From IMG/VR virus record IMGVR_UViG_3300033142_001753, positions 1-62,915 of that record: a DNA stretch of 62,915 nucleotides, one strand, 5' to 3'. The notes below the pieces were generated by a model that was given only the letters and a program-made list of their open reading frames with translations, had not been told where the DNA came from and did not search any database. Each line of letters opens with the position of its first letter. Position 1 is the stretch's first letter. The translations under genes were made by a program, and so were the position numbers. Source of the stretch: a virus (lineage: Duplodnaviria > Caudoviricetes). Positions 1 through 62,915 of the stretch are shown piece by piece.

Positions 1-62
1 TGTTGCTACAAATGACCCACTACTCCTGGACTAGTGGGTCGTAAAATGTCCTTATATATAAA
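1..62. repeat. Terminal direct repeat (identical to 62854-62915); circular assembly overlap
   Basis: tgttgctacaaatgacccac...cttatatataaa is identical at both ends and also at 17874-17935. Confidence 0.95.
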
Positions 63-366
63 GGACTTATAATCTAATGACCCACTAGTCAGACCTTAGT
101 GGGTCACAAAAAAGCCCTTATATATAAGGCACTTATTTAACTTTTGAACGAAAATGACCCGGACCCACACCTCAAAAAAAAGTAAAAATAAAAGGTGTGT
201 GTTAGAATAGTGGGTCCGGGTCATTTAGGGCATTTTAGGGTATAAGTTACTGGAATAATTCAATAAAATAGCGGGCCACTCCTCAAAAGAAGTGGGTCAT
301 TTATCTTATAACATACTGATATAATTAAGTAAAATTATGACCCACTAGTCAAAAACAGTGGCCCGC
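12..366. repeat. Origin-like array 1 of inverted GACCCAC/GTGGGTC boxes with AT-rich, IHF-like spacers
   Basis: Non-coding. Inverted pairs at 14-40, 79-105, 156-222, 273-298 and 339-364; perfect 17-bp inverted repeat aaatgacccggacccac at 152-168 / 210-226. The origin function is inferred. Confidence 0.75.
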
Positions 367-459
367 TTAGTGAGACTAAGGACACAGGCTATGAAATTGA
401 TAAAATGTCAAATATATGACGCTATTTGCCAGCAATCAAAGCATCTGTCCTACCCCAAA

Positions 460-897
460 TTAAGCGATAACCTGATCCGATAGTACATTGTTTGTCATTG
501 AGACGCCTTCCTTATATTTCTCAAAATAGAACTTACCATCCCAGGGTACCACTTCTGAGATTATACCATAATCTATAGCCACCTTATTAATATAATGTGC
601 TTTAACTCTGCGATCTAAGGTACGGATAAGCTGTCTGAAATCCTCTAAGCAGTGGCTCCGTTTGTAATGATTGCAATGCCTACAGCTTGGCATCATGTTA
701 TCTAGCCCTTCAATCTTTTTACGAAGATCTTGGAAATACTTTATCCTTGCTTCACTCACATGCTTACTAGGGGTGTGGCTGTCCCTTTGAGGTATAAGGT
801 GATCTACCTGCATTTCATTGTATAGCAAATGGCGGCCACAGTATGAGCAACGCTGGCGGTACTTATTCCAAACCTTGAGCCTGTCAGTTTTTTTCAT
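460..897 (-). CDS. HNH endonuclease
   Basis: CSYCG...QVDHLIP...NMMPSCRHCNHYK. Confidence 0.9.
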   Translation of the reverse strand: MKKTDRLKVWNKYRQRCSYCGRHLLYNEMQVDHLIPQRDSHTPSKHVSEARIKYFQDLRKKIEGLDNMMPSCRHCNHYKRSHCLEDFRQLIRTLDRRVKAHYINKVAIDYGIISEVVPWDGKFYFEKYKEGVSMTNNVLSDQVIA

Positions 898-1048
898 GAT
901 CTACCTTTAGAACATCAAAACTTAAACTAGCTATCACCAGGACATTATTGCCACAAGGACATATAACCTCAAATCGCGCATCCCCTAAGCCAGGTCAATA
1001 TTTCCGGGCAAGGTGCAAAAGATCTCTGCCACAGTATGGACATATCAC
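884..1048 (-). pseudogene. Small zinc-ribbon ORF with in-frame TGA at codon 18
   Basis: GTG start after GAGAGG; reads MICPYCGRDLLHLARKY*PGLGDARFEVICPCGNN... Confidence 0.4.
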
Positions 1049-1131
1049 GTCAGGTCCTCTCAATGATAACTCCGAGAGCAAGGCCACAGATTAAGCCAAT
1101 CATTAATCCGATGCAAAGTACTAGGCATGTT

Positions 1132-1338
1132 TCAGTCATATATTCCCCCTCTTCGATTCTTTTCCCACTCCTCCCCAATCAATACCGTAATCTTACCATC
1201 CACTTGATCCGCGACATCGACTACAGCAAAGCTCCTATCGTATGCTTCATCGATTTCATCGGGCGCCTGCATAAAACAAAATTCAACATCCCAATCCGGA
1301 TTTTCAAGTAAATAACCAACTAATTCCTTTCCTTTCAT
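1132..1338 (-). CDS. Hypothetical protein
   Basis: ATGA overlap with upstream gene; acidic phage-like ORF. Confidence 0.7.
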   Translation of the reverse strand: MKGKELVGYLLENPDWDVEFCFMQAPDEIDEAYDRSFAVVDVADQVDGKITVLIGEEWEKNRRGGIYD

Positions 1339-1781
1339 ACCAACTCCTTATGCCGAGCCACCAAGGCGGCCTTCACTTGCTCAGCGATCTCAGGTGGGAA
1401 GATCTGAAACATCTGTGCCAGGAACGGGCCATCAAGTACCAGTTCCTTAATTTGTTTTTCAGACCACCCCTCAAAACGTTGGTAGGCCAGCTTTGCATCG
1501 GCAGCAGTACCATATTTGCTCCCTGCTCTATCGAGAACAGCCTGATCTACCTTGGCCAGCTTAGCTCCATACATCTTGCGCCTAAGCTCCAAGGCCTCTT
1601 TCTCTATCTCTGATAGCTCGTCAGGGGTAAAAACCTGATAAATTATTGTATTATCTGCAAAGCCCAAAACTTCAACGGACTGTGCTCTCCGATTAACAAA
1701 CTCGTTATCTGGATTGCTTAGATACTCCAACAAAGTAATCCTATGTCTTGCTCTGCAACTCTCAGACCTTTCCTGTACCAT
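1335..1781 (-). CDS. Putative terminase small subunit / HTH DNA-binding protein
   Basis: Helical 148 aa; lies upstream of HNH and TerL across the circular junction, same strand. Confidence 0.45.
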   Translation of the reverse strand: MVQERSESCRARHRITLLEYLSNPDNEFVNRRAQSVEVLGFADNTIIYQVFTPDELSEIEKEALELRRKMYGAKLAKVDQAVLDRAGSKYGTAADAKLAYQRFEGWSEKQIKELVLDGPFLAQMFQIFPPEIAEQVKAALVARHKELV

Positions 1782-1845
1782 ATCCTATACCTATTATTTT
1801 TTGTTGGTTATTATAGTTTAAGCCTGTATCCTAAAATAAGGATTC

Positions 1846-1858
1846 TAAGTTATTGATA
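1846..1858. promoter_or_regulatory. IHF consensus site
   Basis: TAAGTTATTGATA matches YAANNNNTTGATW; intergenic, upstream of the putative TerS. Confidence 0.4.
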
Positions 1859-1881
1859 TATCTCAACATATTCAGAGCTTG

Positions 1882-2124
1882 TTATGTAATTTCATCTATC
1901 GTTTTGTTACATATTTTGCACATTACCTTTTCACCAGGTAAAAGATGTTGTTGAATATGCCTAACAAAACGGTCTGACCTGGTTAAATCTATTTGGACAG
2001 ATTTAAGCGTTTCACTAGGCGTAGCAAAGGCAGAAGGGAAAAATAATTGTTTGAACCAACCCCGATAAACAACTACCCAATCCCCTGGACTGTCTGGATG
2101 CAATAATAACAATTTTTTTTTCAT
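1882..2124 (-). CDS. Hypothetical protein with C-terminal CxxC
   Basis: ORF in the leftward gene run. Confidence 0.6.
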   Translation of the reverse strand: MKKKLLLLHPDSPGDWVVVYRGWFKQLFFPSAFATPSETLKSVQIDLTRSDRFVRHIQQHLLPGEKVMCKICNKTIDEIT

Positions 2125-2170
2125 AAATTATCCCATATTTTTAGTGTAACATATTAAAATCATTACCATA

Positions 2171-2380
2171 TCATGCGACATTTTTAGTATCACATACCAT
2201 CTCAACGCTCGTAGTAACTGTGCCCCTGTCTCTTGCAGTAAGTAATTCTATCAGATCAGAGGGTTTAGCCTGCACATAGGCCCTCTCAAGTTTCAATATT
2301 TCTTCTTCAACTTTCGTATCATAAAACTCCTTGATCAACTGATACTCTACCACATACTTTATCGTTGTTCGTACTCTCAT
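2171..2380 (-). CDS. Hypothetical protein
   Basis: ATGA overlap with the endolysin stop. Confidence 0.65.
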   Translation of the reverse strand: MRVRTTIKYVVEYQLIKEFYDTKVEEEILKLERAYVQAKPSDLIELLTARDRGTVTTSVEMVCDTKNVA

Positions 2381-2862
2381 AAGTCATCTCCTTTCAGCAT
2401 CATATCATGTAATGTTTTCCCACGATCACCTACCTGCTCGTACCACGCGCTATGTCTCATCTCTTTAGCAGCCTGAGCATAGAAACCACATTTTACAGCA
2501 TTAATCATTCTTACAAACCCCCTAAAACCTCCAGGCCCCAGGTTATACCTCATATCAATTAAAGCCCATCGCCTGTTATTGTCCAAATCATATAGTGGCT
2601 TACCAAATATTTTACACAGATCCGCTTCACATTCTGCGATATCATTCCTAAGTAACATCAGGGCCTCGATCTTCGAGAGACCTTTACTTTCCAAATTTCT
2701 GCCGTAGCCTATAGTAAGATTCCCCTTGAGGTCCGAGTAGGCCATGGACCTAAAATCCTCGTGCCTCATAATTTGCTTTTCAATCTTCGACATCTCTCCA
2801 CCATATCCTGGGGTTACCGTAATACAAGCTATTATACTGCAAAGACAGAGATAGCGCCACAT
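2377..2862 (-). CDS. Endolysin, T4-type lysozyme (GH24)
   Basis: HEDFRSMAYSDLKGNLTIGYGRNL catalytic E-D-T pattern; ALIDMRYNLG; SAWYEQVGDR. Confidence 0.9.
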   Translation of the reverse strand: MWRYLCLCSIIACITVTPGYGGEMSKIEKQIMRHEDFRSMAYSDLKGNLTIGYGRNLESKGLSKIEALMLLRNDIAECEADLCKIFGKPLYDLDNNRRWALIDMRYNLGPGGFRGFVRMINAVKCGFYAQAAKEMRHSAWYEQVGDRGKTLHDMMLKGDDL

Positions 2863-2863
2863 A

Positions 2864-3316
2864 TTAATGGATAATCAGAGTAACCAGGCGGTCTATGGCC
2901 AAGCTACCATCCTCGTCAATCAACCAATCATTGAGTATAGTATTAACATTTGCTGCATATTGCTCCCGTGATCCTCGCCATTCACACACCGGATCATTAA
3001 GTTTTAGGCCTTCAGATATAGCATGTCTTAATGCCGAGTACACAATATTTTCTGCTTTTTCTCTTTTTATTTTCATATTATGCAATACCATCTCTGTAGC
3101 TGTCATGTTTGCCTTCATGGTATCTAGTGATTTCCTTAATCTTTCAGCATCGTAGACCCAGCCTCTCCAGGTTTCTTCATCCCTGGGAACCATATCAAGC
3201 GGGTGGGACCTCTGAGTTTCTTCCTGCTCCCTAGTGATATCCTCTAAAAATTGTGCTATTAACTTTATCTGAGGATCTTTTTTACCTCTAATCCATTCGT
3301 TATATTTTGTGGTCAT
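2864..3316 (-). CDS. Hypothetical protein
   Basis: Tightly packed in the operon. Confidence 0.7.
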   Translation of the reverse strand: MTTKYNEWIRGKKDPQIKLIAQFLEDITREQEETQRSHPLDMVPRDEETWRGWVYDAERLRKSLDTMKANMTATEMVLHNMKIKREKAENIVYSALRHAISEGLKLNDPVCEWRGSREQYAANVNTILNDWLIDEDGSLAIDRLVTLIIH

Positions 3317-3499
3317 CTATGCCTCCAAGGCATCAGCCAAATCGTTGTATTTATCTAAGCCGGGATCATCAAATAGAGACTGCGCCACATATTTAACGTC
3401 ATCATTGCCGAATTTCAAAAATTCTTGATCGGCGAATTCCTCCCACTGTTCGGTAAATCTCCTCAAGTTTCGCACCTCATTTGTTGGTCTACCCTTCAT
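3317..3499 (-). CDS. Hypothetical protein
   Basis: Abuts neighbours; GGAGG RBS. Confidence 0.65.
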   Translation of the reverse strand: MKGRPTNEVRNLRRFTEQWEEFADQEFLKFGNDDVKYVAQSLFDDPGLDKYNDLADALEA

Positions 3500-3803
3500 A
3501 TTGCCTCCTTAGCCATACAATTTCCCTGCAAATTCCAGAGTACGAATAGTGCCAAACTTCGTCCAGATTATCCCTAAATGTCTCAAGAGCATAGACTGAT
3601 ACCCTATACCACCATGCAGGAGGGAACATTTTAAGCTCTATAAAGAACTCATTAAAGTCTTTACCGATCTCAATATAGAGCACCCCCGCCCTGTAGCGTC
3701 TCACCCGGCTCAACCACTTATCATCCAATACCTTCTTGGATTCAAAGTTATGCCTGGCCAAGAGATAGGCTCTACTTAGGTCTATCGCTACCAATCTTTC
3801 CAT
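3489..3803 (-). CDS. Hypothetical protein
   Basis: Overlaps neighbours in the operon. Confidence 0.6.
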   Translation of the reverse strand: MERLVAIDLSRAYLLARHNFESKKVLDDKWLSRVRRYRAGVLYIEIGKDFNEFFIELKMFPPAWWYRVSVYALETFRDNLDEVWHYSYSGICREIVWLRRQYEG

Positions 3804-3972
3804 CTTTTATCCCCTTGAGCACTCTCAAAAACTTATCAGCCATGTTTGGAATAAGCCACACCCCACCACTCCAGTTCTTTACTGTCTGGAGCCGTATACC
3901 CATCACATCTGATACCCCTTGGTTGTTCAACCCAAGCTTTTTCTTGATATTCTCAAATTCTTTACTATCCAT
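3772..3972 (-). CDS. XRE/Cro-like HTH transcriptional regulator
   Basis: IKKKLGLNNQGVSDVMGIRLQTVKNWSGG...IP. Confidence 0.8.
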   Translation of the reverse strand: MDSKEFENIKKKLGLNNQGVSDVMGIRLQTVKNWSGGVWLIPNMADKFLRVLKGIKDGKIGSDRPK

Positions 3973-4367
3973 TATATTCCACCATAATATTTTGCAATAC
4001 TGGACTCTAATTCCTGCAACAGATCGGTTACAGTATACCCTTCGATCTTCTCCATATATTCAAGTAATTCCACCATATCCTGCAACTCATCTATCGTGGC
4101 TCTTAGGGCTTCCTGTATCTCTCCCTTGTCATCCCTGGCTCTTATTTTGTCCATCTCCTCGTCTTCGAGCGCCTGCTCAGTCCAGTCTTCTTCGATAGGG
4201 CTTCCAATTTTTATACCACCGTCGCAGAGGATACATCCTGTGGATTGAAGTAATTCGCTAATTCTTGCCATTTCCACGCTTTTGCGGTATCGTTCTCCGC
4301 GCTCTGCAGCAGTGCTTTGACAAAGATCTTCCATATCTCTTAATAGTTTGTCCATGGTATCCTCCAT
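3972..4367 (-). CDS. Hypothetical acidic protein
   Basis: TAATG coupling to the HTH gene. Confidence 0.65.
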   Translation of the reverse strand: MEDTMDKLLRDMEDLCQSTAAERGERYRKSVEMARISELLQSTGCILCDGGIKIGSPIEEDWTEQALEDEEMDKIRARDDKGEIQEALRATIDELQDMVELLEYMEKIEGYTVTDLLQELESSIAKYYGGI

Positions 4368-4545
4368 ATAATTTTTTTATATCTGTTTTTTCGTAATAGA
4401 GCCTCTGTGCCCTGATAGCCGCTATAGACTCGACGAAAACAGTGCCACCGGGTGAGGTGTAGTAATAGACTGACCTAACGATAGTCCTGAGCCAATCCGT
4501 GGTTCCATCTTGATTGTAATACGTTTTTTTGCCTAATCCAATCAT
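4258..4545 (-). CDS. Hypothetical protein
   Basis: GAGG RBS; the 3' overlap with the next gene is long. Confidence 0.45.
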   Translation of the reverse strand: MIGLGKKTYYNQDGTTDWLRTIVRSVYYYTSPGGTVFVESIAAIRAQRLYYEKTDIKKLYGGYHGQTIKRYGRSLSKHCCRARRTIPQKRGNGKN

Positions 4546-4578
4546 TGCGCGTACCTCAATTTTTAGTTATAGTACTAC

Positions 4579-4830
4579 ATGATGGGTATCATACAAAACA
4601 CAAACGATGAATTCGATTATGCTGAATGCTTCGATCCTGGAGAGGGCAATAAAGCAACAACCAATGCAGGCACACAGCGCCATGGTAATCTTTATACTCC
4701 AGATTCTGGAAAATGGCAAAATCAAGATTGTCCTTATTGCATGGAGCCTTTTGCTGTCAAAAAGATGCGGTCCCGTGCTACAGGTTATCGCTTGATGTGG
4801 TACTGTACTCACTGCTACCGTGTAGTGTAA
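4579..4830 (+). CDS. Possible zinc-finger protein on the opposite strand to its neighbours
   Basis: CPYC...CTHC pairs. Confidence 0.45.
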   Translation: MMGIIQNTNDEFDYAECFDPGEGNKATTNAGTQRHGNLYTPDSGKWQNQDCPYCMEPFAVKKMRSRATGYRLMWYCTHCYRVV

Positions 4831-4875
4831 TATTACCTGTTACCCTTCCTAGATGCCTGTATCATCTAAGGTGCA

Positions 4876-4899
4876 GAATGGGCAGGTATCCCATGTACC
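4876..4899. repeat. 24-bp direct repeat, copy 1 (copy 2 at 5912-5935)
   Basis: gaatgggcaggtatcccatgtacc is identical in both places. Confidence 0.9.
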
Positions 4900-5015
4900 A
4901 TTGAAATTCCATAATCTCTTCGCGACAGCAAAGGCCCACCTCTTATTCCAGTTTGCCTCTTTGAGACGATAAAAGGTCCAATGCTGCATGTTATGTGATC
5001 CAAAATATTTCATAA

Positions 5016-5288
5016 TTAATTCTCCCAGATTAGTCTGCCAACCTTAGATCCCTTCCCTGGAATATCTCTATAAATTGCAGCCGTTCCGAAAAAACAGGCC
5101 ATATCGTCCCTGATTTCGTTTTTTGCTTTAACGAAAAATTCGTCAGACGAAACCTTGATTATCTTGACGTTTTTCGGCATTGAAATATCATATATCAAGG
5201 CTGTATTTATACTCATCGCGATCTCTTTGTCGATCATCTCTTGGTTTGCGTAATACACAGACATATCTTCATAACTGTTGTCTTTCAT
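5016..5288 (-). CDS. Hypothetical early protein
   Basis: AAGGAG RBS and its own promoter. Confidence 0.75.
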   Translation of the reverse strand: MKDNSYEDMSVYYANQEMIDKEIAMSINTALIYDISMPKNVKIIKVSSDEFFVKAKNEIRDDMACFFGTAAIYRDIPGKGSKVGRLIWEN

Positions 5289-5323
5289 ATTTTGCTCCTT
5301 TTAATTTTTTGTGTGTTAAATAC

Positions 5324-5351
5324 AAGATACATTAAAGGTGCAGAATGTCAA
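5324..5351 (-). promoter_or_regulatory. Sigma70-like promoter
   Basis: TTGACA-16-TATCTT; near-duplicate 300 bp away. Confidence 0.65.
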
Positions 5352-5425
5352 TAGCAAAATATCAACTTTTTTAAAGAAAAAACAAGTTATTTTTTTAATG
5401 CAGGAAAAACAGGAGGTTGAGCAGC

Positions 5426-5593
5426 TTATTCTCTGTGTAAAATTACTGTGAATCCACATATATAATCCCTTCCCCAATTTTCTTTAGGAGGACAGAGATA
5501 TTTTCTGCAAGGAACAACAATATGTCGTTTGCCCGTTATGAGCCTTTCCATTTTAGCATATTGTCTAGCTGCTGTTGATTTGTTAAAAAACAT
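5426..5593 (-). CDS. Hypothetical early protein (start MFFNK)
   Basis: AAGGAGG RBS precedes the ATG at 5593. Confidence 0.65.
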   Translation of the reverse strand: MFFNKSTAARQYAKMERLITGKRHIVVPCRKYLCPPKENWGRDYICGFTVILHRE

Positions 5594-5623
5594 CTCAATT
5601 TTCCTCCTTTTGTGTCTAAATCC

Positions 5624-5651
5624 AAGATACACTAAGGGAGAAAAATGTCAA
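5624..5651 (-). promoter_or_regulatory. Sigma70-like promoter
   Basis: TTGACA-16-TATCTT; homologous to 5324-5351. Confidence 0.65.
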
Positions 5652-5654
5652 CTA

Positions 5655-5930
5655 CTATTCTCTGTACTTTTCTACTCTTTTTCTAAATCTTTCGATATCC
5701 TGTCCAGCTATATCGCACCAAAATAGGCAATAAGGCTCAGATTCCTTCGAAAAAAAGAAGTCCAGGGCATTATTTTTTAACCTCTTCCCTTCACCGGTCG
5801 AGGTATCCTTATAACACACCTTACGAAGACCTGTGCGATCTATTCCGCTTACGTCATCGACCGCATCCATTAGTAGTGTGAGTGCTAAAATTTTGCAGTT
5901 CATATCGAGCGGAATGGGCAGGTATCCCAT
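5655..5930 (-). CDS. Hypothetical protein
   Basis: ALDFFFS...FWCDIAG pattern seen in small phage proteins. Confidence 0.65.
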   Translation of the reverse strand: MGYLPIPLDMNCKILALTLLMDAVDDVSGIDRTGLRKVCYKDTSTGEGKRLKNNALDFFFSKESEPYCLFWCDIAGQDIERFRKRVEKYRE

Positions 5931-6256
5931 GTACCGCAGATGAAGGTTTTTTTGTCCTGATTGGAAATAAATACCTCGCTTTTTTCCTTTTCTAATATTT
6001 TATTAATATCCGCAGTATGCCGGGGTGCAGCATTTCTCGGAGACAGGCCACGGCCTGAATTCCCGTGTTGCTGGGTACACCACAATAGGCGGACCCTACC
6101 CAGGTACTGGATCTCTTTAAGCCATACCTTGTTCGGTTTTATCGATTTCCGGCCGCACCAGGATAATAGGGTATCCACATCCTCGAATACTATAGTTTTA
6201 CAATGATCACATTCTAAGCACTCTATTTTTTTGCCGCTTCCTTTTTTACGTCCCAT
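5900..6256 (-). CDS. Hypothetical Cys-rich protein
   Basis: CLECDHC; GGAG RBS. Confidence 0.65.
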   Translation of the reverse strand: MGRKKGSGKKIECLECDHCKTIVFEDVDTLLSWCGRKSIKPNKVWLKEIQYLGRVRLLWCTQQHGNSGRGLSPRNAAPRHTADINKILEKEKSEVFISNQDKKTFICGTWDTCPFRSI

Positions 6257-6415
6257 ATTATTTTATCTCCTACCTCTTAATTTTCTATAATATGTTGTTT
6301 TGCTTATTCCCAGTGCCTCTATCGCAACCGTTACAGTGGGATAAAGTTTTCCATTCGCCATTGTTGCCTTGGCACTTTCCATTTACAGTGTTCATAATTT
6401 TATAAATTCCACAAT

Positions 6416-7945
6416 TCATGATAGAAATGGATTCCTATATCCCCTCGTTGGTAAAATCCCTACTGTTTCTTGAGCCCTTGATACCCCAACGTAGAAAGTC
6501 CTCGCTTCATCGTCCCAGGCATTAAGATCATCTCTCATAGCTTTTTTAATCTTCCCCGTTATACTTGGATCAATCCAAACATGTCTCGAACTTCCACCTT
6601 TTACACTATGTACTGTACCTACGCATACCCGAGGAGTTTCAAAAAATTGACCTTGGTTATTTTCTGCTAAGTGATAAACAAGATCCCTTCCTTCAGCTTT
6701 AATCTTAAAATAATCCTGAATATCACCGGTCTTTTCTAAGAAGGTTCCCATGAAACCCATATTCATTAAACCAAAAAACTCGTATGTCTTTTTCTCGTTG
6801 AGAGGAAGGCCCTTGATTTTCTTTTTTGTGCCTCTCCTCATACAGAGCTTAGCTACACAATTTTTCGTCATCTGCTTGATCTCATAAATATTTAGCTCTT
6901 CACCCTTCAGAAACCGAAGATATATCCTAATGGATTCCGCGCCGTCAAGTCCCAGGGGATTCCAGGTCTTATCTTCCTTGCGGTATTGATTGCAAAAAGG
7001 AATATTCGCTTTTCGCAGTGCCGCAACATATCTTTTAACCTGGAATTGGCATCTGCAAAGAATCATATGGCTCCCCGGTAAAGAAAGGTCCGGCTCCTGG
7101 ACCCTCAGTACCTGGCCCTCGCCATACTTTGTGGTAGCTTTAAAATCGACCAACTCCTTAATATTTGCCTGCCTGATAATCTCAACCGACTTCTGTAATA
7201 CCGCTGGCGACAAGCGATAAGATTGAGTGAGCGGAATAACTTTGTCAGCCTTCAGATTAATAAAATTGTTGGGGTCACTGCCAGCGAAGCGAAAAATGGC
7301 CTGATTAGCATCACCTGCGTATAGCACAGTATCGCACTGTTCACCCCATTGTTTGACCAGGGCTATTTGAACCGCTGGTAAATCCTGGGCCTCGTCCACC
7401 ATAAGAACTTTGATATCAGGCGACAAACCCTGGTCCAGACATTGTTCGAGCATACCATTAAAATCAATCTTCCCCTCGTTGGCCATATATTCAAACCATG
7501 CTTTGCCGAGAAGCTGGCACTCTAGGGGCCACTCTGTATCAGGTACCATACGGCTCCTTAGCACCTGCATCTGATTAAAAATAGAGTCGTTTGTACCTCT
7601 CTCAACCTGTTCTTCGTCGTTTTTGGAACCAACTGCGAGCCGATAAGAGGGGTACATGTCATTGAATCCCCTAATATTAGCGGCGGTCTCCATCACGTCT
7701 TCTTTTTTCGTGTTCAGAAGATTAAAGCAGTGGCTATGTATGGTTCTGACATTATTGATGTCCTTCCAGTCAATATCAAGCTTCTTCTTTATCCGATCTT
7801 TGGCCTCCGAGACCGAAGCCACAGTATGGGATACGACGCCAAGGTCTTTAGAAAAATACTTATCGCAGGCCCTCTCGATTTGACGCATTATGTACTCCGT
7901 CTTACCACATCCGGGAGGGCCAATTATTTTATAGACTTTAGGCAT
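6416..7945 (-). CDS. UvrD/Rep-like SF1 helicase
   Basis: GPPGCGKT, VDEAQD, GDANQAIF, QSYR, TVHSVKG, YVGVSRA. Confidence 0.92.
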   Translation of the reverse strand: MPKVYKIIGPPGCGKTEYIMRQIERACDKYFSKDLGVVSHTVASVSEAKDRIKKKLDIDWKDINNVRTIHSHCFNLLNTKKEDVMETAANIRGFNDMYPSYRLAVGSKNDEEQVERGTNDSIFNQMQVLRSRMVPDTEWPLECQLLGKAWFEYMANEGKIDFNGMLEQCLDQGLSPDIKVLMVDEAQDLPAVQIALVKQWGEQCDTVLYAGDANQAIFRFAGSDPNNFINLKADKVIPLTQSYRLSPAVLQKSVEIIRQANIKELVDFKATTKYGEGQVLRVQEPDLSLPGSHMILCRCQFQVKRYVAALRKANIPFCNQYRKEDKTWNPLGLDGAESIRIYLRFLKGEELNIYEIKQMTKNCVAKLCMRRGTKKKIKGLPLNEKKTYEFFGLMNMGFMGTFLEKTGDIQDYFKIKAEGRDLVYHLAENNQGQFFETPRVCVGTVHSVKGGSSRHVWIDPSITGKIKKAMRDDLNAWDDEARTFYVGVSRAQETVGILPTRGYRNPFLS

Positions 7946-8088
7946 CGTTGTATTGCCTCTATCTTGGAATACAGAATTATAAAGGAAGCTTGCTGTCGTA
8001 TATATTCTTCGTCACGTATGATATCTGACAAATATCTGCCGTATTTGTTGCCAAAATAATCTACAAACCATATAATTTTAGGCATCCT

Positions 8089-8376
8089 TTATCCTATCGC
8101 CGAAACTTTCGTCGTATGCCCTGGCATGTCCTGGACAACATTGGGGAACAACTCTTTCTGCCCATCGATAGTAAATCCCACGGCATCTTTGATTCTCTCT
8201 TTCACGAATCCTATTCCTACTTTAATATCGAGCTTTGGGCCTGTCCGCTTGATCTTTAATGGCAAAGATATTAAGACACTGCCGTCTTCAGCCATCACGA
8301 GCTCTATTTCTTTTGCGTAACTAGTCAAAAGACCGCCCACGCTCTTCTCGATTTGTTTGACTACATCATATGTCAT
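8089..8376 (-). CDS. Hypothetical protein
   Basis: ORF in the replication operon. Confidence 0.7.
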   Translation of the reverse strand: MTYDVVKQIEKSVGGLLTSYAKEIELVMAEDGSVLISLPLKIKRTGPKLDIKVGIGFVKERIKDAVGFTIDGQKELFPNVVQDMPGHTTKVSAIG

Positions 8377-8430
8377 CTGTCCCCCGGTATCTGGCTGGCC
8401 TATGGCCAGCCGGAGATTTTTATTTGTTTA

Positions 8431-9144
8431 CTACACCTCGTTTCCAGTCACAACTTCACCGCGCATTACACCGCGCCATTGCGCTATAAGAGCCTTCATC
8501 TTTTGTGCATCCTCGATGTTCCTTATCATTGGGGCCTGGCCAAGGTTTCTCATATAGAGTTCGGAATACTCAATACCGTCCTTATTTTGGGCCAATCGAA
8601 GCGAAAATTCGGTTTCAACCAACTGATAAGGTACGCCCTGGGAAGTGAGGAGACTCACATAAAGGTCTACGGCTTTCAGGTTTGACGGTGGAACGGTCAA
8701 TCGGAAGGGCATCAAGGAACCATCGATCAGGATATGGACCCTCTTCATATTCTTACAGGCTTTGCCACCCTTTTTGCCTGTCCCATATTTGTTTTGAGGG
8801 CAACCGAGACAACCGTTCCCGGTGGACTGAAGTTGCTCTGATCCTGCTTCAGGCGTTACACCATCAAGACTCGAACACGTTGGAGGGCTACCGCCGCCGC
8901 TATCATCGTAACTTTCAGCCCAATAAGCATTTGTCCTGTTCATATCAAGGATAACGCCTTTAAAGGTTTCTTCTTTTGTACCATCCGGGAACATGAACAT
9001 TTGGGCCTGGTGAATGATCTTGATTTGAGGAAGCTGGGCCTCTACACCCTCCATCTGATCTCCCATGTCAAAAAGGTTAGCACCGACCATCGGTATACCC
9101 TTCTCTGTCTCTGGAACTGCTACATCTTTTGTTTCATCTGACAC
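8431..9144 (-). CDS. Putative ssDNA-binding / recombination protein
   Basis: PTCSSLDG, CLGCPQN, GKACK, LTVPPSNLK; conserved phage replication-module type. Confidence 0.55.
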   Translation of the reverse strand: MSDETKDVAVPETEKGIPMVGANLFDMGDQMEGVEAQLPQIKIIHQAQMFMFPDGTKEETFKGVILDMNRTNAYWAESYDDSGGGSPPTCSSLDGVTPEAGSEQLQSTGNGCLGCPQNKYGTGKKGGKACKNMKRVHILIDGSLMPFRLTVPPSNLKAVDLYVSLLTSQGVPYQLVETEFSLRLAQNKDGIEYSELYMRNLGQAPMIRNIEDAQKMKALIAQWRGVMRGEVVTGNEV

Positions 9145-9182
9145 TGTACTTTCTCCTTTTTCTTTTTAAGTTTTTAAATGGA

Positions 9183-9248
9183 CAGCGGGAGAGGGAATCG
9201 AACCCTCAGCGCACCGGGCCGGTTTGGTTTGCCTACCCATACCCCGCT
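9183..9248 (-). ncRNA. tRNA-like RNA with truncated anticodon arm
   Basis: Acceptor AGCGGGG/TCCCGCT; D-arm TGG-9-CCA; T-arm GAGGG-TTCGATT-CCCTC; the anticodon arm is only ACCGGCCCGGT (11 nt). Confidence 0.65.
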
Positions 9249-9254
9249 CATTGT

Positions 9255-9833
9255 TTATGGTTTTCTAATTTTAATAACCTGGCCAGTCTTTGAGCTATAT
9301 ATCACCTTTTCCTGCAAGATAAGATCCATCAGTTTTTGAGTGAGCCATACATCGGCCAAACAATAATCGACGAGCTTGCCGATTCTCCCTGCCTGATACC
9401 ATACCGGAGCCATAGCTCCATTGCCTGTTTTCCCTTTAGCCAGGCCATTTGCCCTGACCATGGCATCAAGGCTACACCACCCGCCGCCAGCGGCCAGGAT
9501 CTCTGCAAGAATATCGTAGGATTTGTCGTTGAGCCACTCAAGAGTTTGTTCGACGGTGATGAGTCCATTAATGGCATAAGCCAGGACTTTGTTGTCAAAA
9601 CCGATGTTATTAAATCCTACAATAACATCACGGCTCTCAACAAGTAATGCAAAGTCCTGTATATTGTCCTCCATGAAGACCCGGTGCCTGTTTTCTCTGA
9701 AATCGTAACAACAGACACAAGATATTCCCATCCCCGCTGAATCGTGCCATCCTTCGCAATACCTAACGCCAGGTTGGGGTTCGTCGTTTTTGCCAAGGAT
9801 GGCTTTTTTAATTTCTATATCGTAAATTATCAC
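9255..9833 (-). CDS. RNase H-fold 3'-5' exonuclease (DEDD type)
   Basis: YDIE, VGFNNIGFD, YCLADV. Confidence 0.85.
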   Translation of the reverse strand: MIIYDIEIKKAILGKNDEPQPGVRYCEGWHDSAGMGISCVCCYDFRENRHRVFMEDNIQDFALLVESRDVIVGFNNIGFDNKVLAYAINGLITVEQTLEWLNDKSYDILAEILAAGGGWCSLDAMVRANGLAKGKTGNGAMAPVWYQAGRIGKLVDYCLADVWLTQKLMDLILQEKVIYSSKTGQVIKIRKP

Positions 9834-9834
9834 T

Positions 9835-10014
9835 TTATTTCTCCTTCACTAAATTAGGTGGTCCGTCGATTGGTATATTTCTTTTTGCATCGTCCCATCC
9901 GTCTACCCACAAACACTCGTCTTCGTAATCTTCATAAAATGGTATTTCTCCGCATCTCGAAGTACCTGCAAAATAAGCATCTCGTCCGGCATCATAAGAC
10001 CACTCTTCAGTCAT
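9835..10014 (-). CDS. Ribosome modulation factor (Rmf)-like small protein, 59 aa; absent from the ORF track
   Basis: SYDAGRDAYFAGTSR..IPFY......WVDGWDDA fits the Rmf pattern; TAATG coupling to the upstream gene. Confidence 0.55.
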   Translation of the reverse strand: MTEEWSYDAGRDAYFAGTSRCGEIPFYEDYEDECLWVDGWDDAKRNIPIDGPPNLVKEK

Positions 10015-10580
10015 TATTTTTTCCTAACCCCTACCCTATTCACAGTTCTGACCTTAATACCATCATTCTTCCCCGGGACATCCCCAGTCACCTCAAACAC
10101 TTCCTTGAGTACCGAAGTAAGGGACCTGCAGTTGACTGTCAGTTTTATTATTTCCTTAAACCCTGCATCCTTTATCCACTTATGTGCTGCCCCTGTTTCT
10201 GCAGCATCGACCGTAGCATATGAATCGACTTTCCGAAAATAGGTCCACCCCTTAGAGCTAAAGGAATCCATCTCAAGACCCTCAAGCACACCAAAGAGTG
10301 TAGCCTCTTGTTCAGCTAACTTTGTCTTGCGGGCCTTGATTTTGTTTTCAGCGGCCTTGATGCTTCTCTTTTCTTCGCCATACTCCTCAGCGAGTTTTAT
10401 CATCTCGACAGGTAAGGCCTCCTCTTGTGATTCATTAAAAAAGCCATCGAGGTCATGTAATGATATCCCTACATTAGGAACGACAGTACCCGATGGTTCG
10501 GGATACTCAGGTAGAGGCTCCCTCCTCTCTGGCTTACAATCTGTTAGTGGTATCGATTCCATATCTTTAAATTCTAACAT
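10014..10580 (-). CDS. Conserved phage replication-module protein (coiled coil)
   Basis: Coiled-coil N-half; WIKDAGFKEIIKLTVN motif. Confidence 0.7.
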   Translation of the reverse strand: MLEFKDMESIPLTDCKPERREPLPEYPEPSGTVVPNVGISLHDLDGFFNESQEEALPVEMIKLAEEYGEEKRSIKAAENKIKARKTKLAEQEATLFGVLEGLEMDSFSSKGWTYFRKVDSYATVDAAETGAAHKWIKDAGFKEIIKLTVNCRSLTSVLKEVFEVTGDVPGKNDGIKVRTVNRVGVRKK

Positions 10581-10592
10581 TTTTGCCCCCTA

Positions 10593-10620
10593 TGTTACCA
10601 CTTATTAATAAATGGTAACA
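10593..10620. promoter_or_regulatory. 28-bp near-perfect palindrome (operator or hairpin)
   Basis: TGTTACCACTTATTAATAAATGGTAACA, one mismatch; intergenic. Confidence 0.5.
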
Positions 10621-10640
10621 CCTTGTCTTTTCATATCCTA

Positions 10641-12038
10641 TTACAGAACGCTTTTTTGATCTTCGTAGCTATCAACAACCCTGCTTTCTCTCAACAGTAT
10701 ACAGCTATCGCCGGCCTTTTTCTCTGTACCGACCATCTCTGCCACAACTTGGAACCCTGCCTCAACTAATTCTGCAAAAAGCTTTTCCCTATTTACCTCA
10801 TCTATACTCTGTGCGTCAGGTACGAAAATGTACTTCAATTCTGGATTAGTGGCAGCGGCCATCTTAATACCGGCTCTCAAGATCTCGCCCTTCGAAAAAT
10901 AGGTTTTGTTGAATGACCGGCCATCGACCTCTAGTTCACCTTTTTCATTTATAGTAATATTCGAGAATGGCAGGTTGCAGGACTTGAGGTATTCAATACG
11001 ATCTTTTTCAAGAGCCTGGTATTCGCAGTCTTTTTGGTCATGCAGCACGACAGCCTCAGCATGTCTTTTATTTGCTACAGTATATGCTGTCCATACGGCT
11101 GCTTCCTTATTTTGCTCTTGTGCCCTCGTTATAGCCTCTACTATATCACTTGTATCAGTTTTTTCTACTTCCGGCATAGGAATATCGGTTTCCATCGGCG
11201 CAGCTACGACAGGAAGCTCCTCTAATGAAGACTCCTGTACCTTTATTTTCGTTGCAGTAATTGCAATTTCATCATTAAGTTGAGCTACCTTGTTTTCCAT
11301 TACCTTAATATTGTACTCACATATATCCCTTCTGCGCTGTATACTATTCTGCTCTTTATTGTGAGCAATAGCCTTTTGGTACAGCTCTTCTCTGTGCTCC
11401 CTGGCTGAGTTTAAGGCCACCTCATTCTTTTTGTCGATAGCAACTTTTCTGTTAAGGAGTTCCTGCACATCAACGGAATCCGCCTTCGTCATTTCGCCAT
11501 AGTCGTGTAATATACTCAGGGCTTGTTTTACGTCATATCCCAATTCTCGCCTTTGGTTGTAGACTACCTTTTTTCGAGCATCAATTTCTGCCGTATCAAT
11601 ACCGAGTACCGTAGCCTGCTCCTTTGGTGTAAGTTGAGCAAACCCCTCTGGATTGATGGAGAAAATATTGAAAATTTTATCCACGAAGTCGGGGCCAAGG
11701 TCCCGGCCATCGGAAGCAGCAACGCTTAAGGTAGTAGCTCCTTTTGTCATCTTGCGCTGGAGGAAGATGTCGATATTTTCTTTCTCGTCATGGAGAGTAA
11801 TTTGACCTACAGCAGACTTGCCATATTTTCCGATAAAACGGAAGCGGTCTGCATGGAGTACCTTCTTACCAGTCTTTGCTATCCCCTCCAAGATAAACCA
11901 TATAGCATTTAAGCCACAAGTTGTTTTACCTGATCCATTCTCGCCCACTAGATAGGTGACCTGGTCCTTAAAGTCAATCTTTAATTCATTTACTGTTGCA
12001 AAATTCTTTAACAAAATTTGTTTGATTTTTAAATCCAT
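10641..12038 (-). CDS. Rad50/SbcC-like ATPase with coiled coil
   Basis: LKNF, GENGSGKT Walker A, long coiled coil, FSKGE signature-like motif; start at MDLKIK. Confidence 0.8.
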   Translation of the reverse strand: MDLKIKQILLKNFATVNELKIDFKDQVTYLVGENGSGKTTCGLNAIWFILEGIAKTGKKVLHADRFRFIGKYGKSAVGQITLHDEKENIDIFLQRKMTKGATTLSVAASDGRDLGPDFVDKIFNIFSINPEGFAQLTPKEQATVLGIDTAEIDARKKVVYNQRRELGYDVKQALSILHDYGEMTKADSVDVQELLNRKVAIDKKNEVALNSAREHREELYQKAIAHNKEQNSIQRRRDICEYNIKVMENKVAQLNDEIAITATKIKVQESSLEELPVVAAPMETDIPMPEVEKTDTSDIVEAITRAQEQNKEAAVWTAYTVANKRHAEAVVLHDQKDCEYQALEKDRIEYLKSCNLPFSNITINEKGELEVDGRSFNKTYFSKGEILRAGIKMAAATNPELKYIFVPDAQSIDEVNREKLFAELVEAGFQVVAEMVGTEKKAGDSCILLRESRVVDSYEDQKSVL

Positions 12039-12051
12039 AACTTTCACCCCT

Positions 12052-12309
12052 TTAGCATGCATTATAGGAAGCACAAATAATCCCCTCAGGTATACCACTG
12101 CTCGCTACGCCTATTTCTTCAACCACTACATCTTTGGCATCACACCATGTAGACGGATACACCGCACACTCCCTCCCTTCCCAGTCGTCACTCTCCCCAG
12201 GGTGTATCATTCTAGCCTCATCCTCAGAAGCAGCACACACAATAGCAGAATCAAGGATACCATATCCGCAGTTAATGGTTTGTGAAATTAAATATAAATT
12301 TATGACCAC
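12052..12309 (-). CDS. Hypothetical phage protein
   Basis: DSAIVCAASEDEARMIHP...ICASYNA, a recurrent phage family pattern. Confidence 0.75.
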   Translation of the reverse strand: MVINLYLISQTINCGYGILDSAIVCAASEDEARMIHPGESDDWEGRECAVYPSTWCDAKDVVVEEIGVASSGIPEGIICASYNAC

Positions 12310-12315
12310 TCCCCC

Positions 12316-12546
12316 CTATTCGTTGAGTATACTTTTCTCAACCCTCACAGAATCACCTTCGACTCCGTAATTTGCCAAGTATATCCAATTTTCATTCTTC
12401 ATTTCTTTTGTTAATTCTTGCTCAATAAGATCATAACTTTCAGGCACAAATTCTCTCGCATATTCTATTGCACTATCCGATGATAAAAATACCTCAACGA
12501 CTTCGTCAACATGATGGTCACAACAAATTGCAATATAAATTTTCAC
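12316..12546 (-). CDS. Hypothetical protein
   Basis: AAGGAG RBS, GTG start. Confidence 0.7.
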   Translation of the reverse strand: MKIYIAICCDHHVDEVVEVFLSSDSAIEYAREFVPESYDLIEQELTKEMKNENWIYLANYGVEGDSVRVEKSILNE

Positions 12547-12567
12547 TGTATCTCCTTATTAAGTGCT

Positions 12568-12595
12568 ATTATACACCATCTACGGGGTTTTGCAA
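12568..12595 (-). promoter_or_regulatory. Sigma70-like promoter
   Basis: TTGCAA-16-TATAAT. Confidence 0.55.
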
Positions 12596-12598
12596 GGA

Positions 12599-14233
12599 TT
12601 ATTTTTTGAGGTAATTCAGGATAGCCATACTAACATCTTTTTTATTTTTTACAGCTTCCAGGATAACCGGGTCTAGAGTTTTGTCAGCCAGGAGGTAGTA
12701 ATAGGAACATTTAGTCTTTTGTCCTTGCCTATATATCCTGTCCTTCAACTGCTTGGCATTATCATAACTGTAAGAATTGCTATAACAGATACTCTCACTA
12801 CAATTAACCAAAGTATGGCCAAAACCTACACTCTTAGGGTGACAAATGGCGTACTGCAGGTTACCAGCTTTGAAGGATTTTAGTGTTTTTTGTTTTTCAT
12901 TCTCCGGTACTGTACCATTCAATACGCCACACCCAAGCCTTTTCTTTTTTAAAGCTTCTGAGATAATTCTTGCCTCTTCCTGAAATTCTATCCAAATTAG
13001 GACCTGCTTAGGCCCTATATCCTCAAGGAGAGACAAGAGTTCGTTGAGTTTTGTGTTTCCTAAATGGTGGGCTTTTGTTGTCTTCTTTATTCTGCCACTT
13101 TTTTCTTCAGTTGTTGTATCAAGGATAAAGCCACTCGATATCTGCCGGAGCTTCATTTGAGCCGTTACCGCACTTGGACTCGTAATCTTCTCGCCACTTT
13201 CCAGGATAGTTATTAAATTTGCCTTAATATCCCTGTAGTGTGTCCACTCCTTCTCAGATAGCTTAAAAATCCTCTTCGATTCAACAGTACCGGGCAGATC
13301 TATGACATCCTCTTTATCTACATATTCAGCTACAGACCTAATGTCCTCTACAAGCTTTTTCTTGTATTCTTCCCTCACCTTCCAGGTATAACCGCCGTAC
13401 CCCGAGGGTAAAAAATATTTTGTACGGAATTTGTAAAACGACTTGCCCCACAACAGGGGATCAAGTATCCTAATCTGCGTCCAGTATTCGAGCATATTAT
13501 TCGGGGCCGGAACTCCAGATAGCTCATAGACATATTTTACTGTATCGCAGAATTCAATCACCTTATCGGCGGTATTGCCTCGCTTAAAAGTGCGAATCCT
13601 TGCGCTTTCATCAAGGACAACTACTTTGTATCCTGCTCTCCCTAGTTTTTTGTCGATAGTTCTGAAAGATTCATAGTTAATGATACCAATATCTTTTTCG
13701 AGTGCCTTATTGAATGCCCCCGGACTCCTCTTTTTTGCTGCCCGCAGATTGACAACATCAAAGGCCCTGTATTGATCCTGGATTGTTTTAATTTCAGGTG
13801 ACGGATTTTTTATCCATGCCAAGGGGTTGTTGATTTCTTCCAACCAGGCGCCCTCTATGAGTGACAGAGGGCAGATGATTAAAGTTTTTACTTTATGATA
13901 TCGATATATCTCTAATGACAATAATGTCTTGCCAACCCCAGTGTCATGGTATATACCCATCCTATCCTGCCGCGCAGCCCTTCTTAATGCCGTTTTTTGA
14001 TGATCCATTAAGAAAGACGGAACAACAAGCTCCCTAGTTTCTTCTCTCGGTTCGGGAGGTAATACGCCGGGGAAAAGGCGGTTCAAGCAAATTCGGTTCA
14101 TGTAAACATCTTCGGTGGACCACTCTTTTTTTATCTTACTGAATTTCATCGCCATGTTTTGGCAGTGTTTAACTTTTTCCTTATCATAAGGAAATTTTAA
14201 TATCAGTCGATTTTTTTCTCTTCTTAATTGCAT
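12599..14233 (-). CDS. SNF2-family (SF2) helicase
   Basis: DTGVGKT, LIICP, VLDES, LSGVP, KLRQISSGF, DRIYRQGQ. Confidence 0.92.
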   Translation of the reverse strand: MQLRREKNRLILKFPYDKEKVKHCQNMAMKFSKIKKEWSTEDVYMNRICLNRLFPGVLPPEPREETRELVVPSFLMDHQKTALRRAARQDRMGIYHDTGVGKTLLSLEIYRYHKVKTLIICPLSLIEGAWLEEINNPLAWIKNPSPEIKTIQDQYRAFDVVNLRAAKKRSPGAFNKALEKDIGIINYESFRTIDKKLGRAGYKVVVLDESARIRTFKRGNTADKVIEFCDTVKYVYELSGVPAPNNMLEYWTQIRILDPLLWGKSFYKFRTKYFLPSGYGGYTWKVREEYKKKLVEDIRSVAEYVDKEDVIDLPGTVESKRIFKLSEKEWTHYRDIKANLITILESGEKITSPSAVTAQMKLRQISSGFILDTTTEEKSGRIKKTTKAHHLGNTKLNELLSLLEDIGPKQVLIWIEFQEEARIISEALKKKRLGCGVLNGTVPENEKQKTLKSFKAGNLQYAICHPKSVGFGHTLVNCSESICYSNSYSYDNAKQLKDRIYRQGQKTKCSYYYLLADKTLDPVILEAVKNKKDVSMAILNYLKK

Positions 14234-14712
14234 AGCGGTTCCTTAATAAAATTAAATATCCACCCCCTATGGGATGACTGATTACCTCGAAGGCAACGCG
14301 AAATACACACATTACATAATCCATGCTGTCTAGCAAATTCACACTGATTATTTTTTTTGTATATTTCACCTGTTTTTTTATTTAAAGCACAAAACCACTT
14401 CATATCCCTCTTATTCCCTTCCTGTTCAAGCCAACTCGCCCACTTACAATTCTCGGGCTCATAGTTACCGTTATTATTGATACGTTCTAATGTTAATCCA
14501 CCAGGTTTCTCTCCCATATCTTTCAAGAAAACACTGAAAGATTTTAACCATTTATCACATACCTTAATACCACGGCCACCATAATTTTTGTAAGCATGGC
14601 TTTTAGGATTCAGGCAGCGGGCTTTCATGTTACTCCATGCAATATATTCTGATGTAGATTTACTATATGAACAATTACCGTGACTTTCTGTAAGGCATCC
14701 ACAAGATTGCAC
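14224..14712 (-). CDS. HNH-type homing endonuclease-like protein
   Basis: SCGC, WSNMKARC, YGGRGIKVC, LERINNNGNYEPENCKWAS. Confidence 0.85.
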   Translation of the reverse strand: MQSCGCLTESHGNCSYSKSTSEYIAWSNMKARCLNPKSHAYKNYGGRGIKVCDKWLKSFSVFLKDMGEKPGGLTLERINNNGNYEPENCKWASWLEQEGNKRDMKWFCALNKKTGEIYKKNNQCEFARQHGLCNVCISRCLRGNQSSHRGWIFNFIKEPLCN

Positions 14713-14729
14713 CTCCTATAATTCACAAC

Positions 14730-14758
14730 ATTCTACTACCACCCCATCATCAAGTCAA
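14730..14758 (-). promoter_or_regulatory. Leftward promoter of divergent pair
   Basis: TTGACT-17-TAGAAT. Confidence 0.7.
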
Positions 14759-14771
14759 GGTCTTGTCCATC

Positions 14772-14809
14772 ACACTATAGTTGACGTCCAGGCAATTATA
14801 GTGTAAAAT
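14772..14809 (+). promoter_or_regulatory. Rightward promoter overlapped by an inverted repeat (operator)
   Basis: TTGACG-17-TAAAAT at 14781-14809; ACACTATAGTTG...CAATTATAGTGT. Confidence 0.7.
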
Positions 14810-14830
14810 ATTTGGCTGAGGTGCAAAAAA

Positions 14831-15199
14831 ATGCCAAAAAAAAGATCATTGATACCTCTATTACCAGGGGTGATGAACTTCCATTTAAATGACGACGACC
14901 GCCTGGAAGCCAAGATCCAATGTAGTATCATGAATTTCTTGAAAACTGTTCCCTTTTCAAATCTTGCTAAAATAGCTCAAGGTCCGTGGAGCAAGGACGG
15001 AGTATCCGATATTGTGGGCTGTTATTATGGTAGGTCCCTGGTTATGGAAGTAAAGCGCAGAACAACGGAGCCTACTCCTCTGCAAGTTGAATATCTCAAT
15101 AATAACGTTGAAGCCCTGGGCTTCAGTGCTGTAGTTCGGTCCGTGGCTGATGTTAGGGAAATGCTAGGTGTAGTAAGGGAACAGCTTTGCATCCAATAA
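14831..15199 (+). CDS. VRR-NUC (PD-(D/E)xK) nuclease / resolvase
   Basis: EAKIQ, GVSDI, MEVK, PTPLQ, VVRSV. Confidence 0.88.
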   Translation: MPKKRSLIPLLPGVMNFHLNDDDRLEAKIQCSIMNFLKTVPFSNLAKIAQGPWSKDGVSDIVGCYYGRSLVMEVKRRTTEPTPLQVEYLNNNVEALGFSAVVRSVADVREMLGVVREQLCIQ

Positions 15200-15993
15200 C
15201 TTTTGGCAGCCTGTTCTCTGGCATAGGTGGTTTCGATCTTGGCCTCGAAAGGGCAGGTATGACCTGCAAGTGGCAATCCGAGATTGATCCTTTTTGTAAT
15301 AAAGTACTCGCCAAGCACTGGCCTACGGTAAAAAGATATGGTAACATTAAGGAAATCGGAAAGCATAACCTCGAATCAGTTGACCTTATTTGCGGAGGAT
15401 TCCCTTGCCAGCCATTCAGCGTTGCCGGGAAACAGAGAGGCTCGGAGGATAACCGCTATCTCTGGCCGGAAATGCTTAGGGTTATTACGGAACTTAACCC
15501 CCATTGGATCATTGGTGAGAATGTGCCTGGAATCATCCCTTTGGAACTCGACAAAGTGCTTTCTGACCTGGAAGGTGAGGGGTACGAAACACAGACGCTT
15601 ATTATTCCAGCTTGCGCCGTCGATGCCCTCCACAGAAGGGATAGGGTCTGGATTTTGGGCTACTCCGCAGAGCAGGGCAGACAGCCGAAGCGAGGGCGGG
15701 GAAAAGAGCAGAAGTGGAAGACAAATCAATTTACATCATCAAGTCAAGATGCTACCAACGCCAAGCGCATCTATGATGACAGCACAGGATATGGAGCAGG
15801 CAAAGACGGCTGGCAACAGTCCAAAGAGACCAAAATATTCAGAAACGGGTATAAGTGGTTCCCTGAACCCTCAGTGGGTAGAGTGGCTGATGGGGTTCCC
15901 CGAAGGGTGGACAGACTTAGATCGTTAGGAAATGCTGTAGTCCCCCAAGTAGTTGAAGTTATAGGACGATTCATTATGAAAATAGAGGATTAA
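15187..15993 (+). CDS. C5 cytosine DNA methyltransferase, large (alpha) subunit
   Basis: Motifs I SLFSGIGG, IV GGFPCQPFS, VI ENVPG, VIII HRRDRVW, X LGNAVVP; no motif IX. Confidence 0.93.
   Translation: MHPITFGSLFSGIGGFDLGLERAGMTCKWQSEIDPFCNKVLAKHWPTVKRYGNIKEIGKHNLESVDLICGGFPCQPFSVAGKQRGSEDNRYLWPEMLRVITELNPHWIIGENVPGIIPLELDKVLSDLEGEGYETQTLIIPACAVDALHRRDRVWILGYSAEQGRQPKRGRGKEQKWKTNQFTSSSQDATNAKRIYDDSTGYGAGKDGWQQSKETKIFRNGYKWFPEPSVGRVADGVPRRVDRLRSLGNAVVPQVVEVIGRFIMKIED
15338..15928 (+). CDS. C5 methyltransferase small (beta) subunit nested in the +1 frame
   Basis: 196-aa open frame with WATP/LPTP and the motif IX-like LNPQWVEWLMGFPEGWT. Confidence 0.8.
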   Translation: MVTLRKSESITSNQLTLFAEDSLASHSALPGNREARRITAISGRKCLGLLRNLTPIGSLVRMCLESSLWNSTKCFLTWKVRGTKHRRLLFQLAPSMPSTEGIGSGFWATPQSRADSRSEGGEKSRSGRQINLHHQVKMLPTPSASMMTAQDMEQAKTAGNSPKRPKYSETGISGSLNPQWVEWLMGFPEGWTDLDR

Positions 15994-15995
15994 AC

Positions 15996-16157
15996 ATGAG
16001 TTTTGATACTATTCCCGAGGACGCTAGAGAAGGTTACCCCTGCGAATGTGGCGGGAGCATTACCTTGACAGATGGAAAATGGTGCTGCGATTCCTGTGAT
16101 TTTGAAAAACCTAACAAGGAAAGCATACGTAAAGCGACAAGCACAACGGAGAATTAA
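15996..16157 (+). CDS. Small zinc-ribbon protein (53 aa)
   Basis: GAGG RBS; CECGG...WCCDSC. Confidence 0.65.
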   Translation: MSFDTIPEDAREGYPCECGGSITLTDGKWCCDSCDFEKPNKESIRKATSTTEN

Positions 16158-16162
16158 AAGAT

Positions 16163-16417
16163 ATGAGTAATATGCTATTTATAGGCGGCACTAGAGACAA
16201 GCAAAAACTATATGTACCCTACAATAATGGCAATCCTGTCCTTAAAATTTCAATACCGGCCGATAAAAATATTAATGGTTTCGCTGTTTATGAAGCTGAA
16301 ATATATATCAAAAAAGAAATATGGGAGAAAAAGCAGCACATTTTTTCTGTTATGGTGAAAGACGGATCAGGGGAGTTATTGAATATTTTTTTAGATGAAT
16401 ACAACAAAAGGAATTAA
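16163..16417 (+). CDS. Hypothetical protein
   Basis: GGAG RBS; packed in the operon. Confidence 0.65.
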   Translation: MSNMLFIGGTRDKQKLYVPYNNGNPVLKISIPADKNINGFAVYEAEIYIKKEIWEKKQHIFSVMVKDGSGELLNIFLDEYNKRN

Positions 16418-16419
16418 AT

Positions 16420-17829
16420 ATGAGGGTACTAGAAGCCGCTCTGCGGTATAGAGAACTTGGATGGTCCGTTATTCCCATGAAGACAGGAAAGAATGAAGAG
16501 ACCGGCAAAGATGAAAAAAAGGTTCCTCATGTAAAGTGGAAAAAATATCAAACCGAACTTCCGAGTGAAGGTGATCTAAGATATTGGTTCGGCAAAAAAT
16601 GGCCAGATGCTAACATAGCCCTAATATGTGGTGAAGTAAGCGGAGTATTTGCTATCGACTTCGATAGTCGAAAGGCCCTAGAACATTATAAGGCTGTCTA
16701 TGATCCCGATGTCGAAGATACTATGTGCCAGACTACCGGAAGAGATGGTACAGGATTACATGCTCTATTCCATACAGTAGGCCATAGTATTCCACTGGTT
16801 CAACCCATACTAGAAAAGACTGATCTTAAGGGCGAGGGATCATATATAATAATTGAACCATCGGTCCATGAATCCGGCAGGCATTATAAATGGGGACACC
16901 TGAATCCTCTAACAGACGGTACCACGGATGTCCTGGATCCTCCAAGTGGATTTTTTAATATGCTACAGGATCACGAAAAGAGGAAGGAAGAAAAGGAGAA
17001 AGGAAAAAACGCCACACTAGGGGTTACTAAAAAAATAGGCAAAAATTCCGAAGGCTGGGAACAAGAAATTCTTATGGGCGTTACCGAGGGAGAAAGAGAC
17101 AACGCCGCCGCCAAGCTCGCCGGCCTATATCTCGCAAAAGATTATGAACAAAAAGATACCATGTCCTTACTATTAGGGTGGAACGAAAGAAATGTACCAC
17201 CTCTAAGCGAAAAGGATATCAAGAAGGTTGTACGGTCAATCTACGGTGAGCATGCCAAGGAGGCCGCGAGAGGAATTAGTGAAGCAGTTGAGAAAATAAC
17301 TATCCTACGATACCCAGACGGCAAAAATAAATATAAGATGTCGCTCGGACAAGGGCGGTCCTGTATGTTGACTATGGAAGATTTGTTGTCAAGCAGGCGA
17401 ACCACTGTAAGAATCGCTGATACCACAAGGGCTGTTTTTTATCCACCGAAACAGGGCAAATGGCTGGCCCTGGTCCAAATCTGGCTAAATGCAGCCGAAG
17501 AGAAAATTATTAGTGTTGAGGAATCGGAGCTCGGGGTTATTAAGGAAATTATTGCGGAATGGCTTGTCCAGTGGATAAGGCAAAAAGACTCAGAGCATAT
17601 TGATCATTCAGCCATGCTAAAGAATTGCTGTATCGTCCAGGACGGTAAACTTTACTTTACCCTACATCATATAGAAGAAGACCTAAGATTTAAAAATATC
17701 CGCATGACCCGTACCATGTTGTGTGAACTACTTCGGAGCTTGGGAGCCGGGGTCACTGAGCCTAGAGTACGTTTTGGAAAATCAAGGAGTCGCACCTGGG
17801 ATATAATGGAAGACTATTTTGAAAAATAG
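16420..17829 (+). CDS. Bifunctional primase-polymerase (Prim-Pol) with PriCT domain
   Basis: GWSVIP, NIALICG, AIDFD, GLH, DLKGEGSYII.PSVH, EGERDNA. Confidence 0.9.
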   Translation: MRVLEAALRYRELGWSVIPMKTGKNEETGKDEKKVPHVKWKKYQTELPSEGDLRYWFGKKWPDANIALICGEVSGVFAIDFDSRKALEHYKAVYDPDVEDTMCQTTGRDGTGLHALFHTVGHSIPLVQPILEKTDLKGEGSYIIIEPSVHESGRHYKWGHLNPLTDGTTDVLDPPSGFFNMLQDHEKRKEEKEKGKNATLGVTKKIGKNSEGWEQEILMGVTEGERDNAAAKLAGLYLAKDYEQKDTMSLLLGWNERNVPPLSEKDIKKVVRSIYGEHAKEAARGISEAVEKITILRYPDGKNKYKMSLGQGRSCMLTMEDLLSSRRTTVRIADTTRAVFYPPKQGKWLALVQIWLNAAEEKIISVEESELGVIKEIIAEWLVQWIRQKDSEHIDHSAMLKNCCIVQDGKLYFTLHHIEEDLRFKNIRMTRTMLCELLRSLGAGVTEPRVRFGKSRSRTWDIMEDYFEK

Positions 17830-17935
17830 CCTTATATATAGGGGACTTATAGTTTATTCTTCTCCACACGTAATGTTGCTACAAATGACCCACTACTCCT
17901 GGACTAGTGGGTCGTAAAATGTCCTTATATATAAA
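17822..17935. repeat. 114-bp exact direct repeat (other copy 62802-62915)
   Basis: aaaaatagccttatatataggggac...gtccttatatataaa is identical in both copies. Confidence 0.95.
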
Positions 17936-18157
17936 AAAATGACCCGGACCCACTTCTTTAGAAAAAATAAAGTTTAAACTAGTGGGTCCGGGTCATTTAG
18001 GCTATTGGGTGTATTAACATACTGATATAATTCAATAAAACAGTGACCCACGCCTAAAAGGTGGTGGGTCACAAATTCTATAACGCGCTGATATAATTCA
18101 GTAAAATGTGGACCCACTAGTCTAAAAGTGGTGGGTCTGCAAAATAAATACTTGATT
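17885..18157. repeat. Origin-like array 2 of inverted GACCCAC/GTGGGTC boxes
   Basis: Pairs at 17887-17913, 17941-17994, 18045-18070 and 18111-18137; IHF-like boxes at 18015, 18081 and 18145; directly after the primase. Confidence 0.75.
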
Positions 18158-18202
18158 TTATAAAGAATTTTTCACTTAACTTAGTGTATTACATAATAGA
18201 TA

Positions 18203-18231
18203 TTGACAAGATGATCTTAATAAACTATAAT
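18203..18231 (+). promoter_or_regulatory. Consensus sigma70 promoter
   Basis: TTGACA-17-TATAAT, perfect match. Confidence 0.85.
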
Positions 18232-18256
18232 ATCACATCTTTTAAAAGGACATAAT

Positions 18257-18457
18257 ATGATCTACGAATATGAATGCACAGCATGCGGAACAAATCTAGA
18301 AATCAGACATGGTATACTCGAAGATCCGTTAAAAATGGTTTATTGCCCACACTGTGGCAGGATGCGACCAGCAAGAAAACTCATTTCAAAATCAAGTTTT
18401 ATCTTAAAGGGCGGGGCATGGGCCAGGGATGGATATGCGAAGAAAGTGGCAGAATAG
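18257..18457 (+). CDS. FmdB-family zinc-ribbon protein
   Basis: IYEYECTACG...CPHCG...KLIS..SFILKGGAW...GY. Confidence 0.88.
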   Translation: MIYEYECTACGTNLEIRHGILEDPLKMVYCPHCGRMRPARKLISKSSFILKGGAWARDGYAKKVAE

Positions 18458-18542
18458 CCATCTAAGCGACGCAATTCTCGGAGATGCCTAATGCATCCCT
18501 TAAACAGTTTAAACCTTATAGCAAGCAAGCGAAGCAGATAAA

Positions 18543-18887
18543 ATGGAGAATAAAATGAACTCAGATAAAAAGATTGAAAGAATAAGAGAGATTCTGGACA
18601 GTGCTGAACCAATCGGGACGATTGAAGGTCCAACCCATGTTGGCCCCCAGATATGTGACTTCACAGCGGCCGGAAAACTTCATATTAGAGAAATGTTTAA
18701 TAGAGGAGTCTTAAGAAATCGCCTTGAAGATTGTACTATAGTTATAAAGATTGAAGATCACAAGGCCCAGGTGTCCGTAAGACATGATGGAATAACAGTC
18801 AATGAATTCAAGCCTGTTGACCCTGATTTTTCGACTACAAACTTTGAGTTTACCGGGGTATCACTGCCCATAATGTTGGAGTGGTAA
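18543..18887 (+). CDS. Hypothetical protein
   Basis: ORF in the rightward operon. Confidence 0.65.
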   Translation: MENKMNSDKKIERIREILDSAEPIGTIEGPTHVGPQICDFTAAGKLHIREMFNRGVLRNRLEDCTIVIKIEDHKAQVSVRHDGITVNEFKPVDPDFSTTNFEFTGVSLPIMLEW

Positions 18888-18888
18888 G

Positions 18889-19212
18889 GTGAAGAAAAAA
18901 ACACCTTCGAAGAAACGGATTGAAGAGATATATCGAATAGATTTCGACACCTTCTCACGAAAGATTATAGAGGTATACGATATTTCACCGAATGGAGAGA
19001 AGGTAAAAACGGCCAAGGGATGGGTTCCTTCTTCAAGACCTGATATTATCACCCAGCGTCCTCCGAGGGGTGGTTTCATAACAAAAGACCAGATTGACAA
19101 AGGTATAATGGCCGAAAGAGATTTTTTGAAGGAAAAGAAGCACAGTAATAGCGCTGAATACTTAGTGGCCCTAAAATATCCTATCAAGGAATGGCTGGAG
19201 TGCAAGATATGA
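18889..19212 (+). CDS. Hypothetical protein
   Basis: Abuts the previous gene. Confidence 0.6.
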   Translation: MKKKTPSKKRIEEIYRIDFDTFSRKIIEVYDISPNGEKVKTAKGWVPSSRPDIITQRPPRGGFITKDQIDKGIMAERDFLKEKKHSNSAEYLVALKYPIKEWLECKI

Positions 19213-19333
19213 GTGGCAGATGTTTTGATTATGCACAATATCGCATGGAAGATATTGTGGTAGAGATAGATAGACTAATTGACGAAAATAATGATACAGA
19301 ATGGGACGAAGAGGTTTGCGAATAAGGAATAGT

Positions 19334-20554
19334 ATGAAAACAAAAAAACAAAATTATTGTGTAGATTGCGGTAAAGAGATAGGTCCAAAATCAAGGAGGT
19401 GCGGCTCCTGTTCTCAGAGCGGTAAAAATAATTCCCGGTACATAGACGGTGCTAACTGTTCAGGTCCAGTAGAAGAAACAGCAACCGAGAAAACAAAACT
19501 TGATCTCAAAAAAGAAAAAATGTCTGAAATTATCAAGGAGCTTAAAAGGGAAAACACTTACCTTAGAAAACAAAGGGTAACAGATGAAGATGTTAAAAAG
19601 TATTTATTAAAGATTAAAGAAAGTCCCCCCGTCATCCCGACATGGACCCAAGTTTTTAGTCAAGGTTCAGGTGGGATAACAGGAGTTCCAGCTATACAGT
19701 TATCAGACTGGCATCTGGGTGAAACTGTTTTCCCAGAACAAGTATTTCATAAGAATGAATATAATACAGAGATAGGGAAAGCTAGGGCCAGGCAGCTATG
19801 CAACAACCTGATAGATGTATTAACAAACCATCTCTTTTCTTCGGCTGGCTATCCAGGGATAGTTGTTTGTTTGAACGGTGACTTTTTCTCAGGTAACATT
19901 CATGATGAATTGACTGCGACAAACGACAAATCTATCATGCAAGTCTTCCTCGAAGCGCTTGGTATCCTCATTTGGTTTTTGAATCAGCTTGAGAAAACAG
20001 TAAAAAATATTATGGTTGTTTGCGCCGCCGGGAACCATAGCCGGACTACAAAGAAGATGCCCTTCAAAAACATGGCATACACAAATTTTGATTGGTTACT
20101 ATATCAGCTACTCGACAAGCACTTTGAAGATAATGATAATATTCAGTTTAATATTGCATCGGGGAGTGATATTCAATTCAAAATTTACAATCACAGATAC
20201 CGGATGACCCATGGCGGACAATTCAGGGGAGGTCAGGGATTTGTTGGGCCATTTGCCCCTATAACCAGGGGAGAAATAAAAAAGAGGGCCGCTGCAGAAA
20301 CTTACGGCGAGAACTATGATACCCTGATTATAGGACACTTCCATCAGCTCATGTTTCTCAATAGGGTAATTGTCAATGGCTCGCTTATTGGATTTAATGA
20401 AATGGCTATGGACTGTAACTTTCCCTACGAACCGCCGAGGCAGGCTTTGTGGATCACTCACCCCCAGAGGGGTATCACTGTAAATATGCCAATTTATTGT
20501 GACACAAAGAGTATCGAACTCCCCAAAACGGAATGGGTATCTTGGAAAAAATAA
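19334..20554 (+). CDS. Calcineurin-like metallophosphoesterase with N-terminal Zn finger
   Basis: SDWH, GDFF, GNHSR, THG, GHFH; CVDC/CGSC; start MKTKK after AAGGA. Confidence 0.88.
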   Translation: MKTKKQNYCVDCGKEIGPKSRRCGSCSQSGKNNSRYIDGANCSGPVEETATEKTKLDLKKEKMSEIIKELKRENTYLRKQRVTDEDVKKYLLKIKESPPVIPTWTQVFSQGSGGITGVPAIQLSDWHLGETVFPEQVFHKNEYNTEIGKARARQLCNNLIDVLTNHLFSSAGYPGIVVCLNGDFFSGNIHDELTATNDKSIMQVFLEALGILIWFLNQLEKTVKNIMVVCAAGNHSRTTKKMPFKNMAYTNFDWLLYQLLDKHFEDNDNIQFNIASGSDIQFKIYNHRYRMTHGGQFRGGQGFVGPFAPITRGEIKKRAAAETYGENYDTLIIGHFHQLMFLNRVIVNGSLIGFNEMAMDCNFPYEPPRQALWITHPQRGITVNMPIYCDTKSIELPKTEWVSWKK

Positions 20555-20563
20555 GGAGATATT

Positions 20564-20932
20564 ATGACTGGTACAAAAGATGATCAAGAAAAAACGAGAC
20601 TAGACCTTATCCCCGGCGAGGCCCTAGAAATGATAGGCCAAGCCTTTACGCATGGTGCCAGTAAATATGATGACCATAACTGGAGAGGCGGTATAAAATA
20701 TTCCAGACTTTATGGAGCCACTTTAAGGCATCTCTTTGCCTATTGGGGCGGTGGGGAAACTGATAAAGACAGTGGACTATCTCACCTATCTCTGGCCGGC
20801 GCTGAATTGTGTATGCTTATGGCAATGGACAAGGAGTACGATGATAGATATTCCAGCAACTTCACCATAAACAAGGATCTGATTAAAGATGAATGGGAAG
20901 CTTTCTGGCAGGTAGATATCATAATTAAGTAA
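20564..20932 (+). CDS. dATP/dGTP diphosphohydrolase domain protein (DUF5664-like)
   Basis: KDDQEKTRLDLIP, GASKYDDHNWRGG, LRHL, DKDSGLSHL. Confidence 0.85.
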   Translation: MTGTKDDQEKTRLDLIPGEALEMIGQAFTHGASKYDDHNWRGGIKYSRLYGATLRHLFAYWGGGETDKDSGLSHLSLAGAELCMLMAMDKEYDDRYSSNFTINKDLIKDEWEAFWQVDIIIK

Positions 20933-21144
20933 AGTGAGGCAATATGAATAAAGAAATAATATTTCCAGAATTAGATAAGGCCGTGGTGTGGGAATGAAAT
21001 AGAAGACCAGTATAGAAAGTCGGAAACAGTAAAAAAACAGAGGAAAAGATAAAAGCAAATGTGCAGATTGTTGTTTTGCAAGAAAGAATTAACCTCAACC
21101 GATGACACCTAAATATCAAGCAATTTAAATACCGGAGGAAAAAA

Positions 21145-22053
21145 ATGTGTGAGTTTTTAAGTTGGATAGAATTACCAAATGGCGAACTTAAATATATCTC
21201 GAATTTTGAGCTCAATACAAGAAACGGACAGAAACTAAAAAAAGATTTGGGAATAAATTTTAGGGAAGAAATTGTAGGTCACGGCGCAATCAAGGCTTAT
21301 TTTGGTTTGAAGAATAAAGCAGGAAAAGATTGCGAATGCACCGACTTTTCGAGTCCTGACAATTTCCCCAAAGAGATAGCAAAAAAAATTAAATCAGGTG
21401 ACTTTAGTCAGATCGGATTGAATCGTCAACTATTAACAGGTCCGGCTTGGGAGCAATATGAGAAAGTTAGGGGTCCGGCTTGGGAGCAATATAAGAAGGT
21501 TGAGGGTCTGGCTCAGGAGCAATATGAGAAGGTTAGGGGTCTGGCTCTGGAGCAATATAAGAAGGTTGAGGGTCTGGCTCTGGAGCAATATGAGAAAGTT
21601 AAGGGTCTGGCTCAGGAGCAATATAAGAAGGTTAAGGGTCCGGCTTGGGAGCAATATGAGAAGGTTAGGGGTCCGGCTTGGGAGCAATATGAGAAAGTTA
21701 AGGGTCCGGCTTTGGAGCAATATAAGAAGGTTGAGGGTCTGGCTTGGGAGCAATATGAGAAGGTTGAGGGTCCGGCTTGGGAGCAATATGAGAAGGTTAG
21801 GGGTCTGGCTCAGGAGCAATATAAGAAGGTTAAGGGTCCGGCTTGGGAGCAATATGAGAAGGTTAGGGGTCCGGCTCTGGAGCAATATGAGAAAGTTAAG
21901 GGTCTGGCTCTGGAGCAATATAAGAAGGTTAAGGGTCCGGCTTGGGAGCAATATGAGAAGGTTGAGGGTCTGGCTCAGGAGCAATATAAGAAGGTTAAGC
22001 TAAGTATATTCTGGAAATTATTTTCAAATTCTCAGAATAGGCCGTGGCGGTGA
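21145..22053 (+). CDS. Protein with 17 x 11-aa helical repeats
   Basis: GGAGG RBS; unique N- and C-termini flank G[PL]A[WQL]EQY[EK]KV[REK] repeats. Confidence 0.85.
   Translation: MCEFLSWIELPNGELKYISNFELNTRNGQKLKKDLGINFREEIVGHGAIKAYFGLKNKAGKDCECTDFSSPDNFPKEIAKKIKSGDFSQIGLNRQLLTGPAWEQYEKVRGPAWEQYKKVEGLAQEQYEKVRGLALEQYKKVEGLALEQYEKVKGLAQEQYKKVKGPAWEQYEKVRGPAWEQYEKVKGPALEQYKKVEGLAWEQYEKVEGPAWEQYEKVRGLAQEQYKKVKGPAWEQYEKVRGPALEQYEKVKGLALEQYKKVKGPAWEQYEKVEGLAQEQYKKVKLSIFWKLFSNSQNRPWR
21439..21999 (+). repeat. 33-bp tandem repeat, 17 units
   Basis: Consensus ggtcYggctNNggagcaatatRagaaRgttRRg. Confidence 0.95.
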
Positions 22054-22054
22054 T

Positions 22055-22252
22055 ATGAACTTTATACAAATACGAGGATTGTCAATAAATCCCAAGCATG
22101 CAAGTAATGTTGTGTCTAGTAACTTGACCAGGACACAGGTTCCTACAATTTGCGTGAATTTTAAACGGCCATTAGCAGATATAATTTTTCTTTTTAGGAC
22201 TAAAAAGGAAAGAGATAACAAGTTCAACGATATAAGAAAAAGGCAGGAATAA
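22055..22252 (+). CDS. Hypothetical protein
   Basis: Packed in the operon. Confidence 0.55.
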   Translation: MNFIQIRGLSINPKHASNVVSSNLTRTQVPTICVNFKRPLADIIFLFRTKKERDNKFNDIRKRQE

Positions 22253-22255
22253 AAA

Positions 22256-22441
22256 ATGACAAAAACATGGTATAAAAATTTGTTAAATCAGATACAGGCC
22301 CTGGCCCCAATGTGTAACTTTGAGATACCCGAGATTTTATGTACCAATGAAGAACTCTATTACAGAGATCTTTATAAATGGACAAATGGGATACTAACAG
22401 ATATGATTAACTTAGCATCTGGCAAGGTGAGCTTACAATAA
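22256..22441 (+). CDS. Hypothetical protein
   Basis: Packed in the operon. Confidence 0.55.
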   Translation: MTKTWYKNLLNQIQALAPMCNFEIPEILCTNEELYYRDLYKWTNGILTDMINLASGKVSLQ

Positions 22442-22461
22442 CTTAAACCAGGCTATCATTA
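22428..22461. repeat. 34-bp direct repeat, copy 1 (copy 2 at 22732-22765)
   Basis: tgagcttacaataacttaaaccaggctatcatta is identical in both places. Confidence 0.92.
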
Positions 22462-22480
22462 AGTCTAAAAGGATTGTATT

Positions 22481-22684
22481 ATGAAATTAAAAGAGTTTGC
22501 AGCAAATATTAATAAAATGCTCGCTGATCGTCCAGAAACCGCCGACTTTGAAGTCGTTGCGTCTGAAGATGATGAAGGCAATGAATATAACCCTGTTTAT
22601 TATACGCCATCAGTTGGTAACTATAACAATGAGGAGCGAGAGTTCGAAAACGAAGTTAAGCTAAACGCAATATGCATAAATTAA
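22481..22684 (+). CDS. Hypothetical phage protein
   Basis: SEDDEGNEY motif typical of small phage proteins; AAGGA RBS. Confidence 0.8.
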   Translation: MKLKEFAANINKMLADRPETADFEVVASEDDEGNEYNPVYYTPSVGNYNNEEREFENEVKLNAICIN

Positions 22685-22736
22685 CAAGTAAACTCAACTA
22701 TGTATGTCGGTTAATAGTTTTAGCTGCCAAATGAGC

Positions 22737-22958
22737 TTACAATAACTTAAACCAGGCTATCATTATCCCAAGTAGGGTTGTAAAGACAGCCCCTATCCGG
22801 CCAAGGCATGTTATGTTACCCTCACATTTTTGTACCCTATCTTCAATCTCATTTGCCTTATCTATCTTTACAGAGATGCCATCGAGCATATCAAATAGCA
22901 TGGCATCTCTGTTCTTTGGATCTTCAGCCTTTAAGAAAGATTCTTTTGTTATTTCCAC
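22737..22958 (-). CDS. Membrane-anchored protein, holin/XhlA-like candidate
   Basis: Coiled coil plus single C-terminal TM; last gene of the virion arm. Confidence 0.55.
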   Translation of the reverse strand: MEITKESFLKAEDPKNRDAMLFDMLDGISVKIDKANEIEDRVQKCEGNITCLGRIGAVFTTLLGIMIAWFKLL

Positions 22959-22960
22959 AA

Positions 22961-23353
22961 TTATTCCTCAGTGTAATAAATGATAGCCCTCGTTGTAACA
23001 TTACCGACTGTATAGGTTGTATTGGTTAATCTAACCTTTTCATCTACAGCGCCGAGAAGATTCAAATGAGAGAATGAGCAACATAAAGGATTGTTCACAT
23101 TCACATGACGATAACTGCATACTATTTTAGCAGGAACAGTAATGTGCCCCTCGCCCTGGCATAAGGTAGCACGTACGGTAGAAGTAAGGTTATCCAGGAC
23201 AGTGCTGCAAGCATGATAACCGAGTATCCTAATTCTTTTACCGCTTGCTGGTGTCAAGTCAGCAGTGGCCGCTGTAGTAGTCACCCTCAGCTCGATCATC
23301 TTCATTTCGGGTGGAAGAACAGCATCTATATAAAATTTATTTCTCATGTCCAT
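22961..23353 (-). CDS. Hypothetical virion-associated protein
   Basis: Beta-rich ORF in the late operon. Confidence 0.65.
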   Translation of the reverse strand: MDMRNKFYIDAVLPPEMKMIELRVTTTAATADLTPASGKRIRILGYHACSTVLDNLTSTVRATLCQGEGHITVPAKIVCSYRHVNVNNPLCCSFSHLNLLGAVDEKVRLTNTTYTVGNVTTRAIIYYTEE

Positions 23354-26300
23354 ATCTTTTCTCCTCTAATCTTGCTTTTAATATTGTTATTTTGAGACGA
23401 TTTCTTACAATCTCCCGCCCCCTTTCTTGTACCCTCTTGACTGCAAATGCTTTTTTCTTATCACTCCACCCCTGCCACCTGGCCTGTGACATCAGGCGGT
23501 CTACAGCCTTTTTAATTATTGCACTTGTGTCCGCTATGTAACGGTTGTACTGTTCATCGTCCAATTTTACTTTTCTTCCACGCCCAAAGTTTATACTCCG
23601 AGATGGTTTCTTAGATTGAGACAAAACATCGGCTCCTACCAAGCGATTAATCTCTGCCTGGGTAGCATTCATCTCAGCAGTAGTACCGAGTACCCCGCTC
23701 CAGATACTATCGACTACGCCATCTGTTTTATCCGCTTTTTTGAGAAATTTTCTAATCTTCTCTGTTCTTTCTTTTTCTAATCTTTGGATAGTCCTTTTCC
23801 TGCCCGGTGTCTCTTCCTCGCCCTTTATTTTATTGATATTAATTCTACTTCTATTCAAACCTGCCTGCAAGGATTTGACTGCCTGAAGTTCTTTAAGTTC
23901 TTCCCAGTGTTTTCTCCTGTAATCCCCCTTATCTTTAGCCTTTTCAAAACCTTCTTCTATTTTATTTAAATGTGCCTTGCGCTTTCTTAGTCTTCTATTC
24001 CACAGGTCTTCTCTTTTGCTGACTCCCCGGCCCAGGTGCCAATATGCAAGTTTGCCTACTACCGGAACAGATCCTAATACCTCAAGTCCTTTCTCATCAC
24101 CTGTGGTGATAATATCTTTCCCTAGGGAATCAATGAATTTGAACGGGGGTAATACCTGTCTTGCCAGGGCGCTGCCGACACCCTCCGTCCTGGCTTTCCA
24201 AGTAACAAATTTTGAGACTCCAACAAGTCGTAACAGGTTGTCGATCATCCTGTCCGAAAAGTCTGTTTTACGTCCGAGTACCCAATCCTTTAGTTCATCT
24301 GCCCCCGCATTAGCAAGGACAAAGAGCATACAGAGCATAATAAGATTTTTCATACCCTGTATCTTTTCTTTACGATCCCCATTCTTTATTTTGTAGTATG
24401 CTTCATTTCTAAAGACATCAAATACTTTCAGTGTAAAGGTTTTTAGCATATAAAATAAGCGGCCATTGCCAGCATCAAGATATTTCTGTGGCATCTCGGA
24501 TAAGCCCACTGGTTGGAAGTCAAGGAGTCTGCTGTAAACAAGAAGCTTGACATTCTCTGACGTCTCGTCATTCAAGAGATCTTCAATAACGCTATCAGTT
24601 TCAAACTCAAAGATAGGTTTTAATTCTTTCCTGAGTGCATTTGGGTTTTTCTTAGCTTGCCTCTGGTATTTTTCCAGAGCAGCCATCATAAGGGATTCTT
24701 TTCCAATCGCATCAATCTTCTCAAGACCGACTATCTTGAAGACCTTTGTAACCGCCATACCTAATGCACCAGAATCGGCAAATTCTTGAGCTATTCGATC
24801 AACGCCAACATCTGCCCTAGTTATTTTTGCCTTGCCAATGGCTGCCTTGCTGGCATAGCCCAAAAGGCGGACGAGACCCCCCTCGTATGCAGCCCATGCA
24901 AGATCCCCAATCTGTGTGAGTGCTGATATCGGGGACCCCATTGTATCAATGTATGACAAGTTTTTGTATGCCTGAATCAGGCCCCTAGTACCGGCTTCGT
25001 GGAATCTTGCGTTCAATATCTCATTTACAATCCGTTCATGGTGTGGACTAATCTCCTTAGCCTCAATCAATTCCAGAACATAGGCGCCTACATTTTCTGT
25101 ATAATCTCTTTGCGTGGCGTACTTGGCAATATGTGCGGTATATGCTTTTTCAAGTCCTATATATTTGTTGCGGCGTCTTTTGAGTTTTGCGGCTTCTTCC
25201 TCCGTTGGCTTAGCTTTTAACAGCTCATTCATTTCTCGTATCTTAGACTGTGCGGCATACAGTCTTGTCCGCATTTTGGCTACCTTCTTTGGTATTTTAC
25301 CGAAGAATTTTCTTGTCTCGATACCTTTTCTCATGCTATGCAAATGTTGCATCAGGGCTGCATCTGAGTCCATATAATATTGATTAAGCTCGGGCGGTAT
25401 CTTTTCTAATTTGCGCTGCTTGGTCGCAGGTACACCACTCAAGCCACTCCATCCGCCCAGGATCGTATTGGATATAATATCTGCCTTTATGTCATTTGGC
25501 ATCTTCGCTACAGTGATACCGAGTTCATTTGCACGTTCTTGCAGTTGTCTGGAATACAAAGGCCATCCAGGGTCTTTGCCGATAGCAACCAAAAAACCTT
25601 CGGTATCCTTTAATATCCTTGGTGCATATTCTTCTATTTCTCCAATATCTAAGCCAGCATCGATACCCTCTAATCTTAAACGACCGAGAACTTCACGGTA
25701 TGCTAGGTATTCTTTTTGCATATCGTATTTAGTTACAAGTTCGTTAATCTTTGCAATGTCAGAATTCTTTCTCGCATAATCCCAATCGGCAAAATCTTCT
25801 TTGCTCATTTTTTTTGCTTTTATGAGAAGGGGTTTCACTGCCTTGACATCAGCGTTGTATTTTGTATTAATGTTAAAGTCAAGGCGTCTCATCTTCGCTT
25901 TTAATTTTGGGCTGACCTGCCCTAATCGGGTTGAGATAGAGCCAAGATATTTGTCGATGCCTTCCACTATCTCTGATGCGACCCGCTTCATGTTTGACGT
26001 TGCTGCAAGTTTTATGTTTCTGTTTGTCTTTCTGTTTGCCAGATATTCGTTCGCAGCAATCGGTTCCGTCTTACGTATAATTTCTCCCCCGTCTTTTGCA
26101 CTCTTAATGAGATCATCGGCCCAGGATTGGAGGTCTTTTTTCTCTGCTGTAGAATAAAATACTTCACGGCTTCCCTCCACAGGCGCTTTATAAGCTTCCT
26201 TAATTTCCCCCCTCATAGCACTTGCGGCCAGGGCCACATAATCATCCATCACAAAAACATCTGGCTTTACACCAAAGTATTTAACGGCCCATAATCTCAT

Positions 26301-29300
26301 ACGTGCGATAATTTTCCGATGCAAGGGTAGGTCTATATTTGCATGCTCTTCCGTGAAGTAGGCCACGGCCTCCTCATTAATAAGGTCCGCACGTGTCCCA
26401 TAAGGTACTCTACGCATGGCTTGACTTACAGCCTTGCCCAATGGAGTCATTTTTCCATTATTCGCTACGAAGGCAGCAAAGACTTCCTTGGCAAGCTTCT
26501 CACCAAAGATTTTGTTATACCCCAGGTGGACTCCCAGCTCATGCATCAGGACGCCCCAAGCTTTGCCCTCGTTTATATTCTCAGGTATAAGATAAACAGT
26601 GCCGTCTTTAAAGAAACCCTGGTCCTTACTTGCCCTGGCATAGCCGATTATGTCAGTCTGCTCTTCCTTGGTTATGAAGATAACTTTTTTGGTTCTTTCT
26701 AAAGCATCGACCGCTTTTTGTCCTATGCGCTTAGCTATCTCGGCTTTTGCTGTATCGACGGTGAGGTTCTTACCTTGCGCTTTGCCCTCTGCGAAAAGAG
26801 GCTGCCCCGCTGTTTGGATAGCATCCTTCATGGCTGGCGTTATGTTGAGGATGTGAGCGTCTTTAGTTTTTATAATATCGGCTCCGGTATCAATTACGGT
26901 AAGATTTTCCTCTGAAGCTATATCTTCGGCCTGGAATTCAGTTTGTACTTTACGGACTATGTTTCCTTCACTGTCAACAAGATGAAATCTGTCAACTTTT
27001 GGCTTCTCTCCCGCTACCACCTCCCCTTTTCCAACTTTAGTTCCCCACTTCTTACCATACTTCTTTAAAAAACCAGGTATTTTTTGATCATAGATGATTT
27101 TATAAAACTCGCCGCCCAAGGTCAGGTCTTTGCCTTCGAACTTGCCTGAATTTTCAGAAGACTCACGGATCTTGTTCGCAAGCTCTTTACCTATAAGATT
27201 ATTTAGGGTAACTTTTTGACCGTTTATTATAGTTTCACCTTGGAGGAGAATATTCTCATCAAAAACATAATGGCCGTCCTTTTCTCCACTAATTTTGACC
27301 TTTTCTCCCCTCTTGCTCCATCCAATCTTATCAACACTTTTCCGAAGCGCACTCTCCCACCGGTCAACCTGCGTCTTTGCGGTATCCCATGAGATTCCGT
27401 CAAAGTCATTCTTGACAGCATATTCAAGAGCTTTCTTAGCCACTAACTCATGCCAGTTTTCTCCCCAAGGAAATAGCCTTTTTAGATTGGCGAGTTCTTT
27501 GGCAGAAGGACCCGGCTTATCAGTAGCAAGAATTATTTTCCCCGCCCGTTCAGCCTCAAGCTCAACGATCCGACTGTAAATATCACTCTGGAACTCAACT
27601 ATATGAAAAATTCGTTTGCCGTCTACTATGCGGGTATCACCCCGCATATGGGCTATTACGTTGGGCTCGTCCCAGTGGGCTGATTTATAGATTTTGCTCT
27701 TTTCTGTTTCATATTTTTTGCTTATTTTTATACGTTTTTCTTCTGGCAAAGCAAAAAAATCAATCCTAGACATATCCAACCAATCAAAAAAGTGGGAGGG
27801 CACCGATGCCTTTGGCACTCTCAATACTAACTCCCGATATGTACCAGGCTCACCGCCGGGGAGGACATATTCTGCGAATTTGGTATCCCTGATTCCAATA
27901 TTTTTTGCCGCACGAAGAGCTGCGTCTTTCGCGCCATCAAGGGTATCATATATATCTCGCGTGCCCCCCAGACCTTCATAGATATATTTTCCGTTTGATG
28001 GTAAATATTCAATCTTTCCTATATTAAATTCAGAAGATGGTTTATAGATGTTCCCACGCTTCATCCATCCTAATCTTTTATGAGTTAAGGCTTCTCCTTT
28101 CTCAATCTCCTCAACCCGAATTTCGTTCATCCGCAGGAAGTCAACAACCTCAGCCTTAGTAACCCTGTCTTTGCCCTCCAGCCACTCAGCGAGGCTGGAT
28201 ACATCTATCTCTACCTGCTTTACTCCCGCACCCCTCTTGAGCTGATTGATGACAGACTTGGCCGGTAACTTGGCCGGAAATTTCGGAGATTCCGCTGCGC
28301 GGGTAAGTGCTGAGTACATATCAGGTACTCTACTGAAAAGTACAGGACGAGTAGCGAGCTTCACCTTTTCCCCGGCATAAAATCTTTCTATATCATTTTT
28401 TATTTCAGATAAGGTAGTTCCCTTCTGGTATTCATTGCCAGAGGTCCTATCTGGATCTAAATAATAAGTATCTCTCTGCTCCCCTAATCCATCTCCGAGG
28501 TCTATAACAAGTTCCCCGCGATGAGCCCTAACAAGCTCATCTATTTTTTTGTACTGAGCAGGAGTCGGCTCCACCAATATATCAACCATACCAGTGTTAG
28601 AATCCATTCTAATGTTCCCAAGGGCCATAAATTCCTGCATACCAAGGGTGCCGCCCGCCTCCCTGTGATCATAGCTCCGTGTGCCAGGTTCGCCACCTTC
28701 ACGCTTTCCGGATAGGTCGATCAAGCCGCCTTCGGGGGTTATGTAGCCGGCTTCTCTTATGTCGGTAGTTTTGCCTAGCTCTCTTATTCTATCCCAGTCA
28801 ACATTGGCAGCAGAAACTTTCTTTTCCTTTTTAATTTTTAATTTCTTTTTGCGTACCTCTGCTCCCTTCCAAGCTCTTTCGTAGGCATCTGCCCAATCTG
28901 GATGATGGATTTCCCTATCTTTATTCATCTTACCCTTGGCATATTTACCATCTCCCAGGGAACGTCCCACGAGATGTTGGTGAATATCCTCCTTGCCTCT
29001 AACATCATATCCAAGACTTTTCAGATATCTGTTCATTTTGCTCAAAACTTCATCGGTCAACGAACCTAGTCTCACATAGACAGGACCAGGAGCTCCTGTT
29101 GGCTGTTCACTAAACTTGGCCTCATGTTCAAACACTCCACGAGCAGGCTCTACCTCCTTCGCAGGCTCTTCTTTTTTTTCTGCTGCTATGATTTTTGCCT
29201 GTTCAGGGACCCAATTCTTCATCAAGTTCTTTAACTTAACCTTTGCATCATCTGGAACTTTATTCCATTTTGACTTAATTATTTCTTTGCCTTCGGCGGA

Positions 29301-29942
29301 CGTTTTGCCAAGTCTTGTCACCCATCCACCTCTATTAATTAAGGCATTCTTTGTACGGCTATCTATTTGCGAGTCCCACATATCAGCGAAGACATCAATA
29401 TCTTTTTTTTCTGCCGTTGTTGCTGCTGCCTGAGCCTTGGCTTGCTGAACCTTAAAAAAACTCCGAGCTTCAGGGGCCGTAGTAAATGTTTCACCTTCGA
29501 AGACTTCGCTGGTAGTTCCAGTGAAAAAGAGTTTATATTTTCCGTTTGCCTGCTTTTTAGCCTGAACATAACTTGCGGGGATATTGGGCCTGTTTGCAAG
29601 ATCAGATGTTTGCCAGGGCTGCTTTGCCATCCCTATCTTCTCCCTAGGCTCTGCCTTCTTCTCAGGCACCTTCTTCTCAGCTTTAACAACCTTCTTCTCT
29701 GCTTTAACAACCTTCACAGGAACCTTCACAGGAACCTTCACATGTTCCCTCACAACATCACTTATCTTGTCATATTCAGCCTGCGCTTCATTTCTGAGAG
29801 TCCTCACAACCTGCACCATAGCTTCTTTGGGGCCTATTTTTTTCTTTATAGCCAATCTGCGAGATTCTGAGCGCAGGGCTATCTTTTCTTCAGGCGTGAA
29901 TTGATTTTTATATTTCTTGAAACAATATATTGCTGAAGCCAT
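23337..29942 (-). CDS. Very large internal virion / polyvalent (ejection) protein, 2201 aa
   Basis: Multidomain; zincin-like HELGVH near 26530; helical C-terminal region typical of podovirus DNA-transfer proteins. Confidence 0.75.
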   Translation of the reverse strand: MASAIYCFKKYKNQFTPEEKIALRSESRRLAIKKKIGPKEAMVQVVRTLRNEAQAEYDKISDVVREHVKVPVKVPVKVVKAEKKVVKAEKKVPEKKAEPREKIGMAKQPWQTSDLANRPNIPASYVQAKKQANGKYKLFFTGTTSEVFEGETFTTAPEARSFFKVQQAKAQAAATTAEKKDIDVFADMWDSQIDSRTKNALINRGGWVTRLGKTSAEGKEIIKSKWNKVPDDAKVKLKNLMKNWVPEQAKIIAAEKKEEPAKEVEPARGVFEHEAKFSEQPTGAPGPVYVRLGSLTDEVLSKMNRYLKSLGYDVRGKEDIHQHLVGRSLGDGKYAKGKMNKDREIHHPDWADAYERAWKGAEVRKKKLKIKKEKKVSAANVDWDRIRELGKTTDIREAGYITPEGGLIDLSGKREGGEPGTRSYDHREAGGTLGMQEFMALGNIRMDSNTGMVDILVEPTPAQYKKIDELVRAHRGELVIDLGDGLGEQRDTYYLDPDRTSGNEYQKGTTLSEIKNDIERFYAGEKVKLATRPVLFSRVPDMYSALTRAAESPKFPAKLPAKSVINQLKRGAGVKQVEIDVSSLAEWLEGKDRVTKAEVVDFLRMNEIRVEEIEKGEALTHKRLGWMKRGNIYKPSSEFNIGKIEYLPSNGKYIYEGLGGTRDIYDTLDGAKDAALRAAKNIGIRDTKFAEYVLPGGEPGTYRELVLRVPKASVPSHFFDWLDMSRIDFFALPEEKRIKISKKYETEKSKIYKSAHWDEPNVIAHMRGDTRIVDGKRIFHIVEFQSDIYSRIVELEAERAGKIILATDKPGPSAKELANLKRLFPWGENWHELVAKKALEYAVKNDFDGISWDTAKTQVDRWESALRKSVDKIGWSKRGEKVKISGEKDGHYVFDENILLQGETIINGQKVTLNNLIGKELANKIRESSENSGKFEGKDLTLGGEFYKIIYDQKIPGFLKKYGKKWGTKVGKGEVVAGEKPKVDRFHLVDSEGNIVRKVQTEFQAEDIASEENLTVIDTGADIIKTKDAHILNITPAMKDAIQTAGQPLFAEGKAQGKNLTVDTAKAEIAKRIGQKAVDALERTKKVIFITKEEQTDIIGYARASKDQGFFKDGTVYLIPENINEGKAWGVLMHELGVHLGYNKIFGEKLAKEVFAAFVANNGKMTPLGKAVSQAMRRVPYGTRADLINEEAVAYFTEEHANIDLPLHRKIIARMRLWAVKYFGVKPDVFVMDDYVALAASAMRGEIKEAYKAPVEGSREVFYSTAEKKDLQSWADDLIKSAKDGGEIIRKTEPIAANEYLANRKTNRNIKLAATSNMKRVASEIVEGIDKYLGSISTRLGQVSPKLKAKMRRLDFNINTKYNADVKAVKPLLIKAKKMSKEDFADWDYARKNSDIAKINELVTKYDMQKEYLAYREVLGRLRLEGIDAGLDIGEIEEYAPRILKDTEGFLVAIGKDPGWPLYSRQLQERANELGITVAKMPNDIKADIISNTILGGWSGLSGVPATKQRKLEKIPPELNQYYMDSDAALMQHLHSMRKGIETRKFFGKIPKKVAKMRTRLYAAQSKIREMNELLKAKPTEEEAAKLKRRRNKYIGLEKAYTAHIAKYATQRDYTENVGAYVLELIEAKEISPHHERIVNEILNARFHEAGTRGLIQAYKNLSYIDTMGSPISALTQIGDLAWAAYEGGLVRLLGYASKAAIGKAKITRADVGVDRIAQEFADSGALGMAVTKVFKIVGLEKIDAIGKESLMMAALEKYQRQAKKNPNALRKELKPIFEFETDSVIEDLLNDETSENVKLLVYSRLLDFQPVGLSEMPQKYLDAGNGRLFYMLKTFTLKVFDVFRNEAYYKIKNGDRKEKIQGMKNLIMLCMLFVLANAGADELKDWVLGRKTDFSDRMIDNLLRLVGVSKFVTWKARTEGVGSALARQVLPPFKFIDSLGKDIITTGDEKGLEVLGSVPVVGKLAYWHLGRGVSKREDLWNRRLRKRKAHLNKIEEGFEKAKDKGDYRRKHWEELKELQAVKSLQAGLNRSRININKIKGEEETPGRKRTIQRLEKERTEKIRKFLKKADKTDGVVDSIWSGVLGTTAEMNATQAEINRLVGADVLSQSKKPSRSINFGRGRKVKLDDEQYNRYIADTSAIIKKAVDRLMSQARWQGWSDKKKAFAVKRVQERGREIVRNRLKITILKARLEEKRYGHEK

Positions 29943-30182
29943 CTATAATCTCCCAGATAAAACCATGCCCATAATAATTTCAATAATTTCCTTATCATCC
30001 CTTAGCCGCCAGCGATACAAATCTTCCTGGACCTTGCCTGTTACCCCGCCTCCCGCATCGAATATCCGTTCCGGTTTTTCTGTCGGCGGACAATAGAGCA
30101 AACCATCTGTAGCTATACAGAGAGCCGGACATTCCCCCCTCTCGATATATCCTTGCGTTGCTATTGTTATAGAGAGCAACAT
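29943..30182 (-). CDS. Hypothetical virion protein
   Basis: Abuts the 2201-aa gene. Confidence 0.7.
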   Translation of the reverse strand: MLLSITIATQGYIERGECPALCIATDGLLYCPPTEKPERIFDAGGGVTGKVQEDLYRWRLRDDKEIIEIIMGMVLSGRL

Positions 30183-30185
30183 ACA

Positions 30186-30656
30186 TTAAGCAGTCCTTGT
30201 GATAGTAGAAGTCGTCTTCCCATCTCCTGAGATAGTCTGCCGTATTGTTTCTACTTCTCTTGATGTCGGGGTTACTGTCATAGGATTAGTAGAATCGAGG
30301 CCCTGAATTAACCACAGGTCATACAGGTTACCAGCCATCATCGTTAAAACAAAAGCGATAAAACCGAATTCATTATCACAGGTATCGTGTATATCATCTA
30401 TTACACCGTCAGCATAGTATTCCTCGACAGCATAAACGGGCGTTCCTCCCCCAGTATCCCACTTTATCGAACCCTTGAAATCGTCAGCGAAGACAATTTC
30501 TTTACCATAACAACCGCCTCCAATCTCGTATATATCAGCCGTTGCTCTGGCGGTATTGACAGTCCCATTGGAGTTGAGCAGGGTGACACCTATAGTACCA
30601 ACTAGGCCAGTTTGTGAGCCTCCCATCGAGCATGCTTTTGGTAACGTCAGGCTCAT
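30186..30656 (-). CDS. Hypothetical virion protein
   Basis: Packed in the late operon. Confidence 0.75.
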   Translation of the reverse strand: MSLTLPKACSMGGSQTGLVGTIGVTLLNSNGTVNTARATADIYEIGGGCYGKEIVFADDFKGSIKWDTGGGTPVYAVEEYYADGVIDDIHDTCDNEFGFIAFVLTMMAGNLYDLWLIQGLDSTNPMTVTPTSREVETIRQTISGDGKTTSTITRTA

Positions 30657-30896
30657 CTATTTTTTCCTCGGCTTTTTCCCCTCATCTATCTTTTCCTCTG
30701 CTTTCTTTTCCTCGGCTATCAATCTTTGCAGACAGATAATCTCACCCCGGCGGGTAAGTATGCCATCGTGAATATCTGAAAGATCTTTCTGTAGTTTAAG
30801 CTGTGTTTGCTGAGCAAGTTCTTGGCGTTTCATTCTTTGATAGTCAAATTGCATAATTTCTTGTTCTACTTGTTTGATCCTGTCTTCCTTATTCAT
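30657..30896 (-). CDS. Coiled-coil protein, possible tail-fibre chaperone
   Basis: Follows the tail fibre; heptad pattern. Confidence 0.6.
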   Translation of the reverse strand: MNKEDRIKQVEQEIMQFDYQRMKRQELAQQTQLKLQKDLSDIHDGILTRRGEIICLQRLIAEEKKAEEKIDEGKKPRKK

Positions 30897-31064
30897 TATT
30901 CTCCCTTTGCTTTGAAATGAGTAAGCATGTCATCTATCTGCTATTTGTTGTAGTAATGCAGTTTTTTGTGCTTCGAGTGTTGCCTTCGCAATTAAACGCT
31001 CATTTACTTTTGTCTCGATAACAGCAATATATTTTTCATCTGTTTCTTTTATATCTTTTGCCAT
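30896..31064 (-). pseudogene. Small coiled-coil ORF with apparent frameshift near 30935
   Basis: MAKDIKE...LLQQIADR* stops at 30930; the alternative frame IDDMLTHFKAKGE* ends in a TAATG overlap with the next gene. Confidence 0.45.
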
Positions 31065-31073
31065 AATGTCTCC

Positions 31074-33293
31074 TTAAATTAAGTTTTGCCAAGATCCGTT
31101 TTCATAGGCCTGAAATTTTTTTAAAGTTGAATCATAAAGTACCATCCCATTTAAGGCAGTTAACGCATTTTTTTGAGTTGTTGTCATCACTGTAAGATGC
31201 AAAGCCCCTGTTGTTGAGACCAAGTCTAATATGGCAGAGATGGCAGGTGACGTTCCAATCCCAACCTGGCCAGTACTTAACATAGTAATTATGTCCGTAT
31301 TGCTAATACCAAATCTTAGTTTTTCTCCTAATGTCCCATTGTTATATCGTATGTAGCCAGCATCTTGATCCGTTTTATCCCCAAGATCAATGCCGGCTAC
31401 CCCATTTATACCGGAAATTACCGCTAGAATAGAGTTCAAGTCACTCGTTCCATCATTTACAAATGCACCTACACGATCAGGACTAAGATTAGTTGTTCCA
31501 GAATATGATGCTGAAATTTGCATTTTTATAATTGGCTCCGTCGTCCCAATGCCAACATTTCCATCAGCATCAACACTCAAAGCAGGATCAGGGTCTCCGT
31601 CACTCGCCACAAGCTCACTGTGTCTATGCAAGGCGTTAGCCACCGAGTTATCAGTTAAGGTATCAAGCTGAGCCCCAGTAGCAGAAGTGTCACTGTGACT
31701 CACTATGCTATGCAATTCATTATGATGGTCATTAGCCGAAACATCTACCAAACTGTCATGAGACAGGCCGAGGCCGTCAATATCGATTTTCGTCTGATCG
31801 GCGGTGGCTCCGGCCTCTATCCCAGATATATCGATCCCGTCTACTGTTCCGCTGACAGCTATATTGCCACCGACATCTAATATCTCGGTAGGGATACCAC
31901 TCCCTATCTTCCACTTGCCATCACTCCAGATAGAGCCCCTTCGAGTATTCCCTTGCCAGAAACCTATCTCTCCAGATACCGCAGATAGGTGTAATCCTCC
32001 GGTCAAGTTTCCATCGGATTCTAACAATGCCGAATCTGTCTTGTACTGAAAACTCGTTAAATGTCCACCACTCAGGGCACTAAGGGACACACTACCGCCG
32101 TCAGACTGCGCCCTAAAAGCAGCCTTGGCCGCCAAACCATTTGTACCATTATCGACTACCAGGTTTGTTATGTCGTTTTGGTCCTTTACTATATCCCTGG
32201 TACCATCAACCAGGATATATTGATCGTTAGCTAAAAATCCTGCCAGGTTTGTGTGTTCAGCCGCTGTAAGATGGTAATACTCAGCCAGGGTCCCACCCTG
32301 CAAGCCTCCAAGGTTGTTATGCTCAGATGCAGCTACTGCCGTGAAGTGAGAATCCGTTACCATCTGTATCAAGGAGAAACTGCCACCAAGCTTAGGAGCT
32401 ACTATTTTTCCGATAAGAAGGCCGAAGTAGCTCAAATGATCTGGGTGCGATGGTTCGCCTGCTGCTTCTGCCTCTGCTAAGGTATAAGAATCTCTGCCAT
32501 AAAGGGCATAAACGTGATTATCTTCTATGTGTTTGTAGATCCAGAAATTACCATACTTATTGTTCCCTATATCACCGAGGCCTCCATCACCGTCGTCATA
32601 GTGGGCTGTATCTATCGTATTTGATGCTACACCCTCGGTCCAGCCTCCACCACCACCAGCCCGATAAATAGGAACAAAGGTTACTGCCGCTGAATTATAG
32701 GAGGATAGCTCAAATCTATTTATCCCTGCATACGCTATCCCTTCGGTCATCGTGAAGTTGTCCACACCTGAATAGGCTATGGTTGAGCCACTCTGAAGCT
32801 CCACGTCTCGCACTGCCCTGGCCCTTTCGTGTAGCTTCTCAACTCCGTCCTGTAATCTATGACCACTACTTAGATAATGGACAACACCCCCTCCATCCCT
32901 CATGACTCTCCCGATAGGGATATTTCTTTTATCAGTATCGTAGGGGTTATCTACCCCTATGCTTATGGTAGGTGTGCCATCACCATAATTAAGAATTACC
33001 CTATAAATGGTCTCCGCTAACGTTATCTCCTGGCTGTCCTGCTCGGCCAGGGATACCGCAACAAGATCCCCGGTAGAACTGTCGGCTGATCTAAGCATGG
33101 CAGTGAGTGTTGCAACCTTGAAGGTGTTGGCAGCAGTTCCTAGAGATATCTCCCCGCCGGATATTATCATAGGAGAATCTGCGGCACTTGATACATCTCT
33201 CAAGGACGACAGTTCAGTATCTATCTGAGCGTGAGTATTGGCACCTATATCTGCAAGCTCTAAATGACTATCTATTATTCTAATTGCTGTCAT
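31074..33293 (-). CDS. Tail fibre protein
   Basis: Repeated GNVGIGTT/GQVGIGTS modules, His-rich segments, GMVLYDST C-terminus. Confidence 0.8.
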   Translation of the reverse strand: MTAIRIIDSHLELADIGANTHAQIDTELSSLRDVSSAADSPMIISGGEISLGTAANTFKVATLTAMLRSADSSTGDLVAVSLAEQDSQEITLAETIYRVILNYGDGTPTISIGVDNPYDTDKRNIPIGRVMRDGGGVVHYLSSGHRLQDGVEKLHERARAVRDVELQSGSTIAYSGVDNFTMTEGIAYAGINRFELSSYNSAAVTFVPIYRAGGGGGWTEGVASNTIDTAHYDDGDGGLGDIGNNKYGNFWIYKHIEDNHVYALYGRDSYTLAEAEAAGEPSHPDHLSYFGLLIGKIVAPKLGGSFSLIQMVTDSHFTAVAASEHNNLGGLQGGTLAEYYHLTAAEHTNLAGFLANDQYILVDGTRDIVKDQNDITNLVVDNGTNGLAAKAAFRAQSDGGSVSLSALSGGHLTSFQYKTDSALLESDGNLTGGLHLSAVSGEIGFWQGNTRRGSIWSDGKWKIGSGIPTEILDVGGNIAVSGTVDGIDISGIEAGATADQTKIDIDGLGLSHDSLVDVSANDHHNELHSIVSHSDTSATGAQLDTLTDNSVANALHRHSELVASDGDPDPALSVDADGNVGIGTTEPIIKMQISASYSGTTNLSPDRVGAFVNDGTSDLNSILAVISGINGVAGIDLGDKTDQDAGYIRYNNGTLGEKLRFGISNTDIITMLSTGQVGIGTSPAISAILDLVSTTGALHLTVMTTTQKNALTALNGMVLYDSTLKKFQAYENGSWQNLI

Positions 33294-33637
33294 TTTGTTA
33301 CAGCCTCAATTTCTGTTATAAGACCGTCCTGGCCTCTCTTCACGATAAACTTGTAATCCCTTTGCTCCGATACAGGAGCAGGCTCTATTTTTATTTCACT
33401 AATCGAATTTATGAGTCTATTAATGATAGGGGTATAATCTTTCCCAGTGTCCGCCCGCAAAGCATCCTTTATGCCGTCCACACTCTCAGAAAGGTTCGTT
33501 ATAGCCTCGACCTGTTTAGATCGCATAGCGGCCATATTCTGGTTATGTATAGCCTTTTTACTGTCAGGAGTCAACTCCCAGCCTTTACCTTTCAGCTTAT
33601 TTAAATCTTTTTTGGAGATAGTCTTCATATCAGGCAT
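33290..33637 (-). CDS. Hypothetical virion protein
   Basis: C-terminal VKRGQDGLITEI motif; overlaps neighbours. Confidence 0.75.
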   Translation of the reverse strand: MPDMKTISKKDLNKLKGKGWELTPDSKKAIHNQNMAAMRSKQVEAITNLSESVDGIKDALRADTGKDYTPIINRLINSISEIKIEPAPVSEQRDYKFIVKRGQDGLITEIEAVTK

Positions 33638-36600
33638 TCCAGAAATTTGTTCATTTTGTCAAGCTCTTCTTTTGTTTCTCTCAGTGCTACTCCTGCGTCC
33701 TTTGTTACTGTAACGGTCTCACCCGTTTCAGAGACCATCATTTTCATTTCGTACTTTACGCCGGCCTTCTTCTTGGAAGAGAGGAGGGAAGATATTGGGT
33801 CTTCGACTTCCGGCTTGGCCTCGACCGGCTTGGCTATCTTTTCCTCAAGCTCCTCTACAGTATATTCATTGATTCCACGATTCCTGCGGAAACTCTCTGG
33901 CAACTTATCCCACAATTCTTTTTTGTCGGCATCTGCTTTCTCTAATCTATACCACTCCGCAGGATATCTTTCTTTTACTTTATCGAGTTCTCCCTCTTCG
34001 ATCTTCTCTCCGGTTTCTTCAAAATATCGTTTTACGAGATCAATCTGGCTAACAGCCTCAGTGGCTCTGGCCTCCGTCACTTCCGGTTTTTCTTCGGCTA
34101 CCTCCGGTTTTTCTTCGGCTACCTCCGGTTTCTCTTCGGCTACCTCCGGTTTCTCTTCGGCTACCTCCGGTTTCTCTTCGGCTACCTCCGGTTTCTCTTC
34201 GGCTACTTCCGGTTTCTCTTCGGCTACTTCCGGTTTCTCTTCGGCTACTTCCGGTTTCTCTTCGGCTACTTCCGGTTTCTCTTTTTGCCCGGCCCTCCAA
34301 GTCTCAAGTTCGGCCAGGGTCTCTTTATCGAGAGCTTCCTTCTCACTCCAATTTTCTATGAACTCTGCGAATCCCTCATCTTCTTTAAGTCCTTCCAGGT
34401 CTGGATTTTCGTTTTCAACTTCGTTGCGAGTGCTTTCTTCAATCTCTTTTGCGCGTTTTTCATCAAGCCTCCTTATCTCTGATTGTGCAGCTAAATATTC
34501 CTGCTCCTCAGCCTCTGCTCTATCAAATTCCTTCTTTTGTTCTTCAACTTCAACTCTTGCAGCAATATCGATTAACCTCTGCGCTCTCGGCTTGCCTTCT
34601 TTTTGAGCGAAGATATCATTTTGTAGGGTTTCCATGAAATCTTCAGGCTTTGATATCCAACCTTCATCAACTGCCAAGTTAGCCATCTCATCAAAGGGTG
34701 TACCCTTCTTACTCACTAAGCCGACCACTCCAGATTCTTTGCTATGCAAGGCCCTTTGCTCGCCGAGTAATGTTTTATCACCGATGCCTCCCATGGCACG
34801 AACCCAGGAAAGCAGGCTTCCTTTCTCCTCTTTTTTTACTCCACGATCTGGGGCCTCGCCTTTTCCTTTGATATTTATAATCTGGAACCCACCTTTTACT
34901 GCTACTACTTTATGGGTTGCAAGTGATACACCTTTATCTTTGAACTTATCAGACTTTAGGGCATTCTCGGCCCCTGCCCTTGTGCGCCATGGCATGTCGC
35001 CTTTTACGGTTTTACGTAAAATAGGCTTATATTCAACTTCAAGATCTTCTGGAGCCTGCTCGCCAGCTACATAATCTTGGCCCTTCAGATATGTAAGGTC
35101 TCTGGGCCGAACTTTGATTTCAGGTTTCGGTTCAACAAGCTCAAACCCCTGACCAGGTGGCAAGGCTTCCATGCCTTTGAGAGATTTCGCAAGCTCAGGA
35201 CTAAAAGCTTGTTGTACCTCTTCTTCAACTTGTACCGCTATAAGAGTATTTAGGCCGCTCCTGAGACCTGGATATTTTTCTTTAAATCCTTCAATATCTT
35301 CTTTTGTGAAAATATCACCGGCCACGCCCTGGCGTATGAAATCAAGGGCATTATCCTCAGTGAAAGGCTGGCCGTCTAACTCTCCGGTTGTGAGACCATT
35401 TTCTATCGCTTCAGACAATCCATCTTTAACGATCTCTGTTTTTGCATATACCCTCGCAGTCTCTATATCGTCCCTTAATTCTGGATATTCTTTTGATATT
35501 TTTTCCAAATCTGTATCATTAAATAGCTGGCCTTTGTAACCATCTATAACTGAGGATATAGCCAGTTCAGGATCTTTGCCTTCTTTATACTTTGCTGTTA
35601 TATTATTAAGAATATTTTCCTTAAGTTTGTCAACATCATCTTTATCCTTGAATGCCCTAGCACCCAGACCCTGGACAACTCCGGGGACAGAAAAGGAGAC
35701 AAGCTCTACCCCAAGTTGTTCTATCGTCGGTAAACTATACTCCTGTACACCTATACCAGCACGGAGAACTTCCCCTAACCGCTCCTCTGCCATCTCATTC
35801 AGGACCCCATGGTATCCCATTTTTCTGAAAGCAGAGATAGCCTTATTGGGTGCCTTGCTGGGGTTTGCTTTTATGAAAGCAGAGAGTAAGCCACTCTTGA
35901 TTACAGCATTTTTGGCTTCTTTCCCAAGTATGCCAAAAAAACCGCCGCTATGCTCGGATACAGTCTCAGCCCACTGGTCGCCTAATGATTTTAAGGTAGC
36001 CGGTAAAAGATCCTCCCCCTCGCCTGCTATCAATACTCCCAAATCACCCCTCTCCGATTCAGACAATCTGAGTTTCGGAAGTGATCTCTCTATGGTCCCC
36101 TTTACTATCCTCGGCCCACCCATAAAGGGTGTCTGCAGGGTAGCCCCGGTCACGCCACCTGCTATCTTAATACCGACTTTACCAACTTTTTTCTTTAATA
36201 ATTCTTCACCTGTTTTACCTAGATATTTCTTGATAGCACCTGTCGCAGCCTTTGTCCCTATCTTCCTACCAGCAGCATATATTCCGCCTGTTGCAAGAAA
36301 TTCCCCCATAAAGGCAGGCATTGCGGTAACTACATCAAGAACTTTGTATCCGAAGGTGGTATCTTTATTTGCTTCTTGAACAAATTCAAGGAGGTCTGCC
36401 CTTTCTTCATCTGTAGCTTCCCCTTTGTCTAATCTATGGGCAGCAGATGCAATATGAGCTATGTCCTTAACTTCTTTCGCACCGGATACAAAAGGTATAA
36501 AGGGTACAATACCCTCTTTTTTTACCTCCCTCCACTTTTCCATAAAACCAAATTTCTTCGGTTTGCTGATATCAGGTACAGGTTTTTCAGCAGAGATACC

Positions 36601-36789
36601 GGGGGTAGATAAAGTTTTTTTACCAGTCTCTATTTCCTTTACACCAGTATCTAGGCGGTCACTCAACCAATTAGTTGAGGGGGGTGGCGTTCCTCTGCTA
36701 TCGGGAACATCGCTTCCCTTGTATCCGGTAGCTTCGATCTCCGATACTCCCCTATCTAATCTGCTTAATATGTCTTGAGATATTGGCAT
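33625..36789 (-). CDS. Large internal virion (ejection) protein, 1054 aa
   Basis: Gly/Ala-rich helical N-half, acidic C-half; position in the late operon. Confidence 0.7.
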   Translation of the reverse strand: MPISQDILSRLDRGVSEIEATGYKGSDVPDSRGTPPPSTNWLSDRLDTGVKEIETGKKTLSTPGISAEKPVPDISKPKKFGFMEKWREVKKEGIVPFIPFVSGAKEVKDIAHIASAAHRLDKGEATDEERADLLEFVQEANKDTTFGYKVLDVVTAMPAFMGEFLATGGIYAAGRKIGTKAATGAIKKYLGKTGEELLKKKVGKVGIKIAGGVTGATLQTPFMGGPRIVKGTIERSLPKLRLSESERGDLGVLIAGEGEDLLPATLKSLGDQWAETVSEHSGGFFGILGKEAKNAVIKSGLLSAFIKANPSKAPNKAISAFRKMGYHGVLNEMAEERLGEVLRAGIGVQEYSLPTIEQLGVELVSFSVPGVVQGLGARAFKDKDDVDKLKENILNNITAKYKEGKDPELAISSVIDGYKGQLFNDTDLEKISKEYPELRDDIETARVYAKTEIVKDGLSEAIENGLTTGELDGQPFTEDNALDFIRQGVAGDIFTKEDIEGFKEKYPGLRSGLNTLIAVQVEEEVQQAFSPELAKSLKGMEALPPGQGFELVEPKPEIKVRPRDLTYLKGQDYVAGEQAPEDLEVEYKPILRKTVKGDMPWRTRAGAENALKSDKFKDKGVSLATHKVVAVKGGFQIINIKGKGEAPDRGVKKEEKGSLLSWVRAMGGIGDKTLLGEQRALHSKESGVVGLVSKKGTPFDEMANLAVDEGWISKPEDFMETLQNDIFAQKEGKPRAQRLIDIAARVEVEEQKKEFDRAEAEEQEYLAAQSEIRRLDEKRAKEIEESTRNEVENENPDLEGLKEDEGFAEFIENWSEKEALDKETLAELETWRAGQKEKPEVAEEKPEVAEEKPEVAEEKPEVAEEKPEVAEEKPEVAEEKPEVAEEKPEVAEEKPEVAEEKPEVTEARATEAVSQIDLVKRYFEETGEKIEEGELDKVKERYPAEWYRLEKADADKKELWDKLPESFRRNRGINEYTVEELEEKIAKPVEAKPEVEDPISSLLSSKKKAGVKYEMKMMVSETGETVTVTKDAGVALRETKEELDKMNKFLECLI
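34078..34281 (-). repeat. 21-bp tandem repeat (~10 x EKPEVAE)
   Basis: acYtccggtttYtcttcggct units within the CDS. Confidence 0.92.
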
Positions 36790-36843
36790 CTTTTCTCCTA
36801 CTATTTTACTACATATAACACTCTTATGCTACTATCTAACCTG

Positions 36844-37776
36844 CTACAGCTCCATTCTCAACGTTTTTGCGAGAGCCAAGAATTGATCCTTGTGATTTTT
36901 TTGTAACCAATCCAGATATGGGCCACTCTCAGCCTTCGACATTTTCATAACTTTTTCGGCAGGAAGCACATCTTTGTATATTTTGTCCTTTCCTAACCCC
37001 CCTTCTGTAGCATCACTTGGAGGTTTATGAAATTTTACGTTCCCCTTTGGATCAACTGTGTATGGATATTTTTCAAAATCTTTTTCATATGTCCCTGTTT
37101 TATACTCGGGTTGTTCTAATACTAAACTTGCCCTAGCCTGACGGCCCTTTTCTCTTTCTAGTTCTATGCCCCTGGCACCCTCTCTTCCTTCTCTTTGTCT
37201 CCTAGCAAAGGCACTCCCTTGCAAAACATTGTATTGCTCACCAGTATAACCAAAGGCCCTGCCTTTCTCGGCAGCCTCAGCTAATGGTAAGGGAGTATAT
37301 GTTTCCTTTTCAGGTCTTTCTTTAGCGAAGCTGAAACTACCAACATTAGAAAATCTATCAGTTCTGGCAGGGTCTTGAACCGCTGTAGCCCCTGGTTCAC
37401 CAATTCTACTGGGCACATTGGTATAAAGAGGAGCCCTAGGCCTTGTTGCGCTGCTTTTCTTAGAAGGCAATTTTCCTGCAGGTTTGCTTACAGCAGCAGG
37501 CTTTACCGAAGGTGCTGAAATCTTTTTTGTTTTTTTCTTCTCATCTAGACCCCACGCACGCTTGAAAGCTTTTACATTTTCTCCCATAACTCTCGGAGTC
37601 TTTACACCAGTAACATATTCGGTGGCGACGCTAACCGGATCATATATAGTAGATCCAGCTACTCCTAGGGCTGTACCGGCCATTTTACCGGCTCTCCCTA
37701 TATCCTTAACTAATTGGGGAGTTTCCCAATTAGAAACCAAGCTTTCTCTTATTTTTCTTCCTAAATTAGTCGGCAT
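36844..37776 (-). CDS. Putative internal virion protein
   Basis: Low-complexity basic ORF preceding the large ejection protein. Confidence 0.65.
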   Translation of the reverse strand: MPTNLGRKIRESLVSNWETPQLVKDIGRAGKMAGTALGVAGSTIYDPVSVATEYVTGVKTPRVMGENVKAFKRAWGLDEKKKTKKISAPSVKPAAVSKPAGKLPSKKSSATRPRAPLYTNVPSRIGEPGATAVQDPARTDRFSNVGSFSFAKERPEKETYTPLPLAEAAEKGRAFGYTGEQYNVLQGSAFARRQREGREGARGIELEREKGRQARASLVLEQPEYKTGTYEKDFEKYPYTVDPKGNVKFHKPPSDATEGGLGKDKIYKDVLPAEKVMKMSKAESGPYLDWLQKNHKDQFLALAKTLRMEL

Positions 37777-37782
37777 AATATT

Positions 37783-39813
37783 TTACTCCTCTGGCGCTGG
37801 CGCTGGCGCTGGCGCTGGCGCTGGCGCTGGCGCTGGCGCTGTTGATATCTCTTCATATGGGTGGGATTCAGATATTGACTCACCATGATTCCACGATTCA
37901 CCCTCACTCACATTCTGCCCAAAGCCGAGTGAAGCATTGGCATTAATGGCATTCATCGCAGATGCTGCGAGTTGAGCACCTACATCCATTATACCCTTAG
38001 TTCCTACAATCTGTAACTCTTTGACAGCCTTGAAGCCGCCCAGGGCAGCCTGAGACTTGGCTATAGCTTCATCAAGCTGGAGGCGAGCATCGCTTACAAA
38101 TACATCCATCTGTTTAATTTGTGCAGCCCATTGTGTACCATAAGCCGTTGTTTCTGCGGAGTAAGCCGTTGCTTCTGCTCTAAAAGCATCTAATAATTTT
38201 GTATTTCCAGCATCTATTGCATTAACTTCAGTACTATAACCATCTAATTGAGCTCTATATTGTTCCGTTTTTTCTTGATTTAATTTTAAATCTAAATCAG
38301 AAACTTTATAATCAATCTCAGCCCCAACTTTGACATTTTCAATTTTGAGCATATGTGCCCTGACTTGTTCTGAATAAATCAAAGCTTCTGTATGAGAACC
38401 CTCTAACTCAAGACCATATGATACAAACTTTGATTTGTCAGCCTCTATCCTGGCAATATAAGCTTCTACCAGTGCTCTAAAGTTTTCTATTTTTATTTTC
38501 TCAACGGCAGCCTTTGTTTTTGCTGCGTCCATTGCTGTAGCATATATTTCCCAAATTGTCTTATACGCTTTTACACTCTCTGCATATCTAGCAACAACAT
38601 TTTTTTCTACATCCGCCTTTACACCACAGGCCTCAACCTGTGTCTTATATATATTGGCCTCGGTAAGAGATGCCCTAACCTCCGATTCATATATTGCACC
38701 CCTTGCTTGGTAAAGCTGGACCTCGGCATTAAATTTATTTATCTCAGCATTAAATATCTCGATCCCTATTGTTGCAATAACTTTGGAAGCATCAAGTAAC
38801 CTCGTAGCCTGCTGATTAAAGAAATCCCTGAGCATTCCCTCAAGCCTTACACCCTGCTCAATCATAAAATGAGTATTGGTCTGAGCAAGCTGGGCCTGGT
38901 CGATAGTTATCTTCGAGTTGATCTCAGTATTATTCCTGGATATCTCCCTTGCGGCCTCGGCCAGGCGCCCGGCCATTGCACCTACCGGTAAGGTGAACCC
39001 CCGAGCCTCAAAGTAATCTTCGACCTCATGGTATAGCCTCTGGTTTTCTGTCTCCTGCCTAGCTAAGGCCCTATCATAAAGCTCCTCTTCAACCAATGCT
39101 CCAAGGCCAGTGCCACCGTTTCTGATATCATTTAGGACTTTTGCAAGCAGATCGGCCCATATATCAGAGCTATAATCAGCCTCAGTGTATGAAAAATTCT
39201 CTGGCATACCCGGTATCCATGTTGGTGTCAAGCCTTTGTCAAAGGGGTCTATGCTAATATTCAGGGCTGGAGGAAAGATAACAGGGTCAGGTTCTCTCGG
39301 GGGAACTGGTTTCTTATCATCCGGCTCAGATGGATAATCTATAGTCTCTAAAGGGTCTGGATCACTCGGAGCGGTTATCGAGTCATGCTCAGGGGCTACC
39401 GCTGTGACTCTTGGTGCTATTTCATTAAAAGAAGGAATGTCCTCTGCTGTAATAGGGGTTACATCAACCCATATGGGATCAGGGGTATCATTTGTTGGGA
39501 TTTCGGTAAATAAATCAGTGATATCTCCAAGATCTGGTGGGAGTTCAAATTCTTTATGCTCAATACCAGAATCATGTACATCAGCCATCGCGCCCGGGGG
39601 GGGATCAGAGCCAAACAGAGAACCAGGCTCAAGATCATTGAGAAAACGATCCAAATCATTAATAAAATCCTGAGAATTATCAAAGGCAGTCTGGGCAAAC
39701 TCTTCGCACTTATCGAATCTATTTTCGACCTGAGTCGGTATATTTGTGTCTGGAGTAGTAAAAGTTCTCTTTTCTTTTGATGCCCATTCTTCGGTTGGAA
39801 CCCATGTACTCAT
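37783..39813 (-). CDS. Virion structural protein (helical)
   Basis: EARGFTLPVG motif; long Ala-rich helices; (PA)n tail. Confidence 0.75.
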   Translation of the reverse strand: MSTWVPTEEWASKEKRTFTTPDTNIPTQVENRFDKCEEFAQTAFDNSQDFINDLDRFLNDLEPGSLFGSDPPPGAMADVHDSGIEHKEFELPPDLGDITDLFTEIPTNDTPDPIWVDVTPITAEDIPSFNEIAPRVTAVAPEHDSITAPSDPDPLETIDYPSEPDDKKPVPPREPDPVIFPPALNISIDPFDKGLTPTWIPGMPENFSYTEADYSSDIWADLLAKVLNDIRNGGTGLGALVEEELYDRALARQETENQRLYHEVEDYFEARGFTLPVGAMAGRLAEAAREISRNNTEINSKITIDQAQLAQTNTHFMIEQGVRLEGMLRDFFNQQATRLLDASKVIATIGIEIFNAEINKFNAEVQLYQARGAIYESEVRASLTEANIYKTQVEACGVKADVEKNVVARYAESVKAYKTIWEIYATAMDAAKTKAAVEKIKIENFRALVEAYIARIEADKSKFVSYGLELEGSHTEALIYSEQVRAHMLKIENVKVGAEIDYKVSDLDLKLNQEKTEQYRAQLDGYSTEVNAIDAGNTKLLDAFRAEATAYSAETTAYGTQWAAQIKQMDVFVSDARLQLDEAIAKSQAALGGFKAVKELQIVGTKGIMDVGAQLAASAMNAINANASLGFGQNVSEGESWNHGESISESHPYEEISTAPAPAPAPAPAPAPAPEE
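37791..37840. repeat. (CTGGCG)8 microsatellite encoding Ala-Pro
   Basis: Perfect hexamer repeat at the 3' end of the 676-aa gene. Confidence 0.95.
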
Positions 39814-39913
39814 AATTATTTTTTCACCTCTTTTATCATATTCGGTCGTTCATAAAGATACACCAACAACTGATCGTTTGATCCATCTATATAATGACCG
39901 TTTATTAATTTCT

Positions 39914-42385
39914 TTATATCAATCCTAATTCTATAAGTTCGGAAACATCACAACGCAACGCTTCTAAAAGTTCATCAGTCACTACATTAAAAGAATCTTC
40001 CCCAGGAAATTTATAAACTGCACTCCATCTTGCAACATTAAATATTGGATCTCCGGGGGTTAAAGTTTCTTCGTCCAATTCATAATCAGCTACCTCAGCT
40101 CCTCTAGCAGCGACAAGAAGCCCTTCGCTATCGTTAGACGATCTGTCATCAAGGTAATAAGTTCTGTTAAACAAAGTAGAGTTGAAAGATCCCTCTCCAT
40201 CAACTTGATATTGCAAAACTAATGGCTCATCGAGCGTATTTTTGTTACTTGTTTTTTTACGATTCTGACTACTGTCTATTAATGCAGTTTGAAGACAATC
40301 GGGCGAATAACCTGATATTGAAGTAACACCTGAAAATTCTACCGAATCAACCGGAGTACCCCATAAGTCTACACCCTGGTAAGGTAAAAATGAAGATGCA
40401 GGCAAACCATAATTGCAGCCGTCGATTCCACTCGTGCCCTCTCCCCAGTAACTATCAGCGAAAACCTTATCCTCCGATAAATTTGCATACTCAGGAATTC
40501 CGAAATACCGTTTATTCGTACCATTTATGTCTGACCAATCATAAGAAATCCTTCCCATTTCTTCAAATGCATCGACAAAAATCCTATCCTTTGTAGCACC
40601 AATAAAGGCTACGTTGGGACTACACCAATCTGCATTAAAGCTATCTGCAATTTTTTGTTTTAATTCTTCCGCAATATATCTTAGACACGCTCGGCCACTT
40701 GAGTATTTAGAACAGTGGAGTTCCCATTCCGTATACGCAACACCGTCTACATATACGGTACCACAATTCCCCCAACTGGCCACGCAATACTCAACGTCGC
40801 TACTTTTACCTTGTACAGTTGCAATTTCCCAATCTCTGGAAGTCATCTTAGCTGTTTTCCCGGGCACAAAAATCTCATATATTGTTTCTCTGTGGAATTT
40901 AGTACCCCCTGGTGATCTATAACAGGTTCTACTCCATGTGCCCTGAAATATTTCTGTATAATTCCCTACTTTACCTGAGCATCCGCCTGTACACGGACTC
41001 GCTTGAGCAGCAGAAGGTGCATGACCTAAAGCAGTTAATACTCTAAGACCAGTACCTCCGCAACCAGGCGTGGAACCCATTGGAATTGGACTAGCTGAAG
41101 ACTTTACTACACCACTTTCGATCTCATTATATTCAAGGTTTGCAAATTTCTTTTGCTCAAACCCATCTCCAGTCCAATACCAATGTTGGGTCTCGGTTAC
41201 CTCTTCATAGGTATGATCCTCTTCTGTAGTCCCAACCGATGAGCCTGTTAAATCTACAGTAAACTTAGTTGGGCGTTCATTCCAGGGCACAAAAACTTCT
41301 AACGTCTCTTCATCTAGACTATTTACATCAAGTAACATTTGATACGGAACATCTGCATCTGCTCCGCACATAGGGTCAATGGGAGGATCAAGAGGATTAC
41401 AATCAGGATCGGGCTTCTCATAATACCAAAGACTCTTGAATCCTTTATCGTCGGCTTCCGCTGAATAACAATTAAATGTTTTAATAAGTTCTTTACCTGT
41501 CTTTGAATCAGTTATTTCTTGATACGCTGTACCTGAACCGGGAGAAAAATAATTTCTGACCGCCATATTATCTGTTAAGGTTAAAATTATACCAAAGCAA
41601 TAATGTACAAGTACAGGAACACTTGGGTTAGTATTGTCTAAAACACTATAACAAGAATACCACACCATTTTACGCCCGTCGACATTACAGTAAAATCTGT
41701 TCGGTGGAGTTGGATGTGTCGGAAAGTCATAACCGAAGGGATTAAAAAGAGGCGGCAATGGATAATATCTTGGATCGTCTCCTATTAAATCAGATTGTAC
41801 ATAAGGATATCCTAAAGGATTAAATACCTCAGTAAGAAATTTTTGACCTTCTTGACTCACTTCCTCTTTAACAAGCAAATGTGGTGCTGCTACCCATCGT
41901 TCTTCCTTCTTATTATCATTTTCAACCATAAAGGATTTTGTAAAAGAATGAGTAGCTCTTAAGGTTGTATATGGTATAGCCGACATTCTACCTAATATTT
42001 CGCTCGACGATCCGGCAGAGCTTGCGCTAATTTTTGTGTTCCCTTCACTATTCTTTGTAAAGGTTATCCAATAAAACTTAGTTTCACCATAAAGTCCCCC
42101 TCTCCGAACTTTAGCAAAAAATCTCCCGATTCCCAATAGCTCCTCTTCTATTTCTCTTATCTTCTTAATCGGTTCACTGTATATCTTAACTTCTTTCAGA
42201 TCAAAACAAACACTTGCTTCAACTGTAGTCCTCTGATCGAGTGGCCTCGACCTTACACCCTGCTTAAGATTCCGAAAACTCATCTGATTTTCCAGAATTC
42301 GCATCTGACTTTGAGCAGCACCTATAAAATTCCGGGCGTAATCCTTGTCACCATCCAATGTTATTTTATAGGGTATGGTTGTCAT
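39914..42385 (-). CDS. Tail-associated protein, Cys-rich, possible receptor binding
   Basis: 823 aa in the tail block. Confidence 0.6.
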   Translation of the reverse strand: MTTIPYKITLDGDKDYARNFIGAAQSQMRILENQMSFRNLKQGVRSRPLDQRTTVEASVCFDLKEVKIYSEPIKKIREIEEELLGIGRFFAKVRRGGLYGETKFYWITFTKNSEGNTKISASSAGSSSEILGRMSAIPYTTLRATHSFTKSFMVENDNKKEERWVAAPHLLVKEEVSQEGQKFLTEVFNPLGYPYVQSDLIGDDPRYYPLPPLFNPFGYDFPTHPTPPNRFYCNVDGRKMVWYSCYSVLDNTNPSVPVLVHYCFGIILTLTDNMAVRNYFSPGSGTAYQEITDSKTGKELIKTFNCYSAEADDKGFKSLWYYEKPDPDCNPLDPPIDPMCGADADVPYQMLLDVNSLDEETLEVFVPWNERPTKFTVDLTGSSVGTTEEDHTYEEVTETQHWYWTGDGFEQKKFANLEYNEIESGVVKSSASPIPMGSTPGCGGTGLRVLTALGHAPSAAQASPCTGGCSGKVGNYTEIFQGTWSRTCYRSPGGTKFHRETIYEIFVPGKTAKMTSRDWEIATVQGKSSDVEYCVASWGNCGTVYVDGVAYTEWELHCSKYSSGRACLRYIAEELKQKIADSFNADWCSPNVAFIGATKDRIFVDAFEEMGRISYDWSDINGTNKRYFGIPEYANLSEDKVFADSYWGEGTSGIDGCNYGLPASSFLPYQGVDLWGTPVDSVEFSGVTSISGYSPDCLQTALIDSSQNRKKTSNKNTLDEPLVLQYQVDGEGSFNSTLFNRTYYLDDRSSNDSEGLLVAARGAEVADYELDEETLTPGDPIFNVARWSAVYKFPGEDSFNVVTDELLEALRCDVSELIELGLI

Positions 42386-42912
42386 ACCTTGAATCCTCTC
42401 GGCATCACAACAAGCGCAACATCTATAGAATCAATACCAAAGTCACAGCCATTCACATTCGATATTCTAAAAGTTAAATATCTGCCCCTTACATTACGTA
42501 CCCCTGTTATCCTGCGCCACTGTTGGCCGGTCCTCACTGAATCAACAGTCCCGGATACCCAAGATCGGTTATCTCCGAGAGTTACTATAAGGTCTCCTTC
42601 AGCCTCGTATCCGAGGAACATGAATCTTACTTTCTTCGGATTATTGATTCCAAAGTCTGTAACAACAGGCTCGAAATAAGCCCCTATGCCGTCACCGTCG
42701 TCGGTGTCCCCATCAAGTTCATATATGCCGTCTGGGGAGGCCCCCAGGAAGGTATCGCCAAACTTTACCATAGAGTTCATATCATAATCGATATACTGCG
42801 TTGTACCTCCGGGCTGTATGGCATAATCCAGGACATACATATTTGAACTATATGGCACAAAAGAAGCTGTAAAGCTGGCAGTAGGTGTAGGGGCGTATCC
42901 TATAATAGCCAT
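42382..42912 (-). CDS. Tail structural protein
   Basis: GIYELDGDTDDG, GRYLTFRISN. Confidence 0.7.
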   Translation of the reverse strand: MAIIGYAPTPTASFTASFVPYSSNMYVLDYAIQPGGTTQYIDYDMNSMVKFGDTFLGASPDGIYELDGDTDDGDGIGAYFEPVVTDFGINNPKKVRFMFLGYEAEGDLIVTLGDNRSWVSGTVDSVRTGQQWRRITGVRNVRGRYLTFRISNVNGCDFGIDSIDVALVVMPRGFKV

Positions 42913-44471
42913 TATCTTATCTCACCTCTAATATGTCTCAGAATTGAACTCGTTAAGCCACTGACACAAGATATCATGGTCGGAGTCGGGACTGTTCCTG
43001 CCAGGGTTATGGTATCATTTTTTAGAGATGCATAAAAACGCACCAAGTCACCGGGTATCGGAGCATTCCCCGCCAATTTAACAACTTGCCCCGTCAGTGC
43101 TATCATTACACAGGTGGGGCATGGTGCCCTGCCAAGGATATTAGCAACATTACCTACAGTAATACTAAATAATCCGGTCGGGGCTGGGACAGTAGCCGAG
43201 ATAACTGCGATATTCTCTGTGTCACCTACGCAGGTGATAGTGGGGACCGGTACCTTGCCATATATAGTGGTGAGGTGATGAGTATCAGCCGTCATGATAC
43301 AGGTCGGTACAGGGACCCCGGCTTTTCGAGATATGGTAGCAATGTCACTAAGACTGAGACCTACCCTCATCAAGCAGGTTGGGCACGGAGCGTTTGCTGC
43401 CAATGACGGATTCCTGCCATGGTAAGCGGTGCAGGTAAAGTCTGGAACCGGGCTACTGCCTACTAAATTTTTGCCTATGGTAAAACTTGCTGTTGGTGTG
43501 GGGGATACAGCGTCTATCCTGGCATACCTGAAAACAGCCGACATTGCACATGTCGGGGTGGGAGCGTAAGCGCTTATTTGAGCATAATTAAAACAATGAT
43601 CACAGGTGAAACCGCTAACTGCCGAGAGTGCAGAGCCGGATATTTCAACCTGGATATTGGCTTGTCCGGTGGCCGTAGCGGTAAGCGCACCTGCAATAAT
43701 TTCCTGTTGGATACCTGCGCTTGATAGTGATGCTACAGCAGAAAAGGCTTCATCTAAACCGATGTACCCTGGTTGTAATACACCTACAGATAAAATATTT
43801 TCGGTTTCGTAAGGATCGAAAATTCTCGGAAGCTCAATAGCACTAAATCCGACCGGTGGAGAATATATTTGATCGCTTGACTTAAATCTACCTGTAATAA
43901 CAGGAGAATAAGAAGCGCCAAAGGCTGGGGCAAAAGAACCGGATATACCCGTAAAAGCAGGACTTGTCCCTAACTCAGGATCACCGGATGCTTGCCATAC
44001 ATTATTTACAGCCCACCAGATTTTGCCATTATCAAGGTCGAGAGCTACCCCTACTGTATCGCCCTGACCATGTGAATTCCCGTACGAATACTGATTGTTC
44101 TTATACCATACGTCCCCATCTTCTTCAAATCCATAGCTATGAACGCCTGACGAACGACCGGGCGGTCTCGGTACACCATCAATCTCAGATATTCCTATGT
44201 TGTGAACATAGGGAGAACTGTCTGAATCAATCTTTATTTCCCAATACCACTTTCCTTTAGATACAAACCTATTCGAGCGCGCCGATCCTTCTGTATCAGA
44301 AGAATAGCTCAAGGTTAAATTCCCATTAGATAAAACAACATTGACGTTGTATGTATCTAAGGGATTCCAGGTAACAAGATCAGGACTATTGACAGAGAGC
44401 AATTCTACCCTAAAAGAGGCATCAATACTCCCCGCTGTACTAAAAGGTGATAGACATATTACTTCAGCCAC
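42912..44471 (-). CDS. Tail protein with SPRY/B30.2-like domain
   Basis: LSNGNLT, GKWYWEI, GDTVGVALDLDNGKIWW; PxP repeats in the C-half. Confidence 0.75.
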   Translation of the reverse strand: MAEVICLSPFSTAGSIDASFRVELLSVNSPDLVTWNPLDTYNVNVVLSNGNLTLSYSSDTEGSARSNRFVSKGKWYWEIKIDSDSSPYVHNIGISEIDGVPRPPGRSSGVHSYGFEEDGDVWYKNNQYSYGNSHGQGDTVGVALDLDNGKIWWAVNNVWQASGDPELGTSPAFTGISGSFAPAFGASYSPVITGRFKSSDQIYSPPVGFSAIELPRIFDPYETENILSVGVLQPGYIGLDEAFSAVASLSSAGIQQEIIAGALTATATGQANIQVEISGSALSAVSGFTCDHCFNYAQISAYAPTPTCAMSAVFRYARIDAVSPTPTASFTIGKNLVGSSPVPDFTCTAYHGRNPSLAANAPCPTCLMRVGLSLSDIATISRKAGVPVPTCIMTADTHHLTTIYGKVPVPTITCVGDTENIAVISATVPAPTGLFSITVGNVANILGRAPCPTCVMIALTGQVVKLAGNAPIPGDLVRFYASLKNDTITLAGTVPTPTMISCVSGLTSSILRHIRGEIR

Positions 44472-44494
44472 TTCTTAATCTCCGTCAGCCTCAG

Positions 44495-45331
44495 TTAGGT
44501 ATTGTCTATTTCGATATCCTTGATTACAAAGGCACTCGCATCGGGTATAGTGTAATCCTCTCCATAATCTATACATCCGATTACCGTCGCTATTTGCTTA
44601 ATGGAGAAATTATCAAAATCTCCGGCGGCGGCAGCTCCGGTTTTTGAATAGATCCTTAGCTCATCGGTTGTGGCATAAGCTTCATCGGCAACGAAGTCAA
44701 TGTATTGATCTGTACCCACCACTGCATCGCCTAAAACCTGGAGAGCTACACCATTTAGCTTGAATTCATACCCAGCTTCTGTCTGGGCATAATCATACTG
44801 CAACCTATACCGCCCACCTGAAATCAAGGCAGTCCCGATATCAGTGAAGGTAATCGCACAATATTGCCCCACGACAGTTGCAACTAGACTCAGGTCAGTG
44901 GTTTCGTCGAACGATCCGCCTAAATCAACATTTGCCCAGTGACTTGTACCAGCGGTAAAAGTTCGGTCTTCAGCTGTAGTAAAAAACTCAACATCATCGA
45001 GAGCTGAGAAATCCACTATACAGGCCGCACCGGTTGGGCCTATACCCCCAGCCGTAGCCGTCCATGAAGGATCATCGCAGACAAAATGTCCTTTATCGTT
45101 GCCGTCGTCTTCTGTTAAAACCGGAGTTGTCAAGGTTTCATCATTTTTGGTGTACCCTCCCGCTGTAGCGAGCTGGTGATCGTCTATGTCGGCGAGAGTG
45201 GCATGGGCATCCTTATCAAAAGCAAAGGTATCGTCCATCAATATAATTTTCAAGTCATCAGCCGAGAGGTCAATTTTTTTCCTCATCAACTGATACTTGT
45301 AGTGATTTGAGAGTGTTAATACAACAGCCAT
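44495..45331 (-). CDS. Tail structural protein
   Basis: IDLSADDLKIILM; GGAGG RBS. Confidence 0.7.
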   Translation of the reverse strand: MAVVLTLSNHYKYQLMRKKIDLSADDLKIILMDDTFAFDKDAHATLADIDDHQLATAGGYTKNDETLTTPVLTEDDGNDKGHFVCDDPSWTATAGGIGPTGAACIVDFSALDDVEFFTTAEDRTFTAGTSHWANVDLGGSFDETTDLSLVATVVGQYCAITFTDIGTALISGGRYRLQYDYAQTEAGYEFKLNGVALQVLGDAVVGTDQYIDFVADEAYATTDELRIYSKTGAAAAGDFDNFSIKQIATVIGCIDYGEDYTIPDASAFVIKDIEIDNT

Positions 45332-45340
45332 AATACCTCC

Positions 45341-46069
45341 TTATGCGCTCTCAGCCAATGGAATATCAACCTCATCAATGGTGGTAGTCCCGCCATCAGT
45401 AATGGACGTATTCGCCATATTCATTTGTGATCCCGATGTTGCAATAGCTCCATCAATACGAGCTTTTTCAGTGCTTGCTCCGGTAGTCATGTCGTTAGCG
45501 TAAATCCTAAAATGACCAGCGGTACCAGTTGCACCAGCCTTTCCAGACCACACTTCTCCAAGTGCAGCATGGAGCTCGGCGTCTGCAACCTGACCAAAAT
45601 TGATACCGTTGGTGGCCTCGGTAGCCACAAAGTCTCCACTTGATTCAGTAATCTGAATAAGCTCTGATCCAGTCTCTGCGTCATCAGCGCTGGTTGGCTG
45701 AGTTCCGGTACGAATTGTCATGGTACCATTCCGAAACTGGTCAACAAGAGATCCACCGCGAGCTGAACCGAGATTTATTGGAGTACCTGCAACCTGTCCA
45801 GTTGTGAAACTTCCAGCAGGCAGTGTAATCACAGTATCTGTTACAGCAATAGCCTCATAGGTACCATCGTCGTCACCGTCAGTGGCGAGCGCTACAGTAA
45901 TCATGTCACCAACTTCAAAGACACTAAGACCGGCGGCTAAGGTGATAGAATCAGGGCCGTCGCCGCCTTCTACAAGCGCTATCCCAGCCGCACTATAAAG
46001 CAGGGCATTACACTCAGCCTTCTTCCCTAGCATATCATTTCGTACTTTAGTTGAAAATCTAAAAGCCAT
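45341..46069 (-). CDS. Tail structural protein
   Basis: IRTGTQPTSADDAETG, ATGTAGHFRI, RIDG. Confidence 0.75.
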   Translation of the reverse strand: MAFRFSTKVRNDMLGKKAECNALLYSAAGIALVEGGDGPDSITLAAGLSVFEVGDMITVALATDGDDDGTYEAIAVTDTVITLPAGSFTTGQVAGTPINLGSARGGSLVDQFRNGTMTIRTGTQPTSADDAETGSELIQITESSGDFVATEATNGINFGQVADAELHAALGEVWSGKAGATGTAGHFRIYANDMTTGASTEKARIDGAIATSGSQMNMANTSITDGGTTTIDEVDIPLAESA

Positions 46070-46079
46070 AATTTACTCC

Positions 46080-46991
46080 TTATTCTATGGTATGTATAAA
46101 ATTTAGACCCCTCAAGAGAGACCTGCCTATGGTCCCCTGGGGATAAACTACTTTCTTCTTGTTGAGGTTTACGACGAGCCCACCAGGACATCCGGCCATC
46201 GCACCCTCGGTGGTAGTCCACAAGGCACATGGCGCGCTTATCTGAAATCCAGGTACATCAGATCCGCTGACATAATCTATTGCATCAGACCACTCCAGGG
46301 CTGGGAAGTTTGTTACCTTTTCCTGTGTAAATTCATGTGGTACTAGGCCAGCTAAAAGGTAAATTTCTCTTTCAGTTGACACATAGAGTCCGTCGCTTAC
46401 CGGCTTTACCATCCGAATATTAGTGCCATACTGCACAAAGTTCCTGGCCATATCAAACCAGTCCATAGCCCCTAACTCTGACCACCACAATATAGGGCCT
46501 TTGGCAATATAGGCCCGGCCACCATGGTAGGCCAGGTGATTCCCTGCGAATGGACCTGTAAAAGTCCTCTGCGTCGTTGGCCCCACATATGCAGTAGTCT
46601 TTTCCCATGAATACCTTATGCCACCCTCGACGAAGCCCAGGTCCTGGTTATTGGTATAATAAATACGATCCTCGATCTGAGTATAAGCCATGGAGTTGTT
46701 ATTCGATAGCCCACACAACAGGCGATAACTGAAATCTGTTTCGAGAAGGTAGAGCTTGGAGTCATGTACAAAAACGCCATCCCCACCATCGCAGAAAAGG
46801 CTATGAGATGCCAGGGCAATCTTTAGAGTTTTACCTGTTCTCCTATTTATTCTCCCAGATGGAGACAGGCTTACGTTTACAGCGACCGCAAGATCGGAGA
46901 TCCCAGACTTCGAACTATAATTTATCCGAGTCGGATCATCTACGGTATTGAGTCCGGTAGATCCTCTCAGGAGTGGTTTGCTTTTTGCCAT
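46080..46991 (-). CDS. Putative tail nozzle / DNA-stabilisation protein
   Basis: Beta-propeller-like; follows the adaptor gene. Confidence 0.55.
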   Translation of the reverse strand: MAKSKPLLRGSTGLNTVDDPTRINYSSKSGISDLAVAVNVSLSPSGRINRRTGKTLKIALASHSLFCDGGDGVFVHDSKLYLLETDFSYRLLCGLSNNNSMAYTQIEDRIYYTNNQDLGFVEGGIRYSWEKTTAYVGPTTQRTFTGPFAGNHLAYHGGRAYIAKGPILWWSELGAMDWFDMARNFVQYGTNIRMVKPVSDGLYVSTEREIYLLAGLVPHEFTQEKVTNFPALEWSDAIDYVSGSDVPGFQISAPCALWTTTEGAMAGCPGGLVVNLNKKKVVYPQGTIGRSLLRGLNFIHTIE

Positions 46992-47143
46992 TAGTAATTT
47001 AGGGCATCATCGAGAGCCTTTCTGCGCTTCGACATAGCAGAGGCATCTTTCTCAAACATACTGCCCCAGAAGCTCTTCTTCTTTTTGGCCTTTGGTTTGT
47101 TTAGCCCGCCTCTCTTTTTCTCTGCTAACTTTTCATTTTTCAT
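46991..47143 (-). CDS. Small basic protein (50 aa)
   Basis: Coupled to neighbours on both sides. Confidence 0.55.
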   Translation of the reverse strand: MKNEKLAEKKRGGLNKPKAKKKKSFWGSMFEKDASAMSKRRKALDDALNY

Positions 47144-47839
47144 TTAATATCCTATATGGCAATCACTGTTGTCGTCTGAACCATAATATTCTGGCTCGGC
47201 ATCTGTACCAATAAAATCAATGAGATCTATCATAGCTGTATAGAATTTGTCTGTATGATATTTTGTTCCCGTACCGTGGGCCTCCGCGCCATCCTCTAAA
47301 CCTTCCCCAAATATTTCCTTGCATACCCAGTGTTTGATGAGTCTAAGCTGCAGGTGATCTGGTATCCCATCAGGCTCATCGTCGGCGGCGGTAATCTCTG
47401 TAGGCTTTCCATAATACGATATCAAAAGATCCTCTGCGGCAAGCGGTATGCCTTGGTAGTAAAGCTTTTTGCCTTTGACGCATACGCTCACTACCGATCC
47501 TTTCTCAGTCAAGTCCCTCTTGTAACAATGATTCAGGAACAGCATGAAGCTGTAATAGTTGCCGCCGTCAGGCGGCAAGATACGGTCCCCTGAAGAATCC
47601 ACTACATAAAAAAGACCGCGTTGGTAATTCTCCGGAAGATCCACATAGGCATCAGATGTAGTCGAGACGGTAGCAGTTAGATACATGTCTGGTAGAGGTG
47701 GACTCGTGCATCCGTCCGGCATCCGGATACCGCCCGCTATGTTATTGACAGCATCGTTTATTCGAGCGATTAAATCTTCATAGGAATCGTCTTGCACGAC
47801 ACTCTGTATAGCTGCGGTGAGTTGAGAGAGAGTAGCCAT
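47144..47839 (-). CDS. Head-tail adaptor protein
   Basis: MATLSQL, INDAV, VDLPENY, ISYYGKP...DEPDGIPDH. Confidence 0.7.
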   Translation of the reverse strand: MATLSQLTAAIQSVVQDDSYEDLIARINDAVNNIAGGIRMPDGCTSPPLPDMYLTATVSTTSDAYVDLPENYQRGLFYVVDSSGDRILPPDGGNYYSFMLFLNHCYKRDLTEKGSVVSVCVKGKKLYYQGIPLAAEDLLISYYGKPTEITAADDEPDGIPDHLQLRLIKHWVCKEIFGEGLEDGAEAHGTGTKYHTDKFYTAMIDLIDFIGTDAEPEYYGSDDNSDCHIGY

Positions 47840-48192
47840 TATACCTCAAAAGTCTTACGCATTTTGTATTCCTCACGCTTGCCCTCGTTCCAGTCAGAGA
47901 CTGGACGAAGATATCCAACTACCCTGGAATAGGTGTCACATGGCCGATAATTTTGCAAGGTTGGATTTTCTTTAAAGCAAGCATCGCACTTCAGAAAAAA
48001 ACTCTTGTCTGCTTCGGTCGCCCCTGTCTGAGCATTATACAAGGCCCCTCCGCTTATAGTTACCTTGCCCTCTCGATCCATGTCCATCTTAATAACAACA
48101 AGCTTCCCGCAATCATGGCATAGGCCCTTAAAACCAATACGGGGTCCGGGAGACTCATTAAAAAATTTCTGTAGGTCTTCTGCTACAAACAT
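47839..48192 (-). CDS. Stand-alone NrdD-like Zn/glycyl-radical domain
   Basis: CHDC...CDAC plus YSRVVGYLRPVSDWNEGKREE. Confidence 0.85.
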   Translation of the reverse strand: MFVAEDLQKFFNESPGPRIGFKGLCHDCGKLVVIKMDMDREGKVTISGGALYNAQTGATEADKSFFLKCDACFKENPTLQNYRPCDTYSRVVGYLRPVSDWNEGKREEYKMRKTFEV

Positions 48193-48357
48193 GCCTCTCC
48201 TTTAAAACAGATACCTCATCTCTAATCTCGGCTCCTGCAGCCAGCCTTGCTGCTTTGAGACGCAAGACCAACCTTTTCCTTATCACCATGGATAGGAGGC
48301 ATGGGAGGCACAAGCAAAAAAATATCCTTAAATCTAAACATAATCCACCTTGGTAGG

Positions 48358-48429
48358 GTGCGGAGGTGAGAATCGAACCCACGATTACCGGAATATGAAC
48401 CCGGTGCCTTACCCCTTGGCTACTCCGCA
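48358..48429 (-). tRNA. tRNA with CAT anticodon (Met or Ile2), atypical body
   Basis: Cloverleaf: TGCGGAG/CTCCGCA, GCC-AAGGGGTAA-GGC, CCGGG-TTCATAT-TCCGG, GTGGG-TTCGATT-CTCAC. Confidence 0.88.
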
Positions 48430-48479
48430 AACTGTATGCTCCCCCTCGTCCATTACTTCACGAAGGGGGGCGAACTTTA

Positions 48480-48869
48480 CTATGCTTCTGAAGCAGTCTG
48501 CTCGACGTATGCCGAGTCATCGAACTCGATCACGATAACTACCGTCGCTGCCCCACCATGTAGGGTAGCATCATCCGTAAGCTTCAGGACCTTGCTTGTT
48601 GCAGTATCGGAATCAGGGTCAAAGATCAGGGCCTTGTTTGTGCTGTCCGGCACTCCAGTAACCACGACTCCAGCGGCAGCATTACCAGTTGGTGCAGTAA
48701 CCAAGTTGACTGTATCACCGGCCCTCCCTACTATAATAGTCCCTGTATCTACCATAGTGGCATCGCTGACAACCTTTACTGAATTCACGTTCCCACGGCA
48801 AGGGACTGGAATGTATGTAACTTCCGAGCCTCCGCCGTCGAGTTCTCTTGTAACAGTTATTGTCTTCAT
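48480..48869 (-). CDS. Capsid decoration-like protein (paralog 2)
   Basis: Highly similar to 48883-49266. Confidence 0.7.
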   Translation of the reverse strand: MKTITVTRELDGGGSEVTYIPVPCRGNVNSVKVVSDATMVDTGTIIVGRAGDTVNLVTAPTGNAAAGVVVTGVPDSTNKALIFDPDSDTATSKVLKLTDDATLHGGAATVVIVIEFDDSAYVEQTASEA

Positions 48870-48882
48870 TTTATCCTCTCTA

Positions 48883-49266
48883 TTATGCCTCTGAAGCAGC
48901 CTGCTCTACATAGGCACCATCGTCATATTCAACGAGTAGCACCATGGTCCCAGCGGTATCAACCGTATTGGGGATAGATATCTTTAGCACCTTGTTGGCT
49001 GCCGTATCTGAGTCAGGGTCAAAGATCAGGGCCTTGTTTGTGGTATCTGGTACACCGTCTACAATATTACCAGCGGCCAGGGCATCTGTTGGAGTCACCA
49101 GGTTAACGGCGGTTACCCCCCTACCGATAGTAATAGTCTCGTCTGCGTCCATCTCGGCGTCGTATACAGCTTTCACAGAATTCACATTCCCTCTACATGG
49201 AACAGGGGAATAGAAAACCTGTGTAGTAGTCGCGGCAACCTCAAGGACTATGTATAAATCCTTCAT
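48883..49266 (-). CDS. Capsid decoration-like protein (paralog 1)
   Basis: Shares PVPCRGNVNSVK, TNKALIFDPDSDTA and AYVEQ.ASEA with its neighbour. Confidence 0.7.
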   Translation of the reverse strand: MKDLYIVLEVAATTTQVFYSPVPCRGNVNSVKAVYDAEMDADETITIGRGVTAVNLVTPTDALAAGNIVDGVPDTTNKALIFDPDSDTAANKVLKISIPNTVDTAGTMVLLVEYDDGAYVEQAASEA

Positions 49267-49320
49267 ATATATTACTCCTTACAAGGAAGAGGAGGTATGC
49301 TCCTCTTCCAGGTTTTGGGT

Positions 49321-50718
49321 TTAGGTAGACACTAGGGTCGCACCAGTATCGAGTGGAAGCCACCAGATGTCAGTAGTAAGAAGCGCTCCACCACTGCCAG
49401 AGTTAGCGGCTGATACAACATCAATAGTCCCAGTATCTAAAATTATTGGAGCTATCATCCCAACAGCATGGCCGTCAGTTCCACCGGTCAGCGCGTCACC
49501 TGGAGTACCAGTCATCGAATAGATGGAATTTATTTCATCCGCATCAATGTCCAAGGTACCGCATAGATCGGAATCAGTACCGGTTGTTGGATTATAGATG
49601 AAGTTCGTAGCGGAGGCTCCAGCAGCGATTGCGGCACCACTTATTTGACCAACCAACCCAAATATAAGCACTCGGCCAGTTCCTATAGTGAATAGCGCAT
49701 TTTGCACAGTATCGAGGAGATCACCTGCAGCATGAGTAACTTTGTTGCCCCTCATCTCGACCTGGACTTCACCTTTCATACCGGTTGCCATGCCACCAAG
49801 GTCTGTCAGACCGGCCCCCAATGCTCCGATAACGGCCGTGTCAACTAGGATAGCGGCCACATCTACCCCTATTGCAGAAATGTCATCAGATGCTATGGCC
49901 GCATTATCCCCACCGGTGAAGTTGGCATTTGAATTTCCGTCCCAACCCTGCACCGACCAGGTTGACCCTGTAGCAGTATCAACGACGTTCGCAGTCAAAC
50001 TGGTTCCGTCATTGTAGAACTTGCCTGTAATATCAATGTCATGGCAGGCGGTGGTATGGAATTCAACAATAGACGTTGAGGCCACCCCATAAAAGTCTAC
50101 ATTGATCCTTGCGGTATCGACACCAACAAGCCTGATTGCATTAACACACGCATCACCGGCTATAAAGCCACTGTATTTCAGATCGATGTCCAATCTTTCG
50201 GCGGCGGCGGTAGTCAAGATTCCGCACTCACACTCAACTGTCGCACTTTCATCCTGGATCTCAACATCGATTTTACAGTCAGCGGCGCTAACCACTATTG
50301 GCGAGACTACTGCGTCGATGGATGGCTTAATTATTACATTTTCAATGCTACCGGAAGCCGCTGTCATGGTCATGGTAGCGTCTACCGCACTGAAGGTAAA
50401 AGTAGGTCTTAAAGCTCCAATACCTAAACCAACAATCCTTACCCCAATTTTGTTGATAGCGATAGCTGCCGCCGTTGACAAAGTCTCGGCATGGCCCGGC
50501 AAGAGGTATATAATATCTCCCTTACTCGCAGTAGCCAGACTCAGTGCAAATGTAAGCGTGGCAACCGAACTTTCCTTAGACCTCCCTGACCTTTCATCGT
50601 CACCGACACCAGTCGCATTAGGCCCGACATAGAACTTGGTGCCCGCTATATTGCGGTCAAATTCCGATAACGGACGGGTAGGATTAGGCCCCCCGACCGT
50701 AACAATTCTTTCACTCAT
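49321..50718 (-). CDS. Head fibre / minor capsid protein, beta-helix-like
   Basis: GDIIYLLPGHAE, GVRIVGLG..RPTFTF; start MSERI after AAGGAG. Confidence 0.65.
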   Translation of the reverse strand: MSERIVTVGGPNPTRPLSEFDRNIAGTKFYVGPNATGVGDDERSGRSKESSVATLTFALSLATASKGDIIYLLPGHAETLSTAAAIAINKIGVRIVGLGIGALRPTFTFSAVDATMTMTAASGSIENVIIKPSIDAVVSPIVVSAADCKIDVEIQDESATVECECGILTTAAAERLDIDLKYSGFIAGDACVNAIRLVGVDTARINVDFYGVASTSIVEFHTTACHDIDITGKFYNDGTSLTANVVDTATGSTWSVQGWDGNSNANFTGGDNAAIASDDISAIGVDVAAILVDTAVIGALGAGLTDLGGMATGMKGEVQVEMRGNKVTHAAGDLLDTVQNALFTIGTGRVLIFGLVGQISGAAIAAGASATNFIYNPTTGTDSDLCGTLDIDADEINSIYSMTGTPGDALTGGTDGHAVGMIAPIILDTGTIDVVSAANSGSGGALLTTDIWWLPLDTGATLVST

Positions 50719-50766
50719 AATATACTCCTTATAATAGAAGGGAGGGCAAGCCCTCCCCATTACTTG

Positions 50767-51744
50767 TTATGCAGGCGCTGTCAAGTTTTCATGAAGTACA
50801 TGCATTTTCCTGTTACTACAGTAGAGATTTCCCATCCAACGAGTGTTCGCGCTAATATCGTCAGGCTTCCCCAGGACTTCCTTGCTTACCCACACAGGAG
50901 TCGTGAAATTGAACTTCGGATGACTCCTTAAAGATAGGTAATTCATATTCAGTGCCATAAGTTGGCCCGCAGTAATATACGGATCGGCAACTATCGGAGC
51001 ACTCTCATGCCAAATGTTTTGCCAACCGGCCTTAACCATGTCCTTATCGGAATACCTTTGTTGGGGATGGAGGCTCTGTTTATAGCCGTCCCTAAGCAGG
51101 GCAGTAGTAGCAATAAAGTTCGGCAAAGCCCAGGCATGGTCACCCATATTGACTTCACGGAAAATCTTTTGCATAACAGCATAACTGATAGGTTCTACGG
51201 TATCGATGACGTTGGCCTTCCAATCTGCCATCTCGTTTGTATCGATACTTCCGTATTCAACGGCAGCATCGGTATCGAAAAGATCACCAAGGCCATTAAT
51301 ACTCTCACTATCAGCGGCAGCAGAAATAACATCCTCAGCCATCTGAATCCTGGCAGCCTTCTTGATGCTCTTCATATACTGATTGGTGAGGCTAATTACT
51401 GCAGCATCCCCCTGGTTCTGTACCTGATCATCCAGGTTTAAGGAGTTGGCACCCATAAGACCGGCCCAACGAAAACGGGCGGCGTCAAAGAGATCTTTCT
51501 TTGATTGCGGAATTACAGTAGAAGCACCGTAACTGCCCCTATGAGAGTTGGCATACTCCAGAGGAACCTTGACCATCTTTCCGCCGTCCACCATCTCATG
51601 AGGCTGTACTTCCCAGTTATCTTGGGTTATGGCGTTACCCATAAGACGCCACACCAAGGCCGAAGCCTTGTTGAGAATATCAACCGGCTCAGTCTGAAGC
51701 CAGAAGTATTCTGTAGTTGCATTTAACTGATTGATTAAGCTCAT
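50767..51744 (-). CDS. Major capsid protein
   Basis: 325 aa after the scaffold; DGGKMVKVPLEY, GWQNIW..PIVAD. Confidence 0.85.
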   Translation of the reverse strand: MSLINQLNATTEYFWLQTEPVDILNKASALVWRLMGNAITQDNWEVQPHEMVDGGKMVKVPLEYANSHRGSYGASTVIPQSKKDLFDAARFRWAGLMGANSLNLDDQVQNQGDAAVISLTNQYMKSIKKAARIQMAEDVISAAADSESINGLGDLFDTDAAVEYGSIDTNEMADWKANVIDTVEPISYAVMQKIFREVNMGDHAWALPNFIATTALLRDGYKQSLHPQQRYSDKDMVKAGWQNIWHESAPIVADPYITAGQLMALNMNYLSLRSHPKFNFTTPVWVSKEVLGKPDDISANTRWMGNLYCSNRKMHVLHENLTAPA

Positions 51745-51768
51745 TGTATACTCCTATCAGGAGCGGGC

Positions 51769-52557
51769 CTATGCCCTCTGTTTATCGAGGACAGCCTGCA
51801 TTCCTGCATTCCTTGCTGCTCCTGTTGTTTTTGTTTGTGGTTGTGGACTCTGATTCCCTTGGCTCTTGAGAATGACAGTGCCAGTTTCATCAGTTCCTTT
51901 TTTCAGATTAAGACGCTTCATTAATTCTTCGTTCTGCTCAGAGAGTTCCTTGTTACTCGACGCAAGGTCGTCTCTCTGGATCTCCCGATATGCAACTAAA
52001 GCATCGGACATACCGGTTTTGTCATTGGCAATATATTCCTTAATCCTTGCCTGCATTTCCGGAGTCCTGAAATCAGTATTTGCCTCATCGAAAGTTTGAT
52101 GAGCGGACCTAATGTCCCTATCGTCAAGCTCTGATCTAAACGCAGCAGTTGCTGCAGCTAAGGTCTTTGAATGCTGACCTTCGGCCGCTAGAGCATTTGA
52201 CTTGCGAATGAGAGCAGTCAACTTCGGAGTGTACCCTTCGTCTACAGGGTCCAGGTCCTTAATTTCCTTATCTATCTTTGCTTGTTCACTCTTGACGCTC
52301 TCTGCCTCTAAATCGGAGGCTTTCATCTGACTGGCCTTTTCACCAGCTTCTATCTTGGCCTGCATTTCACCAAGTCTTTGTTCACCATCTTCGACTTGCT
52401 TACGAAGTAGGCCAGACTCATTGCCCTGATCTGACAATTTCCCCTGCAAGTTTTTGAGTCCTTCCTCAGCATCTTCCTTGCTAGACCAGGAACCGAGATA
52501 GGGTTCATCTTTATTCTCTTCGGGGTTGCCTTCAGTGCTTTTTTTGTCGTCGTCCAT
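51769..52557 (-). CDS. Capsid scaffolding protein
   Basis: Acidic coiled coil; YLGSWSSKEDAEEG...QGNE.G.LRK; directly precedes the major capsid gene. Confidence 0.75.
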   Translation of the reverse strand: MDDDKKSTEGNPEENKDEPYLGSWSSKEDAEEGLKNLQGKLSDQGNESGLLRKQVEDGEQRLGEMQAKIEAGEKASQMKASDLEAESVKSEQAKIDKEIKDLDPVDEGYTPKLTALIRKSNALAAEGQHSKTLAAATAAFRSELDDRDIRSAHQTFDEANTDFRTPEMQARIKEYIANDKTGMSDALVAYREIQRDDLASSNKELSEQNEELMKRLNLKKGTDETGTVILKSQGNQSPQPQTKTTGAARNAGMQAVLDKQRA

Positions 52558-52753
52558 GTTCATCCTCCGGGGCCGCTTGCTGTTGACGTTATTCCCTAGG
52601 GCCGTCGCAAGGGATACTCCCATTTTTAAGGTTTAATAAAATAATACTTGCCTTTTACAACATATAATGTTACGGTAATTAATTTACCATGTTTTTTTTC
52701 AGTCCGCCATGATTCGACTTTTTTATTCTATGAATTCCGAAATATCAGAGGAG

Positions 52754-52828
52754 GATAAGTGGCAATAAATTACCTCTTAACGACACCAGTTAGCGATAAG
52801 TGGTAACAAAAGGTCTGATAAGTGGTAA
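52754..52828. promoter_or_regulatory. Three direct GATAAGTGGYAA boxes upstream of the capsid operon
   Basis: Copies at 52754, 52795 and 52817. Confidence 0.55.
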
Positions 52829-52829
52829 T

Positions 52830-52855
52830 AAAAAAAGCCCGCAATGTGCGGGCTT
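52830..52855 (-). terminator. Rho-independent terminator
   Basis: AAGCCCGCAC-ATT-GCGGGCTT hairpin plus T7 on the minus strand. Confidence 0.8.
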
Positions 52856-52875
52856 CAAGTTCTATTCAATTCAAT

Positions 52876-53145
52876 TTAACCGATAGGGATAAGACCTTTC
52901 TTTTTGAGGCACGCCCTCCATTCGGTCCGGGTAGTGAGACGTGGCTCCCTCGGAGTCAATAAGGTATCGCAGGCGGAGGCGAGCCATGGCACTTTGCCAT
53001 CCGTCTGAATGGCAGTCGAGGAAAGTATTTTGCTTGCTACTCCCCTACAATGAATACACTCAACCTCTCTCGGGCAATCATCCATCGGGGAAACCTTGTC
53101 CATCACTTTATTACACTTTTGACACTCATATTCATAAAGGGGCAC
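52876..53145 (-). CDS. FmdB-family zinc-ribbon protein
   Basis: MPLYEYECQKC...CIHC...KILS. Confidence 0.85.
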   Translation of the reverse strand: MPLYEYECQKCNKVMDKVSPMDDCPREVECIHCRGVASKILSSTAIQTDGKVPWLASACDTLLTPREPRLTTRTEWRACLKKKGLIPIG

Positions 53146-53155
53146 GGTAAACCTC

Positions 53156-53302
53156 CTACTTCAGTGCTCGGCCAGTTGCCAGCGCAGAAATTGCAGTCAC
53201 TGTATAAGATAGCACTGTAACAATTTCCTTTTCTCCTACCATTATCATTGCTGCTGCTGACAATACACCGATAATTCCCATAGCAAGCGTAATATCTTTC
53301 AT
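53156..53302 (-). CDS. Small two-TM membrane protein (48 aa)
   Basis: AAGGAG RBS; MKDITLAMGIIGVLSAAAMIMV...VTVLSYTVTAISALATG. Confidence 0.6.
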   Translation of the reverse strand: MKDITLAMGIIGVLSAAAMIMVGEKEIVTVLSYTVTAISALATGRALK

Positions 53303-53311
53303 AATCTCTCC

Positions 53312-53524
53312 TTAATTCAATGAAACAATATTGGGCTGAGCGGGCGTCTTCGTCGCAACATGATTAGCCACGGCGGCCATAGCTCTACCAAAAATATTCA
53401 ACATGACCACAGGATTATCAACTGGTCCTGTAACTGACACATTGCCATCATTGTATATAAATATCTCGACTTTCCCTAAGACTGTCGGCTTGCTCTGGTC
53501 TTCCACTTTCTTTTCGTCACTCAT
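53312..53524 (-). CDS. Hypothetical protein
   Basis: GAGGTG RBS; directly follows tad1. Confidence 0.75.
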   Translation of the reverse strand: MSDEKKVEDQSKPTVLGKVEIFIYNDGNVSVTGPVDNPVVMLNIFGRAMAAVANHVATKTPAQPNIVSLN

Positions 53525-53536
53525 TGTATCACCTCT

Positions 53537-53881
53537 TTATATTTTATCTGTTCCTTCGACTCCACGCCTGACACGCTCCGCCGTTCGGTAGCGTAACCAT
53601 CCGAGGCCTTCCTCTACTTTCTTCAAGGCCTTCGCATTTTCTTCGCAGGCATGAGGCCCCGCCTGAAAGCACTTAAGCCTATCAATTACAATAGCAAGGA
53701 GATCTTCATTCTGGCAACCAGTAACGCCGAATTCACCTATCGGACCTTCTTGAAATTTAACGAAGCATAGGGATACCTGGTCTTTCGTCACGAGATATCT
53801 GTGGTAGGCCCCTCCCGCCCCAGGTTCATCCATCACTGTAATTTTGTTCGTGTAATCGGTTTCGAGTACTCTGTTTTCCAT
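53537..53881 (-). CDS. tad1: Tad1-family Thoeris anti-defence sponge protein
   Basis: GAGGAYHRY, KFQEG, DLLAIVIDRLKCFQAGP...ENAKAL..VEE...W...R...R..R.VEGT match Tad1 conserved blocks as recalled. Confidence 0.85.
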   Translation of the reverse strand: MENRVLETDYTNKITVMDEPGAGGAYHRYLVTKDQVSLCFVKFQEGPIGEFGVTGCQNEDLLAIVIDRLKCFQAGPHACEENAKALKKVEEGLGWLRYRTAERVRRGVEGTDKI

Positions 53882-53887
53882 ATTATT

Positions 53888-54289
53888 CTACTCCTTGATT
53901 TGCCAATCTTCTGAGAAAAGATCAACTTGAGCCGGTTGCCAAGGAAGTAACCTTACTCCCTCTTCGCACCCAGGCACCGTAATAAATAAATAAGAATGCG
54001 ACATCTTGCTGTGATAATCTGGAACTTGGGCTTCAAGATGCATACCACCGCCGTTCCAACCTTTACGCAAAACTTTATGCCCCTTGCGCATAGCTTCAAG
54101 AGCGATACCAAATGACATCGAATCAATCTTGCGATATGCATCATCAAACGCATCCTTGGGACTCCAAGATACATACCCATCCTCATATTCAACTTTGTAT
54201 CCAGGATCTCCGGCTTTTGACTTATGCCGATCACTCGGACAGCTCTGAGGTTCAGCTTTAATGATCTTAGTCCCGATATAAGTTTCCAT
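53888..54289 (-). CDS. tad2: Tad2 (DUF2829)-family sponge with extra N-terminal domain
   Basis: MSFGIALEAMRKGHKVLRKGWNG...PWQPAQVDLFSEDW. Confidence 0.82.
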   Translation of the reverse strand: METYIGTKIIKAEPQSCPSDRHKSKAGDPGYKVEYEDGYVSWSPKDAFDDAYRKIDSMSFGIALEAMRKGHKVLRKGWNGGGMHLEAQVPDYHSKMSHSYLFITVPGCEEGVRLLPWQPAQVDLFSEDWQIKE

Positions 54290-54300
54290 GATATTCTCCT

Positions 54301-56220
54301 TTACTTCTGTTTAGGGTTCTCTTTCTCACCGCCCGGCCCCTGGTCTGGCTGCATTAGATATTGCTTCAATTCAAATGCATCCTCTTCAGGCATACCGCTA
54401 TCAATAAGGATCTGCAAAGCCTGGTCAAGCTGAGTTTCCCCAGTCCTTTCTACTATCCCTTTCCAGTCCGGGACGTTCATGATCTCAAGCACGGCCCGCT
54501 GATCGATAGCCTTAGTTTCCCATAACCACTTTGCGATTTCTTGCATCTGTAGGCTGGTCCTCGGAGTAGTAGATCCAGACTCAACCACATAACTAAATTT
54601 CCGTCCAGCGAAGGCAGTACCAATAAACTCTTTCGGATCTCCACCGACATCCACCAGCTCAACATTTGTACCAAAATTCTGGTACAGGCCTATACACCAC
54701 CGACTCCGATTCTCCGCCAAGCTTTCGACCGCCGATGTTTTAGATTGCATCAACTCCTGATTTCGCTCCTGCAACGACACGATAGCGGCGGCAGCGATTA
54801 CACCCTTCGGGGCCTGGCCTCTATCCGCACTCTCAATAGCGTATACCCTGTCGAAAAACCCCACAATAACCTCAAGCACCTGGAAAAAGGTGCTTGGCAA
54901 ATTCGGTATCTGCATAAACTCGATCCTGGCATTCGGGGAAGTCGGCATCAGTATTAAACGACCAGACTTTTTGAGTTGACCTTCGATCATCTCCCTGGTA
55001 ATGCCACAGTGCTTTTGGACGATAAGCGGAGGGCTCATCACATTGATAACGTAATTGATGAGTCTTGATATAATCTTATTGATCTTGACTATAAGGTCCC
55101 CAACCTGCTCAGCGGCAGCAAAGCCCCATAAGGATACAAGATCCTTATAACTATTTGCATGATAAACTGGAAACCTGCCCCAAGGATGAGTAGTCTTCGC
55201 AATTTCAGGGTCCAGGGCAGGGTTAATGTTGGGGTTCGCGCAATCATCCAAAACAACGAAACCGTTATGATCACCGCCGGAAGTAGCGGCAATAGTTATC
55301 TTCCTCACTCCATCGGGGTACACCTGGACCGTCTTCGTTGTTTTCTCGATAACCATCTCGCCAGCCTCATCCATCTCTGGCATTTCAGTTTCCGGATCAA
55401 TGACAGGATGCTCTTCGCTTACTGTCTTTTTTCTATAATCCCTGATCCACACCTCTTTAACTAAACAGCGTTCAAGTTTCTTATCGGACGCTCCTTTGCT
55501 ACTCGTACCGGCCTTTGTCATAGGATCTTGATACTTACCGGTAAGCGATACGTCAAGATTAGTACAGCCCGTGCCCTTGTATTCCTCCCTTACAGTTCCC
55601 AGCAGATCATAGGCCTCGTCTGGTACTATATTCTCAACACCGAATTCGGACTCTATGGCCTTTATGTATTTCAAATATGTGAAGGAAGCAAAAAGAATAT
55701 CTGTATCGATATTCTCATAAAATCCTGGAGCAGGATAAAAGGTGTATGGATCACTGATAAAAATATTCGGGCACTCCTGCTCTTTGTTCCAACCGGGCTT
55801 CTCAAGTGTTATCCCGTAAATCTCCATAGTTCTGGCTGAAGACCGGATCTTTGTTTGCTGATTTGTTTCCTTCCACCACTTCTTGAGTTTTGAATCTAAG
55901 ATATCCTCAACTCCGTCCTGGTCTGTGCCATCCAGATCCACTACCTCGCCAACAGGTTCCCGAGCGGTAATATTGGCAACGGTTCGCTCAATATTGGAGA
56001 AATAAAGGTTTACGGGCGTTAAACCAGCAGACCGGCCCAGTATTCCACCAACCGTTTTGCCGCGATACAGGCTGTAATTAGCGAGTAGGTCGTCGTGCTT
56101 TCCGAGCCTTTCGAGTTCTAATCGGGAGATTTCGAAAAGGTTATTTGCAAAAGCCGCAACATCCTTATGTCCTTTGGGGGGAGGGTTCGACAAGTTCCAT
56201 TCTTCACTCATGGCTGGCAT
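54301..56220 (-). CDS. Portal protein
   Basis: 639 aa between TerL and the scaffold; DPYTFYP, RGQAPKGVIAAAAIVSLQE, VESGSTTP. Confidence 0.85.
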   Translation of the reverse strand: MPAMSEEWNLSNPPPKGHKDVAAFANNLFEISRLELERLGKHDDLLANYSLYRGKTVGGILGRSAGLTPVNLYFSNIERTVANITAREPVGEVVDLDGTDQDGVEDILDSKLKKWWKETNQQTKIRSSARTMEIYGITLEKPGWNKEQECPNIFISDPYTFYPAPGFYENIDTDILFASFTYLKYIKAIESEFGVENIVPDEAYDLLGTVREEYKGTGCTNLDVSLTGKYQDPMTKAGTSSKGASDKKLERCLVKEVWIRDYRKKTVSEEHPVIDPETEMPEMDEAGEMVIEKTTKTVQVYPDGVRKITIAATSGGDHNGFVVLDDCANPNINPALDPEIAKTTHPWGRFPVYHANSYKDLVSLWGFAAAEQVGDLIVKINKIISRLINYVINVMSPPLIVQKHCGITREMIEGQLKKSGRLILMPTSPNARIEFMQIPNLPSTFFQVLEVIVGFFDRVYAIESADRGQAPKGVIAAAAIVSLQERNQELMQSKTSAVESLAENRSRWCIGLYQNFGTNVELVDVGGDPKEFIGTAFAGRKFSYVVESGSTTPRTSLQMQEIAKWLWETKAIDQRAVLEIMNVPDWKGIVERTGETQLDQALQILIDSGMPEEDAFELKQYLMQPDQGPGGEKENPKQK

Positions 56221-56223
56221 GGC

Positions 56224-56694
56224 TTATTCTCCCTTCTTTTTGCTAGAAAAAGTGGCCTCTTTTTCTATCTTTTTCATCATATCTTCTGGGGTGAGTGGTT
56301 CAGGTTCAGGTTCAGCTTTATCCTCATCCTTCAACTCAATCGCTGGCTCATCATGCAAGGCGTGAGCTTCCTTGACCGGAGCACAGGTTTCCCGCCAAAC
56401 CATCTTCGACCTCTCTTCGGATATCTCTGTAACTTTAACATCCGGGAAGTCTGCAAAAATTAATTTGCCAGTTGTAGAAATATATCCTGAGCACTGTGAG
56501 CAAAACATAAGAAAGCGGAAAGTTGATGCAACCGCCAACGATCCGTCGTAAGTAGGCCAATCCTTGTAAAGAGGGAGTAACCTAAGCATATCACCTGTTA
56601 ATGGTTTGTGACAGTTATAGAACTCAGTGGTCTCATATAATACAAGACCACATGATCTGCATTTCACCTTAAATCCTTCTAATCCGATTGTCAT
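56224..56694 (-). CDS. Zinc-finger protein
   Basis: CRSC and CSQC. Confidence 0.65.
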   Translation of the reverse strand: MTIGLEGFKVKCRSCGLVLYETTEFYNCHKPLTGDMLRLLPLYKDWPTYDGSLAVASTFRFLMFCSQCSGYISTTGKLIFADFPDVKVTEISEERSKMVWRETCAPVKEAHALHDEPAIELKDEDKAEPEPEPLTPEDMMKKIEKEATFSSKKKGE

Positions 56695-57332
56695 ATACGA
56701 TACCCCTCATATTTAATTTGCTCTTCTTTTGTTAACGGCCACTTGTTGTGTTTCTGTAAATTAAGATGTACTTCTAAAATTTGTAAGTTATCTTCATGAT
56801 GTAAACCACCTTTATTTAGGGGCTGGATATGATCTACGTGGAAAAATGTATCGCCCAAAATATTATTTGTCTCATTGCACACAGCATAATATAACCAAAT
56901 CATCTTAGAATCAACGGGCAGTAACGTATGGTTTATTTTTTTTGCTCGTCGTTCAGCTTCATATATACAAAATTTCTCTCTATTGTTTTCACGATACATG
57001 GTATTACTTTTTTGAATTTTATCTTTATTGGTTTTACGATATATAGCATGGCTATTTAGTATTTTTTCTTTATTATTTAAATAATATTCCGCAAGATATT
57101 GATTTATTTTTTCTTTATTGTTCTGACGATATTCTTTACTACGCTCAGATGTCCTTTTTTTATTATTCATGCGATACTTTGTATGACATTCTTTTATTCT
57201 TTTACTATTTTTTCTGCAATATTCCCTTACACATATTTTGCACCGCCCCCTTGTCCCATCTTTTGTATTCTTATCCTTAATAAAATCTTCAAGGGGCAAC
57301 AATCTCTTGCATTCATTACACCGCTTACTCAT
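56691..57332 (-). CDS. HNH homing endonuclease
   Basis: CNEC/CKIC, YRxNNKE repeats, HVDHIQPL..GGLH...NLQIL...N..K. Confidence 0.9.
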   Translation of the reverse strand: MSKRCNECKRLLPLEDFIKDKNTKDGTRGRCKICVREYCRKNSKRIKECHTKYRMNNKKRTSERSKEYRQNNKEKINQYLAEYYLNNKEKILNSHAIYRKTNKDKIQKSNTMYRENNREKFCIYEAERRAKKINHTLLPVDSKMIWLYYAVCNETNNILGDTFFHVDHIQPLNKGGLHHEDNLQILEVHLNLQKHNKWPLTKEEQIKYEGYRI

Positions 57333-57347
57333 TGAATGTTTTTTCCA

Positions 57348-57671
57348 TCACTTATCCTCCGGGACTGAATTAAGTCTCTCTAAAAATCTATTGGTTTTCT
57401 GCAAAATATGCTCTTCAGCCTCATTGACAATATCTTCAGGAAACAGGGCCACATCATCAGGGGTCTCTACATTAAAAACGTCTCCCTTGGGATCAAGAGG
57501 ACTAAGTAGTCCCTTGCCCGCTACGGCCCTCGATGCAAGACAAGCACCCAAAACCATCGATGATGTACCCATGAAAAAACCAAGAGTTAAAGAAATAAGT
57601 ATTCCTTTTAAACTATCCATTCTATTCTCCATAAGGTTCGCTGTTGAGTAGTTGTTCCCAAAATTCTTCAA
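57348..57671 (-). CDS. Membrane protein
   Basis: One hydrophobic segment; start uncertain. Confidence 0.6.
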   Translation of the reverse strand: MKNFGNNYSTANLMENRMDSLKGILISLTLGFFMGTSSMVLGACLASRAVAGKGLLSPLDPKGDVFNVETPDDVALFPEDIVNEAEEHILQKTNRFLERLNSVPEDK

Positions 57672-57730
57672 ATTCCCTAGTTCTATCTCTTAGTGATTCT
57701 TGATATAATTCCCAGAATATTATCAAGTTC

Positions 57731-58462
57731 TTAGCGTTCATTCTCGCCCTCCACTGTAAAGGCACTCTCACCACAAGCGTCCATCCACCTGACACGATTA
57801 AGCAATGAAAATACTAGGCCACCTACGGCAAAGACACAAGGATCGTCACGATGAAATTCGCGCAATCGATTTTGTAAGATATCGTTATAACCAAAAAAGA
57901 AGCGCTTACTCTCTTCTAAAAGTGTGGATCTTAGCGCCCGAACATAGCTATCGAAAATCTTTTGAGCATACATTTCATCATAAGGACTAACAAGTATTGC
58001 GTTCCTGTCTCCGCCCTCCTCAATCAAAATCTCATTGAATAAAGCCAATGGGACTAAAAATCTTTCTGGATCTCCAAAAAAAAACCTTAATAGATTCCTT
58101 TGGATACCGAATCCATATTCTTCTCGAAGCTTGACACATTCCTTGAGTAAGGTAGGCACATCCTTGGATTCGGCCTCAGCAAGAAGCTGGAAGTTTGCAT
58201 TGAGCGGTGAACTGTTAAAATCTTTGTTCGGCCTAACTACCCCTACTATTGCGGCATACCCTGGTAAGCCGTCCGAACTATCTGTGACTTCGCTTGGCCA
58301 GCCTATAGTAGCATATAATTCATAGAATAATTGACCAGTCTTATTATCCTCATACCAAAAGGGCCTCTCTACCATCTCTACGCCAGTTACCCGAGCATAG
58401 TCAGTTCTGGCTCTTAATAAATCAACTGAGTGGGGGTGAGCTACCAGCTTAATCTTACTCAT
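57731..58462 (-). CDS. Hypothetical protein, possibly degenerate RNase H-like fold
   Basis: Long ORF between TerL and portal; the fold guess is weak. Confidence 0.6.
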   Translation of the reverse strand: MSKIKLVAHPHSVDLLRARTDYARVTGVEMVERPFWYEDNKTGQLFYELYATIGWPSEVTDSSDGLPGYAAIVGVVRPNKDFNSSPLNANFQLLAEAESKDVPTLLKECVKLREEYGFGIQRNLLRFFFGDPERFLVPLALFNEILIEEGGDRNAILVSPYDEMYAQKIFDSYVRALRSTLLEESKRFFFGYNDILQNRLREFHRDDPCVFAVGGLVFSLLNRVRWMDACGESAFTVEGENER

Positions 58463-58724
58463 AAAAAATATTATACTGCAAAGAGAATATACCCGCAAGG
58501 AATGGACCTATACCGGTCCATAAAAAACAAGATCATCGGACACCCGGTCCAAATCTGATACGCCTCAAAGAGTGTCGCAAAACCATGACCCTCGCTTACA
58601 ATATACCCTAGCAAGGCCACTGTGATAATTTTGTCCATTACCATATTTCCACCTGTAATGTCCCGGTAAACGATGAACCTTGAGTTCTTTTGCTGTTAAA
58701 TGCTTTTTCATGTAGTCCTTAAAT

Positions 58725-58762
58725 AAAAAAGCCACCTAGGACTTGCGCCGCTGGGTGGCTTT
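58725..58762 (-). terminator. Rho-independent terminator
   Basis: AAAGCCACCCAG...CTAGGTGGCTTTTTT on the minus strand. Confidence 0.7.
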
Positions 58763-58792
58763 GATTGTCACCGGGACATAAGGTACGGCGGA

Positions 58793-59197
58793 TCACTTAA
58801 AGAGGAAAGATTGCACCTCACTTACAGTCTTGTAAACGATATCTCCGATTCGAAGGCTATGCAAATTAGTTGGTATTCCGTAAATTTCTACACCACCTGA
58901 AGTCAATACTGCCGGTAGCCCGGCTACTGTAAGGGTCCCGTCGCGGTTTGCCATCCAATCCCATTTATATATGTTGCCCGATACACCAAGGTAAACAACG
59001 CCAGCGCACCGGGGGGCAGGACTAAAAAGCGGAGAATTTTCGACGAATGTTAAGGTACACAGAGTGTCATCAACGGTGGATACATAAGAATTTCCAACTA
59101 CCTCACACTGGTCCATGGCGATAGCCATGGTACCGGCCACCCACATAAACGAAAAAGCGAAACATAGAGCAACAAATACTGGCCACATTTTCTTCAT
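58793..59197 (-). CDS. Secreted protein (moron)
   Basis: Signal peptide MKKMWPVFVALCFAFSFMWVAG; own promoter and terminator. Confidence 0.75.
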   Translation of the reverse strand: MKKMWPVFVALCFAFSFMWVAGTMAIAMDQCEVVGNSYVSTVDDTLCTLTFVENSPLFSPAPRCAGVVYLGVSGNIYKWDWMANRDGTLTVAGLPAVLTSGGVEIYGIPTNLHSLRIGDIVYKTVSEVQSFLFK

Positions 59198-59235
59198 ACT
59201 TCCTCCTAGCTGTTAAGGTTAATTAATTATAATGT

Positions 59236-59264
59236 ATTATAACATAGGTGAAGGCTATATGCAA
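59236..59264 (-). promoter_or_regulatory. Sigma70 promoter (extended -10)
   Basis: TTGCAT-17-TATAAT with TGn. Confidence 0.7.
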
Positions 59265-59274
59265 TACCTATGCC

Positions 59275-59430
59275 TTAATCCCCTTCGATTTCTTTCAATA
59301 ATTTCTTAAGCTGAATTATTGCTCCATGTGTATACATACAAGCTGTGTAGTCCTTGGCTTCCTTGGCATGCCACTCCTGTTCTTCGAGTTCTTTTATTCT
59401 CTCAGTTAAGATTTTTATTATATCCTGCAT
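59275..59430 (-). CDS. Small helical hypothetical protein
   Basis: Start MQDII lies 1 nt after the in-frame TGA that follows the duplicated TerL end. Confidence 0.55.
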   Translation of the reverse strand: MQDIIKILTERIKELEEQEWHAKEAKDYTACMYTHGAIIQLKKLLKEIEGD

Positions 59431-59438
59431 GTCAATCT

Positions 59439-59484
59439 GGAAAAGCCTGAAAGTCACAGCCATCGAAGAACCCGCCAGCGCCCG
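59439..59484. repeat. 46-bp direct repeat, copy 1 (copy 2 at 59882-59927, TerL 3' end)
   Basis: ggaaaagcctgaaagtcacagccatcgaagaacccgccagcgcccg is identical in both places. Confidence 0.95.
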
Positions 59485-59501
59485 AATCAAGGGGATAAGC
59501 A

Positions 59502-59867
59502 TTAAACTTCTGGGTTGTTGGGTGCTTCATTCCAAGCTCCATCTTCCTTATATTCAACCTTAAGATTTTCCGGCAACATCATTTCGTCAATTTCCTGTTC
59601 TATCGTCCGGCCCGCACAGATCTCTTGAGTTTTTTGTGCCTGCCACATTTTAAAATGAGGAGTATTTATTAAAGACTTAAAAGCTGCCACTAGATTAGCT
59701 TTTCTGTTTTTATTTTTTTGACCTGTAGCCCTCGCTCCTGATTCTGTGTGACACATCCTTACACAATTTTGATGCTTGTTGCGATGCTGGCCTCCTGCGC
59801 CCGTGCCCGAGAAGAAGTCAATCTTAATATCTTTACGTGTTACCGAGAACAACAATTCACGCCCCAT
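59502..59867 (-). CDS. Class I release factor-like (GGQ) peptidyl-tRNA hydrolase domain protein
   Basis: DIKIDFFSGTGAGGQHRNKHQNCVRMCHTESG; GGAGGG RBS before MGREL. Confidence 0.88.
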   Translation of the reverse strand: MGRELLFSVTRKDIKIDFFSGTGAGGQHRNKHQNCVRMCHTESGARATGQKNKNRKANLVAAFKSLINTPHFKMWQAQKTQEICAGRTIEQEIDEMMLPENLKVEYKEDGAWNEAPNNPEV

Positions 59868-59871
59868 GATT

Positions 59872-62538
59872 TTATCCCTCCGGAAAAGCCTGAAAGTCAC
59901 AGCCATCGAAGAACCCGCCAGCGCCCGCAAAAGTCATAGCCAAGGCCATAAGGTGATCAGGGCTCCTAGCAAGCAGTTCCTTCATCTCTGAAGTCTTCAT
60001 GACCTCAACATACCCCGAATCCGTGTCATAGGTAGGGACCATCAGTTCCTCAAGCAGATCCTCGTCCGGGGGCAACATAGCTCCCGGATCACACCTTAAC
60101 CACTCCCTGACTCGCCACAAAAGTTCGTCTCTCAAAATACGGAAATCACCAAGCTCTGATTTTATAATAGGTTTCGACGCAACCTTGATACCGGTTGCGA
60201 CTACGCCCTCCCCATATTTCTGCATATGGGGAGCCACACCACATCCTACGCCAGTTGCATCAACCATCGCCCGGTCAATTCCTTGATGATCGCTGTACCA
60301 CTGAATAGCCTTATCACCTGTCTCTACAGTATCGATTCCGCCCCAGGTATCAAATGGTGACAAATAACCACCGTATCGTCCGCAGGCAACATTACTATCA
60401 TCTCCCATCTCGGCTACATCTAGGCCCATGACACCTTTGGCTCCATGAGGCGGGGCCTCACCGTACTTGGCTACATAAACATCATATCTGGCTCTCGCCG
60501 CAGATACCCACTCCTCTGAAATAAGCTGGTTAGACCCCTGTGCAGGATAACGGCCAAGGACCATATACGAGAATGAGGGATTTTTGATCTTATATTGGCC
60601 AGCAACCAGCGGGGTATATGCCTTACCTGCCTGAGAATACCCTACAGCACCTACCAAAAAATCAGGGAGGGTATACACACTCCTCTCGCTGATCTTGTCA
60701 CCTGGCCTTATTGGCCTAGTCCATTCATTGATCCGACGTACAGTAACCTCTCTGCTCACTGCACCAGGGATAAGGTCTTTACCTGTTATGACATTTGGAT
60801 GCCTAAAAGCTGAAAGGTGTACCACATTCGCTGTTTTGTCCCTGATCATCCTATAAACAGGGCCAGCGGCATGCCGGGGGTTGAACATAATAAGAAGCCG
60901 AACAAAACCACCAGACATACAGGACTCAGTGCCTTTATAGACCGGACCTGGTATAGCATCTCCCTCGTCATAAGCGAAGAGCATATGGCGTTGATGTTTT
61001 CCAGAAAACTTAGCTTCCTTCTCCTGTTCAGTCCCTGAACTCGGTATAGTCACTCCAATCATGTAATCTTCTGGACCGCGCCTCACATCCATTGAAGTAA
61101 CAATATGGCCAGCGAAGAGCTGAGGATGATCCCTTATTACACTCCCTATCTCTCCCCAAAGAAGGTTTTTAAGGTTATCATATGGCGGGGCAGCGGCAGT
61201 AAAGACCTTGGTGTCATGAAAGCAGAGATAAAACCAGACTGCGAGGCGAGCAGCTATCCAGGTATTGTGAGTAACTGTAAAATTTTCAGTGAGATATAAA
61301 CCATCAAGATTGTCAACAGATATGCACTGAGAATCCATCATACCAACATATTTTACAGCCTTAATTACCCTTTGTGCCTTTCTCTGTGCCTCGCATTCCG
61401 GCACATATCGCCTAACCTTACGAGGTAATAGAAATGGACAAAAAGGGACCTTAATGTAAAGATTGTAGGCAGTTTTACCTTGAATCTTCTTACCATTTTT
61501 TTTGTAGTAAGGCTTTTTACGACCTATCGTGGCAGTGCCACCAAGTGACCAAACAAGCGACTGAACTTGTTTAGCCAGGGAGGGGCTTATAGTGGCATAT
61601 GATATTTTATGCCTGGTATCAATGTATCCATCTGCATCAAGTAAGCCAGCGAGTAGAGCCTTGCGATCAATGACACAAGACCTTGTGTAAGCATCTGGAA
61701 TGAATTTTTCGTATGATCCTGCCTCAATTAATCCGTATTTTCTTATTACATCCCTCACAAAATTAGGTTTACCTTTATCAGTTGCGAAAGATATACACCT
61801 ACATTTTTGAGCCTGAACCTTGTGATCTCTAAGTTTATAGCTCCCCATTCTGCGCTGAAGCTCGTCACAGATCCAACCATCACCCGACGTAAGAGTTATA
61901 TTGGTCTTGAAACATCCATCGCCGAGCAGGGCTCCCATGACATACGGATCAATGCCAAGATATTTTTTTGAATACTCAACAGCTCTGCACATCGGAACGT
62001 GAAGTATCTGTTTGATCTTTTGCTTAATTTGCAGGGTTGTGAGTGTACGATACGGACGATCACGGTATTGATCTGATGAACTCTGAACGGACCATAAATG
62101 ATCTTCACTTGCGAATACAGAAGTCCTGTCATTAAAGAAAATCTCATATGTTGGCTGTGAACCTTGAGGATAGATAGCTTTAACTTTTGCAGGTTTACCG
62201 TTCTGACCAATCACCATATCGCCAGGGATAACATCACCCATTTGCTTACTACCATTAGGGGTCATTACGCCAGTACTTAGGGGTTGCGACTTACCTGTAC
62301 CATTGGCCGAGACTGCTACAGTAACCTGGTTATCCCTCACAGACAATGCCATTTTCTTCAGATCATCTGTGAGTTCTTCTCCGAGTTCAGTCTCAATAAA
62401 GGTTATAGGGTCACCCCGGTACTTGGTGTACTTGTCATCGAGGATGAAGGTGTTTATTGTTTTCGCAGGAGTCCTGGAAAGGATAAGAGATGTGAGGCTA
62501 TCGACTGCCTCGTCTGATAATTTAATAGGAGGGCTCAT
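59872..62538 (-). CDS. terL: Terminase large subunit containing an intein
   Basis: Walker A GTGK|T split by the intein; YDEG Walker B; MFNP; nuclease GLDVA..GDD, VDATGVG, SPD. Confidence 0.93.
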   Translation of the reverse strand: MSPPIKLSDEAVDSLTSLILSRTPAKTINTFILDDKYTKYRGDPITFIETELGEELTDDLKKMALSVRDNQVTVAVSANGTGKSQPLSTGVMTPNGSKQMGDVIPGDMVIGQNGKPAKVKAIYPQGSQPTYEIFFNDRTSVFASEDHLWSVQSSSDQYRDRPYRTLTTLQIKQKIKQILHVPMCRAVEYSKKYLGIDPYVMGALLGDGCFKTNITLTSGDGWICDELQRRMGSYKLRDHKVQAQKCRCISFATDKGKPNFVRDVIRKYGLIEAGSYEKFIPDAYTRSCVIDRKALLAGLLDADGYIDTRHKISYATISPSLAKQVQSLVWSLGGTATIGRKKPYYKKNGKKIQGKTAYNLYIKVPFCPFLLPRKVRRYVPECEAQRKAQRVIKAVKYVGMMDSQCISVDNLDGLYLTENFTVTHNTWIAARLAVWFYLCFHDTKVFTAAAPPYDNLKNLLWGEIGSVIRDHPQLFAGHIVTSMDVRRGPEDYMIGVTIPSSGTEQEKEAKFSGKHQRHMLFAYDEGDAIPGPVYKGTESCMSGGFVRLLIMFNPRHAAGPVYRMIRDKTANVVHLSAFRHPNVITGKDLIPGAVSREVTVRRINEWTRPIRPGDKISERSVYTLPDFLVGAVGYSQAGKAYTPLVAGQYKIKNPSFSYMVLGRYPAQGSNQLISEEWVSAARARYDVYVAKYGEAPPHGAKGVMGLDVAEMGDDSNVACGRYGGYLSPFDTWGGIDTVETGDKAIQWYSDHQGIDRAMVDATGVGCGVAPHMQKYGEGVVATGIKVASKPIIKSELGDFRILRDELLWRVREWLRCDPGAMLPPDEDLLEELMVPTYDTDSGYVEVMKTSEMKELLARSPDHLMALAMTFAGAGGFFDGCDFQAFPEG
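61264..62289 (-). mobile_element. Intein with LAGLIDADG homing endonuclease (342 aa)
   Basis: SQPLSTGVMTPNG...EDHLW...LLGDG...LAGLLDADG...QCISVD...VTHN|T. Confidence 0.93.
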
Positions 62539-62546
62539 AAAAAAGA

Positions 62547-62726
62547 TTACCTTGGCCAGCGGAGTCTTACATTCTTTTTCTTATGCTTCTTGCCCAGGCT
62601 TCGCCGGGCCTTACTCCGGCCAGCTTTTGACATTGCAGCAGCTATAGCCTGGTCCCTAGGATGGCCAGCTCTTATCATCTCTGAGATGTTTTTTGAAATA
62701 TTCTTTTTACCTGGCTTCAATGGCAT
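62547..62726 (-). CDS. Small basic phage protein (59 aa)
   Basis: AAGGAG RBS; [17 protein letters not shown]...[11 protein letters not shown]. Confidence 0.7.
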
Positions 62727-62801
62727 CGCTGACTCCTTTATTTAAAGATACCACATTATGGTCCACAGGTCATGCCTTGAGCCAGGATAGGTGTGTAGTT
62801 A

Positions 62802-62915
62802 AAAAATAGCCTTATATATAGGGGACTTATAGTTTATTCTTCTCCACACGTAATGTTGCTACAAATGACCCACTACTCCTGGACTAGTGGGTCGTAAAAT
62901 GTCCTTATATATAAA
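62802..62915. repeat. 114-bp direct repeat copy, continuing through the junction into array 1
   Basis: Identical to 17822-17935. Confidence 0.95.

Follow-up and report, generated by a model that had tools for sequence, protein, structure and literature searches.

A pair of related origin-like arrays joined by an exact repeat in a probable single-circle phage genome

Comparison with described origin systems

Phage P4 carries two separated sets of sites, ori and crr, for the C-terminal domain of its alpha primase-helicase, and both act in cis; the P4 sites consist of short iterons, and a helicase domain is part of alpha. Bacillus phage SPP1 (oriL and oriR; also PMC3485210) carries, as described in PMC6316719, a pair of origins separated by about 13 kb; gp38 binds both, and oriR is located beside moron genes in the late region. 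Fork stalling at the second of these sites has been proposed to bring about the switch to concatemer synthesis. In pRN1, a stem-loop of about 100 bp on the 3' side of the prim-pol gene is described as the origin, and phages are reported to have similar ones (PMC4234260).

The stretch of viral DNA analyzed here (62,915 nt, the whole of an IMG/VR record; hereafter the window) most likely represents a single phage circle of 62,853 bp, judging from its relatives, and its host is probably bacterial. It carries two repeat arrays which resemble SPP1 oriL/oriR in that they are two separated, similarly organized cis regions (~13 kb apart in the 44 kb SPP1 and 17.9 kb in the 62.9 kb window), one of them at the initiator gene (a putative one in the window) and the other non-coding, in the late region and adjacent to genes of moron type, with an AT-rich element (PMC6316719). 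SPP1 differs from the window in its direct repeats, in gp38 and in its DnaB-type helicase with a loader, according to the same description (PMC6316719), whereas the repeats of the window are inverted and hairpin-forming, the candidate binder is the C-terminal domain of an AEP prim-pol and some segments of the two arrays stay identical. As described for pRN1 (PMC4234260), an AEP prim-pol gene is followed directly by a conserved large stem-loop whose structure is kept while its sequence drifts, and the invariant core of the half-site found here includes CAC/GTG, the pRN1 primase start motif, which we regard as a resemblance only. Unlike ORF904 of pRN1, which has an SF3 helicase domain, the 469-aa prim-pol of the window matches no helicase family, and in place of the one stem-loop of pRN1 the window has a whole array, twice. 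The window would also be similar to P4 in having two separated cis site sets for the C-terminal domain of a primase, which here is the candidate binder.

Organization of the two arrays

Array 1 (62802-388, across the junction of the circle) and array 2 (17822-18140) are co-oriented and have the same module order. All 18 matches to GACCCAC on both strands of the window are located within 14-345, 17887-18137 and 62867-62893 (this third range is the copy in the terminal overlap), as compared to an expectation of 4.47 ± 2.24, and none of 100 shuffles reached 18; without redundancy, 16 of 16 sites lie inside the arrays. In the common order, TATATATA palindromes are followed by short hairpins with the half-site G(A/G)NCCAC in their arms, then by a long hairpin with two half-sites per arm and an AT-rich loop of 14-41 nt, and lastly by two units, each composed of an AT-rich -10-like block and a hairpin. 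The repeated sites form inverted pairs of variable spacing, not direct iterons.

Hairpin, motif and folding analysis of the body of array 1 (1..388, + strand) revealed two short hairpins (14-40 and 79-105), TATATATA palindromes (about 50-66 and 116-130) and the long hairpin, which spans 152-226 around an AT-rich loop of 41 nt (-19.5 kcal/mol, z -8.2). Two -10-like blocks (~250-262 and 313-325) each precede a degenerate hairpin (270-300 and 337-366, respectively) that folds weakly, with a z of only -2.2, and the tail motif CTTAGTG..ACTAAGGACACAGGC occupies 366-388. The body of array 2 (17936..18140, + strand), for which promoters were analyzed as well, has its 62-nt long hairpin at 17937-17998, beginning 108 nt past the prim-pol stop codon and likewise with an AT-rich loop (-21.3 kcal/mol, z -8.4), and TGnTATAAT-like blocks at 18019-18031 and 18088-18100, each followed by a GACCCAC hairpin (18043-18072 and 18111-18137). 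The inner arm of the long hairpin is retained in 10 of 10 aligned arrays, and the compensatory changes in this hairpin amount to one lineage event, present in both arrays of the window.

The prim-pol gene (16420..17829, + strand) encodes a Prim-Pol domain (PF09250, E 2.9e-21), PriCT-1 (PriCT_1, E 5.2e-13) and a C-terminal domain of 190 aa, and helicases are encoded apart from it (6416-7945 and 12599-14233). The first + strand gene past array 2 encodes a Zn-ribbon protein (18257..18457), its position being conserved in relatives, and just 5' of it is a sigma-70-type promoter of 12/12 consensus (TTGACA-17-TATAAT; 18203..18231, + strand). Array 1 adjoins the 3' end of an HNH endonuclease gene (460..897, - strand), the final gene of the - strand replication/lysis block ahead of the terminase. 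On its other side, the TerL gene (59872..62538, - strand), which contains a LAGLIDADG intein and opens the virion block as its first large gene, is divergent from the array, with a small conserved ORF of phrog_2423 (orf59; 62547..62726, - strand) in between.

Exact repeat, circular closure and concerted evolution

The segments 17822-17935 and 62802-62915 (both + strand), which the original prediction had described as an exact 114-bp repeat, are indeed letter-for-letter the same in direct orientation, and the identity ends sharply at 17822/62802 and 17935/62915; with one mismatch allowed, the repeat grows to 117 nt (17819-17935 versus 62799-62915). As also proposed, the start of the repeat (R) falls within the last codons of the prim-pol gene (8 nt ahead of the ORF end; stop codon 17827-17829), and each copy heads its own diverged GACCCAC/GTGGGTC array, the two being still alignable at 75-78% past the exact part (151-202 versus 17936-17987 and 202-355 versus 17974-18127). 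At array 2, R comprises these last codons, TATATATA-palindrome box 1, a spacer, hairpin H1 (17887-17913) and box 2. The last 62 nt of the copy at array 1 form the terminal overlap of the contig and, since 1-62, 62854-62915 and 17874-17935 are the same, this overlap is entirely within R and the circle measures 62,853 bp. The record is classed as 'DTR' by IMG/VR, for which the overlap should be unique to the ends, and its 62 nt recur at 17874-17935. The record alone is therefore compatible both with a 62,853-bp circle and with two circles of 17,873 and 44,980 bp, the sizes given earlier for the products of a crossover, which are arithmetically correct. An earlier caution about the assembly was well founded for this record, as the contig end coincides with the repeat edge and the overlap is internal to R; the sole junction internal to the contig leads from the primase gene through R into array 2.

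Because the terminal overlap is an internal repeat, closure must be argued from relatives. Two complete relatives of the DTR class, G001 (58,827 bp) and G002 (56,547 bp), have matches in the same order to 54 and 49 of 98 window ORFs, respectively, and both carry the two arrays at matching places, one past the stop codon of the primase gene and one upstream of TerL. An exact repeat of 188 bp is peculiar to G001, in another part of the arrays than that of the window; its 50-nt terminal overlap is likewise inside this internal repeat, and its internal junction leads from TerL through array 1 into the repeat. Since the contigs of the window and G001 end inside their own repeats, their own circular closure is no independent evidence. 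The arrays of G002 have a longest exact match of at most 21 nt in common, and its contig spans both arrays and ends in virion genes. One circle is favored because the assembly of G002, whose arrays have no long repeat in common, passes through both of them and keeps the gene order, and we consider it very probable that the packaged genome is one circle. Array 1, whose absence from relatives had been considered, recurs together with array 2 and the module order in all relatives seen.

The two arrays of the window match each other with 342-376 blastn bits and the arrays of other genomes with 0-70, and those of G001 match each other with 427-454 bits and the arrays of other lineages with 63-189 (leaving out the G001-like strain L025, whose arrays match those of G001 with 503-617 bits). 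In a third lineage, the 180 nt past the primase stop (L021) and the array upstream of TerL (L033) share 93.9% identity. The exact repeats of the window (114 bp) and G001 (188 bp) span different modules. In G001, 12 of the 17 GGGCCAC sites fall within the arrays, so that the half-site is lineage-specific, yet common to both arrays of one genome. Arrays that are far closer within than between genomes indicate that gene conversion has occurred repeatedly and that both arrays share a trans-acting factor, and we have high confidence that the arrays evolve in concert. The exact 114-bp repeat would be the trace of a recent gene conversion between them, and such conversion would recur in the clade, keeping both arrays matched to the same protein.

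A candidate binding domain and rival readings

The C-terminal domain of the prim-pol (aa 280-469; 17257-17826, + strand) is the candidate array-binding module. It has no sequence match in Pfam or PDB. Foldseek searches initiated using its predicted model (pLDDT 85.6) found, as best matches, winged-helix binders of oriT or origins, viz., TcpK (5vfx/5vfy), SaPIbov1 Rep (8tch) and PriRep1 (7pds), all of them weak (E 0.02-0.25); none of the 500 matches listed had an E-value of 0.001 or lower, the best being 0.02. The model thus hints weakly at a winged-helix-like fold. In G002 and L032, a free-standing paralog of the domain is encoded directly downstream of array 1 (36% identity, E 5e-36). A profile search with the domain gave 64 representatives, of which 59 were scanned for partners; the domain is C-terminal to Prim-Pol in 26, to AEP-TOTE in five and to a DnaG-type Zn ribbon and RepB_primase_C in one each, and eight are proteins of stand-alone size (174-203 aa). 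Fusion to several primase types along with stand-alone forms is a pattern typical of a targeting module.

The best explanation overall, which we judge to have about an even chance of being correct, is that of one circle with two paralogous arrays bound by one phage protein, an origin and a second site. The binder would most likely be the C-terminal domain of the prim-pol; array 2, beside the initiator gene, would act as the origin, and array 1, between the HNH and orf59-TerL genes, as a second origin-like site in the late region. By analogy, a role of the arrays as origins or in initiator binding is an evenly balanced proposition. Among the readings put forward in the original prediction, a two-origin phage is the best supported by comparison and analogy, on account of the conserved position adjacent to the prim-pol gene, the long AT-looped hairpin, the co-evolution of half-sites within a genome and the precedents of SPP1 and pRN1; a bipartite replicon or resolvable cointegrate is unsupported, G002 being a single circle.

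The arrays may instead, or also, be transcription control regions, given their -10-like blocks and the + strand genes that follow them in relatives. They would then act as promoters in tandem, with hairpins as operators and perhaps with terminators on the - strand, for + strand early or moron genes, with a regulator bound to the G(A/G)NCCAC half-sites and the duplication reflecting two co-regulated units. TGnTATAAT-like blocks do precede the last two hairpins in both arrays (one of them scoring 10/12 with TG), the 12/12 promoter and a gene lie past array 2, and a TATATATA palindrome with a T run on the - strand has a terminator-like score. On the + strand, array 1 is followed by small ORFs in G001, by the paralog of the primase C-terminal domain in both G002 and L032 and, in L031, by a Zn-ribbon-like ORF. 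However, no + strand gene follows array 1 in the window, where the array abuts the 3' end of the HNH gene, and promoter-like matches in the two regions barely exceed those in shuffles (6 versus 2.9 ± 1.5 and 4 versus 2.5 ± 1.7). Transcription control also accounts neither for the long hairpin with its AT-rich loop nor for the constant starting point at the primase stop codon, and we regard it as rather unlikely, if the most serious rival. The transcription and origin readings are compatible with each other, and transcription-activated origins are known from lambda, T7 and T4.

A division into two replicons, or a resolvable cointegrate, would make the single contig only one traversal of a figure-of-eight assembly graph, with a 17.9-kb replication/lysis circle and a 45-kb circle of virion genes interconverting at the repeat. 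The gene content earlier assigned to these circles holds for the prim-pol, UvrD-like and SNF2 helicases, C5-methyltransferase, lysozyme, TerL, portal and major capsid protein, but is not confirmed for a putative TerS at 1335-1781, which has no Pfam, PHROG or Atlas assignment. The overlap within the repeat and the contig end at its edge agree with such a division, G001 is equally ambiguous, and gene conversion implies that the arrays do recombine. Moreover, a 2,094-bp contig 96% identical to G001 (L025) has a hybrid junction, in which the primase gene and the head of array 2 are joined through R to the tail of array 1 and a cargo gene. This is the junction expected of the small circle and suggests that rare recombinant molecules may occur, though a 2.1-kb contig across a 144-188-bp repeat could be an assembly chimera. 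Against two replicons are the single circle of G002, with the same gene order, a large circle without primase and helicases, a small one without packaging genes, and a Pfam scan of 82 window ORFs in which no tyrosine or serine recombinase, integrase or resolvase was found; we consider this reading very improbable. The same slight chance is given to a reversibly divisible genome, in which homologous exchange at the homogenized segment would free a self-replicating circle of ~14-18 kb with primase, helicases, lysis genes and one array, leaving a ~45 kb circle of virion genes with the second array. The L025 junction would then be its trace, and selection for the cycle of splitting and rejoining would preserve the exactness of the repeat across the clade. 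Packaging or terminus signals (cos/pac, or virion DNA ends), duplicated by chance or as alternative packaging starts, are suggested by the place of array 1 between the HNH gene and TerL, where HNH-dependent cos phages have their cos, and by contig ends in or at an array in six of 12 related records. The repeats themselves account for these ends, however, and array 2 lies among early-type genes at a distance of 17.9 kb, its place being linked to the primase stop codon in all relatives. An HNH gene is missing at array 1 of G001, no TerS was identified among the annotated genes (Pfam, PHROG, Atlas), and we consider this reading improbable. Lastly, the contig end at the repeat edge would also fit an assembly artefact, i.e., the collapse of two diverged segments or a chimeric join. 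This is extremely unlikely, as assemblies made independently from other samples show the like in different sequences (188 bp in G001; in L021/L033, 180 nt at 93.9%), and the 75-78% similarity persists outside the exact part.

The window is a concrete case of a database call of "direct terminal repeat, complete" that rests on an internal repeat. It belongs to an uncultured, podovirus-like phage clade in which a conserved two-array architecture is tied to a helicase-less prim-pol, and in which a candidate origin and a second origin-like site would combine an arrangement like that of SPP1 oriL/oriR with the hairpin build of pRN1. The homogenization of different segments in different lineages points to frequent exchange between distant cis elements of one phage genome. 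Such exchange must also yield sub-genomic circles or duplications, and it may thus be a route to defective or satellite-like replicons.

Paired hairpin arrays and their gene context

The 114 bp at 62802-62915 are identical in every letter, and in direct orientation, to those at 17822-17935; the identity stops exactly at both edges, and the repeat stretches to 117 nt if one mismatch is allowed. Each copy heads an array of GACCCAC/GTGGGTC hairpins, array 1 (62802-388) near the TerL gene and array 2 (17822-18140) after the primase gene, prim-pol (16420-17829, plus strand). All 18 GACCCAC sites on the two strands fall within these arrays, against an expectation of 4.47 +/- 2.24, and none of 100 shuffles reached 18. 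Past the repeat, the arrays are 75-78% alike. Letter-for-letter comparison and site counts bore out every checkable detail of the original prediction on the repeat, the arrays and the sizes of the crossover products (17,873 and 44,980 bp), with the exception of a putative TerS, as no TerS was identified in the window.

Read on the prim-pol strand, an array begins with a TATATATA palindrome with covarying flanks and an A run in front of it, followed by a spacer, a hairpin (GACCCACTACT...ACTAGTGGGTC) and a second palindrome, where array 1 holds one extra hairpin and palindrome. The long hairpin has two half-sites (TGACCCGGACCCAC) in each arm and an AT-rich loop between the arms, and is found at 17937-17998 in array 2 (-21.3 kcal/mol, z -8.4); its counterpart in array 1 spans 152-226 (-19.5 kcal/mol, z -8.2). 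The array ends in a pair of units in which a GACCCAC hairpin comes within a few bases of a preceding AT-rich TGnTATAAT-like block; in array 1 of the window this last pair of hairpins is degenerate (z -2.2), with no plus-strand gene behind it.

The minus-strand genes from 14712 to 460 include those for two helicases (SNF2 and UvrD-like), an AAA/SbcC-like ATPase, an exonuclease-like protein, a lysozyme and an HNH endonuclease. On the circular map, this block continues past array 1 into orf59, a small conserved ORF (62547-62726, minus strand), and TerL (59872-62538, minus strand, with a LAGLIDADG intein), after which come the portal, the major capsid protein (50767-51744, minus strand) and the remaining virion block, down to 22961. 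The plus-strand genes occupy 14831-22053 in the order endonuclease, C5 methyltransferase, prim-pol, array 2, Zn-ribbon protein, exonuclease, dATP/dGTP diphosphohydrolase domain and repeat protein, so that array 2 starts where prim-pol stops, at its stop codon. Array 1 has the HNH gene on one side and orf59-TerL on the other, and is oriented away from TerL.

The host is likely bacterial, given the lysozyme, a Tad2-like domain, an SU10-type adaptor, a perfect (12/12) sigma-70 promoter at 18203-18231 and a terminator of hairpin and T run near 52830-52860. The major capsid protein is 57% identical to that of Methanosarcina virus MetMV (GenBank MK170447.1; 57% for the portal and 52% for the adaptor), which had prompted a reading of the TATATATA boxes as archaeal promoters. 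This reading was set aside because the MetMV host is, according to its description, assigned in silico, because no arrays comparable to those of the window occur near the MetMV terminase, and because of the bacterial features just listed. The MetMV host call itself may merit re-examination, in view of the bacterial-type features of the window (lysozyme, Tad2-like domain, sigma-70 promoter).

Several other features of the window were observed. The last 16 TerL codons (...GAGGFFDGCDFQAFPE) recur, with 98% identity, 443 nt farther downstream (59436-59484 and 59879-59927), and the two copies flank an RF-1-domain (ArfB-like) ORF (59502-59930, minus strand) that overlaps the TerL 3' end and looks like a gene cassette inserted there with copying of the target end. 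TerL is 888 aa long, as compared to 547 and 544 aa in the two complete relatives G001 and G002; the additional stretch has matches to LAGLIDADG and homing-endonuclease families and is therefore an intein, missing from these relatives. TerL likewise seems interrupted in L034 and L035. The last product of the plus-strand block is a protein with an 11-residue repeat, encoded by about 20 tandem 33-nt units, 88-92% alike, at 21340-22098 (ORF 21145-22053, plus strand), and about 12 tandem 21-nt units at 34037-34325 encode a 7-residue repeat in a 1054-aa virion-block ORF (33625-36789, minus strand). The Tad2-like (Thoeris anti-defence 2) protein (53888-54289, minus strand; Pfam E 9.7e-18) lies between portal and head genes. 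A tRNA-Met gene (48356-48429, minus strand) within the virion block was the only Rfam match at gathering scores, in agreement with ARAGORN; beside it, a 117-aa ORF (47839-48192) matches the C-terminal glycyl-radical end of the anaerobic ribonucleotide reductase NrdD.

Probable concerted evolution of the arrays in related phages

Relatives were gathered by searches with primase and TerL alignments. No GenBank phage was matched in a megablast of window positions 1-20000, and neither a single-protein primase search of viral contigs nor a primase-alignment search of genome contigs found a relative. Pattern searches of viral contigs with the promoter-hairpin unit or a 32-nt piece of the repeat gave no hits, and the tail of G001 array 1 retrieved only G001 itself. 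The 69 matches to the primase were all metagenomic. Two relatives are complete, G001 (58,827 bp) and G002 (56,547 bp), with matches to 54 and 49 of 98 window ORFs, respectively, in unchanged order; fragments cover the primase side (L007/L023, which are one record, L020, L021, L022, L025 and L026) or the TerL side (L031, L032 and L033). Every relative that spans the relevant places has an array of the same module order at both positions, one immediately behind the stop codon of the primase gene and the other upstream of orf59-TerL.

The half-site differs by lineage (GACCCAC in the window, GGGCCAC/GGCCACT in G001 and G002, GGTCCAC/GGGACAC in L020), and its version is identical in both arrays of one genome. 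Lineage half-sites inside the arrays number 16 of 16 in the window and 12 of 17 in G001. In blastn, the window arrays score 342-376 bits with each other as against 0-70 bits with any other genome's array; the G001 arrays score 427-454 bits mutually, 63-189 bits against those of other lineages and 503-617 bits against L025, a G001-like strain. The exact segment also differs, running from box 1 to box 2 in the window and covering the long hairpin and the next two units in G001. A third lineage is represented by L021 and L033: the 180-nt stretch that follows the primase stop in L021 is 93.9% identical to the L033 array upstream of TerL; both contigs stop at that array and may come from one virus. 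Comparison of these sequences indicates that the arrays are homogenised repeatedly, one segment at a time, which implies ongoing recombination between them and a common trans-acting partner.

Two local repeats were seen in the complete relatives. Tandem AACCATAAACC-type 11-mers, with a terminator-like hairpin behind them, occur in G002 at about 24240-24320 (reverse-complement coordinates), right after a free-standing paralog of the primase C-terminal domain. In G001, downstream of array 1, a 158-nt segment is repeated at 91% identity (13752-13909 and 14112-14266; L014) inside small plus-strand cargo ORFs, indicating a small-gene duplication.

Topology of the genome

The IMG/VR class of the window record is direct terminal repeats, 100% complete, and the terminal overlap gives a circle of 62,853 bp. 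However, the overlap (1-62 = 62854-62915) lies wholly within the 114-bp repeat, because 1-62 is also identical to 17874-17935. Closure of the window is ambiguous from its own assembly, and the caveat that the assembly may not distinguish the topologies is valid for this record. G001 is ambiguous in a complementary manner: its 50-nt terminal overlap sits within an exact 188-bp repeat (14472-14659 = 58701-58777 plus 1-111), and its internal junction is TerL-array 1-repeat, as opposed to primase-repeat-array 2 in the window. Related records end in or at an array in 6 of 12 cases (the window, G001, L007/L023, L021, L022 and L033). That the repeat of the window is itself an assembly artefact appears extremely improbable.

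It is G002 that decides the topology for the clade, its sequence arguing for one circle. The ends of this contig fall in virion genes, and it spans both HNH-(cargo)-array 1-orf59-TerL and primase-array 2-Zn ribbon, with unchanged circular order, while its arrays (117 blastn bits) share no exact stretch longer than 21 nt. One circle is also favoured by the lack of a tyrosine or serine recombinase among the 82 window ORFs scanned, of primase or helicase in the 45-kb part and of packaging genes in the 17.9-kb part. A single record counts against it: L025, a metagenome contig of 2,094 bp, matches G001 with 96.1% identity across the primase and the head of array 2, but past the shared repeat it is 92.9% identical to the tail of G001 array 1 and its plus-strand cargo gene. 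Such a junction would be expected of a small circle or of unequal exchange in concatemers, and also of a mis-join across a 144-188-bp repeat. The packaged genome is very probably one circle, and a bipartite or cointegrate state, one of the alternatives in the original prediction, is highly unlikely given that G002 runs through both arrays as one circle with no long repeat.

Possible function of the arrays and a candidate partner

Two known systems offer precedents. Phage SPP1 is described as having two similarly organised origins about 13 kb apart, both bound by gp38: oriL lies inside the initiator gene, and oriR is situated in non-coding late DNA together with three moron genes (PMC6316719). 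Stalling of a fork at gp38-oriR has been proposed to start the switch to concatemers via break-induced recombination (PMC6316719; PMC3485210). SPP1 fits the paired arrays, with two separated sites, one at the initiator gene and one late. The pRN1 origin, reported as a stem-loop of about 100 bp immediately 3' of the prim-pol gene, conserved in its fold but not in its sequence and with comparable stem-loops reported behind prim-pol genes of phages (PMC4234260), fits array 2. By these parallels, array 2 would be an origin and array 1 another, origin-like site. Breaks in an array to which protein is bound may be repaired with the other array as template, which would explain the homogenisation. Two origins are the best available reading, although an origin or initiator-binding function as such has about even chances. 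Since close parallels are known, this is not a new kind of replicon.

The arrays could instead, or additionally, serve as promoters or operators of early or moron genes on the plus strand, as the -10-like blocks and the genes that follow arrays in relatives suggest; this is doubtful, as promoter-like matches are scarcely above shuffles and array 1 of the window has nothing downstream to drive. A packaging role, suggested by the order HNH-array 1-TerL, would leave array 2 unexplained and is very unlikely. N4-like phages have hairpin promoters used by a virion RNA polymerase. A role of this kind for the array hairpins was rejected: the 2201-aa virion protein (23337-29942, minus strand) matched nothing in Pfam, PHROG or PDB sequence searches and resembles, as a lead only, large polyvalent proteins by Atlas features (LPD39/LPD38, ART-PolyVal).

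The candidate for the trans-acting partner of the arrays is the prim-pol C-terminal domain, 190 aa long. G002 and L032 have a free-standing paralog of it (36% identity, E 5e-36), which is the next gene downstream of array 1 and shares the strand of the array. A profile search among 1.84 billion proteins retrieved 64 representatives, of which 59 were scanned for families, the remaining five being already known from the primase homolog search. The domain lies C-terminal to Prim-Pol in 26 of the 59, to an AEP-TOTE primase domain in five, and to a DnaG-type Zn ribbon and RepB_primase_C in one each; PriCT_1 alone was found in two, and 24 had no family match, eight of them of stand-alone size (174-203 aa). 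The domain would fit a targeting module, because it is swapped among unrelated primase catalytic domains and also found alone. It had no Pfam match and nothing below E 0.17 in a PDB sequence search. Its AlphaFold model is confident (pLDDT 85.6), and the nearest structures are winged-helix oriT/origin binders, viz., TcpK (5vfx/5vfy; E 0.02, TM 0.57-0.60 on target), SaPIbov1 Rep (8tch) and PriRep1 (7pds), none of which reaches E 0.001; this predicted likeness provides a lead, not proof. The window domain deviates from seven others where basic residues occur in the last helix and the wing (LRS, GAG and SRS, as compared to LRK/R, GAK/R and SRI), and the window is the sole lineage with the GACCCAC half-site; we treat this concurrence as just one coincidence.

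These phages warn against completeness calls based on terminal overlap. The parts of interest are the concerted evolution of paired arrays across the clade and a helicase-less prim-pol that carries a portable C-terminal domain.
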